Shown here: one piece after another, positions 1 to 64,000 of the stretch | Layout: every line of letters starts with the position of its first letter | Position numbering within the stretch: the first letter of the stretch is position 1 | Assembly (NCBI RefSeq): GCF_006345805.1 | Contig: NC_043001.1 | Span: forward strand, 55,304,001 to 55,368,000 | Length of the DNA stretch: 64,000 nucleotides | Origin: Octopus sinensis | Lineage: Eukaryota | Direction of reading: 5' to 3' | The notes under the pieces: model-generated | Databases searched by the model: none | What the model was told of the DNA's origin: nothing | What the model saw: only the letters and a program-made list of their open reading frames with translations | Position numbers and translations under genes: made by a program

Positions 1-1686
1 AAGTTGCAATGTTAAAATTGTATCCCAGGAAGTTGGCTATTACATAGTGTGATTTTAATAGTTTAGAACTACTTTTCATATATGAGACCATTCTGACAGT
101 GACTCAGCTGAAATTACAGATCTCATTTGGTTTTACTTAATAATTAAAAGAAAAAAAGAAAATTTTCTTATGATTCAGAGAGTGGCTATATCAGAATGAT
201 GGATCACTAACACAAAGCATTTACTATATATATAAACTACAGATAAAGTCAGAAAGGACTTTCACCCTTTCTTCAAAAGCCTAGGCTTAACTATTATTGT
301 TGAAGTTGATGTATAATAGAGAAGTTCCTTGAAATAATTCAAATAATAATCTCTATTGCCTCTGTCTTAACCCTTACAAATCATTAAACTGCAATAACAA
401 ATTGCCAGCTAACACAAAACTGTTGCTGAAAACTTAGTTAAGAAAATATCTTTTAGAATCCATAACATTTCTGCAAATGAGAATTAACATTCTTTGTATT
501 ATAATGAAGGTTTATATGGTTTAAGGATAATCTATCTTGTATTCCACCTTAGAATAATAGAAACACATTCAGAAATTGTTTGTATAATTCTTCTAATTCA
601 GAAACAGCTACCCCAATAGCCAAGAAATTTTTCTTTACTTAATAAGCCTTTTCCCTCTCAGCATCAATGCTATAAAACTACCCTGCTCTACTATACTGAA
701 TGTAACACAAAACATAACTTCTTCTGATGTAGCTAAATTCATCAGAGTAATAGTTAATGTAAATGTGTACTTTTATGAATGTGTATGATGTATTTATCTG
801 TACAACTGACTAAATTTAATCTGTTTTGGTTAAACATTGAATTGACAATCAAGAACCATTTTTGAACTACTAAACTTTTTATAAAGCATCATCTAACAGT
901 CAACTTCTTGAGATATATTTTTAACATTGCAATTTGTCCAAGGAAAATATAATTTGCTTTTCTTTTTTGGTTAAAAAAATATCTATTTGCACTGCAAAAA
1001 TGTCCTTAACATTTCCTTGTTAATATGTATTTGCTAGATATAAATAAGTATTAAATAACACTACTTATGCTCTGAATAACAGATCAATAACTGATAGTCA
1101 TTTTTAGCTATATTATTACTCCCTGCTTCAGTCAATTTTGCTAGTACTAGATCTAGTAAAAATAGTGCAGTACTTACTATGATACTAGAATTAAATCTTT
1201 ATCTAGGTACTTTTAATTAATACAGATCTTGACTATTATTAATTCATGGACAGGTAATAAATATATACAACTTTCTAACATATTTCTAATTATATCTTAT
1301 TTGTAATGAAAATCAATATCATAGATATACTGACGGTAAATGATTGAATATTGAAACTTATTTAAATCTTTAACTACACCTTTATGGTTTAGATCTTTAC
1401 ATCTTCAACCATTGCTTAAGTCACAACAGAGGCTAAGTTATCTTTCTTCACCCATTCCCTCTTCTCTATATTTTATCTATTGTTTCTATCATCCTTTCAA
1501 AATACTCACATAAAAATAATATTTCCTTTCCTTTTTATGGTAACAAAAGGTAACATATTATACATATAAGTTACTTTTGTAGGTAATGTTTGCATTTTTA
1601 TTTTTGCTTGAATTCTTTAATTGTTGTCTCTTAAAATACTGATTGATGTAAAAATTGTTTACGATGGGTAATATTTTTATAACATT

Positions 1687-2945
1687 AACAGAGAGGGCTG
1701 AAAAGTTCATAAACTGACTATGAAGGAGTGATGCTAGAGCTGTGAAATATTGCATGTATTAATTTCATATTTTCTTATTCATAACTGCATTGTTTCTTTC
1801 TAAGTACACTGACATCTCACTGTTCAAAGAACACTTCAAATGTAACTAGAAGTGACTTCTCTTCAAAAAGGGCAAAATATGGCATCATGGTGTTGTTAAG
1901 TACCTGTAGAAAATGGGTTATCCCCAAGGACATTTGTGCTGACATGGTTGATACATAAGGGGATGATGCTCCATCTTTGTCAGCAGTGTAAAAGTGGGCA
2001 GCTGAATTTAGGAGGGGAAGGGAGACCCAAGATCTGGAAGTCCTGCAATTGTCACCACCAAGGAAAACATTGTGTCCACCACATGGTGATGGATGACAGG
2101 TGATTGACAATGAATCAAACAGCCAAAGCTGTTACATATCCTGTGAAGGAGTTAAAAGAATATTCTGCACAATGAACTTGGCACGACAAACGTTTCTGCT
2201 GGGTGGGTGCCATATCTGATTCTGATTAAAAGCATATCAGACTGATCGCATCACAGGGAAAATCTGATATGGTTTGAGGCAGATCTAGCAGGTTTCCTTG
2301 AATGTTTCCTAACTCAGCTTGAGTGTTGAGCCAGACACAAAGAGATGATCCATGCAGTGGAAACACCTCTTCCCACCAGCTCCAAAGAAGGCCAAGGTTG
2401 GTTCATCAGCAGGGAAGGTGATGACCTCAGTTTTTTGGGATGCAATAGGCATTGTGCGTATTGCATACCTTCAAAAAAGCCACTCCAGCAATGGAGAGTA
2501 CTCTGCTAACTTGCTGAGGCAGTTAGAAAAGGCTGTCAAGACCAAACAACCAGAAAAACTGATGAAAGGGGTCTTGTTTCATCAGAACAATGCTCTAGCA
2601 CACAAGACCTAGGGTTCAATGGCTGATGTACATGACTGTGGCTTTGAACTGGTTGATCACCCTTCTGATTTGGCCCTATCTGATTATTATCTGTTCCCCA
2701 ACTTGAAAAAAACCCACTTAGTTTGGAATCAGTATCGCAGTACTGATGGTATCATATATGCTGTTGGTGATATTTTTGAACAAAAAAGATGAAGGCTTTA
2801 TCAGCAATGGAATGCAAGCACTGCAACACCAGTGGAAGAAGTGTGTAGACTGCAAGGGGGAACTACATTGAAACATAAACCTCATTTGGACACATTCCAT
2901 GGGAGTATCTTGCTAAGCCTATAAACTTTTCAGCTGACCCTCATA
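1687..2945 (+). mobile_element. Decayed full-length mariner (Tc1/mariner) DNA transposon with transposase pseudogene
   Basis: Degenerate TIRs (gagagggctgaaaagttcata at ~1691; tataaacttttcagctgaccctca at ~2920), ~1.26 kb. ORF 2352..2612 MQWKH..P.PKKAK...SAGKVM.SVFWD..G...YLQK...NGEY.ANLL.QL...VLFHQNNA. Remnants of the WVP and YSPDLAPSD motifs, broken by stops and frameshifts. Confidence 0.92.
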
Positions 2946-3328
2946 ATATCACTTGTGAAGAGGGTTTAAGTAAACTCAAAGCATTTTTACCAGTATAAGG
3001 TGAAGATTCTGATTGATAAATACATACATACTCAACATCTCAGAAATGTGAAGAACTGATAAAGTTGGTCCTTGAGGTATTTGGCCTCATGGATGAGATA
3101 GTACATTCTTTACCAATATTGCCATTTGATAGCACACCTAGCCAACCCTGTACCAGCAATAGACAATGACAGTTAAATGAATATCATAATGATGATGATG
3201 ATTTTGACAATGATGTGGATAATGATAATGGGGATGTTTTTCGCACAAGTAACATTAAGTTTCAAATGACAAAAAAAAAGTTTGAAAGAAAGAATAGGAA
3301 GAAAAAAATGATTCTTTGATCTTTAAAT

Positions 3329-3345
3329 ATATATGTATATATATG

Positions 3346-3430
<85 letters not shown>

Positions 3431-3548
3431 GCCTGCTTACTCATGTTTTTCTTTTTTCAAAATCATTATTTTAGTTGTTGCTGTTGTTATAATCATCATC
3501 ATCACCACCACCACTATTACCATTATTATTATTATTATAATTATTATT
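3329..3548. repeat. Compound microsatellite (TA)n(CA)n, then (CAT/CAC/TAT)n
   Basis: Directly visible. Similar simple repeats at ~10671-10790 (TCTA)n, 11630-11700 (TA)n(GA)n, 27170-27232 (GA)n, 30125-30228 (AAT)n, 31847-31920 (AAT)n, 37855-37922. Confidence 0.95.
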
Positions 3549-4850
3549 ATTATTAGCATTGTTGTTGTTGTTGATATTATTTTAATTCAACTTTTTAGTC
3601 CAAGAAAACATCTGCTTTGAATTTCTTTTGGAGCCGAACAAAGGATTTCCTCGTGTTTTTCCTCCAGTGGTGCTGCTTTCTTCGTAAACTTCTTTCATTT
3701 CATTGAAAACATATGGATCGTTTGATTTTTTTTTTTCCTCATTCATTATTTTATTTCATTTCATAGTTGAAGTTCCCTATTGTTGTTATTGATGTTGCGG
3801 TTGTTATTGCTGTCTTTTATGGTTATTGTTGCTATAATCATTAGTATAGTAGTTGTTGTTATTGATGTTGCTACAGTTAATGGCATTGTTGTTGCTGATG
3901 TATTGATACAGCTATTGTTATTAATATTGTTATCAATATTGTTATTAATATTGCTGTTGTTATTGATGTTGCTCTTGTCACTGTTGTGGTGTTATTGCCA
4001 TCACTGACGTTATTGCTATTAATTGTTGTAAAGGGTGTGGTTATTATTGTCATTAACATTGTTGCTATTGCTGCTAATTCTTGATGTTGTTTAACCCCAG
4101 GTCAGTTCTGATCAAAAAAAAAAATCTATAATCAAAGGTGTTCCGGTGTTGACCAGTTTCTCTTTTATTCAGGCATAGTGTATCTTGGGCTACATCACTG
4201 AATGAGTTCTTTAACAGAGATAGAGTTAAAATTTGAAGAAATTCTGTTTGAAGGGACAAGCACTTTCACACACATGTATACACTTATGATGAGAAATTCC
4301 ATCCACCAGATCACAAGGCTTCAGTCAACCCACAGCTATTTCAGAAGACACTTGCCCAAAGTGCCACATAGTGAGACTAAACCCAAAAGTACGCAGCTTT
4401 CTAACCACACAGCTATGCTTGCACCTATGGGTGCTATTTCAGCAAGCAGTGGGATTATGTGGAAGGAGCACCTTAACTCAAGTTGTTGATATTGATGCTG
4501 TTTAACTGTTGATCATTAATCAGATCTATGATGAAAGACTTTCCAGTTATGACTATCTCCTCTTTTATTCAGACTTAACATCTCAAAGTCTACAAGGTCT
4601 TACCTATTTCTTTTCTAAAATATTTAATGTTATGGCCTTGTTTTCTGTCTCTTCCCCTGTTTATTTTCTTCACTTTCAGAACAAAGTCACAAAAACATAA
4701 AAAAAAGGGAGAGCTTTCACACAACACATTTTATAAAGCGTGTATGTGAGAAGACATAACAAAAGCCATGTGTGGGTTTGTGTGTATGTGAGTTTTCTTC
4801 TATGTTTTAGTATCAATGTGTGTATATGTGTATGTGAGAGAAGTAGAATT

Positions 4851-4889
<39 letters not shown>

Positions 4890-5112
4890 AAAGATAGAAA
4901 GACAGGTAGACAGAGAAAATGAGGAAGTGTGTATTTATGAGTAGAAAAATCAGATAAAGAAAGAGATAAAAGGTGGTGATGTATGAGCAAGTTAGAGATC
5001 AAGAATAGATATAAATAAACAGAAAGTGTGTGTGTATGTGTGTGTGTGTGTGAGAGAGAGTGGGGGGGGAGATGGTTTGAGCATGTAGTGCATATCTCAC
5101 TTTTCCTCTGTA

Positions 5113-5470
5113 GGATCCTACATGGTCAGCTACACCATGGTCATTGCTTGACTAGAGGACCAAAGAAGTGGTTCAATAACTAGCAGATGACTTTGAAGAG
5201 GAGTAACATCAACTGCTTAAAAGCAGAGGCTATGGCTATCAACCATTCACTTTGGTGTTCTCACTGCTGGAAGAGAATTGAAGATATAGGAGGAGGAGGA
5301 GAAATACACTCAGTACTACCAAAAGAGATGAGACTAGAGGCATGCACATAAGATTAATAGCTAATCTCCCCAGTCAAATATTCACATGTCCAGTGGCAAC
5401 TAAAGGTGCACATCAATAAATTGCAACTGGGATGTACAGTCATCAAAGAATCCTGAATTGAAGAAGACAG
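5113..5470 (+). mobile_element. Highly degenerate 3' end of an RTE-type LINE
   Basis: Frameshifted remnants resembling GPKK.F..L..TLKRSNIN....E.LA.N..LW...C...IE, followed by a C-terminal CCHH-like segment (F.CP...GMYSHQR). Confidence 0.5.
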
Positions 5471-5801
5471 TCACCAACGAATTTAATGGACAATCACATG
5501 CATGCATGTGTGTGTGTGGTGATGGGGTGGGTGAGAAAACAGAAGAATTAAACAGATAGATAGGAATACAAGACAATCTATGTGTGTGAAAGAGTGAAGG
5601 CTGGAAAAATACAGTGATGAATAGAAGCTTATGTGTGTGTTTGACTCAATGCAAAGACAGAGGATGATGTTCAGAAAACAAGACAACTGGAAATATTTTA
5701 GTAGTTTATATACACACACAAGTCCAACCCTAGTCAGCATGGAACATGGACATTAAATAATTATGAGGAATATATATATATATTTATTTATTTATATATG
5801 T

Positions 5802-5913
5802 ATAAATATAAGAGGGAACCACTATGTGGAAACCCTTACGCTAGAAAAAAGATCCGCTACAGTCTCAACCATAGCGTAAGGGTTTCCACATAGTGGTTCC
5901 CTCTTATATTTAT
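5802..5913. repeat. Perfect 42-bp inverted repeat with 28-nt spacer (collapsed TIR element or MITE-like hairpin)
   Basis: 5802-5843 ATAAATATAAGAGGGAACCACTATGTGGAAACCCTTACGCTA is the exact reverse complement of 5872-5913. Confidence 0.95.
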
Positions 5914-6242
5914 GTATAAAATACTATTTACTGTATCTCAGATTTTTTATATGCTAGACCACTGGTGTTAAATTGATGTTGTAAAATTAATATCCAATTT
6001 TGATATATATATATATATATTATATATATATGAGTTTATATAAATTAATATAAACAGCCAGGTGCAGTGTAATACCATAAAGGAAAAATTCAATCATCCC
6101 TAAGTGTGACTTAGGATGGTGGAGTATCTACATTGCTAGAAATAAGATTTAATATACCCTTAATGCTGTAGGAAGCATGCATACAGTATATGAGATGTTG
6201 ACAGGGGAAACAACCACGCCATTGCCACTTCGAGGATCACTC

Positions 6243-6282
<40 letters not shown>

Positions 6283-6627
6283 AGACAATTATGATGATGC
6301 ATATTTTTTCTATTTCTACAGTCAATTATACAGCATATTTGGTTTAAATATGACTGACATATGTTTCTGTTGCATGGAGAATTAGCAATTGTAATCCTAG
6401 GTGCTCCTTACAACTTGGAAGTGGTTAGCCTGAACCGAGGTTATAACTGAGTGCTCATTCTGTACTGCCTGAATAATTAATTCTATACACACATCTCATA
6501 GATAAAGATATATCCCACTGGACAGAGTATTTTTTTTTTTGTTGATTCCATCTCTATTGGTTCTATAAACTATATTTTTTTACTCTTTCACTTGTTTCAG
6601 TCATATCACTGTGATTATGCTGGAACG

Positions 6628-6936
6628 AAAACAATTGCAGTGTGGAAGGTGTTTATAAGCCATTTAAGAAATACACAAAAATCGTCAGATTCACTTCAAC
6701 ATTTAAATTTAATTTGCCAAAATAGTTTGATCGCTTTGAGACCGCGACCTGTTCACTGACAAAATCCCATGCTGCATCTCATTTAAGCTCAGCACGGAAT
6801 TTTGTCAGTGAACAGGTCGTGGTCTGAAAGCGACAAAAATATTTTGGCAAATTAAATTTAAATGCTGAAGTGAATCTAACGGTTTATGTGTGTTTCTTAA
6901 ATGGCTTATAAACACCTTCCACGCTGCAATTGTTTT
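6628..6936. mobile_element. Foldback/palindromic MITE, ~147-bp arms with ~15-nt loop
   Basis: The arm starting AAAACAATTGCAGTGTGGAAGGTGTTTATAAGCC matches the reverse complement of 6790-6936 with scattered mismatches. It truncates a SINE tail on its left. Confidence 0.85.
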
Positions 6937-7990
6937 ATATATATATATATGCAGCATACTGTGCCATTGTCAGTGGGATCATCTAAAGCATGCTCCATCT
7001 AGTGAGAGATAAGTATTTTATATACACAATGTCTAAATACAGCCTACTATAAGTTTTGTACAATGGTCAGACCAGCTTTTATCGCATGTCAAGTGGTATC
7101 AGGTAATCATTCAGGCTGTTGTATTTTGAGCCTGAATGCTTACCAGTAGTATGCAGTATGTTATACAAGCTGATTCGACTATTCTACAATCCGAAGCATG
7201 AAACTTTTAGTAGCTCGCAATTAAATCCTGTGTGTAGTTGTTCCGTTATGCAAGTTTTTTTTTTTATTTTGTTCTCTATTTAACACATCACACATTCCTA
7301 TCAAAATTATTTTTCAGTTGACATTTCCAGTGTAAGACTACTGATCCCCAAAACATATAAACGTTCTTACAAATAATCTAGGACATTCTGAAGTCTGTAG
7401 GCTTGCTTAGCATTTGAAGCAAGCAACACACACACACACACACAAAAACAATGACTGGGATTAAGTTAATAGAGGATTACTCACAAAATTTCATACATCA
7501 GTTGTACTCAACCGGAGTCTATATGGCACTTAGGGATCCATGTAAGATTTTGCTGTTAAAATTTATCTGCAGACTTCAACAATGCACAAGATATTTTAAC
7601 AATGTTTTTTTTTAGACAGTTCTAAATATTTAATTATAAAAATATAATAGGATTTTTTAAACATTAAATGGCTAGAAGGGTCCATCCAAGTGAAATAGGA
7701 ATCAAAAGAGTCCATAAGTAAAAAATGGTTGAGAAGCACTGTTATAAATCTGGGGATCTCAAAATAGCAGAATGGAACCCTTTGAAAGTGTAGTTGCGGA
7801 GAACATGTTTTAATGTTGCCTTCTCAAAATGCTAGTAAATACTTTTTCCCATTAAAAAGATGCATGAAATAAAAATAAGACATGATATACTCTAGTCTGA
7901 GTTTTACCCTTTGACTGATCACTACACTTATGATAAGCTAAGGGTGAAGCTCAGAGTATTCTATTATTTGATATAATAAAGATATATATA

Positions 7991-8471
<481 letters not shown>

Positions 8472-9867
8472 CTATCCTTTCTTCTCTATATTAAATCAAT
8501 GTTTTCTGAATGTAAAAAATATATTTGTATAAAATACACAATGGTTTTAAATTTTAGCACCTGGCCAGATTATATTGACCCCAGTGTTCAACTGGTAATT
8601 ATTTTATAGGCTCCGAAAGGATGAAAGGCAAAGCTGCCCTTAGTAAAATTTGAACTCAGAACATAAACACAGACAAAATGCCACAAAAATTTTGCCTGGC
8701 ATGCTTATAATTCTGCCAGATCACTGCCTTTCTATGAAATAAAAGAACGTGTATAAAAAAATATATATTAAAAGATAATAATAAATATTCATTTCAAAAG
8801 TTTTATATACATGTATATGTGTATGCTTTTACACACACACAATATCTAATTTATACCCAACCAACTGTAACCAGAAGTACTGAATTTAAGTTAAATATTA
8901 GAAAGTCTCACTGTTGGGGTAATATAAATACAAGTACATTCTTTCTATGTTAATGATGTGTGGAAAAACTAGGGAAGGAGGCTTTTGATGAACCAGTCCA
9001 TGACTTACTGATTGTTCCTCATAGAAAGTGTATCAGTATCTTTCTTCATTGGACAGCCACTATTAAGTATTGAATTCTGATTTTGCAATATCCTCATACA
9101 AACATGTGTGCACATGTAGCACAATAATTTTTGTGCTACCAACATGGACTAAATACCACGAAATTGTAATATTTTCACTAATTTCTGAGTCATGATTACC
9201 AAAAGTGAAACCAGTTGACCAAGTAAATATTTTATCTCATAAAAAATATATATACTCTGAGCATTTTTCTTATATTTTTCACTACATCTCACCATGTAGG
9301 GCAAAAAATTTTTCCAACAAAACTTTCGCTACACATACAGAATAACTGAAGAGCAGAAGGAGGATTTTCCACAGCTCTTATTCTCCTCTCTTTAACATCT
9401 CCATTGTTATAACATCTTTTCTTGGAGCTTCACTTGCCTTCATTAATAGGTGTTTTAGGTTATACAACACATTCTCACTCAGGCCACCCACCTAGGGTGA
9501 TCAAGTCTATGCCTGAGTCCAAATGGCATTTTATTGAGCCCACTGACCACCTCTTTTCAGTCAGATCCATCAAGACACTATATAGAAGTTCACATATCAA
9601 TAGACATGCATATATACACACATGTACAAATGCAAATACAAAAGTATATAGACAGAGTGGTTAAGAATTTCACTTCTCAAACACAAGCTTTTAGGTTCAG
9701 CACCACTCCATGGTCCTTTGGGGAAGTGTCTACTATAGCTTCAGGCTGACCAATGCCCTGTAAGTGAACCACTGGAACTCATGATAACATGGGTAAAATA
9801 AATGTAATGCAAACACACACACATGCACACATCTGTTATACATATATGCATTCACACACATATCCCT

Positions 9868-9903
<36 letters not shown>

Positions 9904-9987
9904 GTACACACATATACCTCAGCACAAGTGTACATATTCAAAATAAGCAATTAGGTATACATAACATATAGATATGTGAAGTCTTAC

Positions 9988-10002
9988 CTGTATTGATAAG
10001 TC
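9988..10002 (-). CDS. robo: Candidate 15-nt symmetric microexon (TYQY if phase 2)
   Basis: ttctgttttccctttcactgcttaccag|GACTTATCAATACAG|gtaaga. Strong acceptor and donor; UGC about 10 nt upstream of the exon. Open in all three phases. Confidence 0.6.
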
Positions 10003-10669
10003 CTGGTAAGCAGTGAAAGGGAAAACAGAAATTCAAATATAAAAATATTATAGAAAATGTAAAATGATAGCAAATACAACAGAGTGTGTGTGTTGTGTGT
10101 GTGCGTGCATATATGTGTGTGCAGATGTATATAAACTGATTGCAACAAATTTTATGTGAAAGTGTTTGCAAAATCAATGTGAATTGGTCCATAAAACCTT
10201 TAATTGATACCTTTATGTGTGAATCATAAGCAACATTACACAACTTGACCTTAAAAAACCTGTCAAATACACACACACATAGCTGAACAATGCAGAAAGT
10301 ATACTTGGTACATGGAAACAGAATGAAGTCTATTGTATATGTAGATATGTAACTTTGTATGTATGTATGTATGTGTGTGTGTGTTATGTTCTTGTTTTGA
10401 CATTGTTCATTAGTCTCAAGTGAGTACCAATCTTATACAAAAATTGTACACATTTCAAGCCTTCAATATCTGGCCATGGAAAAATATTACTTTATTTGGA
10501 AATGGCAGGAGAGAAGGGGAAGGAAGTTGAAACAGGAAAGGTATCTGTTTGTGAAAAATTAGCCTCAACAACTTTCATTTGACCCATACAAGTATGGAAA
10601 AATAGATGCTAAATGATAAAACATACATATTAACATATGACTCTGTATGTGAGTGTGTTTGTGTGTGTG

Positions 10670-10740
<71 letters not shown>

Positions 10741-11104
10741 ATCTATCTGTATCTATCTGTATCTATCTATCTATCTATATATATATATATATATGTATGT
10801 ATACCAATTTTGACCCTCCACAAAATCCCAAATTTTATTTAATTTGCTTTGCAGGAGCAACTGTTTTATCAAAAGCATATATTGTTGTTAAATGCTCGAA
10901 ATACGAGACTAGAAAACAGCCAACAACTGATGAAAAGTCATTCTTTATGTTGTTTGTTTTGTTTTCCATTTGTGTCTTTCATTGTTCGAAAGAATAGCTC
11001 ATGTTCCATGTACTCGTGCTTCGTACTTTTTTGTTGTACACGTTTTATGACATCCTGTGCCCACATATGCATATGTATATGTATAGATGTAAGTATGTAC
11101 ATAT

Positions 11105-11340
11105 ATCATCATCATCCTCATCATCATTTAGCGTCCGTTTTCCATGTTAGCATGGGTTGGACGGTTCAACTGGGGTCTGTGAAGCCAGAAGGCTGCATCA
11201 GGCCCAGTCTGATCTGGCAGTGTTTCTACGGCTGGATGCCCTTCCTAACGCCAACCACTGAGTGTAGTGGGTGCTTTTTACGTGCCACCCGCACAGGAGC
11301 CAGACGGAGCTGGCAATCGGCCACGAACGGATGGTGCTTT
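11105..11340 (-). mobile_element. Retroposon 3' end with (GAT)n tail (family C, RTE-like)
   Basis: catcatcatttagcgtccgttttccatgttagcatgggttggacgg...gctggatgcccttcctaacgcc. Related copies at ~24900-25080, 26590-26690, 35490-35740, 43200-43420, 44430-44660, 49260-49400, 57730-57870, 58690-58976, 60400-60520. Confidence 0.7.
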
Positions 11341-11621
11341 TACGTATATATATATATGCATATATATATTATTTATATTATTATATATATATAAAGTTCA
11401 CTGATGTTTTGAGCTTGTGCTCTTCTACAGAAAGGATTGAGAAGAAAAAAATGAAGAGAGAAAAAATGTGTAGAGATTAACAGTTCAATATGATTAAATG
11501 GCAGGAAGAAAGAGCCTGACATACACACACACATAGGTACATTTATACACACACACACACACATGTAAACATATACACACACATACACAGCTCTCTGTGT
11601 CTCAATATATATATGTGTATA

Positions 11622-11702
<81 letters not shown>

Positions 11703-12523
11703 CACACACACAAACATGAATAAACATATGAAGAGAAATAATTTAACAACTAGAGGAGGGAGAAGAGAGAGAGAGATAAAGAGAAGAAAGTGAGTGAAGA
11801 AACTTTGAGAATTAAAATCTAAAAACAAAAACAATACAAAAAATAAAAAAGAGACAAGTTAACAGTTTTTGATCAATAAAAATAAATTTCATTGAAAAAT
11901 TATTGTCAGTTACAGACAGCAATGAAGTGTTGTATCAGCTCACTTGTGAAGTCAAACTCCTCATATTTATTATAAATTCACTATAAATGAACCAATCGGT
12001 AAGGTTTAACGGAATCACTTGACTTGTTAGAAATAGCAGCCACATTTTCTCTCATATAGCATTTAGTATAAAAAGATGGGGTGAGGAAGAATATATTAAA
12101 TGATGTAGTCAAAGATAAGTTGTTGTGCAAAAAAAATAACATCTATATAAATATAAAAAGGCTTGATATGTTCACAGCTGGAATGCCTTTAGTCATAGAC
12201 ATTATTCGTTATTTAAAGCTGATCAAAGGATAGACAACAGCAACAAAATTGTCAACTTTGAGATAATTTATTTTCTAGAATAGACTTGTATCTTTGTCCA
12301 GGAGGGAATGAAAGTCAGAACAAGTGGCATATTCAACACAAAGTTATTCATGTTGTGTTTTGAAATAGTGTGATAAAATCAGTACAACAATTATGATGTT
12401 TTGAACAGACCATAAAGAATAATTCTAAACCATTATTCTTATGCAGAAAATATTTGACACTGACCTCATAGTCATAGTTCCAGTACTTATCCTATTTGCA
12501 TTGCCATCACTGTTCGTCTACCC

Positions 12524-13037
12524 CAGTGGTTCTCAACCAGGGTCTATGAGACCCCAGGTGTTTCATATAAGACTTTTGAAGGTCCATGTGAGCAAAATAG
12601 TAAATTGGGGATCCACAGTAATATTTTAAGGGTTCATGAAAAAATTTTTCTTTGGCCTTTAAAAAGGGCCCGTTGTGACTCCGGTCTTTCATATAAGGTC
12701 TTTGAGGGTCCATGTGAGCAAAATAGTAAATTGGGGATCCACAGTAGTATTTTAAGGGTTCATGAAAAAATTTTGCTTTAGATATATTTATTGCAAGAAA
12801 CAGCTCAGTTTCTTTCTCTAATGTTTTACACAGTTTAACATGTTTCTGGTCAATGAAATATGTTCTCTCAGAGTGCTATTTTCAAACTTACGCAAGTGAA
12901 CATGTGAAAAACAAAATGGAAATTTTGAAAGAAGTGACTATAAAGCTAGTTTTTAAGCATCGAATGGCTATGGGGGTCCACCAGAATAAAACAGTAATCA
13001 AAGGAGGTCTACGGATAAAAATGGTAGAGAACCATTG
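12524..13037. mobile_element. hAT-like MITE with an internal ~137-bp tandem duplication
   Basis: TIRs CAGTGGTTCTCAACC ... GGTAGAGAACCATTG. A duplicated ~85-90 bp block at ~12551-12640 and ~12688-12773. Confidence 0.75.
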
Positions 13038-14774
13038 GCCTTCACTATACCTTTAACCCTGATTTTCCTGCAGACTTCTGATTTATATATGTTGCAGCTA
13101 AGCATCAACTGTATTATTCTCATCAATAACAGAGAGCCTGCTAAGGCTATGCATGGGCACAGTTACTCCTAAATATTAAGTCATAAAAAGAAAATAAAGC
13201 TTGAATGTTTGGTAAAAGAATAAAATGAGACTCCTGTCTCCTTTACTATCCATAAAGTCATAACTTTTAGTTTTATGAATCCACAAGATAGTAACTGAAT
13301 TTGTGAGCCAAAGGATCACATTTTATGTGAATGTGGAACCTGCAAGAAATAGCAACCTTGAATATCACCTTACATTCTAACTTTCAAAACACTTTGAAAA
13401 GAAAGGGGACAGATTAAATTATGTAACCCAAGATAGACAATCTCTTCTTTTTTTGTACTTGCTTCAATCATTGGACTGCAGCCATGCTGGAACACTGCCT
13501 CAAAGGTTTTATTTTTAAATAGTTGACCAACATTAGTATTTATTTCATTTTAAGCTTGGTACTTATTCTATTGTCCCATTTTGCTGAACTGCTAAGTTAC
13601 ACGGACATAAACAAACCAATACCAGTTGTCAAATGGAAGCAGGAAACATACACAAAGATATACATGCACATGATGAGCTTCTTTCAGATTGTGTATCTAC
13701 CAAACCCATTCATAAGACTCAAGACAAAATCCATTCACAAGACTAGCTCAGAGCTATAGAAGACACTTGCTCAAGTTGCCAAATAATGAGACTGAACGTG
13801 GAACTATGTGGTTGGGAAATAAACTCCTACCACACAGCCACAACAGAATAATTTTGGCTGGAGTGTAATAGATCATGAGTGCCATAGCACATGACAACAA
13901 CAACAATAACACCAACAACTAATTATCAGAAAACATGAAGAATAGCTATCAATAAATCACATAGTATATTCAGAGCAACAAACCAGATAATTTAAACAAA
14001 ATAGAAATTTTTTGCTTGAAATATCATTGATTGAAAGATGGATGTGGTAAAAAGAAATACAAAGATGAGATATAAATTCCTGAAGCAATCTGGTTACAAG
14101 AAGATTTATTTACTCAGTACTTTTGTTCATTTAAGTAGAGTATTTAACATAAAGAGCAGAGTTTGTCTTTCATTATAACACATCATAGACGGAGGTGATA
14201 AGCAATGAAGAATTAAATCTAAAATTACGCGGCTTACAAGTTACGTTTGCAGATACATATATACAACTTATCAAGACTTGTAAATGCGTTATTACTTCAG
14301 CCTCTATTATATAATTACATTAACACATATGAGAGTCAAACACAAAGCTGTGTGCATACATATGAAGTTAGTGTGTGTGTATTTGAATCTACAAGTGAGA
14401 GAATACAAAGAATTCAATTCATATGGCACAAAATATATCACTTTATTCAACCTAGTATTACAGTACGTGACAACTATTAGTATATTGTTTCTATAAAATA
14501 TTGCAAAGTGACAGAATTTGGATACATGTGAGAAAAGAGAATATATAATATATGTATGGCTTCTGTCATGTTCCTTGAGGTATATGATATGAACAGTGTA
14601 CTTACAATTGCTACATATTGAAGTATAATATATATATATTTTTTCTTTTCTTTTCTTTTTTAGTTTCAGCTCAGAGCTGCGGCCATGCTGATGCAATAAT
14701 ACGAGGGAATATTATTCCAAACTTACAGGGAAAAATTCGATTTAGAAATACTGAATCAAATTTCACAAAATATA

Positions 14775-14805
<31 letters not shown>

Positions 14806-14897
14806 AATTAGAAAAAAAAACACCTTTTATCAATTCAATAATGAAAAATTAAATTATACCATTTAGAAAAATTACATACTATAGAAAGATATATATA

Positions 14898-14950
<53 letters not shown>

Positions 14951-16840
14951 ATGTACACACACACATACATAGATACATACACATACACACACATATATAC
15001 ATGTATCATCATCATCAGTTTAATGGGCCCTATGAGGTGGGGGCAGCTGGCACTTTGTTCCAGGACCCACCAGCAGACTGAGTTTAATGTCTGCATGAGT
15101 TGGATGAAGTTTTGTGAGGCATGTATTCTACAGCCAGATACCCTTCCTATTGCTAACCCTCACCTATTTCCAAACAAGGTAATATTTCCATTTGGCAAGA
15201 CATTATTGGAATTGAATACTATTCATAGTATGGCTGTGACATGCATTTACAAATATCACATGATGTCAACAGATGGAGGCACAAATACACATTCACACAC
15301 ACACACATGCATATACAAATAGATACATATATTCATATATACATCTGTGTGCATATATATGTATATATATCATATATTCTTTTATTTTTTTTACTTGTTT
15401 CAGTCATTTGACTGGCCTTGCTAGAGCACTACTTTGAAGTGTCTTAGTCAAACAAATCAACCCCAGGACTTATTTTTTTAAGCCTAGTATTTATTCTGTC
15501 AGTCTCTTTTGCTAGTTACGGGGACATAAACACACCAATACTGGTTGTCAAGCAATGAGAGGGGGACAAGACACACACACACATCATATATATATAATAG
15601 GATTCTTTTAGTTTCCATCTACCAAATCCACTCACAAGGCTTTGGTCATCCTGAGGCTACAGTAGAAGACACTTTCCCAGGGTGCCATGCAGTGGGACTG
15701 AATCCAGAACTATATGGTTGGGAAGCAAGCTTCTTACCACACACCTACACCTGCACCTATATATATGTGTGTGTGTGTGTTTGTGAGAAAGAAATTAGAA
15801 TTCACAAGACTCTTTATTAGTCACTACAATCATTCAAACTCATCATGCACAGGTGCCTTGCAGGTGAGATACTGTACAAACAGTTGTAGTGCATCATAGG
15901 TGAAGATATGTCTCCTCAGGTGACTTGTCAAAAGGTACCTCATTTTTTAATCTCCATTTCACTTATTTCTATTACACTGCATTTTGGTAGTTGTAGTGTA
16001 CTACATGTCTACCTGAGGAACTGGGTCATAATGTAGAACTCTTCTCATATAAGCAATAAGATAACTTAGCAAGAATCGAAAAAAAAAATATAATATGAAA
16101 ATAGGTAAATGAAACAATATGTTATACACTGATAATGAAAACACTGTTAAATAAAACCATAAAACAACTATGTGATTGGCATACTACAAGGTGTGTACCT
16201 GAATAGAAAATTATTACTCATCTATTTATCTATCTATGCATACACACATGATGGGCTTCTTTCAGTTTCTGTCTACCAAGCTTAAAATCTACTCAAACAA
16301 CTTTGGTCAGCCTGGGGCTATAATAGAAGAGACTTGACCAAGGTGCCATGCAGTGGGACTGAACCTGAAGCCATGGTGGTTTGGTAGCAGAATTCTTAAC
16401 CATACAGCCACACCTGCACCTATGCATGTGTGTGTGAGTGTACACACGCACACACATACACTCATGTATAAGCACACATACTCATGTATCTATATACATG
16501 ATACACACAAATACACATACACATGCATGCATATATACATACACACACACAAACATCAAATATGCATAAACAAAAGCAACAAATTCTAAATATTATGAAG
16601 GAATATTAAAAATATCACTGCATTTCAAATTTAAGATCAATTTGTGCAGTTTTATATGAACACAAATACTTCTGCATTATGCTCCTTAAAATGATATTGC
16701 AAATTTGTTACATAAACCAGTTATTGATTTACTAAGACTACATCATTCTGATGTTCAAACTTTTATGACACTCATAAATGACCTTTGCTTTCATCAGAGA
16801 ATCAAAACAGCAGTGACTCAGATCAAATTCGAAATCAATG

Positions 16841-16843
16841 ATA

Positions 16844-16893
<50 letters not shown>

Positions 16894-16910
16894 AATGTAT
16901 ATATATATAA

Positions 16911-16948
<38 letters not shown>

Positions 16949-17010
16949 GTATATATATATATATATATTATATATATATAATGTATATATATATATATAT
17001 ATATATATAA

Positions 17011-17064
<54 letters not shown>

Positions 17065-17085
17065 GTATATATAATATATATATAA

Positions 17086-17133
<48 letters not shown>

Positions 17134-17178
17134 GTATATATATATATATATAATATTATATATATTATATATATATAA

Positions 17179-17216
<38 letters not shown>

Positions 17217-17237
17217 AATGTATATATATATATATAT

Positions 17238-17279
<42 letters not shown>

Positions 17280-17561
17280 GTTATATATATATATAAATGT
17301 ATATATATATATATAAATGTATATATATATATAAATGTATATATATATATATATATATAAATGTATATATATATATATAAATGTAATATATATAATATAA
17401 TGTATATATATATATAAATGTATATATATATATATAAATGTATATATATATATAAATGTATATATATATATAATATATAAATGTATGTATATATATATAA
17501 ATGTATATAGATATATATATATATATATATATATTATATTATATATATATATATATATATA
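16841..17561. repeat. ~720-bp compound (TA)n array interrupted about 20 times by AAATG
   Basis: Directly visible; no C and only sparse G on the plus strand. Confidence 0.97.
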
Positions 17562-17771
17562 TATTGGTGGAATATACTCTCATTTGTGTGTATGTGTTTA
17601 TATACATATATATATATATATACATGCACACACGTACATACAAATCACACTCATATCCCTATTGTTATGATGCTAATATAAGCATTTCTATATATATAAC
17701 TGAAACTCTACTTGTCAGATTCACTATCTATCACATTCTCCCTAAATGGCATATCTCACAAGGTCTCTTAC

Positions 17772-17783
17772 ACCAACCATTCT
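17772..17783 (-). CDS. robo: Candidate 12-nt symmetric microexon (EWL in phase 2)
   Basis: CTAAC branch point at 17806-17810, then attttctatttctttccttcag|AGAATGGTTGGT|gtaaga. Confidence 0.45.
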
Positions 17784-19025
17784 CTGAAGGAAAGAAATAG
17801 AAAATGTTAGACAGTTACCTAGATAGACAGACAGATAAGAAAAGTGAAAGAGAAAGACAGAGGGTAAGAAAGATGTTTTTACCTATATAACTACCTAACA
17901 AGTAATGTGATCTCAGTGCTTGTCCAACAACTAACATGACACCAATGTATGCTGGCTGGTCTTGCCAACAAGGAAGCTCTCACTAGCACTGTTAGAAATT
18001 ATGTCCTGTAAGTTTACCATTATCAATTCTCTACAGGGAAAGTTCACTGTTATCAATTCCTCATCATGTATTCAATAAAATAGTTTTTAATTATTAATGA
18101 TGAGATAATATAGATATATTTTTGCAGTAAACTTTCCTCATGGTGAATTGATGGCAGTGAACATACCTGTAATTGTTAGAAACAGTAGCAAAATCTTTCA
18201 AATCACATCTGTCTGTCATCAAAAATAGTATAAAACACTGTAACTCCAAATTTACAAAATATAGGATGACTATGACTAGAATGCATTCCACTAATATTTG
18301 CTTGATCAGAGTTTATTTTGAGCCAATGAGTGAACTTTACTTAGTCTTTCAAACTGCTAGAAATAGTAAACAAATTTTCCTCAAATCACATCCTACTGTC
18401 TTAAATTAGAATAGAATATTTTAGACAATGCAGTCTGATATATACGAATACCATTCAGAAAGTGGTTCTTTTCTTCATATACTGCTTTGGTCGTCCCAAG
18501 GCAGTAGTAGAATACACTTGCTCAAAGTGCTATGCACTTATTTATTTAATCTCAAATCAACTGCACTTGAACTCAGAACCACATGGTTGGGAAGCAAGCC
18601 TCTTACCACACAGCCACACTTGCACCTATATAGTATGTTTCTCTCTTCCACCATTGCTTGACAACCGATGTTGGTGTGTTTACGTTCCCATAACTGAGCA
18701 GTTCAGTAAAAAAGATCGATAGAATAAGTAGCAGGCTTATGAAGAATAAGTCATAGGATTGATTACTTTGACTAGATGGTGGTGCTCCAGCATGGCTGCA
18801 GTCAAAATGGCTGCAGTCAAAATGACTGAAACAAGTAAAAGAACAAAAGAATAATGAATATACTATGTAGGTGCAGGTGTGGCAAGAAGCTTGTTTCCCA
18901 ACCACATGGTTCTGGGTTCAGTTCCACTGTATAGCACTTTGGGCAAGTGTATTCTACTATAGCTTTGGGACAACCAAAGCCTTGTGAGTTGATTTGGTAG
19001 GCAGAAACGGAAAGAAACCCATTGC

Positions 19026-19056
<31 letters not shown>

Positions 19057-22000
19057 ACTATGTACCTGTGTTTGTCTCCCACCACTGCTTGACAATGGTG
19101 TAGATGTATTTACTTCCCCATGACTTAGCAGTTTGATGATAGAAATCAATAGAATAAGTACCAGGCTTAAAGAAAAGTACTGGCATTGATTCATTTGAGT
19201 AAAAATTCTTTAAGGAAGTACCTCAGCATAGCTTCCCCCTCAAGCCCAAAACCAATAAAAGATAAGAGATACTTTCTTTAAGTTGTGTTTTAAATAAAGT
19301 GTAATTACATAATATTTTCTTAAATATCATTTTCTTAATTATATTTTCTATTTAAACTACAAATTCTTTCCATTCTATAATAACTTTTCATATCTTCTGC
19401 AAAGGAGAAAGTTAACAATCAAGATTTCTTTTTTTGCAGAGCCACCAACAGAGCAGCAGAGAAAAAAAAAACAACTTATACTTTGGAGCAGCATATCCAA
19501 AATCTGGTGGGTCAGATGCTTGCAACACAGTAGACTCTAATGCACCAAGGATCAGGTGGTAGTGTTAAGGCATGTGATAGATATGTTTATCAAAGAAGAA
19601 CAAAATAGTTACAGTCCATCTGACAAACTTTTGCATAGTTTCCCTTTAAACTAATTCCATTCATAAGAGTCAGGTCAGCCCAAATATATGGTAAAAGACA
19701 CTTGTCCAACATGCTGTTGACCTATCCACTTTATAGCTGAGTAATCACTGATAGAAATTAACCAATCAATCAAAATCAGACACTGGCTACGCGAAACAAT
19801 GTGCACATATCGAACTTCTTTTAAGCTATCCATTGCAATTACATCAGAATGAAAAACAGGATGCTTCAAACAATTTCAAAAAGAGGTGAAAATACATTAA
19901 AAAAAAATAATAGAAAATTATAACAGTCAAAATGGGTTTGATTATCACAAAGTGATGTTTAGTTTTGTACAAAGAAAGAAAAAAAAACTTGTACTTTATT
20001 CTACCATTACTTATTCTGATTGTTATAAGAAAATTTCACAAGAGAAAAAAAAACTGAAAAGAGATAAACAGAAATAAAAACAAAAAAAGCAACAAAACTA
20101 CTACTATCTACCTCCTTAACCTGCAAGTGATGGGAAAGGTTGGATGAAGTTTTCTTTGGACAGAAGAATAAGAGAATAAAGACAAGAATACATTAAAATT
20201 GCAACTGGTAATGGCTATGCTGCAAACAATGGTTTGGTTCAATGATTTGGGAGCAATTTATAAAGATTACTGTCAAACAAAGCAGATTAGCCCAATAAAT
20301 CATATCACCCATTACTAAACACTGAATCATTTGAGATCTATTAAGGCAGGCATTTCTCAACTTGTTTTCAGTAGTAGACTCTCTGTGTAGGTGGAGTGTA
20401 CTTTGTAAATTCACAGGTCATATGTTCAATTCTAGAGAAAAGAAATGTCTTAAGTTTTAGCAAACATTCCATGATTATGTATTTGAAAAACATATGTCAC
20501 TATGACTCTGGGTTATGAACTAAAGAAGGAACCTCTATAACATCATTTTGCTTTCTAGAAATAGCAGTGATATTTCCTGCAAATCTCACCTTACCACCAT
20601 ATCACATCAAGAATCAAAAGGTAGAAAACATGATATAGACTTCTATATGATATTTCTGAAAGTTAAATGATGAGATAATCATGGATGGAACCCCTTGGAG
20701 TACAATATCTCTTTGATCAGGGATAAAGAGAGGGCAATAACATCAGCAATAAAAACTAATGAGGGGGTCTCTATATGGTTTGGGAAGCAGTTATAGCTTT
20801 CTTAAATCATGCTGTACCATCTTCGAAAAAGAAATACACAGCCAACAATACAGTCTTGTATATAAATAATATGTCTAAAAAAACACACAAAAAAAAAGCA
20901 AGAAGGACAACAGGAAAGCTTTTGGCTATAAGTCTACTTAATAATGGAAGACCTGAAGCAAAACAACAAATTAGAATGATTGATATAGAATGTATTATCA
21001 GGTTAGTCAGGGCACTTATTATGACTACCACATTCATACAGTTCATGTTTGAATGAACTAGTATATATTTTGGCCTACAATATTTGAAAGCATGGCTCCT
21101 CTAAGAGTAGACTAACAATCTTGTCATTTTGAAGCATTGAATAAGATACTTCCATTGCATAGCTTTACCTTAGCAAAGCTGATAGAGACTACCTCAAAAC
21201 ATCAAGGCTTGGTTGAAAGATTTGTTACAAATTTTGGCATAAGGCCAGCAAGTTTGGGGGAGAGGGTAAGTTGTTTACATTAACCCTAGTGCTCAACTGG
21301 TACTTATATTAGTGATCCCAGAATTATGAAAAGTAAAGTCAACCTCAGCAGAATTTGAGCTCAGGAGGAAAAAACAAATGAAATGCTGCCAAGTATTTGC
21401 CTGGCATGGTGAAGATTCAGCCAGTTTGCCACCTCACTTGATTGAAATAATAATATCTTTACTTTGGCATTGCAGATAGAAGTTAGCTAATAACAAATCT
21501 TGCTTAAAATATTTCAGATATAAAAACCAGAGGAAACTAGAAGTGGCTTATGTTTGAGGAAACTAGTGATGGCTTATGACAGCAACAAGTCTGTTAACAA
21601 AATCTGCAAATTTGGGGAAGTTTGCATGCTGCAGACAGATGAAAATACTAATGAGCAATGACCTTTATCAGAAAGGAAAAGCAGGAGGACACACACGCAC
21701 ACAGGGGGGCTTTGCTTGAACTGTCAGTACTTCTCATACCTCATACTTCTCCATGCTATCTTATCCAAATAAGTGTAGCTTGCAAAATATTCATAGAGTT
21801 GACAGAGGCTACCCAACTTTGTTCATATTTGGTTGAAAAACTCATTCAAAGTATCTGACCTCAAATCTGATCAATGCAACCTAATATTGATATGTATTGA
21901 TGAGCAAATTGGTACAGTTAATTGAATTAACCCCAGTACATTGCTAGAAATTATATTAATGCAAAGATGTCTATAATAGGATATGACCCCAAAATGCTAA

Positions 22001-23689
22001 GAGTGGAATTAGTTTCTAAAAATATTAATTCAGCACGAGGCTGGAGAATTGTAAGACTGGAGGTTAGTCAGTTGATTCAACTACTCTAGTTTGTAATTAG
22101 CATTTATTTTATTTGTGCCAAAGAGATGAAAAGGCAAATTCTGATGCCCAGAGGAGTGAAAACTGAAGTCAATTTCAGAAGAAGGTAGGATTTTAGAGAT
22201 AAAACTAAATATTTGAAAATGATTTTTAATTTTCAACTCTAATAATTCTGTCATATTATTGCTCAAAATAAATATTGATTGACTGATTAATATATTAAAA
22301 AAAAAACACGTTGAAAATATAATTTATATTAAATTGAAGTTAAGAAAAGGATTAATATGACTTACAATGAGAAGAGGAAAACTAAAGACAAAAAATAACA
22401 AAGAATAAAAATTTGTGCAATAACTTATAATGTTATTGAAGACACAGCTATTACAACACACACATACACACACACAATGATAAATGAGTAGACAAACAAA
22501 AGAAGTTGAAAATTTCAAAGACTTAATCACATTGTCATTTACTTTTTCACCAAATAAAAGCATATGATACTTCAAGTCTGAATTATGTTGATATGATGAT
22601 GTTAAATAAAAGTTAAGGAAGAATTTTTAAATGTTTAGAAAGAAATCTATAAAACAAAATGAAATGAAATAAAATAAAAGAGAACAGAATAAACTGCAAA
22701 ACTGGAAGTATTTATCAAGACAAGATGAATTGCTGTTGTTGATTCAGAGATGAGAAGGATCAGTCTTTTAATATGATAAAAAAGTCTTATAAAACTTAAG
22801 ATGTATCATGGAAATTTAACAATGGTTAAATTAATATTTATATATATATTTATACATACATATGTGTGTGTGTGTGTGTGTGTGTATACACACATGCATA
22901 CATATGTAAACACACACACACATAATACATATCATCATCGTTACATCTATACATACAAATATGCATGTGTGTGTATTCACGTGTGTGTGTATATATAACA
23001 CATACATACATATATACATACTTACATACATACACACACATGTAAATGGATATTAAATGGTAATGATTATATATATGCATACGCGCACACACACTCAAAA
23101 GATTGGGTAAAATTTTCTGTGCACAAGGAAGGGGAATAAAGACAACAAAAAAATTCTTTCAAAAGTTCTTATAAATGTTATGATTCTCAAGGGTTTCTAT
23201 TCATCATGCTCTTGCCTCAAAGACTTGAGTTTTGCTTTAAGTATTTTTCAAAAACATATTGGAAGCAAAAACAAACAACTAGTCACAAAATGAATAAAGA
23301 AGCTTACTAACAAAATAATATTGATGATGACAATGATGATGATTACAGTAATGAAGATTAGAATGATGATGATGACTATAATGATAATTATGATGTCAAG
23401 GACATTGTGATGATGATGATGATAATCATGATGACTACAGTGATTATAAAGATAACAATAGGGAAGGATGGGGAAGTGGAGATAATTTCTCGTATGAATA
23501 TAAAATAAAAATATAGTTTCATTGAAAACATTTTCTGCAATCCTAAATTTCAAGGGTCATACACACACGCACTCATACAAACACACACACACACATAAAA
23601 TAATGATGCTCCAGTTTGGCCTTAGCATGGTTAAAACAATCTGAGAAACTAAGAACACATACAATAATAATAATAATAATAAGACTTGA

Positions 23690-24240
23690 TTAGCATTTTA
23701 ATTTATCAACCCCTATTGCAGATAGTTAAAGTTGACTTTGATAGGATTTGAACTCAGACTATAAAACATTTTGTCTGATGCTCTAACGATTCTGTCAAAC
23801 CGCAACATTTTAATGATGTTTTGCACAGACACAAGGTCAGCAAATTTTGGGAGCAGAGAGTTGAGACCATCAACCTAGAATTTGAATGGTATGTTATTTT
23901 ATCAGCCCTGGAAGAATGCAAGTGTGCAAAATTGATCACAGTAGGGTTTGAATTCAGGGCATAAAATGCCAGAACAAGTAGTATTAGGCATTTTGTCTGG
24001 TGCTTAACATAATAATAATCCTTTCTACTAAAGGCACAAGGCCTGAAATTTGAGGAGGCGGGATTAGTTGCTAACATTGACCCTGGTGTTTCATTGGTAC
24101 TTAATTTATTGACCCCAAAAGGATGAAAAGCAAAGTTCACCCTGGTGGAATTTGAGCTCAGAATGTAGCAATTGGCAAAATACTGCTCAGCATTTCATCC
24201 ATCCTGCTAAGGACTCTATCAGCTCACCATCTTACTTAAC
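23690..24240 (-). mobile_element. Three tandem family B SINE copies
   Basis: Same unit as the 31040-33545 array. Further single copies at ~8540-8730, 21240-21440, 41640-41860, 42345-42560 (-) and ~22000-22200, 35770-35990, 44050-44250, 44640-44850 (+). Confidence 0.7.
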
Positions 24241-27095
24241 ATAATAATGATTTCAGTGATTTACTTCACAAGCATCAGATAAAGGGGGAACATTGAAGAG
24301 ACTGGTTAAAAAAGTGTAGGAGTTTACATAGAAATTGAATTTGAAAAAAAAAAAGAGATAAAATGGATATTTTACACAGTATATATAGTAATCAAAGATA
24401 AAAACTGCTATTTAGAATCAATTAAAGAATGTCACAGAATCAAGATTACATTGGATCATAATATTTGTTTCTAAAAGAGGCATAATGATATAAATTTAAG
24501 AAGAGAGGTTAATTGACTAAATCAGTTTCTCTACTTAACTACTACTTTAACACAGAAGGGTAAAATAGAAACAAACATTACAATGCAATTTTGAACAACA
24601 TATATTGAGATAAATGAACTGAAGTATCTAAAGTAGGAAAATTCCTCTCCAGAATGCTAGCCTAATAAAATTCTTTATATACAAAACCTATGGTTGTCCA
24701 TGCAGCAAATCTCTCTTCTCCATGCTGCCAATGTTGTCCAAGAGAAAGAGAAATGACTGACATATCCTTGGTACCATACTATTGCAGGTAAATTCAGAAT
24801 AAATAGGACCAGAACAAATACTGCATAGTAATTTGTTTTATATTCTAAGAATTCTGCCAATTCTATTTTCAACAGTTAATTTATTTTATTACATTTTAGG
24901 GTGGCATGAAAAAAGCACCCAGCACACTCTGTAAAGTGGTTGATGTTAAAAAGGGCATTTTACTGTAGAAACCATGCCAAAACAGAAAACTGGGGTCTGA
25001 ACAGCTCTTCGGCTGGTTAGCTCTTAACAAATCATCCAACCCATGCCAGCATGGAAAAAGCATGCTAAACAATGATGATGACAATGACAACTTTGAAATA
25101 ATGGAAGGCAAAGTTGATCACAGCAGAATTTATTTCAAATGTAAAGAGCCACAACAAATACTGTGAGGCATTCTGTTTAACCCTAATGATCTTCCAGTCT
25201 ACTGCTTTAACTCTATAAGATGTAAATATGCTTGAAAGATATTAAGAATTACTAAAATATAATATTGGATTTGTAATGAAAAATATATTTGGTAACATCA
25301 CTGATTTGAGTGACACATACTGATTTTCTCTATCCATACTGATGAGCCAGCCTACCATACGACTTAGTGAAGTTAGCTTGCAGCCAATAACAAATAAACA
25401 GCTTGTATTTATACTAATATAAGCGCAGGGCTGACAAAGTTAAACAAGATAAAATTATTTGAAATGCCATACAGATTCATACAAAAGTGCATAAAATAAA
25501 TGTCAGTTGTGTTTATCCATAGGTTTCTCTCATCAAATAGACTTCTGACCCAGACATTCCACACAGGACCATTCCATCTTTCATTCAAAGTGCAATATAT
25601 AATTTGCTTTTCCTTTTTTAAGATGCTCAGAATGCTAGAAATAACAGATTTGAGGGAGATTTGTACGTAAGTATCTATATTTACTGTAGTGTTGATTCAC
25701 AGAAAGTCATAGATACTGATGCATCTCTTAACTCAATCATTAATACCTCATTCCTCACAAAACTTATCATTCCCTTTGTCAGTTACATCCATAACTTCTC
25801 AAAAATATTGACCATATGTGTAATCAAAATAAATAGCATTGTTTATCATTGTTATTATTGTTGAAGCACAAGTTTATTACAAGTAAATCCCATTGAAATC
25901 AATTTTGCAAAGCTTGACTGCATAAACAGACTGGTTGGGGTTTAATTTTAGAAATTGCAATATCTATAGTTTCAAACATCACTTAAGAGTTTTAAGTAAG
26001 ATGTATAGGAATCTTCACCTTGTCTGTTGAGGATTAATTTGTCAATGTTTTAACATGGATTATTAATTATTTAAGATTTGTTATTATAAGAGATTCATTT
26101 CTCTTCTATTGCAATTGGCTCCACATAGACATGCATAGGTATGTTTGTGTGTAAGCACAGCCACTGCTGATCAGTTAAAAAGCATTCTTTCAACAAGTGT
26201 CTTTTATGACAGGTTGAGGTCAACCTGAGCCTTGTAATAGGAACTAGGTAAACAAATATGTGGAAAACTATTAGATGAACGAAAGCTGGTGATTTAGAGG
26301 GGACAGTTTTATCTCTTCCTCGTGTCTTTGGAATACTCAACCACTTACACAATAATCCAGTAAGTACATAGTACTTTTGACTGAACAATAAGAACTCTCA
26401 TAATTGACACTAGTAATTAGAGCCAGCAAGTATGCCTCCATGTAAAGTGTATGCATCTCCAACTGAAGGTTACTCGTATTTAGTCAGCCACATGAAGCCA
26501 TGGTATGAGTCAAGTTATTCCTTCAACTAAACACACACACATATATATATGTTAACTGAGGAAATGTTAATATTCACATAGGTAATGGGTGCAGGCTTCT
26601 GCCTGGTCGGCTCCAGTCAAACTGTCCCGCCCATGCTAGCATGGAAGACAAACATTAAATGATGATGATGATGATGATGATGATGATGTGACAACATGTA
26701 ACACAAAAAAAGATTTTGATCTCTTAAAAATAGCAGTGAAATTTCTTTCAAATCATACCCAACCATCTCGGAAAAGACAGATGTACTAGTTAATGTGGAC
26801 CTAGATATATTGTGCCAATGAAAAGGATAGCTAGTCAGGGTGGAAAATGGCTTTGAATGTAGGTTTGCTTGATCAGGGTTGATTTGGTGCTAAATATTCA
26901 ACAATATACCAACACACACACACACATAGACACAGATAGACAGGTTGAACACACTACAGTTCTGCAAAGGTATCCAAATGGGGCCACTAGTTATCCTGAA
27001 TGGATGTGAAACAGAGATAGAAAAGAGAATTGAATAATTGTGTAGCTACATAGTTAGCTATTAACACATGTGACATTTTCTACACACTCCTTTAC

Positions 27096-27131
27096 CAAAG
27101 CTGTGCATTGATTACTTTAGTATTTATATAC
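27096..27131 (-). CDS. robo: Candidate 36-nt symmetric microexon YINTKVINAQL
   Basis: gtacttttcttttatttag|GTATATAAATACTAAAGTAATCAATGCACAGCTTTG|gtaaag. Open in phase 2; donor only moderate. Confidence 0.3.
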
Positions 27132-27168
27132 CTAAATAAAAGAAAAGTACAACTATGCTTTGAGAGAC

Positions 27169-27235
<67 letters not shown>

Positions 27236-29969
27236 GTGTGTGCCTGTTTGAACAAATTTACAACAGGTGAAAGTACTATGCATTAGTTTGCTAACTTATT
27301 AAAATTGAAGCTTCCAGCCATCAATACTCTGATTTTCTCATTTCTATGTTTAATAGATACGTAGGTAGAAGATAGAAAGATATGGTAGAAATATCAAATA
27401 TTAGGAATGAGAGAGAGAGAGAGAGAGAGAGAGCAAAACAAATTGATAGAAAAAAGATTAAGCAGAGAGATGGAGGAATAGATAAGAGGGGAAATAGTTA
27501 GAGAGAGAGAGGGAGAGAGAGAGGAGAGAGAGAGGGAGAGAGAGAGGGAGAGAGAGAGAGTGTGTGGGCTGCAGGTTTAACTATTGTCAGGTAAATATAT
27601 TTCTGGGTAGAATGTAAGATAGAGATGGAAGATAAATACAGAAGTTTCAGGAATTAAACTTATTTGAAGTATCATTAGAAACCAGCTATTTCTAATCGAA
27701 CATGAAAGCCCAAATAAAAACTCATTTCAAATAGCAGAAACTGTATAAGGGGTAGAAGAAGATTGGATAATTTCACCCATCTGACAGGTTTTGTAGTTTA
27801 GCCTAAGCTCAGCAGAGATCAAAGAGACCTATGATCAATGGTCATATATCAGGGACTACATTGTCCAATATGTCCTTCTTTATTCAAGATATGGGGGAGT
27901 AATTTGAGGGAAATCTTGCTGGTAATGCAAACAAGTTGACCAACAGTATAGAAAGTCCCTCATTGGTTCACAAGGTTAGTCACTAAAATTAGTAGGCTAA
28001 GAGTAATCAACACTGGCTGGAATTGGGTTGCAAATAAACAGAAAACAAGTACAACTTGATATACTGTAAAACGAAATAGAGTGAAGTTCTGGGTAGTATA
28101 TTGTCTATAATCGTAAGCCCTGCCTTCAATGTTGTCTCTATTTCATCTGATGACACGTAAAAGTACACTATTTTTTCATATTTTCAATAATTTTATTACT
28201 TTTATTATCAACAGTATCATTTTCTATTCATGTCTCTATTTCACATCTATTTTCCCATGACTATTAAGCCATGGGTGGTGAAGTTTTTGGTAAATTTGCA
28301 TATTTTCATATTACCAAAATAAGTATTTTTTAAACACAGGATCAGAGTTTAATGTTTTTCCCACAGTTATCTTTTCAATCTTGAAAGAACATTTATATGA
28401 TTATTAGACTTGCTACAAACAGCAGTAAAATCTCCTGCAAATCTCAGCCCATCATATTTTTAAAAAAAGGAAAAGTAAACAATAGAAATGTGGTCTTAGA
28501 TACTCTAAGATTAAATAACACTGCGTAACAAATTTTTTTTTTTTTGTCTTTGGCCAGTAAGTGTTATTTTCTATTTGTTTCTACCTAGAAATCAAATGAC
28601 TACTGTTCTCTTGAAACTTTGCTTTTGTGATCTGGACATCAATGTTTCCAAACTGACCTATTTCCCAATACATTTCAGACAGATCCAGCACCGAGTTGCT
28701 GAAGCAGAAATATCGTTATGGCAAATATTCTGCTCAATACCACAGATTTGCTTGTCAGTTGCTTGACCTTAACCACTTGAGCATGTCCCTTAGTGGCTGA
28801 CAATATGTGCATTTCTGATCATGAGCAGGATCAGTGGGCGAACATCATAGCCATCTATTGAGAGAGATTCTCCAGGGTTTGAATGAATGTAATAAAAGCA
28901 AAGTTTGAAAGAAATATTAGCCATTTTTCATACTTTTGGGCCAATCAAATCAGAAATAACAGTTTTGCTACCCAAGGACAAAAATCATGTTACACAGTGT
29001 AATCAAAACTCATGAATATGGTCATGTGACAGCTTGATTGGAACTGACCTGGATTAAGCAACTAATCCAGAAGAAGGAATGAAATTTATTGTCATATTAA
29101 AAAAGTGAGAAAAGCAGAATAATGTGTTCTGCTTATGAGAATAACACAATGACTATTTTTGAGCAGCGCTTGAGCCAATGATAATGTTTTCAATAACCTA
29201 GTACACAACTTCTTTTTATCAACAATGGTATTTTGAATCTTCCTCAAACAAAACGTTTGGTTTCTAATTTTATACTACTTGTTTATTCATAATTATTGTA
29301 AGAGAGCTTAAGGCATTGCAGAATTGGATCATACTTTAAAAAAAAAACAAAAATCATGAAATGAAACACAAAAATGAATTAATAATATTGTTTCACCCTC
29401 GTGTGATTATATATTTCTTATGAAAATCACTTTCTATATATTTCAATTAATTTTGAAAATAATTAATAAATGGGAGGAATTTAATCAAATTAACTAACTT
29501 TTGTCATTATCAAACTGGTGCTTGAAACATAATGCAAAAAAGTTCTTACATAAAATTATGATGAAATGTTAATTTAAATATGAACACTTTGAAACGAGAG
29601 GTTTTGTATAATGGAATCAGTTATGCTATGAAGATGATTGGCATTGAAAGGGTTAAAGGAAATAAAAGAGAGAGAAAGAAAAATACTATTTTCCAGCCTA
29701 CAGAAATTAATTCATTGAATAAATGAATAAATAACTATAGTAGAGAAAACTGGTTCACAATAATCATTGCGATATTTTACCTTTCCATGCAAAACGAATA
29801 TATAATCAACATGTGAATAATAATTTCAAAAGAATGCAAAATAAATATATAAATAAAAACATTCCACTAGTGGTGGTCATGGTGGTTTTGGAAGAGAAAC
29901 ACGAGGAAAATGCAACGAAAATAAAAGGGGAAAGATAGAAAGAAAGAAAAATATTCTGCAATGACAAAA

Positions 29970-30004
<35 letters not shown>

Positions 30005-30136
30005 AACAACAACTACTACTACTACTACTACATAACTCAAATCTCAAATAAATAATATGTTGCAAACTTTCCATGATAAAAAACTAACAAGTATAGATAA
30101 GGAAATACAGAACAATCAATAACAACAACAACAATA

Positions 30137-30184
<48 letters not shown>

Positions 30185-30434
30185 TATAATAATAATAATA
30201 ATAATAATAATATAATAATAATAATAATATGCTATGTAAACAACAAGACTAAAGGTTTATTTAAAAAGAGGAAAAATGAAAGATAAGAGGTTGCGTTTTT
30301 CATGCTTTTTCTAAAGAGGAAGGAGGAAGAAGGAGAAGAAGAAGAAATGGTTGTTGTATTGGAGGTTTAAGAGAAAGAGAATTGTGAGGATTTGAAACCT
30401 AGCCCACAGGTTTGGTTTCTAGAGTACAGCTTAC

Positions 30435-30461
30435 AGACACATGACACCATCTAACACTTGA
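30435..30461 (-). CDS. robo: Candidate 27-nt symmetric microexon QVLDGVMC
   Basis: ttttattatttcttatcag|TCAAGTGTTAGATGGTGTCATGTGTCT|gtaagc. Open in phase 2. Confidence 0.4.
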
Positions 30462-30785
30462 CTGATAAGAAATAATAAAATAGTTTTTAAAAAAAATAAG
30501 AAAATACAGAACTGAAAAAAAAACACTTAAAAATAAATTTTGAAATTTTCCAGGAAATAGACGATGCTGAGATGGGTAGGAATACAACAATAAAGAAGAA
30601 TTAAAACTGAAAGTAAACAGATATAAAAGGAAGAATGCAGAAAGAAAAAAAACAACAAAAATAAAGAAATAAACTAAGTAGGAAGATAGGTGTGGTGGCA
30701 GTGATGGTGTCAGTGTAGAGGTGTTGGCAGAGGAGTGATTTGAAATAGAAAAAAAGGAAAGCAATTGATCACCGGTTTAGCTCAC

Positions 30786-30818
30786 CATTTCATATAGCCA
30801 GCAGGTACAACAGCATAT
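30786..30818 (-). CDS. robo: Candidate 33-nt symmetric microexon YAVVPAGYMK
   Basis: tttttccctgtccttgtccag|ATATGCTGTTGTACCTGCTGGCTATATGAAATG|gtgagc. Very long upstream pyrimidine tract. Open in phase 2. Confidence 0.65.
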
Positions 30819-31039
30819 CTGGACAAGGACAGGGAAAAATCACAGTAAAAATAACTGGTAAAGCTAATAAGGAAGCGATACACAGAAAGAGAGAATGGGG
30901 GGGGGGGAAGAAGGAGAGATAGAGAGAAAGAGAAGCAGAAGTAAAACATGGGAAAGAGTGAGTAATGGATGGCAGGAGAGGAGATACTAAAAGCTGTGGG
31001 AAGATATTTTAACACTGAGGATTTGGTACGATATTAGAG

Positions 31040-31859
31040 GCAGTTAATAATATACTTTCTTCATTGGCACAAGCCTGTACACTTTGGGGTGGGGAGTGGT
31101 CAATCTCATCAAACCCAATACATCATTACTGCTTACTTTATTAACCCCAGAAGAATAAAAAGCAAAGAAGACTCTGCTGGAATTTAAACCTAAAATTTAG
31201 AAGGAGGACATGACTAAATACTGTATCATACTTTGTTAACTGCTTTATTGAGTCTACCAACAATTTTAAGGAGAAGGGGTTAATCAAATGAAAGAAGAGC
31301 AAAATTGACCTTGGAGGGATTTGAACTCAACATGTAAAGAGCTCGAACAGATGTAGCAAAGCATATTTTTCAGTACTTTAACAATTCTGCTAGCTCATGT
31401 CTTTAGTATCAATAATAATCCTTTCTAATTCTGGCACAAGGTCAGCAATTTTGAAGGGAAGGAAAGTTGATTACATCAACCCTAGTGCTCAACTGGTACT
31501 TAGTTTATCAACTCCAAAAGATGAAACATAAAGTTGACTTCAGTGGCATCAGAACATAAAGAGCCAAAAGAAACGATGTTAAGCATTTTTTTTCTGGTGT
31601 GGTAATGATCTCATCAGCTCACTATCATAACGGTTTCAAATCCTAGCACAAGGGCAGCAATTTTAAGTGGCTTACGTAAGGTGATTGCACAAACCCCACT
31701 GCTTGGCTAGTATTTATTTTATCAACCCTGAGAGAATTAAAGGCAAATTCAACCTCAGCAGTATTTAAACTCAGAACATAAAGCAAGAAGAAATGCCACT
31801 AAGTATTGTGTCCAGTTTACTAATGATCCTGCCAGCTTGGCATGTTGTTAATAATAATG

Positions 31860-31918
<59 letters not shown>

Positions 31919-32944
31919 GATGATGATGCAGTACCAGGTAGTGGCTCTTGTGGCTGCTGATCTTAACTGATTGGAAGTGTTATCATGTACATTGTTTTGT
32001 CTTGGTATAAAAGATGGGCTACAGCAAATATTCTGCTCAATACCACAGATTTGCTTGTCATTTGTTTGGCCTTAACCAGTTGAGCATGTCCCTTAGTGGC
32101 TGACGATATGTGCATCTCCGATCATGAGCAGAAGTAGTGGGGGAGCATCTTAGAGGTTTGGATAATTCACCTTAGGAAACATGGGTTGTTCGTTCAACAT
32201 CCTTAAACAATTCTTATTCAGGGATCTTTTGGGCAGGATGGGCTACTCGACCAGAAGAAAATTCTAACAGGGCCCCACCTGCAAGGTCGTGTGCTGTTTA
32301 TCTTGATATGAGATCAATATGTTGCGCACATATGGTTCTGAAGCATGTGCCTGGTGTACCCTTATCAGACAGGTAGTCATGATGGGTATACTGGGCTTCG
32401 TATATTTTACCCCAGTGTCACTTTGATGGCATGCACTGCTCTCTCACTCAATGATAATAATAATCCTTTCTATTGTAGGGACAAGGCCTGGATTTTTGTG
32501 GGGAGGGGAACAATCAATTACATCGACCCCAGTACTTGAGTGGTACTAAAAGGATGAAGGGCAAAGTTGACCTCGACAGAATTTGAACTTGGAACGTAGC
32601 GACAGACAAAATACCACTAAGCATTTCGCCTGACATGCTAATGATTCTACCAGCTTGCTACCTTAATAATAATAATAACAATAATAACAGCAACAACAAC
32701 AACAACAATTATAATGGTTTTAAATTTTGGCACAAGGCCATCAATTTCAGGGGAGGAATTAAGTCGATTATATTGACTCCATTGTTCAACTAATACTTAT
32801 TTTATCAACTCCGAAAATATGAAAGGCAAAGTTGACCATGACAGCATTTGAATTTGAACTCAGAACATAAAAGAAGAACTGCCATTGTCTGGTGTGCTAA
32901 TGATTCTGCCAGCTTGCCACTTTCATAATAATAATGATAACAAC

Positions 32945-32998
<54 letters not shown>

Positions 32999-33545
32999 TC
33001 TTTCTACTTTAAGCACAGGGCCTGAAATTTTTTTGGGGGAGGGAATATTTGATTATATCGACCCCAGTACTTGACTGGTACTTAATTTATTGACCTTGAA
33101 AGGATGAAAGGCACAGTCGACATCGGTGGAACATGAAGACAGACGAAATACTTTCTACTATAGGCACAAGGCCTGAAATATTGGGTGGTGGGGACAGTAG
33201 CTTACATCGACCCCAGTGCTCAACTGATACTTATTCCATTGACCCTGAAAGGATGAAAAGCAAACCCAATCCTAGCAGAATTTCAACTCAGAACGTAAGG
33301 ATGGAAGAAATACCACTAAATATATTTTCCGGCATGGTAATGATTCTGTTAGCTCTCCACCTTAATAATAATAATAAAAATAATGGTAATTTCCAACATT
33401 AACACAAGGTCTCAAATTTATGGAGAAACCATTATGGTCAATGAAACCAACTTTATACTTGACTTGTTTTTATTTTAAGAAGGATGAAAGCAAAGCTGAC
33501 ATCAATAAAATTTGAATATAGAATCTAAAGGGACATACGTAAATA
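31040..33545 (-). mobile_element. Head-to-tail array of about nine family B tRNA-like SINEs separated by (AAT)n
   Basis: Recurrent unit aggcacaaggcctgaaatt...atcgaccccagt...gaaaggatgaaaggcaaagttgacc...atttgaactcagaac...ctaatgattctgccagct. Confidence 0.8.
31926..32458 (+). mobile_element. Interspersed repeat, probably a 5'-truncated non-LTR 3' end, flanked by (AAT)n
   Basis: GC-richer 530-bp unit ending ctctctcactcaat(gat/aat)n. A partial second copy lies at ~28715-28880 (gcaaatattctgctcaataccacagatttgcttgtca). Confidence 0.6.
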
Positions 33546-34814
33546 TAAGAGGGTATCTTGCCCTCTGATTTACCAGTTCTGCCACTCCACCAAACCAAAT
33601 GATGATGATGATGATGGTGGTGGTGGTGATGATGATATTCCACTTCCAGATATAACTGAAGATATGTTATAGATAAAATTTTAGCTGCCAATAAATATGT
33701 GTGTGTACAGTAATTAGCTATAAAATAGATGGTTAAGATTTTAGATAAATTATATGCAGAAGACATTTACAAATATGGCCAACTTGCAGAGCATACTTGT
33801 AATAATTTCTCTCATAGGAATATATTTGTTGTAAGGTGAAACATTTCTTTCATGGAGAGGTAGTTGTTTAGTTCTACTATCTTCCTTGTACTTCTAAGTG
33901 TTTTACCTACATCGTAGATAAAATCTTAACCACTTACATAATATAGCTAATTGCTAGGGTTGTTGTAAATCTTAAACATCAAATTTCTGTGTGATACTGG
34001 ACTATGTTAGAGAACAGTCTAGCTTCTGTAAGTTGAATGATTAGAAAATTACTCATCATCCTGCCACTCATCTTAACCAAGTATTGCTTAAATTCTAATA
34101 AATACATCAATGTTTATATTATGGACACACACACACACATGTCTGCGCAAACATATTTTGCAAGACATTTTATATCCTTCAGTTTTTTAGTGGTTCCAGT
34201 CATGAAACTGCAGCCACACAGACACATGACCTTATAGAGCCGTAACCAATTATATCAAACCCAAAGCTCACCTATCATTTACAGATATAAACATCACAAA
34301 GTATTTTATACAGATAAACACACAAAACTTTCATGGCTTTCATCTACTACACTTCACACACAAGATATTAGTGTACCTGAAACTAAGGTAAAACACCTTT
34401 GCAAGATGCTGTGGTGGGGAGATCAAACTCAGGGCCATGTTGTTCCAAACTTCTTAACAACACAATGATACCTGCACACAGGTGCATGAAAGGGTGTGGG
34501 AATTGCTGTAATTAGTTATTGTGAGATTCATATAAAATTGTACTTATATGTCTGCAGGCAGTGAAGTAATATATACATTCATGTAGATTGGTAGATAGGT
34601 AATATAGTGTGTGCAAGGTCTATCAATCTCTCAGTCTGTCTACTTGTTTACCTACATAATTATCATAATCATGCTGGTATAGATTGGACAAATCAACAGG
34701 ATCTAACAAGTCTACAAACCATGTCTTGCTCCAATGTTTCTGCTTTGGCATTGTTACTATGGCCAAATATAATATTTTTAACACTAACCACTCTCTAGAG
34801 TGCAGTGAGAGCTT

Positions 34815-34849
<35 letters not shown>

Positions 34850-35427
34850 CACACACACACATACATATCTATTTATCTATACACACACATATCTATATAT
34901 ATATTATATATATACACACACTTTATTTCAATTCAAGTTGACTAGTGTGGTCAGACGACCTAATGACATTAGGGGAGACACTAACAATTAAGAGATATGA
35001 AACTCTCCAGACATTAAGATAAGTTTTATTATATGTATTTTGTATATTTTTTTTATTCATTTATTTATAAGCTTTTTCTAATTGTTTTTATTTATTTATT
35101 TTTTTGCTTACTTCGTTCACCCCATTTCTTGACAGATCAATTTATGTTGTAGCTTAGAATGTACTCAAGTTTATTTTTTTGTTTAAACTGTGATTATAAC
35201 ATTATCAATGTGAGGTATATACTAAGTAGGATAAAGTTCAGTTTAGCAAACCAGTTTCATTGATAAACCTGCAAAATTGCCCCTTGCCAGTATTGCTGGA
35301 ATAATATCAATATGATGTGTTGTTTCATGTATTATGTAATAATATTTCTGCAATGATCTTCTAGTAAAATGGTGATGAAACAATTGTAATATTATGCAAC
35401 AAAATATGTTAGTCCATTCTATTAGTC

Positions 35428-35473
<46 letters not shown>

Positions 35474-35742
35474 GATGATGATGATGATCATCATCATCAT
35501 CGTTTAACGTCTGCTTTCCACGCTAGCATGGGTTGGACAGTTTTGACTGACTGCTGGCAAACCAGATGGCTGCACCAGGCTCCAATCTTGATCTGGCAGA
35601 GTTTCTACAGCTGGATGCCCTTCCTAACGCCAATCACTCTGAGAGTGTAGTGGGTGCCTTTTACGTGCTACTGGAACGGGGGCCAGTCAGGCAGTACTGG
35701 CAATGACCTCGCTCAAATCTTTTTACATGTGCCAGTAAGGCG

Positions 35743-35774
<32 letters not shown>

Positions 35775-36383
35775 GGTGGTGAGCTGGCAGAATTGTTACT
35801 GCACCAGACAAAATACTTAGCAGCATTTTGCCCATGTCTACGTTCTGAGTTCAAATTCCACTGGGGTCAACTTTGACTTTCATCCTTTTGGGGTCAATAA
35901 AATAAGTATCAACTGAGCAAGTGGGGTCAAAGTCATTGGCTTATCCACTCCCCCAAAACTGCTACCCTTGTGCCAAAATTTGAAATCAATACTTATATAC
36001 ATGACCAGCCTTTTGGCTTCTGTCTACTAAATCCACACACAAGTTTGGTCACCTTAGAGCTACAGAAGACATCATCTGCCCAAGGTTCTACATAGTGGGA
36101 CTGAACTTGAAACCACATAGTTGGAAGCAAACGTCTTCAACCACACACACACACACACATGTCTGAAAAAGTACTCAATACATGTCACTGACTCTATGTC
36201 CATATTCATATAGGATTGATTCACTGTGCCCCAACTCAGAATTTCTTGTCATACGTGATCATTCAGAAGTTTGAAAATAATTTTTGCCTGAATCATTTCA
36301 TAAGGCAAAAATAACTGAGTGGCAACAAAGGGAATCATCAGCTTCTTATAAAGACATGTGTGTGTGTAATTATCACCACAATC

Positions 36384-36706
36384 CAAGGGTTCTCAACCAT
36401 CTTTTATCTATGGACCTCTTTAAATACTATTTTATTCTTGTCATTTGGTGTTTAAAAACTAGTTTTATAGGTACCTCTTATAAAACTCCTATTTTTTAAA
36501 GTTTTTTTTTTTTTTTTACATTGTGAAGGTTGAACTATGTAAACAGAGAAACCCAGCTGTTTTTTGCAGCAATACATACCAATACATACATCTGAAGCAA
36601 AATGTTTTTCAGACGCCCTTAAAATACTATTGTGGATCCCTAATTTACTATTTTGATGTGTTGGACCTCCTAAAAATCTTATATGGACCCTGGTTGAGAA
36701 CCAATG
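36384..36706. mobile_element. hAT-like MITE
   Basis: caagggttctcaacc ... ggttgagaaccaatg termini; interior related to the 12524 element. Confidence 0.7.
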
Positions 36707-37858
36707 ATCATAATCAATTAACGTCAATATTTCAGTACTGGTATGGGTTTGATGAGTGTCAGCTCCTAACCTTTCATCATGGTCCTTTCTGATACAATGT
36801 ACTTGTGAATGTAAGCCTGCATTTGATAAATAAGGCTGGGCAAATTTTTAACTGTAATTCTGCTCAGCGCTACACAGCTAAAAGTACAAGAAGATATTTA
36901 ATTCTCTCTGTGCATTTGTATGTAATATGAACTGTTATCTTCATATGCAATCATATGGCATATATCTGGTGAGTAGCAACTTTCCAAAGATTACTACAAG
37001 GACATACACCACCAATACCACCACCAAATACTACCGTGGCATTTGCCACCATCACCAACAACACCAATATAGACAATGCCTTCACCAACTGCTACTATAG
37101 CATTTACCATTACTACAATCACTGACTACTACTACAGTAATCACCACCAGTGCTGCCAACCTACAGCCAGTCTTCCACCACTGCCCTCAGTGAGGCCTCT
37201 ACAACACTAACAATACCATCAATTGGGAAGCTACTGCTACTAGCACATGCACCAAACGAAAATGCCATACTAGGGCATCACCTTGATGAATTTTTAGTTG
37301 AATGAATCAATCTCAGTACTTGTTATTTTTATTTCTTAAAAGTCTGGTACTTATTCTGTTGTTCTCTTCTGCTGAACTGCTAAGTTACATGGACATAAGC
37401 ACACTAACACCGGTTGTCAGGCAGTGAACAAACACAGACATAAATATATGCTCACACACACACATATATATATATACATATATAATACACACACACACAC
37501 ACACATATATATATAAGGCTTTGGCTGGCCTGAAGTTATAGTGGAAGACACTTGCTCAAGGTGCCACACAATAAAACTGAACACAGAACCATGTGATTGG
37601 GAAGCAAGCTTCTTACCACACAGCCATGCCTGTGCCTATGGTATGGTATGTTGTGATTAAAAAAAAAATTTGTTTGATATTTCTAGCAGGTTGAATGACC
37701 ATATGAAGGTACTCTTGTTTGTTTGACAATGTGTCTGTAGGATGGGGTGATGTTGCTGCTGATAATAGTGAATGAAAAGAAACTGAGAAGAAGTTCTGAG
37801 AGGAGATGAGAGATTAGAAGAGACTGAAGTCAGAAAGGAAGAAACCATAAACTGAATA

Positions 37859-37893
<35 letters not shown>

Positions 37894-38711
37894 AATAATA
37901 ATAATGATAATAATAATAATAATGGAATAACAGATTAGGAAGGAGGAGACATCTGTTTTTTAAAGGAGAGGAAGTTAGACATTTCTGAAGTAAGTTAAAA
38001 AGACACATGTAACGTTAACATTTCAGTGACATTTCAGAAAAAGATAACATGATTTTTAGTTTAAATCTTAGATTTTAATAGTTCTGTGGGATTGTAAAAT
38101 GAACAGCTCAGATTTTAATTGTTTTAGTAGATTTTTCCCGGTTCATCATTAGTAATTGTGTTGGCATTAGCATCATCGTTATGATCATCATCATTGCTGT
38201 TGTCCTCATCATCGTCGCCACCATCATCGTGATTGTCATCATCATCATCATCGTCACTACTACCACCACTACCATCGTCATCATCATCAAATATTATGCT
38301 GTTGTTATCATCATACTCATAAAAATATTAAAAAATATTTTAAAAATCATACATCATCAATATCTTTATTATAATTAAATTTCCATGTAATGTTCCTTCA
38401 TCTGCTGTCCTCGTGGCAAATAAAAGCAATCATTATTATCATCAATAGCAGTAGAAGACTTTTCATTGTTGTTATTGTTTTATTGTAGTAGTAGTATTAG
38501 TAGTAGTAGTAATACTTGGATTTGTTTGTTACTTTTGTGCAAAAACAACAAAAAAATAACATAAAAACAAATACACATGAAATTAAGAATAAAAAGAAAC
38601 CTAAATATTCAAATTGAGGATTCACATTCACTATATTTGTTGATATACATATCAATTGCATCATTGAGTTGGCTCTTAATATAAATTTCTACCCAAATTA
38701 CACAAACTTAC

Positions 38712-38726
38712 AATATATGCTCAACA
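38712..38726 (-). CDS. robo: Candidate 15-nt symmetric microexon (R)VEHI
   Basis: tcgttgctctgtag|TGTTGAGCATATATT|gtaagt. UGC just upstream of the AG; long distal pyrimidine tract at 38815-38920. Open in phase 2. Confidence 0.45.
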
Positions 38727-39048
38727 CTACAGAGCAACGATTTTGACACTTGATAATTTAGATTTTTTAAGTTGAATGTAAACAAGTTCATTAACATGGG
38801 GAAAAAAGCATTTGATTGATGGAAATAAAGAGAAAGAGACGGGCAGAGAAAGAGGAAGAGAGAGAAAGAGGGTAAGAGAGGGGAAGGCAGGGAAATGGGT
38901 AACAAAAAATATTTTAAAAAATGCTGATGCCACATAGTATAAAAGAACAATGTAAAAGTCACAAAACCATTCAAATGCTAATGGCTGTAGAATGGTAAAT
39001 AGTTCTAATATTGAAAGACTTTGAAAGAATATATTTTGTTTTACTTAC

Positions 39049-39079
39049 CGAGCTTGTTCTTCCTGTTTTTGAAGAGGCG
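39049..39079 (-). CDS. robo: Robo juxtamembrane microexon, 31 nt (T)PLQKQEEQA(R)
   Basis: Acceptor ttttttcgtttctttgttgtggcag, donor TCG|gtaagt, phase 1 to 2. Open and in frame with the TM exon. Confidence 0.75.
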
Positions 39080-41051
39080 CTGCCACAACAAAGAAACGAA
39101 AAAATAGATTTCAATTAAAATATCCGATTTCATGGGAATTAAATTTTTTCTGCATATTTTGAATGATGGTAGTATAAATAACTATAATATCATTTGAATT
39201 AAATTTCTCATGTATTCTGATATAAATCTGACATCAAACCATTTAAAAAAAATTTATAATGCTAATTTACTAGATGTTATATTTTGGCTGTTATGCTATA
39301 TTTCAGGTGACCCTTTACTTTAAAATGTATTGAACTGATGAGACACTTTCAGAACAAATAGCAACCAAATGCTTCTTAAAGTATGTGAAAAAGGATAAAG
39401 ACGTTCAATAATGCAGTTTTGATATTCTTTCATTCTTTTAATTGTTTCAGGCATTTGACCGAGGCCATGCTGGGATACCGCTTTGAGGGGATTTTAATTG
39501 AACAAATCGACCTGAGAACTTTTTTAAGCCTAGTGCTTATTCTATGAGTCTCTTTTGCTGAACTACTGAGTTATGAGGATGTAAACACACAAAAACCAGT
39601 TGTCAAGCAGTGATGGGGGGGGGGTACTAACACAGACACAAAGACACAGATGCATAGATATATACACATATATAAATACAATGAGCTTTTTTAGTTCTCA
39701 TCTACCAAATCCACACACAAGGCATTGGTTGGCCCGAGATATATAGTAGAAAACACTTGCCCAAGGTGCCATGCAGTGAGACTGAACTTGAAACCATGTG
39801 GTTGGGAAGCAAACTTCTTACCACACAGTCATGGCTGCACCTATATAAATACTATGGCTACAGAAAAAAAATAATGAACATAACTGGAATGTCACTGATC
39901 ATAGGTTAAAAGTAATGAAAGAAGATCAGCTGAACCAGGACTGCTCTGAGCAAAATATCACCAAAGACAGTTAGATGGTACTGACTCCTAAAGCATGTGA
40001 ATTCCTTAAGGGAGGTAACTCAGTATGCTAACTCAGTCATCTGATATCTATTCAGATTGATTATGAGACTCAAGTACTGGGGTCGATACAATAGACCAAA
40101 TCCCTTGAAGGCAGGGCCTCAGTATCACTGCAGTCCAATGATTGAAACCAATAAAAAGGGGGAAAAATAAATACTTGGGTGAAGAGGAAGGTAAAACAAG
40201 TGATGTGTTATCTAAACCTTATCCTGAGTTTACTTGTTCTCTGTATTATCTAAATTTTCTTCATGCAAAATAATTTCCGATGCTTTTAGTGCCATTTTCA
40301 ACAAGTTTTCAGTTACTCAGCAGTTAATAAGTTGTATTATAAATATTGATTTTTTTTTTATATATCGGCTTATCTCTCTCAGAGTGTCTCTCTCACACAC
40401 ACATGTGTGTGCATGTATTTATATGTATGTATCTGTGTAATATATTGATTGTACAGATGAAACTGCAGTAAAATTGTAATTCTGAATGGTTTCAGCCATG
40501 TTCAATATTTGTGTGTATGTGTATATATATATATATATATATATACATATTACAACTTAATTGCATTTCTTTGCCATGAACTTTCCAGCATCAAATTGGC
40601 AAACATTAATCTGTATTCGATAGTAAAAGTAATTTCTGGCAACATTAGAGAGGTCATTGGAGTACTTTTCCTTCCTCTTCTAGTGCTGTTGCATTTTCTC
40701 TTCAGAGATGATTGCTATTTAAAATGAAAGGAATGATATCATCGATGAAACCAACAAAAGATAAACCAGCAATGAATACCACAGGGTAGAAGCAGAGAAT
40801 AATATAAATAAATGGATGTAGTTCACATGGTCAAATTATTTGATTGAATTTATCCATCCACTAAAGTTTTATTTATTACAAGGAATAGTGTAAATTTATA
40901 CAAGGCTTCATAGTACGTTCACCTTTTGCTTATTTTGCTTTGGGATTTAATTTGGTATTAGTATCCTTGTTTCAACCCATAGCATATTTGAACATAACCG
41001 CAAACAATATCACGGATGTAAAATAAACCAAATACATAACATCACTATAGA

Positions 41052-41096
<45 letters not shown>

Positions 41097-41496
41097 TTAT
41101 ATCTTTTACTTGTTTCAGTAATTAAACTGCAACCATGCTGGGGTACCAGCTTAGAAATGTTTTCAATCAAAGGAATCGACCCCAGGACTTATTCTATCAG
41201 TCGCTTTTGCTGAACCACTAAGTTACAGGGACATAAACACACCAACACCAGTTGTCAAATGGCGATGGGGACAAACATAGACATAAAGATACACACACAC
41301 ATATATATATGATGGGCTTCTTTCAGTTTCTGTCTACCGAATCCAATCACAAGGCTTTTGTTGGCCTGAAGCTATAGTAGAAGACACTTGCCCAATGTGC
41401 CATATGGTAGGAAGGAGTGAACCCAGAACCATGTGGTTGGGAAGCAACTTAACACACAGTCACACCTATATCTATCTATCTATCTATCAATCTATC

Positions 41497-41533
<37 letters not shown>

Positions 41534-42304
41534 ATATAAACTAGCCAACCAGCAAGTCTCAGTGGCTCTATGAAGATGTTAGCCATACTTAATGTATGCC
41601 TAAACACTGCGATATGTGAACATTTTGAGAAATTCATAATATAGGTTTCAAATTTTGACATAAAACCAGCAATTTTAAGAAAAGGGTTAAGTTGACTACA
41701 CTGACCCCAATCTTCAACTGATACTTATTTTATCAACCCCAAAAGGACGAAAGGCAAAGTTGACCTTGGTAGCGTTTGAACTCAGATCATAAGGATGGAT
41801 GAAATGCTGCTAAGCATTTAGCCCACCATACTTATGATTTTGCCAGCTCACCACCTTAATAATAATATAATAATAATAATAACAACAATAACAATAACAA
41901 CGACAACAACCACAACAAGAGCAACACCAACATCCTGTCAACGATTAGCCAGAGATGATTTTTCAAATGAGAATATCTGAAATAAACTTGATTGCTCTCA
42001 TGAATAAGAATACTAAAAATGAACCTGACCACTCTCAAAAATTAAGTAAAAAAAACTGGAAAAATAATCCAGAACCCTTGTCTGGTACATGATCGATCCC
42101 AATGGCAGTCATAGAATGTGAAGGTGGCTGTAGAAAATTTAGTAACAGTAATAAATAGTTTGTCCTTATCTAATACAAGCCAAAGTTAAGAAATTCACTA
42201 TTCAAAATAGTTTCAAATGCAGAGATAATGATAATAATAATAAGTTCTACTCAGGAATTTTTAAATGAATAGCATGAGATGTTTTGGTTTTCTCTAAGGC
42301 AGAG

Positions 42305-42348
<44 letters not shown>

Positions 42349-43993
42349 GGTTTCAAATTTTGGCTCAATGCTAGCAATTTTAGGGAGTGGGTAAGCTGAT
42401 TACATCGACCCCTGTTCAACTGCTACTTATTCTATAGACCCCCAAAATGATGAGAGTCAAAGTTGACTTTGGCAGCATTTGAACTCAGAACTTAAGGACG
42501 GACAAAATGCAACTAAATATTTTGTTCAGTATGCTAATGGTTCTACCAGCTTGCCACCTTGAAAAATGCCAACTGAGGTACACCAACATTTTGAGAAATG
42601 CTTTAATATTGAGGTATGCCAACATTATGTTGTATCCCTTGCTACTGTAGTATACTGAAATGTTGAGATATGCGTACATGTTAGTTTGTTAGTCCACCTC
42701 ATGCTTGTTTGAGAAGTAGTTTTTCAGTGTTCTGCTATGTTACCCCAATGTCTGTTTGATAGTCTTCAGGTATTCCTAAAAGTTTTGATGCCATGTGACC
42801 CATGAGTTTCCTCAAAGTTTTCTTTCTTCCTATTGATGACCATCTCATCCATCTCAAAGCTGTTTTTTTTTTAAATACTGATGATCCAGTTGTCATAGGT
42901 CAAAGTCAATCAGCCAGTTGCACTATTACTTCTTGGAGTTTTTGTGAATATGCTTGAATATTTTAAATATACCTAAATACTGGGTATGCCTATATTTTGA
43001 GGCAAGTTTAAATATTGAAGTATGTCAAAATATTGACTATATAATTAAATATTGAATATGTGCCTAAATTTTATGCAAAGATTGCAAGTCAGACGGTTTC
43101 AACTTCAAATAAATCACAGAAGGGTTTTCTTCTTTCAAAAGCATAGTTTTAATCAATACTCATTCTATTACATTTAATTAGTACTGGTTCTACATGACAA
43201 ATTCTGGCACTGGTAACATAGAAAGCACTAGTGATGGTGCCATGTAAAAAGCACCCAGTAAACTCTGTAAAGTGATTGGCATTAGGAAGGGCATCCATCC
43301 ATAGAAGCCAAGCTAAAACAGACTATGGAATCTGGTGCAGCCCCTGACCTTGCAAGTTCCTGCCAAGAAGTCCATCTGATGCCAGCATAGAAAACGGATG
43401 TCAAATATTAATGAAGATGAATAGGGCATATTGTCATTCAACAATTATGTACTCATACTCGCTTATATGGAAATGTTTATGAGCTTGCTGAAACAGTTAG
43501 AAACAGCATTCAAACCTCCCTCAAATCCTTAATGTCTTAAAAAGAAAGGATGCATACAATGGATAATGTATTTCTATATGACATATGAGAAAAGTAAAAT
43601 ATGAGATAACTGTGGCTGGAATGCCTAAGTTCATAAGTCTCCTCAATCAGGATTGAGCTGGGGGTTAAACAATGCTTGGTCTTGTAATATCATATGAGCA
43701 TTAACTGAATACATCAACACTCTTATTTTATAAACAACGGCAGCCAGCTGTTGTTTTTTAATCTCTTACAACCATTTCTACCACTAGCCTGTGTGTTACA
43801 GCTGGTTTGGTCTCTCTGAATACTCTGAAGCAATAAAAATTCACTTCTTGTACCCATCTCATCTCTTCCTATCACTTCATAAATTATATATTTAGCATTT
43901 CTTGAAAATCCAACAGTAAACATCCTGTTTAATTTTCCTATCCAAGAACTACATTAATCTCAAACTCTTCCTCACCTCTAACCTAAGTGTTCT

Positions 43994-44030
<37 letters not shown>

Positions 44031-45020
44031 CATCATTATTGCTGTTGTTGTTGCAGAATTGATGATGCATCAGACAAAATGCCACACAATACAGAGTTCG
44101 ACTATTTAAGTTTTGAGTTCAAATCCTGGCAAGATTAACGTTACCTTCCATCCCTCCCGGGTTGATAAAATAAAGTGCTAGTTAAGTACTGAGATTAATA
44201 GTATTAACTGGCCCTCTCCCTTCAGATTTGCTGGCTGTGAACCAAAATTTGGAGGGAACCTGTGGAAGAGGTAGACCCAGGAAGATGTGGTATGAGGTGT
44301 GGAAATGTGATCTTTGGATGTTGAGTTTCACTGAGGGAAAGACAAGTGACTGAATCTTCTGGTGAATTGTTGTGCTTAAGAAGACACGTCAAACTAAGTG
44401 AAACCGGTTGCGGCCAAACAGCACCCAAACTGCTGACAGATAAAAGGCACCCATGCCAGAGACATATAAGAGAGGCACTGTGATGGTGACATGTAAGAGA
44501 CACCAAATACACTTTGTGCAGTGGTTGGCATTAGGAAGAGCATCCAGCCATAGAAACCAAGCCAAAACATTCTGGAGCCTGGTGCAGCTCCCCAGTTTAC
44601 CAGCTCCAGTCAAACCATCTAACCCATGCCAGCAATAAAAACAGACACTAAATAATGATGGTGATTAGCATGTTGGACAAAATAGTGGCATTTATTCTGG
44701 CTTTACATTCTGTGTTTCAAATGCTGTTGAGGCCCATTTTGTCTTTTATCATTTCAGGGTTGATCAGTACTAATTAAGCAATAGGGTTGATGTAATTGAC
44801 TTCTGCCTCCTCAACAATTTCAAGCCTTGTGTTTAAATCAGAAATTAATAAAGGCTGTGAGCTAGCAAAACCATTGCAACATTATTAAAAAAAATACCTT
44901 GTGGGTTTTCTTCTTTCTGTGATTAAATCTTATCACGGTCAACTTCATTTTTTATTCCTTTAGGAGGGGGGGGGTGTGCGTGCGATAGTAATAATTAACC
45001 CTCTCTCCTTAGTATTTCTC

Positions 45021-45412
45021 TCTCTTTTACTTGTTTCAGTCATTTGTCTGCGGCCATGCTGGAGCACCGCCTTTAATCGAGCAACTTGACCCTGGGACTT
45101 ATTCTTTTGTAAGCCCAGTACTTATTCTATCGGTCTCTTTTGCCGAACCGCTAAGTTATGGGGACATAAACACACCAGCATCGGTTGTCAAGCAATGCCA
45201 GGGGGACAAACACAGACATACAAACACACACACGCATATGTATATATATACATATATACGACGGTTTCTTTCAGTTTCTGTCAACCAAATCCACTCACAA
45301 GGCTTTGGTCGGCCCGAGGCTATAGTAGAAGACACTTGCCCAAGGTGCCACGCAGTGGGACTGAACCCGGAACCATGTGGCTGGTAAACAAGCTACTTAC
45401 CACACAGCCACT
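45021..45412 (-). mobile_element. Near-intact family A SINE, opposite orientation to the copy at 7991
   Basis: Reverse complement of the same head, body and tail; CpGs retained. Confidence 0.85.
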
Positions 45413-45594
45413 ACAGTATTGCTGGTTTGTGTCTAAATCCGAAACATTATTATATAAACTAATAAATATGTTAATTTCAAATTCTAAGTTCCTTTTATTA
45501 CAGTAGGAATCTGTCTTGACTGTTTTTTTCTGACAGGAAACAAAACACCTTGTGTGTAATGGGAAGGTTCACATGATGCATTCTTGATTCTGTT

Positions 45595-45825
45595 TTAACC
45601 CTTTAGCATTCAGATTACTCAGTCAAATGTTATGTATGTTTATTCACATTGTTTTAAATTCATCATGCATTATCTCATAGCTTTGAGATTTCAATGATGT
45701 GATTGTGCATTTTTTAAAATTGACATTGTAGGGTAGGTGTGAAAGGCTAAGTCTGGCTAGTTTGAACATACAACAGGTAGAATATCTGGGATGGATATGG
45801 CCAGTTTAAATTTTAAAGGGTTTAA
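45595..45825. mobile_element. piggyBac-like MITE
   Basis: TTAA|CCCTTTAGCATT ... AATTTTAAAGGG|T(T)TAA termini. Confidence 0.7.
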
Positions 45826-46389
45826 CTATGAACTGTTAGCTTGTGATTAATATGGCAATGGGCTTTCAGTACATGTAAACCTGATTCAGAATGAAAATAA
45901 ATATCTTTCTCTATCAGTACAATCGCTAAGTACAACTTCTACATTTCTTACAAAGTGAGACAGGTTGTCTCGAGAAATCAAAGTTATTCAGTCTAAATAT
46001 AAGAAAGTTAGTTTTTGGGAAGTGGCAGGAAAGAATTGTATAAACTTGACACTAACCAAATAAATGCCTAGTTATACATACCCTATGATTGGGTGAGCCT
46101 TAAAAAAAATCTGTGGGCACTACCTTGCAACTTCACATAAAAAGAAATTTGTTAAAAATCAATAAGACCAAGGATTATGTTAGTCTAAAAAGATTCCTAA
46201 AAAACTGCATGACCTTCTTTGTAAGAGTGGGTCTATTTCTCTCAATGTTTTACTGATGTTCCCAGAACCCCCCCACTCCAAAAAAAAACCCCTCAATGGA
46301 ATGAAAGGCAAAATGTAAATGTACCAGTAATACACTGGTGTAGTTACAGAGATTACATAAAAGAAACAATCTTGTGCCAGGTGCAACAG

Positions 46390-47125
46390 ATGGTATAACA
46401 GATAGTGTAGTATTAGATTTGGTTGATAGAATGAGGGTGAGTGGTAGTGGAAGGTATGGTGATAGGTGTGGTGGATGGCAAGACAGATTTAGTGGTTGAT
46501 ATGAAGAGTTGTGTATGACATGTAGAAAGGTGTGGAAGTTGGTAAAGAGATATTTATGATAGATAGTATCAGAGTAGATATGGCAGGAAGTATATAGACA
46601 AATAGATGATAAAGTGTTAGATGTATAGTGTCAGATGTGGTAGGGTGAGGAATTGGCAGAGTTATTAGAATAATGAACAAAATGTTTAGATGCATTTCTT
46701 CTGGTTCTTTGCAGCCTGAATCCAAATTCCATTGAGGTCAACTTTGCCTTTCATCTTTCCATTGTAAATGAAATAAAATGCCAATCAAAAAAACTGTGGA
46801 AGAAAGAATGGAGACTGACATGGTATATGGTATGCAGCAAATGATAAGGAGACAGGTGTGATAGATGGTATGAAGATGGATGCGGTAGATGATAGAAAAA
46901 GAGATCTGGTATATGGCATGGTGCCAGATGTGGTAGAAGGTATATGGAGAGCAATGTTATAAAAGTATGGAGAGCAATGTCATATACAATACATCACTGG
47001 ATAGCATTATAGATATTGATATTGCAGATGTCATGGTGAAAGCTATAGTAGATAGCATAGAGACTGAGATGAGGGAAAAGTCAAATGGTAAAGCAAGTTT
47101 TGTGGATGGCATGATTGTAGGAATC
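46390..47125. repeat. Low-complexity, C-poor (plus strand) degenerate repeat rich in ATGG/GTGG/ATGA, interrupted by a SINE fragment
   Basis: Strong strand asymmetry; short direct repeat tatggagagcaatgt present twice at ~46943-46980. Confidence 0.7.
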
Positions 47126-47146
47126 AAAGATAATTTCAAAACTTAC

Positions 47147-47308
47147 TGCTATACATTCCACTTTGTTCCATTAATTTCTTCTGGGTGTGCTTCTTGCGAC
47201 ACAACCAAATGCTAACAATACACAAAGCAATCCACACAGTTCCACCAATTGTCCCAATTAACATGCCAATAAACCAAGGCTGTCTCATTATTGATGGTTT
47301 TTCAGGAA
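47147..47308 (-). CDS. robo: Robo receptor transmembrane exon (VPEKPSIMRQPWFIGMLIGTIGGTVWIALCIVSIWLCRKKHTQKKLMEQSGMYS)
   Basis: Acceptor tttgtttttttgtttcag, donor GCA|gtaagt, 162 nt, phase 1 to 1. Hydrophobic helix followed by a basic stop-transfer stretch. QP.FI...W.......SIWL.R matches the Robo TM consensus as I recall it. Confidence 0.95.
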
Positions 47309-47568
47309 CTGAAACAAAAAAACAAACAAAAATATGTCTTCAGCAACAATTACAGTATGGATAAAATGAAAAAAAAAAATGTAGGAAGATGTCACTTAAC
47401 ATGCAAGAGTGTCTAAATCTATCTGAAATCACATCCTACTGTCTCAAAAAACAACAAAAAGCAAACTTACTTTTTATTGGGCTCTTATGCCGAACTGCTA
47501 AGTTACTAGGACCTAAATACATCAACACTAGTTGTCAAGTAGTGGTGGGGAGACAAACAGACACTAAG

Positions 47569-47625
<57 letters not shown>

Positions 47626-47815
47626 ATGGGCTTCTTTCAGTTTCCATCAACCAAATTCACTCACAAGGCTTTGGTTAACCTGAGGTTATATTAGGAGACA
47701 CTTGCCCAATGTGCCATGCAGTGGGACTGAACCCAGAACCATGTGGCTGGGCAGCAAGCTTCTTACCACACAGCCATAACTGTGCAAATCTCTCTCTCTC
47801 TCTTTATATATATAC

Positions 47816-47858
<43 letters not shown>

Positions 47859-48285
47859 AGAGAGAGAGATATTATATGGATGAAAACTTCATTAAAGTCC
47901 AGAGTGCATATGAATGTGTTTGTGTGCATGCATGTGTATATAAATGTGTGCATATAATGCCTGTGTAAATCAATGTCATGTTACATCCCTCTATGCAGAA
48001 AATGCAAAACTTGATTATTTGACAAAGATCAGTATAAGTACTAGACTGAAATATGAACAGTAGTTAATAGGAATCTGGATTCATTAAAACTCCACACCAA
48101 CTGTAAGCCAAAGTCTGAAGTTAACAGAAAAATATAGCAGAGAAAAAGGAAAGATATTTATAACAAGAAGACAGATGCTGAAGGATGATGATGATGATAT
48201 AGTATTAGAAAAAAGATATGCATGCTTGACCCAGTGTGTAACCTATCTTACATACAAGAGACTCGTGTCTTCCTACTTTACTTAC

Positions 48286-48451
48286 CCATGTAGAACTTTT
48301 GACTCCATGTTCCTGTGCCTTTGTTTGTTACAGCTGCCATCTGCAACATGTAGGTGGTTGAGGGATTTAAACGTTCAATAATAACTCGGCGCACGGATGA
48401 GTTTGTGGCAAGACTACAATTATCTTTTCTATCTTCTCCATAGCAGCGGAT
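48286..48451 (-). CDS. robo: Robo receptor exon: rest of FN3-3 (IRCYGEDRKDNCSLATNSSVRRVIIERLNPSTTYMLQMAAVTNKGTGTWSQKFYM)
   Basis: Acceptor ctcttccacaccag, donor G|gtaagt, 166 nt, phase 0 to 1. Lies in ORF 48278..48487. Confidence 0.95.
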
Positions 48452-49129
48452 CTGGTGTGGAAGAGAAATGGTATATAAAATTAACACAACTGTATGAAAT
48501 AATCTATCTTATGTAAGATATATATATATATCTAGCTTTAATACTTAATATATATTTAAGATATATATATATATATATATATCAATTATATGTACTTTGT
48601 ACTATTAGTAGAGGTAGAATTGATTATCTCAGTAAAAAGAAGTTGGTTTTTTTCCTTTTGGTTTTACACCTCTGCAATTGCACTGCTGCAAATATTCAAT
48701 GCAAATTACATTTGAGATTGGCAATAATGCAAAGCTGCCATAGCCCTCTTGCACAGTTTCTGCCTGCTTTCCAAACAGTTCCCAGAATTAGTAGATTTTT
48801 TTGAGATAATCAACAAAGTGTTCACTAATATAGAATTTTCAAAGGGAAAAAAAAGTGATAATTGAGTGTGCAACAAGTTCTATTTGTACAATATATGTAC
48901 ATACTATGTGTGTATGTGTGTGTGCATGTGTGTATGGTGTGTGTGTGTGTGTGTGTTTAAAAGAAATTCTTTAGAGAGAGAATCTCTATTTGAAAAATTT
49001 CTAATAAGAGATACCATACATGTTTTCTACTACATGTACAATTTTGTATCTACTATTAGCAGATGAATCATGTGAATAAATAGTACCAAAAACTTTTTCA
49101 GTCTCTTGTTTTGAGGTGTGTGTGTGTGT

Positions 49130-49169
<40 letters not shown>

Positions 49170-49429
49170 AAGATTTTGCAGAAGATACTTGATATCACCG
49201 CAAACAATATTTAAAGAAACATTTTCCAAAATTTTTTTAAATCTTTAATAACTTTTAAGAGACACACTCTCTAGGGCTGCCCAGGTTCTGTTTTGACATG
49301 GTTTCTACATTAAGAAGGGCATCCAAAATAGACACAGAGCTGGCCAGCTCCTATCAAACCATCCAACCCATTCTGGCGGATGTTAAATGATGATGATGAT
49401 GATTGTATGTATGTATGTATGTATGTATG

Positions 49430-49915
49430 CCATTTGCATCACAAGACTCCAGAAGCCATGTTTCCTCCACATTTCTGGGACCAAAACTATATTTTCCCTG
49501 TATTAGTTGCTGGGTTGCTACCCAATACGTTTGTTGAAATGACCAGCCATAAAAATATGTCGCTGTCATTCATCATCAAGGTTATCTGTAAAAGGGCTTT
49601 GTAAAAATCTGTCCTTTTGTTCATCTGCCAGTCCCAATGAGGAGAATATGCAGAAATAAATGTTGCTGTCATATTTTTCAAGATAAGACTAAACTTAATT
49701 ATCCTGCCACACTCTAACTACCTCGATCATCTTATCTACCTATTTCTCTGCCAAAAGTATGCCTACACCTCCCACACCATCACTATTGCCTTCTCAGAAA
49801 AAAATTATATCTTTGTTCCTTGTCCCTGAGATATCTGGCTGAAGCTCTCCTTCATCTTATCTCTTGCATGCAGCACGCCTCTGTTCTAGCATCTACCTTT
49901 TATCATACCTATGAA
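49430..49915 (-). mobile_element. RTE-type LINE fragment, AP-endonuclease domain only
   Basis: Frameshifted V.CC.QE.RW, GNSDGVGGVGILLAEK, TATFISAYSP...K.DFY..LLQ, and FGPRNVE...LLESCDAN motifs. Confidence 0.85.
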
Positions 49916-49962
49916 GCACACCTGTACTGATCAAATGAAATAGTCAAAGATATAACACTTAC

Positions 49963-50078
49963 AACATATCCATTGACATCACCATATCGGTAAGGACGTG
50001 GTGGCGGTGACCATCGCACTGACATGCTACTGTCTGATAGCCAATGAATAACAATATTTTCTGGAGCTGCAGCAGGTG
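49963..50078 (-). CDS. robo: Robo receptor exon: start of FN3-3 (APAAAPENIVIHWLSDSSMSVRWSPPPRPYRYGDVNGYV)
   Basis: Acceptor ctgtttttctatttag, donor GTT|gtaagt, 116 nt, phase 1 to 0. P..P..........V.W.PP.....G....Y FN3 motif. Confidence 0.93.
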
Positions 50079-53000
50079 CTAAATAGAAAAACAGAGAGAG
50101 GGTTAGAGGGAGGCATTGTGATAAAATTAATCAAATAAACAAACCAAAGTGAAGAACTCTGATTCAACTTCTGTACTGTACATGCACAAACAAAATAGCT
50201 GATATTACAAAAACGAAACAAAAGAAATAATATTTATAATTCATTTTCCTTATGGGTAAAATTCATGACTGAGTTTAAGAATTTTATTTCAATACTGTTC
50301 TGAAGTCAATCCCATTGCACAGTACCTTGAGCAAGTATCTACCAGATCTTTGGATAAATGCTCATTTGGATAAATATACACCTAACAGAAGCCTGCTGGG
50401 TATATATGTGTGTATGCACACACACACGCACACACATGATGATTTAATATACATACATACATATATATCTTTTACTTGTTTCAGTCATTAGACTGTGGTC
50501 ACGCAGGGCACTGCCTTGAAAATTTTTTAGTCAAAATTGACTCCAGTACATTTTTTTAATACTTTTAAAGCTTTGTACTTATTCTGTTGGTCTCTTTTGT
50601 TGAACCAGAAAGTTATGGGGGACATAAACACATCAACACCTGTTGTCAAATAGTGGGGGTGGGGACAAATTCAGACACAAAAACACACACACATGACAGA
50701 CTTCTTTTAGTTTCTGTCTACCAAATCCATTCACAAGGCTTTGGCTGGCCCAAGGCTATAGTAAGGAGACATATGACCAAGGTGTCACACAATCCTCTTC
50801 CATCATAACCAGATATTACAACTCTTGTCTTTGATGTTTGTAGCACTGAATGCTTTTTTTTAAATTGTGAATTACTGTTATGAAAAACATGGGATGTGTA
50901 CTCTGTTTTCATTAAATATTTAAATCCAAAATGAAGTTAAGCCAAGATTTAACATTCCTGAAAATTAGTAAACACTGATCTTAATTTAAGTGTCTATATA
51001 CATTCTTTTTAACATGATAAAGAGTTATTTGTGAGAGATATGGTTCCTGTTTTTAGTAGGTTAAAGAGCCTTGTAGAATCTCTTGTTAAGTCATTGTTAT
51101 TGTTGGTTGTAGTCTCAGGTCTCCAGATCAACTCAGATTGAACACACTCATCAACAAACACATCTCTGACAGGCTCAGCCCGTCCTTCTGTGTATATTCA
51201 AGATAGCATTGTCTGCTGTGTCTTTTCTTTTTTACAGAGGCGAGAGATTAATCTGCAGATGCCTGCTTGCTGGTGTGTTGAACTAAAATATTTTGTTGCT
51301 TAGCCTCAGGTCAATGCTGCTCAAGCAAACCTATGAATCAAGGGATTGACCATTCAGTCAGGGTCTAATTTTCAGACTTGTCATTTATTTTTATCGTTTA
51401 CTTGTTTCTGTCATTAGACTGTGGCCATGCTGGGGCATTGCTTTGGAGAGTTTTTACTCGAATGAATTGATGCCAGTACTTATTGTTTTAAGTCAGGTAT
51501 TCTTTCCATTGGTTTCTTTTGCCAAACGATTAGGTTACAGAAACATAAACACACTAGCACAGGTCATCAAGCAGAGGTGGGGGACAAACACAGACACAAA
51601 GACACACACATGTAAATGTACACAGCATGCTTCTTTAAATTTCTGTTTACAAAATCCACACAAAAGGCTTTGGTTGGCCCAAGGCTATAGAAGACACTTG
51701 CCTATAGAAGGCTATAGAAGACACTTGCACACAGTGGCACTGAAACCAGAACCATGTGGTTGAGAAGCAAGCTTCTTACCACACAGCCATACCTGTGCTT
51801 ATGACAGTAAAGTGTAATTTGAGGGGAATTTCTCTGCTATTTCTAATAGTTTGAATAACTCCCATTGGCTCACTGTTTATTTAGTAGTTGGTGTCCGCAG
51901 CAAAAGAAACGGTAGGCAAAGTGGAACCTCTCCAGTGTCAATTAGGAGTGGCTGGGTGCAGATATAAAACTAATTAAAGTTGTATATGTAAATTTGATTT
52001 TCATCATATTTTCTTTTTTTGAGAGAGACACTGCTGACCTAATCTTACAGATTACATGTTTATCTTTCTACAGACATTGGCAACTGTTCAAATATTGGTA
52101 ACAACACCAAACAGTAGTAGTAGTAGTAGTTGTAGGTGGAGCGACAGCAAAAATGATTATAGCAAAAGTGATATATCATGGTTTTTAATTCTGTAAGTGA
52201 CAGAGGTTAGAGGTGAATATGGGTGTATTTAAAGGGAGGAAGAAGAGGATATTTAGGCTAATCAATAAAATAGAATGCATACAGAGACATACTCTACAGA
52301 AAAAAACACATTCACAGACATAATAAAGTAGAAATACATAACTAAATACACACACACACACAAGTGATAAACACAATCTTACACATATTCTACTGGTTTA
52401 AGCATCACTGTGTCCAATAAATAGCCCTACCAGTGTGTGGCAGATGATTGAAATATTACAGATTAATAAAAATATATCTATATAATTATCTAGCTTCTAG
52501 TCTTCCATTCATGGGTTCATTTTAACCTTTCAGCACTTTGGAATCTATAAAATATCAATATTAATAATACAGAGCCAATGGGACAATAAAGAAGGCTTCA
52601 TTTTCATATAATATGCATAAATAAGCAGATATATTTTTCCTTCTGATTTTAAAAGAATTTATCTCATTTTAATCCCAAAGGATTCTGCATAAACTCTATG
52701 AAGTAAGACAACTAACTCAGCAAACAAAACTCAACAAATAAAGCAGGTTATACTCCTATTTGATACTATGAGTGAGCACTCTGTACTGTTGATGGCTTGG
52801 GGAATAATGAATCTCTCTTATCTAAAAAAATAACAATTAGGGATTGGTGACAGGAAGAATATATTTTGGCATAAAATCCTGTCTCAAATATGACATCATC
52901 CAACTAAAGTATGAGAAAGTGGACACTGATAACATATATCATTTATCATTTAATTGTTTTTTAGTCATTAGGCTGTGGCCATGCTGGGGTACTGCCTTGA

Positions 53001-53366
53001 AAAATTATGAATTGAATGAATTGACCCCAGCACTTTTTTTTTAAAGCCTGGTACTTATTCTATCAGTCTTTTTTACCAAACCACTAAGTAATGGGGACAT
53101 TAACACACCAACACCAGTTGTCAAGAAATAGTGGGGATAAACACAGACACAAATACACACACACACACACACATGATGGGCTTTTTTCAGTGTCCACCTA
53201 ACAAATCCACTCGCAATGGATGGCCTGAGGTTATAGCAGAACACTCGGTTGGCCTGAGGTTATAGCAGAACACACTACCCAAGGTGCCATGCTGTGAAAC
53301 TGAACCCGAAGCCTTGTGTTTGGGAAGCAAAATTCTTACCACATAGCCATGATAACTACACACACA

Positions 53367-54606
53367 AGCTTGGGGTGAGGTTGGGAAGTTGGAATGTGGG
53401 CAGTCTGCATTGAAGGGGAACTGAGGTGTGTGAGGAATTGAGGAACAGGAGGGTGGATGTGTGCTGTGTGCAGGAGGCTAGGTGGAGGGGTCAGGGAACA
53501 AGATTTGTAGGAGTCAAGGCAAGAAGGTACAAGTTGTGGCAGTTGGGAAATAGCAAGGGGACTGGAAGTGTGGGAGTTTTGGTGAAGGAAGAAATCTTTA
53601 AGAAAGTGGTGGAGGCCAGGAGAAAGAGTGACAGTAGTGATAGCATTTAAGGAAGAAGTGGTGAGGGGGATTTGTGGGTATGGTCTGCAAAGTGGGAGAG
53701 GGATCGCCGAGAAAGAGCAGCTCTTTGATGAAATGGTGAATGAGTGGGACTTACAAAAGGTAGATGAATTGGTTTTGGGCATGGGTGATTTTAATGGACA
53801 TGTTGGGAAATGGATCCAGGGCTTTGAGAGTGTGGATGGGGAAAACAGAATTGGGGAGAGAAATGTGGAAGGAAGGATGCTGTTGGAGTTTTGTGATAAG
53901 AAAGAGATGTGTGTGGCAAACATGTGGTTAAGGGAAACAGAGAAAAGGAAGGTGACTTTCAGTGCAGGAGGGAATGAGACAGAGATTGATTTCATGTTGG
54001 TTGGCAGGAAAAACAGAAAGTATCTGAGAAATGTGAAGACAATACCAGGGGAGTTGCAGCACAGGTTGGTGGTTGCTGACTTGGATAAGAAGAAAGTTAT
54101 AGTGTGAGAAAGTGAACAGATGAGAGGAAAAAAGTGTAGAAATTGAAGTAAGAAGAAACAAGAGCAAGGTTTAAGGAGAGAGTTTGGGAATTGGTAAGCA
54201 TTGATGCACCAGATTTGTGGAAGTCTCTAAAGATGAAGTGTGTGGAAGGACGAAGGGTAGGAGAGATCGAGGAGATATGTGGTTGTGGGACGAGAAGGTG
54301 AGGGATGTGATAGCAAGGAAGAAGGAGGTGCACAAAGCTTTATGTAATAATAGGATTGAGAAAATGAAAGTCAGGTATGAAGAATCATGCAAAAAGGTAG
54401 GTTTCGAGAGCTATGAGGAAGGAGTGAGGTAGACTGAGGAAAATGTGGAGGAGGAAATTGGGATGGTTGGCTTGAGAAGGGAAGATGCCCAAAACAGAAC
54501 AAGATGGTGAGATGGTGTGAAGGCAGTTGCTATGGCATTGAGATAGATCTGGCCACCTCCGTTAACGGGGACAAAACCGGGATTTAAAACACTGGATTGG
54601 ACTGGA
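53367..54606 (+). mobile_element. RTE-type LINE with AP-endonuclease domain joined directly to the element 3' end (RT region missing)
   Basis: GSWNVGSL, VDVCCVQEARWRG, GDFNGHVG, EIDFMLV and QHRLVVADL motifs (ORFs 53426, 53628), then W.W.E.V...I..KK. Sequence jumps near 54425 to GLRREDA.NR.RW..GV and a short tail. Confidence 0.88.
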
Positions 54607-54743
54607 GATTATATATAATGTGTGTATGTACATACATATATATATACATATATATATATATGCATATATATATCATTACTCACATATATGCATATATATA
54701 TCATTACTCACATATATGTCTACGGTATAGATACGTATATATA

Positions 54744-54783
<40 letters not shown>

Positions 54784-55140
54784 GCGGGCATGGCTGTGTG
54801 ATTAGGGAGCTTGCTTCCTAGCTACATGGTTTCGGGTTCAGTCCCACTGCGTGGCACTTTGGGTAGGTGTCTTCCACTATAGCTCCGAGCCGACCGGAGC
54901 TTTCTGATTGGATTCGGTAGGTGGAAGTTACTGCCGTGTGTGTATGTGTGCGAAAGAGGGAGAGGGATATATATATATATATATGTCATAAAAACATTAT
55001 CACCTACAATAAATATCCTTATGAACACAAACACATCTGCACATTTGCTGTCACTGCTGCTACTACTACCAACACCACAACCATCACCCATACAAACAAG
55101 TTATTTCAAACATTTTTTACAGAGAGAATTTGCAACTTAC

Positions 55141-55363
55141 CTCCTTCGTTGGTGTGAACCTTAATGGGATTACTGCACTGAGAAAATACTTTGCCTCCAT
55201 ATGCACGAATGCATATCTCATACCATGTTTGACTGTAAAGGTTTTCGATAAGATACGAAGTAGCTGTTGGGTCTTGTACTGTAATTGTACGGATCTCGCT
55301 ATTGTGCTCTGAGCGCCGGTACTTTATTTTGAAACCATCTATAGCACTGTGACCTTTCATAAC
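55141..55363 (-). CDS. robo: Robo receptor exon: rest of FN3-2 (VMKGHSAIDGFKIKYRR...LYSQTWYEICIRAYGGKVFSQCSNPIKVHTNEG)
   Basis: Acceptor cattttacag, donor GAG|gtaagt, 223 nt, phase 0 to 1. Lies in ORF 55106..55390. Clear FN3 pattern. Confidence 0.95.
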
Positions 55364-56637
55364 CTGTAAAATGCAGTAGATGAAAGACATTTAATGCCTT
55401 TATCACCATATTTCTAATGGAATATAGACATTGAGCATAGGAGTGTCTTTGTAATTTTTTTAAGGATTCTGAAACAATTTCGCTTCACTAGAAATATTCA
55501 TGACATATAGTGTGTCATCTACAAAATACTGTTTTTAAATTAACCATCCTGTAGTCATTAAACAGAATATATATCATGTTTGTGTGTGCATAGTCAAAAA
55601 AAGGTAATCAATGTTTAATTTTAATTTGCAAATGTGAAAAATCTGAGGTAAAAATATTCTGATCTTGGACTGGACAGGCTTATAACATAAAGCTTAAAAA
55701 TTATTGGTCTATAAAAATTTCAATCTATTTTGAAAATATTCAAGAATTTCAAAGGATTTAGTAAAATAACTTTGTCATTATTAAGCTGGTATTTAGAACA
55801 TAACATAAAATGTTCTTATATAAAATTATGATGGAAAGCATTAATTTAAATGTAAAGTCAGGCATGTTGGTATTAAAAGGGTCAAACAGGACCACTTAGT
55901 GTAATGTTGAAATAAAAACAGGAAGTAAACAAGGAAAACAGATATTGCAAAAAAAAAAACCTAAAAAAGCTTAGTGCTGTGAAGTCAAAAGATGTACTAT
56001 TTGAGGCGGTTGTTGTTTAATCCTCTTGTCAGAATTGATCAAGCAGATTTACAATTGGAGACTTTCATGCCATAACTATCCCATCTTTTTGTACATCCAG
56101 ATTGAAGCTGTCCAATATGATATTCTTTTTTTAAGGTTTTTAAGGTTTGATTTGAAGACTTAAATGCTATTTCTAACAAGTCAAGGTGTAACGATTTCCT
56201 CATCGGCTTGGCTTCTGTGTGTGTGTGTGTGTGCATAATTTGACTATGTATCTTTGTATGTATAAGTATAACTTGTAAGTAAGTGTATACTAATGTATAT
56301 TAGTAAAACATAAATACAAATGAAAAGACTGGAAAGCCAATGTTTTTCATGAAGTTCTTTGCGATATATATTCTTCACCAAGCTACACATGCTTCCTTGT
56401 TAGCCTTGCAGTCAGAAGTTCAGTAAACTTATGACTGGCTCACTGGAAACCTGTAGCTGATGACATTATTTTTTGCAAATTGTAATACGAAATAAATAAG
56501 AAATGAGAGGCTATGATGTTTATGTGTTTCCCAAAGAACAAGAATGACACAAATGAAATAACTAGAATTGGGAATTAAAAAGATCTTTGACTAAGCTCAC
56601 AACTATCTTCAATTGTATGGCAGGTTTTTTTTTAGTG

Positions 56638-57247
56638 TGTTGTAAACCCAAACTTGAATATCAAAGTTTAAAAGGTTTCACGTACGGTCTCTCCAGAGTT
56701 TGAATTGCTTCTGAGTAATTCTCACATTCACTTATGAGTTTGTAAATGTCTTTAGCTATGTGCGCTATTAAACACCGAAGTTTGCTTTCATCAATGATAG
56801 GTGGTTCAGCAGGAAATGATTCTAAAAAAATTTTTAAAGTTCTGAACCAATATTTCCATTCTTTCGAAGCTTGATTCGAACTTGGATCAGCAGTGAACAA
56901 ATTTGGTTTTATAAATTTGCTGTCCATTTTCTCTCTTTCTCTAGCTGTATTTTTTTTTAGTTGATTATATTGTTATAAACCAAAACTCAAATATCAAAGT
57001 TTAAAAGGTTTTAATCGACTAAAAATACAGCAATATACAATACAAGCAAAGATTGCTAAATTGTAAGCAAAACCAAACTTCAACGCAATAACATTTTTAT
57101 GCAGCGAGTTGCTACATTTTCGACTAACTAAAATCCACTCTGAACATGTTGTCTGCAAACAGAACAGAACTCCACGCAGTCGCTGTGCAGGCATATAACA
57201 ACAATCGAGACAATCAAAATCACGTAATCAAAACTAAAATCACAACA
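56638..57247 (-). mobile_element. Collapsed Ty3/Gypsy LTR retrotransposon: 277-bp 5' LTR (56971-57247), truncated gag (56927 to ~56674), last 41 bp of 3' LTR
   Basis: TGTTGT...ACAACA termini. ORF MDSKFIKPNLFTADPSSNQASKEWKYWFRT...KL..LI.HI...IY.LISEC..Y.EAI..LE..YVKP resembles Gypsy Gag N-termini. 56638-56678 and 56971-57011 are identical at 37 of 41 positions. Confidence 0.8.
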
Positions 57248-57308
57248 GTGTGACATAGTATATGAAATATAATCAGTGTGTTTTTGTATGGATGTGTGTA
57301 ACACTTAC

Positions 57309-57427
57309 CTGCCAATCGACTTTGATGGCAGATGGTCCAGATGCTTCACCTTGAAGAAGGTTAACAACAATTCCTCGTAAACGCTGCTCAATTTCTTCCT
57401 GTGTGAAAATTGCACTACCTCTGCGAC
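57309..57427 (-). CDS. robo: Robo receptor exon: FN3-1/FN3-2 linker and start of FN3-2 (GRRGSAIFTQEEIEQRLRGIVVNLLQGEASGPSAIKVDWQ)
   Basis: Acceptor tgtgtacag, donor CAG|gtaagt, 119 nt, phase 1 to 0. The helical linker followed by I.V.W is typical of Robo. In frame with both neighbours. Confidence 0.92.
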
Positions 57428-58109
57428 CTGTACACAGATATAAAACATAAAGTGTATCTTTAAAAAGAAAAAGAAAGATTAAGTTATAAAAAAGAATTAC
57501 AGCAGCAGCAAAATAGCTGGTAAAGTGGGCTGAACAATAGATACTCTAAGTGTAATGATCCCACTTGATTTATGCAGATATTTCCTTGTCATTTCTGCTA
57601 TTGGAAAAGATGCAACCAATGACTGGTCCATTGAAAGTCCATAACCAATAATGCAAAATGCATGATATCAAATGAATATACAAAGATATTTATACATATC
57701 ATACACACACACATACATATATATACATGGACTGGTTGGTGTTAGGAAGGGCATCCAGCTGTAAAAGCCATGCCAAAACAGACACAGTAGCCAGGTGTAG
57801 TCTTCCATCTGGCCAGCTCCTGTCAAATAATCCAGCCCATGTCAGCATAAAAGACAGATGTATGATGATGATGATATATACATACACATACACACATATA
57901 TACACATAGACATGTGTGTATTTGATAAGTTCATTGCTTTCTATGAGTGAGGTCAATGAAATCAAATACCGCATTTGAAAAACAGTTTAGGCTGGGTAAC
58001 AGGAGAAACCTCCAATTGTAGAAAATTTTGCTCCCTGTCAGCATGGAAAAATAGACATAATGATGACAATGATGATGATAAAATGTATGCACGTGTTTAT
58101 GTTAACAGC

Positions 58110-61100
58110 GATGCAGATATAGTCGAATGGTTAATAAGTTCACTTCATAATCACGACATTAGAAGTTTAATGCCACTGTGCAGAAGAACCTTGAGCAAAT
58201 GTATTATATCATAGCCTTGGGTTGATCCAAGCCTTGTAAGTAAAACCGAGCAGACATAAATTGCATAGAAGCTTGTTGGATGTGCTGGGACTATAATTCA
58301 AATGGCTCAGCCATACTGCACATAGTAACAGTGATACAGTTTGAAGCCTGTGGAATGCTCAGTAACTGCCACTTTAACCCTTTAGCATTGGGATTACTCT
58401 GTCAAATGCCTATTTATTCGCCTTGTTTTGAATTAGTGAAATTGTAGTCATGGCTGATGCTGATGTGACATAACTAGCACCTTCACTTTCCTCTGTATCT
58501 ATATTGAGTTAGTGAGGTATGAGGCTTAATGGTTAGGGCGTTTGACTCATGGTCGTAAGGTTGTAAGTTCAATACTTGATGGTTCATTGTGTCCTTCAGC
58601 AAGACACTTTATTTCATGTTGCTCAAGTCCACGTAACTGGAAAACATGCATGTAAAAAGCAACCTTCCAACATTGGGCCTCACAGAAGCAATGCTAAGTA
58701 ACCAAGACCTTTGGCGATATACTGTGCTTGAGGAAACCCATCAAGTCAAGTTAAATTGTAGTTGAAGCTGATGCCAGTGTCACATAACTGGCATGTAAAA
58801 AGCATCCCTTACACTATTGGAGTAGTTGGTGTTAGGAAGGGCATCCAGCTCTGGAAACCATACCAAATCAGACTGGAATCTGATGCAGCTCTCCAGCTGA
58901 CTAGTTTCAGTCAAACCATCTAACCCATGCCAACATGGAAAGTAGATGCTAAACAATGATGATGATGATGATGATAATCATGCATTATTTTCCATCTTTG
59001 AAATTTCAATCATGTGATTATATATTTTTAGAATGACATTGTAGAGTAAGTGTGAGAGATGGGATCTGGCTGATCTGAGTATAAAACAAGTAAGGCATTT
59101 GGACTGGATATAGCTGGTTTAAAATGTTAAAGAGTTAATTCATTGGATAGGTAGTTCAGTGGATTAATCGAGGGGAATATTTATCATTGAATCTGATAAA
59201 AGAGGATTTATTTATTTTATTTATAGTTGAAAAGGCTTTAACTGAGAGAAAAAATTTATATCTCCTGAATAAAATGACATTTATTACTTTGTGGATCACT
59301 TTTGTAATCTCAAACATTCAGTCTACAGGGTGGTTGAGTATTCCAGAGACTACAAGAAATAGAAGGACATTGAGCAAGGAACTAAGAATTTCTTCTCAGT
59401 GTGCTACAAAAACCATTCAAAGAAACCAGAGATAGCATGCATGGGCAGACTGATGTGTTCCATGGCACAGAATGGTTTTAAAGAAACAAAAAATTAAAAC
59501 ATGGCTATCTATAAAGAAAAATATTATCAAATATATGAACATAACATGTAAAATAGGAGGAGAAATAAAAAGAAAAGAACAATAGAAACTAAAAACATAC
59601 AAAAGACAAAGCAAACATTTATACATTTGAGATTAAAATAGTCAACTAATGCTGAAATTAAAAAATAAAATGAAGGCAAATATGGCTGGAAAATAAAAAG
59701 GAAATAAGAAAAGCTACAACAGAATACAAAACAACTCCTCCTCTCCCTCTCAAAAATAATCCCTACAAAAAAAAACAAAAACTAAAAGAAACTAGTGAGA
59801 GTTAAGGCCATTTGCTAATATCTAATATCTAAACAGGACAATTAATGTATGGTTTTTGTTTTGTTATTGACTTATTTAAACTGCAAGTGTTTTGCTTTCT
59901 AATAAAGACAAATGTATTTTTGTATTGATGTAACACAAGACAAACATTGTAACATATGGATTGGGAGTAACAGATGAAAATACAGTCAAAATAAAAGAGA
60001 TGGTTTTGGGGTTTTGTTTGTGTTTTCCAACACGTTTTAAAAAATTTTATTGTTGCATAATTCATGAAATGAATAATGCAGGAAGAAGAAGGGTTGTGGT
60101 GGAAGGAGGCCAAATGAATTAACAAATGGGCATAGACATGGCTGTGAAGATAAGAAGGAGTCTACTTTGCAGTGATGTAGATTCTGGTTCAATCCTACTG
60201 AGTGTCAGCTTGAACAAGTATCTTCTATCATAGCCTTGGGTTGCCCAAAGCTTTTACAGTAAAATTTCGTAATTGGAAACTGGACATAATGCAGGTGAAT
60301 GAATGTGTGTGTGTGTGTGTGTAAATATAACATTATCATCATCAAACATGACAGCATGGAAGGTGCTTCCATAAATTGGACGTGAAATGGCAAATCAGAA
60401 GATTGCCTCAAGCGATGTCTGTTTTGGTATGGCTCCAATGATTAGATGTCCTTCCTAATGTCAACAACTTCACACAGCATGCTGGGTGCTTTTTATGTGG
60501 CACTAGCAGCAGTGAGGTCACCAAGATACTTGCAAGACAAGCTTCCCCAACTGAGTGTAAGAGAGAGTAGCACTGAGGGAGGTGGTTTTGTGTATGGTGA
60601 TGAGGAGACACACACAATCATGAAATATGATTTTTATATCTACAATGGAATTGAAAAAAAAGCACCATTTGCTTGAAAAGTAAACTTCTTAACCACACAG
60701 TCAAACAAACAATAGCATTATAAAACTATTATACATATATACAAACATTTAAACATACATATGTATAAATGCATGTGTGTGTGTGTGTGTGTGTGTGTGT
60801 TTGTGTGTAGGCAAGCCATATGACTGCGAGGTTAAAAAGCTCATTTTGCAACCATGTCGGTTCACTCCCACTGCATAGCATCCTGAGTAAGTGTCTCTTG
60901 CTATAGCCCTAGGCCAACGAATGCCTTGTGATTGAATTTGATAGATGGAAACTATGTGGAAATCTATTGTGTGTGTGTCTGTCCCCAAAGCCACTGAATG
61001 ACAACTGGTGTTGGTTCATGTCTTAAAAAATATGTACTAGGGTTGATTTGTTTGCTGAAAATCCTTCAAGGTGGTGCCTCAGTATGGTCACAGTCCAATG

Positions 61101-61120
61101 ACTGTAACAAGTAAATGTTA
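58110..61120 (+). mobile_element. Span containing degenerate family A SINE copies ~58110-58280, 60125-60320, 60810-61120
   Basis: Head and body motifs in plus orientation. Confidence 0.65.
58374..59138. mobile_element. Same piggyBac-like MITE, split by a nested family C retroposon insertion (~58436-58976)
   Basis: The left part (ttaaccctttagcatt...gttttgaatt) and right part (aatcatgcatt...aaagagttaa) are collinear with the 45595 copy. Confidence 0.65.
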
Positions 61121-61705
61121 AGATATATATATGTGTGTGTGTGTGTGTATTCTGCAAATAATTATTTTAAGCTTTAAGCCTAGAAACATTTACCATGTAT
61201 TGGCTAAAGAAAATAGTCTAATATTGGGGCATATAAGCCATCAACAAAAAAAAAATTGGCATCAGTATGCTTATTAATAGCCATTTTTTTCTGTTAATAT
61301 CAGACAATTTTCTGCAGCCAATACATGGTGAATGCTTACAAGCTTCAAAGTTTATAATTGTTATTTAGTGTCACCATTTCTTCATTAACACAGAAGATAC
61401 ACATTATGATCATCATCATCACCATCTTTTTAAAGTATACTTTTCTACATTTCCATGGGTCAGATGGAATTAACTGAGGCAAATCTTCTACAGTTACTAC
61501 CAGTTTCTGTTACCAACCCACACTTGCTTCCAAGTTTAGCAATCTATGTCTGTTCCTTAACTCATCTATCTACCTGTCTATTTCTCTACTCTGCCTGTTT
61601 ACCTATTTGACCATATTAACCCACCATTCCATTTATCTGTAAAAACAGCAACAAAACCCAGCAATCTCACATTATAGGATCTACAGTACATTGATTCTCC
61701 TAGAC

Positions 61706-61963
61706 CTGTGGTTCTCAACTGGAGTCCACGTGGTGCTTGGGGGTCTATATAAAATGTTTTGTTAAAATTTATGAGCAATAAATTGCTTATACTTCTACAA
61801 TACTCTGAATATTTGAACAATATTTTTGATACCATTTCTAATATTTAATGATAAAAATACAACAGAATTTTTTAAACATTAAATAGCTGTAGGAGTACAC
61901 TGCAGTAGAATTAGAATGAAAGGGAGTCTATGGACAAAAAAAAAAAAACAGTTGAGACCAAAG
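61706..61963. mobile_element. hAT-like MITE
   Basis: ctgtggttctcaac ... gttgagaccaaag termini. Its interior resembles another remnant at ~7480-7741. Confidence 0.6.
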
Positions 61964-62098
61964 ATCACATTTTATCCATATATTACTTCCATATTTATGA
62001 ATTTTGTAAAATGTCTAAAGTTTATGCAAAGAGAACAAGAAGAATTTTGCAAACAAAAAAAAAAAAATTCAAAGAATAGTTTCATTAGAGCAACATAC

Positions 62099-62249
62099 CT
62101 TGAGTTTCAACCATTCTAGATAAAGGACTTGGAGGACTAATACCATGGGCATTCCGAGCTCTCACCAGGAATATATAATTTCTGTTGGGTTTCAGCTTCC
62201 GCACTGTGTAACTTTCTAGTGATATGTGATCAGCTGCTGTTACCCAACC
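62099..62249 (-). CDS. robo: Robo receptor exon: C-terminal half of first FN3 domain (GWVTAADHISLESYTVRKLKPNRNYIFLVRARNAHGISPPSPLSRMVETQ)
   Basis: Acceptor ttctgcag, donor G|gtatgt, 151 nt, phase 0 to 1. FN3 signature (W...Y.V..LKP...Y.F.VRA.N..G.S.PS) closely resembles Robo FN3-1. Joins in frame to 57427. Not in the ORF track. Confidence 0.93.
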
Positions 62250-62409
62250 CTGCAGAAGTTTGAATCATTATTAAATTTATCATTATTATTATTAACAATA
62301 GTAACAGCAGCAGCAACAAAAAAGATTCTTAGCTATAAGTTCAACAGGTAAGGGCAGACACAGTGGCCATTGAAATAGCCATTTCTTTGTGTGTGTGTGT
62401 GTGTGTGTG

Positions 62410-62765
62410 CATGCCAGCTTAATTTGTCCTTAGTCGAAAGACACCTGTTGTTATGTCCTGTTATTTGAGTTTGTATTTGTGTAACATTCTCCGTTTTTTT
62501 TCTCTCCCTTGTTTTCGTATACATTCGCTGCTTTCTTCCAAAGAATCTAATGCTCTTAGCTTAGTTTTTTCTTGGGGCTGGCCATATTGGAGCAATCTCA
62601 AGTACAACCAGCTGAAATTGCAAAGATAATCTGGAACTCGACTGAGGACAGAAAACTCCAAATGACCCATCCTTGCTTTCTTTGTATCATCTGTCTGGAT
62701 GTTTTGTTGTACCTTTTTTGCATCACCTAACTGTCTGGATGTTTTGCGTTCTTGTCCCATTTTTG

Positions 62766-62770
<5 letters not shown>
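62410..62770. repeat. Interspersed repeat of unknown class
   Basis: CpG-retaining, non-low-complexity block bounded by (TG)n and (TA)n. It resembles a repeat I recall from octopus sequence; no convincing coding similarity. Confidence 0.4.
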
Positions 62771-62817
<47 letters not shown>

Positions 62818-62929
62818 TCACAGATACCATTTCTACCATCAGCAGCAATGTCTGAAGATAGTTTCAAAAGAAGTTCAACAGATGGTGAAAGAGGATGGAT
62901 ATGAAAGAAACTATACAACAGATAAGCTA

Positions 62930-63720
62930 TAAATCAGCTGTTACTACTTAGCTCTCAGATTGGCTCTGATTCAATAGAGAGACCTATGTTCAAAGGCATT
63001 CCATCTGTGACCATCATGTATTTTTCCTTTTGAGAGGGTATTCAGGGTTTATAGTACCTAATGTACATCTTTTAGTGAGACCATAGTGTGTAACTTGAGA
63101 GATATTGTTGCTATTTCTAGCATGTAGAGCACATAAAGGATTTCTTATATGTTTGACATAAAGAAATATATCACATCAAGTCTTGAAGTGATACATTTAA
63201 TATATCACATTAAAAGAGAAAAGTGTAATCTAAGGAAGATTCGGCAGCTATTTTTAGCAGAATGTATGACCTAATAGATGCTTTGTCATCCTTCTGTATA
63301 ATAATCTTTGTTTTTTAAAGACAACTGGGTTGAATTGAAGATCTGGTTTGTTTTTAAAGCATATCAAACAATCGCAAACCTTGTTTCTCCTGTTTAGAAA
63401 GTCAGTCTGTGAATTACAGTGTGATTTGGCTGTTATTTCTAGAAGAACGAATGACCTACATAACTTCCCTCTAGCTCATATATCCTGCTTTATCTGTTCA
63501 TTTTCAAGACAACAGGGTGCTCCTTGAGACAGGGAAATTTGTCTGCTATTTCTAGAATGATAAAGAACCACATAGACATTCCCACTTTTACTTGTGTACC
63601 TTGATAATTATGTCCTCTTTTTACGACAGCAGAGTGAGAGTTGAAGATTTGACTGTTATTTCTAGCCGAATGAGTGACCACCAAGAAACCTTGTTACTGG
63701 TTCATGCTTAAGACAGTGGG
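62930..63720 (+). repeat. Degenerate tandem copies of the 3' part of a SINE-like family (D)
   Basis: Motif ga(g/a)atttg(g)ctg(c/t)tatttctag recurs at ~63108, 63245, 63430, 63545, 63655. Single copies of the family elsewhere (~4085, 12040, 26720, 27690, 43490, 51800, 55990). Confidence 0.6.
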
Positions 63721-64000
63721 TTAGATATCTGGTTTAAAAACAGGTTCATAAGATCCATTCAAATGGAAAAAGGAATCTATTTTTGAAGATGCAGTAGAGC
63801 ATGTATGGGTGATAATAATGAAGATTGAAGAGACATCCTTGCTGTTGTACATTGATTGCTCTTGTGTGAAAGGATAAGGATTATCTGTCAATGAAGATTT
63901 CTTAATCAGGAAGATAATTTTATATGAAAATCAGTGAAGAGTTTTAACGGATAAAATCCTGTTTTAAATAGCTTCAAATTCACTCTTTTCTTTCACCCTT

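Follow-up and report, generated by a model that had tools for sequence, protein, structure and literature searches.

A single conserved alternative microexon in the juxtamembrane region of a coleoid cephalopod Robo gene

The juxtamembrane region of the Robo guidance receptor encoded in the analysed window (64,000 nucleotides of Octopus sinensis DNA) contains one conserved alternative microexon, not a nine-unit combinatorial array. The layout that we favor, with a probability of roughly 0.8, consists of the transmembrane (TM) exon, an 8.1-kb intron, a constitutive 31-nt exon and an intron of more than 39 kb that harbors one genuine 15-nt cassette microexon (Table 1). From the conservation of sequence, position, phase and splice sites, we infer that this 15-nt exon is used, and used alternatively, in the octopus. 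The microexon would be spliced from a site 29 kb beyond the 31-nt exon, inside an intron that runs off the window, and its inclusion (CG/G ACT TAT CAA TAC AG/G at the joint with the 31-nt exon; slashes mark splice junctions) would insert Thr-Tyr-Gln-Tyr-Arg ahead of CC0, about 29 residues from the final hydrophobic position of the membrane span (…SIWLC). The insertion would leave the frame intact and preserve the adjacent Arg codon, with CG/G becoming CG/G...AG/G. The two added tyrosines may alter receptor phosphorylation, adaptor docking or trafficking.

Table 1. Features of the Robo juxtamembrane region in the window, in the order of transcription (scores are acceptor, donor or total splice-site scores; ranks are among 818 frame-preserving open units)
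Feature	Positions	Strand	Details
Robo TM exon, 162 nt	47147..47308	-	encodes ...VPEKPSIMRQPWFIGMLIGTIGGTVWIALCIVSIWLCRKKHTQKKLMEQSGMYS; located by tblastn and blastn, boundaries read
Intron, 8,067 nt, TM exon to 31-nt exon	39080..47146	-	delimited by the two exon boundaries
Final 9 nt of TM-side intron, TTGTGGCAG	39080..39088	-	identical to cuttlefish 9-nt extension
Constitutive 31-nt exon, CGCCTCTTCAAAAACAGGAAGAACAAGCTCG	39049..39079	-	acceptor ggcag/, donor /gtaagt; cuttlefish homology
Intron, 29,046 nt, 31-nt exon to 15-nt microexon	10003..39048	-	delimited by exon boundaries; holds the seven unsupported candidates
15-nt candidate (RVEHI)	38712..38726	-	acceptor -3.4, total -2.3, rank 59; below all eight verified exons; no homolog
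33-nt candidate (alone, R-YAVVPAGYMK-W)	30786..30818	-	rank 2
27-nt candidate (QVLDGVMC)	30435..30461	-	total 0.5, rank 33; no homolog
36-nt candidate (YINTKVINAQL)	27096..27131	-	donor GTAAAG -0.8, total 4.7, rank 11; no homolog
9-nt candidate (LR)	20112..20120	-	donor GTAGAT, rank 4; no homolog
12-nt candidate (EWL)	17772..17783	-	rank 3; no homolog
24-nt candidate (ISKSNFS)	14727..14750	-	acceptor -3.6, total -0.6, rank 42; no homolog
3' splice region of microexon	10003..10030	-	pyrimidine tract tttctgttttccctttcac, UGC at -10 to -8, ttaccag
Alternative 15-nt microexon, GACTTATCAATACAG	9988..10002	-	acceptor ttaccag/, donor /gtaaga; homologous to cuttlefish cassette
Following intron, first 9,987 nt	1..9987	-	next exon (cuttlefish RNANLLSTEMSQKEP...) past the window edge

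The Robo gene and its constitutive juxtamembrane exons

Sequence comparison places a coleoid cephalopod Robo gene on the minus strand of the window, which covers the portion of the gene from FN3 to the juxtamembrane region. Among solved structures, the human ROBO2 ectodomain (6iaa, E = 2e-32) gives the best match, and the cuttlefish Robo protein P0001, whose 90% cluster includes ROBO1/ROBO2 of Acanthosepion (Sepia) pharaonis, is 89% identical to the window over 323 residues; these two matches bear out the assignment to cephalopod Robo that was made in the first-pass annotation. The TM exon shows 93% identity to P0001 in tblastn and 84% identity over 163 nt to the cuttlefish cDNA L001 in blastn. 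Its 3' end reads ...ATG TAT AGC A/GTAAGT, i.e. the exon stops one base into a codon, and therefore the 31-nt exon passes two bases (CG) downstream. The latter exon encodes (T)PLQKQEEQA followed by CG, with which an Arg codon begins, and matches P0001 residues 881-896 (tblastn). Its cuttlefish counterpart, TPLQKQDEQA, is found in all 10 cuttlefish sequences that span the region, and the exon is also homologous to AVPVHKSDDSS in the Robo proteins of gastropods and other lophotrochozoans. The splice score of 11.2, which like all scores given here is heuristic and based on general metazoan consensus matrices, falls inside the range of the verified exons. The TM exon boundary and the 10 cuttlefish sequences thus confirm the 31-nt unit as a genuine, phase-setting exon, as had been proposed.

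The earlier observation that no normal-sized exon follows the TM exon holds as well: with full-length P0001 as the tblastn query, nothing credible was found past residue 896 in positions 1-39048. In particular, tblastn and k-mer searches detected no homology to downstream Robo exons in the 29-kb intron (10003-39048) and no match to P0001 residues 897 onward in the terminal 9,987 nt (1-9987). The P0001 5-mers matched the gene strand 16 times and the opposite strand 21 times, never in colinear order. Because the next normal exon is located outside the window, the 15-nt exon stands alone in an intron of more than 39 kb.

A 15-nt cassette shared with cuttlefish

Cuttlefish transcripts either carry a 15-nt cassette (…QARNYQYRNANLL) in the juxtamembrane region or skip it. 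The comparison set consisted of 181 retrieved proteins, including 10 cuttlefish sequences that span the juxtamembrane junction; the cassette is included in two of these (P0171 and P0172) and skipped in the other eight. The 10 sequences are per-run assemblies in which the dominant isoforms are captured, so that microexons that are rare or specific to octopus would escape notice. The source of P0172 is the run SRR19578103, to which transcriptome papers on Sepia esculenta, the golden cuttlefish, refer (e.g., PMC10141105). In the cDNA L001, the cassette, which encodes NYQYR, appears as GCCAG/GAATTACCAATACAG/GAATGC. In addition, an alternative acceptor 9 nt upstream of the cuttlefish 31-nt exon, which accordingly occurs as a 31/40-nt exon, adds Ile-Val-Ala, as in the cDNA L002 (AGCA/TTGTGGCAG/CTCCC). 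The cassette and the 9-nt acceptor extension combine freely: all four combinations are observed, and each accounts exactly for one protein length, with 1559 aa for the form lacking both inserts, 1562 aa for IVA alone, 1564 aa for NYQYR alone and 1567 aa for the double insertion. Together, the cassette, the extension and their four combinations substantiate the proposal of microexon-based alternative splicing between the TM segment and CC0.

The octopus 15-nt microexon is identical to the cuttlefish cassette at 13 of 15 positions, shares its position and phase, and preserves both Tyr codons and the AG/G Arg junction; with the AG and GT flanks added, there are 2 mismatches in 19 nt. Given that the coding exons of the two species are only 75-84% identical at the nucleotide level, 13 of 15 identical positions with intact splice sites are not expected in a neutral intron. 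The 3' splice region of the microexon has pyrimidines at 17 of 20 positions and an acceptor score of 8.4. By contrast with the cassette, the octopus probably lacks the second, acceptor-based kind of variation. The window reads ctttgTTGTGGCAG/CGCC at this site, where TG, not AG, precedes TTGTGGCAG, and hence the 9-nt alternative acceptor appears to be absent; no further AG is found in the 40 nt upstream.

Chance occurrence of microexon-like units

The first-pass annotation described nine AG...GT units, all of which are indeed present on the minus strand. Eight of them have a length divisible by 3 and stay open in the phase required, and, as had been noted, splicing the 12-nt unit directly behind the 33- or 36-nt unit does produce a TG/A stop. 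Units of this kind are abundant, with the gene strand of the intron containing 3478 AG...GT units of 9-36 nt, of which 818 are frame-preserving and open, and the opposite strand containing similar numbers. Within positions 9988-39079, for the same size range, the respective counts of all units, multiples of 3 and those open in the needed phase are 2558, 898 and 603 on the gene strand and 2471, 871 and 574 on the opposite strand; restriction to the five donor pentamers of the original list leaves 62 units on the gene strand vs. 68 on the opposite strand. As a group, the listed units do not exceed chance; taken one by one, the 31-nt exon and the 15-nt microexon go far beyond it. The eight listed in-frame units rank 1, 2, 3, 4, 11, 33, 42 and 59 among the 818 by the rough splice-site score, and these high ranks are partly built in because the units were picked for good splice signals. 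Six in-frame units score at least 8, vs. 0.93 expected under a Markov-3 null (maximum 4 in 60 simulations), an excess that is due in part to real pyrimidine tracts and microsatellites that this null does not reproduce.

It is possible, but unlikely, that the 15-nt microexon is accompanied by one or a few lineage-specific cassette or poison exons, with the 33-nt unit at 30786 as the leading candidate, followed by the units at 17772 and 20112. The splice signals of the 33-nt unit nearly equal those of the validated microexon (15.3 vs. 15.5, with the third-ranked unit far below at 9.9), and only 0.10 in-frame units scoring at least 12 are expected under the Markov-3 null, compared to the two that are seen, one of them validated. 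However, a unit like this would occur by chance in about one intron per ten, its donor, GTGAGC, differs from all eight verified donors (seven GTAAG and one GTATGT), its pyrimidine tract is part of a CT-rich, low-complexity stretch, and its peptide is absent from all Robo proteins retrieved. The 33-nt unit can be regarded as a possible cassette. The 12-nt and 9-nt units have strong acceptors (9.7 and 7.7, respectively) but weak donors (0.2 and 1.3) and, like the other additional units, are without homolog support. In the 12-nt unit, the exon-side donor context is weak, and the acceptor has a second partner, a GT 24 nt downstream that is not in frame. Both units are best treated as unsupported candidates.

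Far less credible is the original model, under which all nine units are genuine exons and eight are freely combinable, yielding a dispersed array and a juxtamembrane tail that could reach about 65 residues. The phase and length of the eight units, the fact that the first four of the 818 ranks by splice score all fall to them, and the alternative splicing of cuttlefish transcripts at exactly the same position all speak for it. Against it, the number of frame-preserving open units is that expected by chance, three candidates fall short of all verified exons in score, and the peptides of the seven units other than the microexon do not occur at the juxtamembrane position in any of the 181 proteins, including the 10 cuttlefish sequences. 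These peptides are hydrophobic and Cys/Trp-rich, whereas the real juxtamembrane sequence is polar; furthermore, seven annotated isoforms from the gastropod Gigantopelta are invariant at this position. With seven of the eight units lacking a cuttlefish counterpart and the counts at chance level, the array is not sustained, and the accompanying caveat that some candidates would be false was apt: two of the nine units are supported by cuttlefish transcripts. Six of the remaining seven look like chance AG...GT pairs in an AT-rich intron. Among these, the RVEHI and ISKSNFS units, with their low scores, the QVLDGVMC unit, and the YINTKVINAQL unit, which has a poor donor and adjoins an (AG)n/(CT)n microsatellite at 27171-27231, are most likely chance pairs.

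Comparably improbable is the reading that only the 31-nt exon is real and that the 15-nt match arose by coincidence or marks a relic that the octopus has ceased to splice. The 15-mer match is by itself short and its use is deduced by comparison. However, an iid model predicts 0.00035 occurrences of the 19-nt pattern with 2 mismatches for the gene strand of the intron, 0 of 1000 Markov simulations gave a match at 2 or fewer mismatches, and the whole window offers no second match even with up to 4 mismatches allowed. The unit, besides retaining the Tyr codons and Arg junction, is on the correct strand, downstream of the correct exon and in the correct phase, and its acceptor and donor together score higher than those of any other in-frame unit of the intron (rank 1 of 818).

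Relationship to other alternatively spliced systems

Independent choices multiply isoforms in Dscam1 clusters and at neurexin splice sites, and likewise in cuttlefish Robo, where 2 x 2 choices give 4 juxtamembrane forms. Unlike those arrays, the octopus window supports only one alternative cassette and contains neither duplicated or related exon copies nor docking or selector elements; nothing in it resembles an exon array. The cuttlefish 31/40-nt exon is similar to tandem alternative acceptors (NAGNAG-like) in that its two acceptors, here 9 nt apart, add or remove Ile-Val-Ala in frame, whereas the upstream dinucleotide in the octopus is TG.

The bilaterian neural microexon programme involves exons of 3-27 nt and the eMIC domain of SRRM3/4. 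The cephalopod cassette fits this programme in being 15 nt long, frame-preserving and deeply conserved, as well as in lying within a disordered part of a neuronal surface receptor and in having a strong 5' splice site and a UGC beside the 3' splice site. Inclusion of the 15-nt exon may be neural and subject to SRRM/eMIC-type control, with which the UGC is only compatible because this motif occurs near the microexon at background frequency, so that chance alone would supply a single copy (0.77 per 60 nt). Control by NOVA or RBFOX, named together with eMIC proteins in the first-pass annotation, is likewise putative, and YCAY motifs are also at background near the cassette (4 and 2 per 200 nt vs. 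3.6).

In mammalian Robo1 and Robo2, microexon 6b (e6b) encodes four extracellular residues and is repressed by NOVA via flanking YCAY sites (PMC6687390). Although only these few residues separate the two e6b isoforms, they are not equally strong in repulsion, and neuronal splicing factors govern whether the exon is included (Johnson, Junge and Chen, 2019, eLife, PMC6687390). The cephalopod cassette is similarly tiny, frame-preserving and located in a Robo receptor, but adds five residues in the cytoplasmic juxtamembrane region; given the extracellular position of e6b, the two are not homologous (PMC6687390). Mammalian Robo2 also has an intracellular alternative exon, exon 21, which encodes 42 residues, increases repulsion when included, gives four isoforms in combination with e6b and is not under direct NOVA control (PMC6687390). 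The cephalopod 15-nt cassette resembles exon 21 in being an alternative exon of the intracellular domain of Robo, although exon 21, at 42 residues, is not a microexon.

Gene identity and exon organization

Because the best structure match of the spliced exon translation is the human ROBO2 ectodomain (PDB 6iaa, E = 2e-32, query residues 2-264, all three FN3 domains) and the top match in the representative protein library is the cuttlefish protein P0001 (1562 aa, 89% identical over 323 residues), whose 90% cluster contains ROBO1/ROBO2 of Acanthosepion (Sepia) pharaonis together with several full-length proteins from RNA-seq assemblies, the gene in the window is identified by similarity as a coleoid cephalopod Robo, in agreement with the first-pass annotation. 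The second-best PDB family is RPTP-F (6e-17). In the encoded protein, a single transmembrane (TM) segment comes after three membrane-proximal FN3 domains, with similarity best to Robo rather than to DCC, contactin or RPTP. Exon 5 starts with IRCYGED, and YTISLPHQ is intronic read-through. The Ig region and the sequences PYATTTLI and LLPPPPEHPPP are present in P0001, and the exons for the Ig domains and for CC0-CC3 lie outside the window.

The features of the window are as follows.

Exons, candidate units and repeats in the window
Feature	Position	Strand	Remark
FN3-coding exon	62249-62099	minus
FN3-coding exon	57427-57309	minus
FN3-coding exon	55363-55141	minus
FN3-coding exon	50078-49963	minus
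FN3-coding exon	48451-48286	minus
Transmembrane exon	47308-47147	minus	ends ...ATG TAT AGC A/GTAAGT, one base into a codon
Exon encoding NANLLSTEMSQKEP			beyond the window edge, 3' of the TM exon
Intronic bases TTGTGGCAG	39080-39088	minus	directly ahead of the 31-nt exon
31-nt exon	39049-39079	minus	(T)PLQKQEEQA
15-nt microexon	9988-10002	minus	GACTTATCAATACAG
Mariner-type transposase fragment	2352-2609	plus	Pfam Transposase_1, E = 1.6e-14; within the giant Robo intron
Two adjacent ORFs	53426-54104	plus	antisense to Robo; intron separating FN3 exons 55363-55141 and 50078-49963
Repeat family of about 90 nt	39742-39828, 45316-45408, 47682-47774, 15653-15741, 37537-37635, 53256-53347, 16316-16408, 51744-51798
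(AT)n tract	16841-17564		724 nt
(AG)n tract	27171-27231		adjoins the 36-nt candidate (unit 27096)

Contig L004 (SRR11869384), genomic DNA from a related species, shares 87% identity with the TM exon and the sequence on either side of it. In Sepia pharaonis, the Robo gene covers 215 kb and is located on a 2.03-Mb contig of GCA_903632075.3. The Robo gene of a distant lophotrochozoan (L003; ENA ERZ25069853, contig ctg29144l), 32-55% identical in the compared regions, is compact, with only about 5 kb from the FN3 exons to the exon with the PYATTTLI motif. In this gene, the TM segment and VPVHKADD, the counterpart of the 31-nt exon, are found within one uninterrupted ORF (8212-8412), and the intron that parts them in cephalopods may be absent.

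Four juxtamembrane forms in cuttlefish transcripts

Within the P0001 cluster, it is precisely the juxtamembrane segment that distinguishes the sequences. Among the ten cuttlefish sequences that cover this junction, a 15-nt cassette encoding NYQYR is included in two and skipped in eight, and an upstream acceptor on the 31-nt exon adds nine nucleotides encoding Ile-Val-Ala.

Juxtamembrane forms of cuttlefish Robo
Form	Juxtamembrane sequence	Represented by
Neither insert	MYS-TPLQKQDEQA-RNANLL...	seven sequences (full-length ones 1559 aa)
+IVA	MYS-IVA-APLQKQDEQA-RNANLL	P0001 (1562 aa)
+NYQYR	...QDEQA-RNYQY-RNANLL	P0171 (1564 aa)
Both inserts		P0172 (1567 aa)

The source contigs of P0171 and P0172 are RNA-seq assemblies of 6.2 and 5.8 kb, with the cDNA ...TAC AGC A/CT CCC TTG CAA AAG CAA GAT GAA CAA GCC AG/G AAT TAC CAA TAC AG/G AAT GCA AAT..., and the run from which P0172 derives (SRR19578103) is cited by transcriptome papers on Sepia esculenta, the golden cuttlefish (e.g., PMC10141105). 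In cuttlefish mRNA, the cassette combines freely with the 9-nt acceptor choice, yielding the four forms.

The 31-nt exon, slightly over the usual length limits of microexons (27-30 nt), is by its conservation a real exon that sets the phase, as had been proposed: the TM exon ends one base into a codon, and the peptide, TPLQKQDEQA in cuttlefish, is found in all ten cuttlefish sequences covering the region. The length of this exon is not divisible by three, which makes it necessary for the frame. Its counterpart in the Robo proteins of gastropods and other lophotrochozoans is AVPVHKSDDSS. The nine intronic bases TTGTGGCAG ahead of it are identical to the cuttlefish extension, which is exonic. 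Since TG, not AG, precedes these bases in the window and the 40 nt upstream contain no further AG, the alternative acceptor seems absent in the window species, where the cuttlefish 9-nt choice seems to have been lost or never gained.

The conserved 15-nt microexon

The sequence of the 15-nt unit, GACTTATCAATACAG, differs from the cuttlefish cassette, GAATTACCAATACAG, at 2 of 15 positions, and the flanking AG and GT are shared as well. Joined to the 31-nt exon, it reads CG/G ACT TAT CAA TAC AG/G (R-TYQY-R, compared with R-NYQY-R in cuttlefish); it is no longer than 27 nt, is a multiple of three and preserves both the reading frame and the Arg codon. A search for AG, the cuttlefish 15-mer and GT with up to four mismatches returns a single match in the window (9986-10004, minus strand, two mismatches). 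Shuffled sequences contain 0.06 matches per window with up to three mismatches. With up to two mismatches and independent bases, 0.0015 matches are expected in the window and 0.00035 on the intron's gene strand, and such a match occurred in 0 of 1000 first-order Markov simulations. With heuristic matrices, the splice score of the unit (15.5) is the highest among 818 in-frame candidates. Nucleotide identity between the coding exons of the window species and those of cuttlefish is only 75-84%, so that agreement at 13 of 15 positions deep within an intron suggests purifying selection. Among 181 fetched proteins, YQYR occurs at the juxtamembrane position only in P0171 and P0172.

On this comparative evidence, the 15-nt unit is a real exon. 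Its interpretation as an alternative microexon in the first-pass annotation is borne out for the cuttlefish ortholog, which is both included and skipped; in the window species, conservation predicts that the cassette is spliced too.

The microexon lies 29,046 nt into the intron and is followed by at least 9,987 nt of further intron. The next canonical exon (RNANLLSTEMSQKEP...) was not found in the window: tblastn gave no credible match, and 5-mers of downstream Robo produced 16 matches on the gene strand vs. 21 on the opposite strand, none of them colinear. With the RNANLLSTEMSQKEP exon outside the window, the 31-nt exon is followed by an intron of more than 39 kb. A recursive-splicing exon is ruled out because joining ...GCTCG to GACTTA rebuilds no GT donor.

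Other candidate microexons

All nine units proposed in the first-pass annotation (39049, 38712, 30786, 30435, 27096, 20112, 17772, 14727 and 9988, by start coordinate) were confirmed by reading on the minus strand, each between AG and GT. The combinatorial array of eight microexons downstream of the 31-nt exon did not hold up, with support for only one of the eight. The other seven units have no counterpart in the ten cuttlefish sequences, their peptides are absent from the juxtamembrane position in the 181 fetched proteins, and their numbers are those of chance. Between 9988 and 39079, the gene strand contains 2558 AG...GT units of 9-36 nt, of which 898 have a length divisible by three and 603 are open in the required phase, vs. 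2471, 871 and 574, respectively, on the opposite strand; with the donor pentamers accepted in the first-pass annotation, the counts are 62 and 68. The whole intron below the 31-nt exon contains 3478 units, 818 of which are frame-preserving and open. The nine-unit set is not more than chance. None of the nine units overlaps an intra-window repeat detected by self-blastn, a comparison that does not discriminate among them.

Splice scores, the sum of acceptor and donor scores from rough consensus matrices, are heuristic only; by this measure, the eight in-frame units rank 1, 2, 3, 4, 11, 33, 42 and 59 of 818. Verified exons (six ordinary and two small) score from 3.2 to 15.5, and units 38712, 30435 and 14727 (-2.3, 0.5 and -0.6) fall under every one of them. 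At scores of 8 or more in all frames, 12 units are seen vs. 3.5 expected from the Markov null, an excess that we attribute in part to genuine pyrimidine tracts and microsatellites, which the null fails to reproduce.

The strongest of the remaining candidates is unit 30786 (33 nt), with a score of 15.3; the next lower one, at rank 3, scores 9.9, and a third-order Markov null predicts 0.10 in-frame units at 12 or more. Its donor is GTGAGC (the verified donors are GTAAG in seven of eight cases and GTATGT in one), its pyrimidine tract lies within a CT-rich, low-complexity stretch, and it has no homolog among the 181 fetched proteins. That this unit is a real, lineage-specific exon is unlikely, at about one chance in seven. 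Slightly less probable still is a broader proposal under which the giant intron would host more than one alternative microexon in the window species, namely the Tyr-Gln-Tyr cassette and at least unit 30786, so that, with an acceptor choice of the cuttlefish type, the stretch of coleoid Robo from the membrane to CC0 would be subject to a small splice code that varies among lineages. If true, this code might adjust Slit-Robo signalling in the nervous system of cephalopods.

The canonical Robo sequence has no gap that needs about 60 extra residues, and no variation is seen in the juxtamembrane segment among the seven annotated isoforms of Gigantopelta or in the other lophotrochozoan Robo proteins. 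In the distal cytoplasmic tail, a 33-residue alternative segment (GESDLDSVHLQCGGFSEEDSNGEGLNEGYESVT) separates the Sepia pharaonis models P0163 and P0160, and the Gigantopelta isoforms vary in the matching region; thus, where mollusc Robo splice variants are annotated, they differ mainly far downstream of the window.

In AT-rich giant introns, hundreds of frame-preserving AG...GT pairs are present, and only transcript comparison picks out the real one.

Possible function and regulation

Inclusion of the cassette would add Thr-Tyr-Gln-Tyr-Arg about 29 residues past the final hydrophobic position of the membrane-spanning segment (...SIWLC) and ahead of the cytoplasmic motif CC0. Considering what is generally known of Robo signalling, the two added tyrosines may introduce or shift a site for phosphorylation or docking, or affect trafficking; by analogy with neural microexons in general, inclusion may be neural. 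Neural microexons of the eMIC program carry a UGC enhancer near the 3' splice site, and their neural inclusion depends on SRRM3/4. A UGC is present at -10 of the 15-nt exon (background 0.77 per 60 nt), a GCAUG 162 nt downstream corresponds to background frequency, and YCAY is not enriched around the exon (4 and 2 per 200 nt vs. 3.6). These three motifs are at background frequency around all units, and no regulator can be named from the sequence.

The closest known case is microexon 6b (e6b) of mammalian Robo1/2, which is repressed by NOVA, adds four extracellular residues and raises repulsion (PMC6687390). The cephalopod cassette works alike but is cytoplasmic and lacks YCAY clusters, and, given the different position, is not the same exon. 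Identity of the 15-nt exon with NOVA-regulated e6b is ruled out by the cytoplasmic location and the background YCAY counts. The next closest case, exon 21 of Robo2, a cassette of 42 intracellular residues used in combination with e6b (PMC6687390), also differs in position. Full-text literature searches found no description of cephalopod Robo splicing. The cassette is missing from the gastropod isoforms and from the other fetched lophotrochozoan Robo proteins and thus may have arisen in cephalopods. The strength of axon repulsion, which Robo receptors set, is already changed in mammals by the four-residue microexon (PMC6687390). The five-residue cytoplasmic cassette with two tyrosines, kept between the window species and cuttlefish and alone in its intron, gives studies of neural wiring in cephalopods a concrete and testable target at the level of splicing.

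Repeats and mobile elements

Intra-window repeats cover 22% of the window by self-blastn, and many microsatellites are present in addition to the long (AT)n tract. The two antisense ORFs show a weak match to non-LTR retrotransposon endonucleases (Exo_endo_phos and Exo_endo_phos_2, both E = 2.6e-4, below the Pfam cut-offs) and are probably a decayed LINE. The family of approximately 90-nt repeats is probably a SINE and recurs at the start of contig L004 with 75-84% identity. In one frame, its copies read ...GTLGK..., which produces spurious 5-mer matches to the Robo tail.
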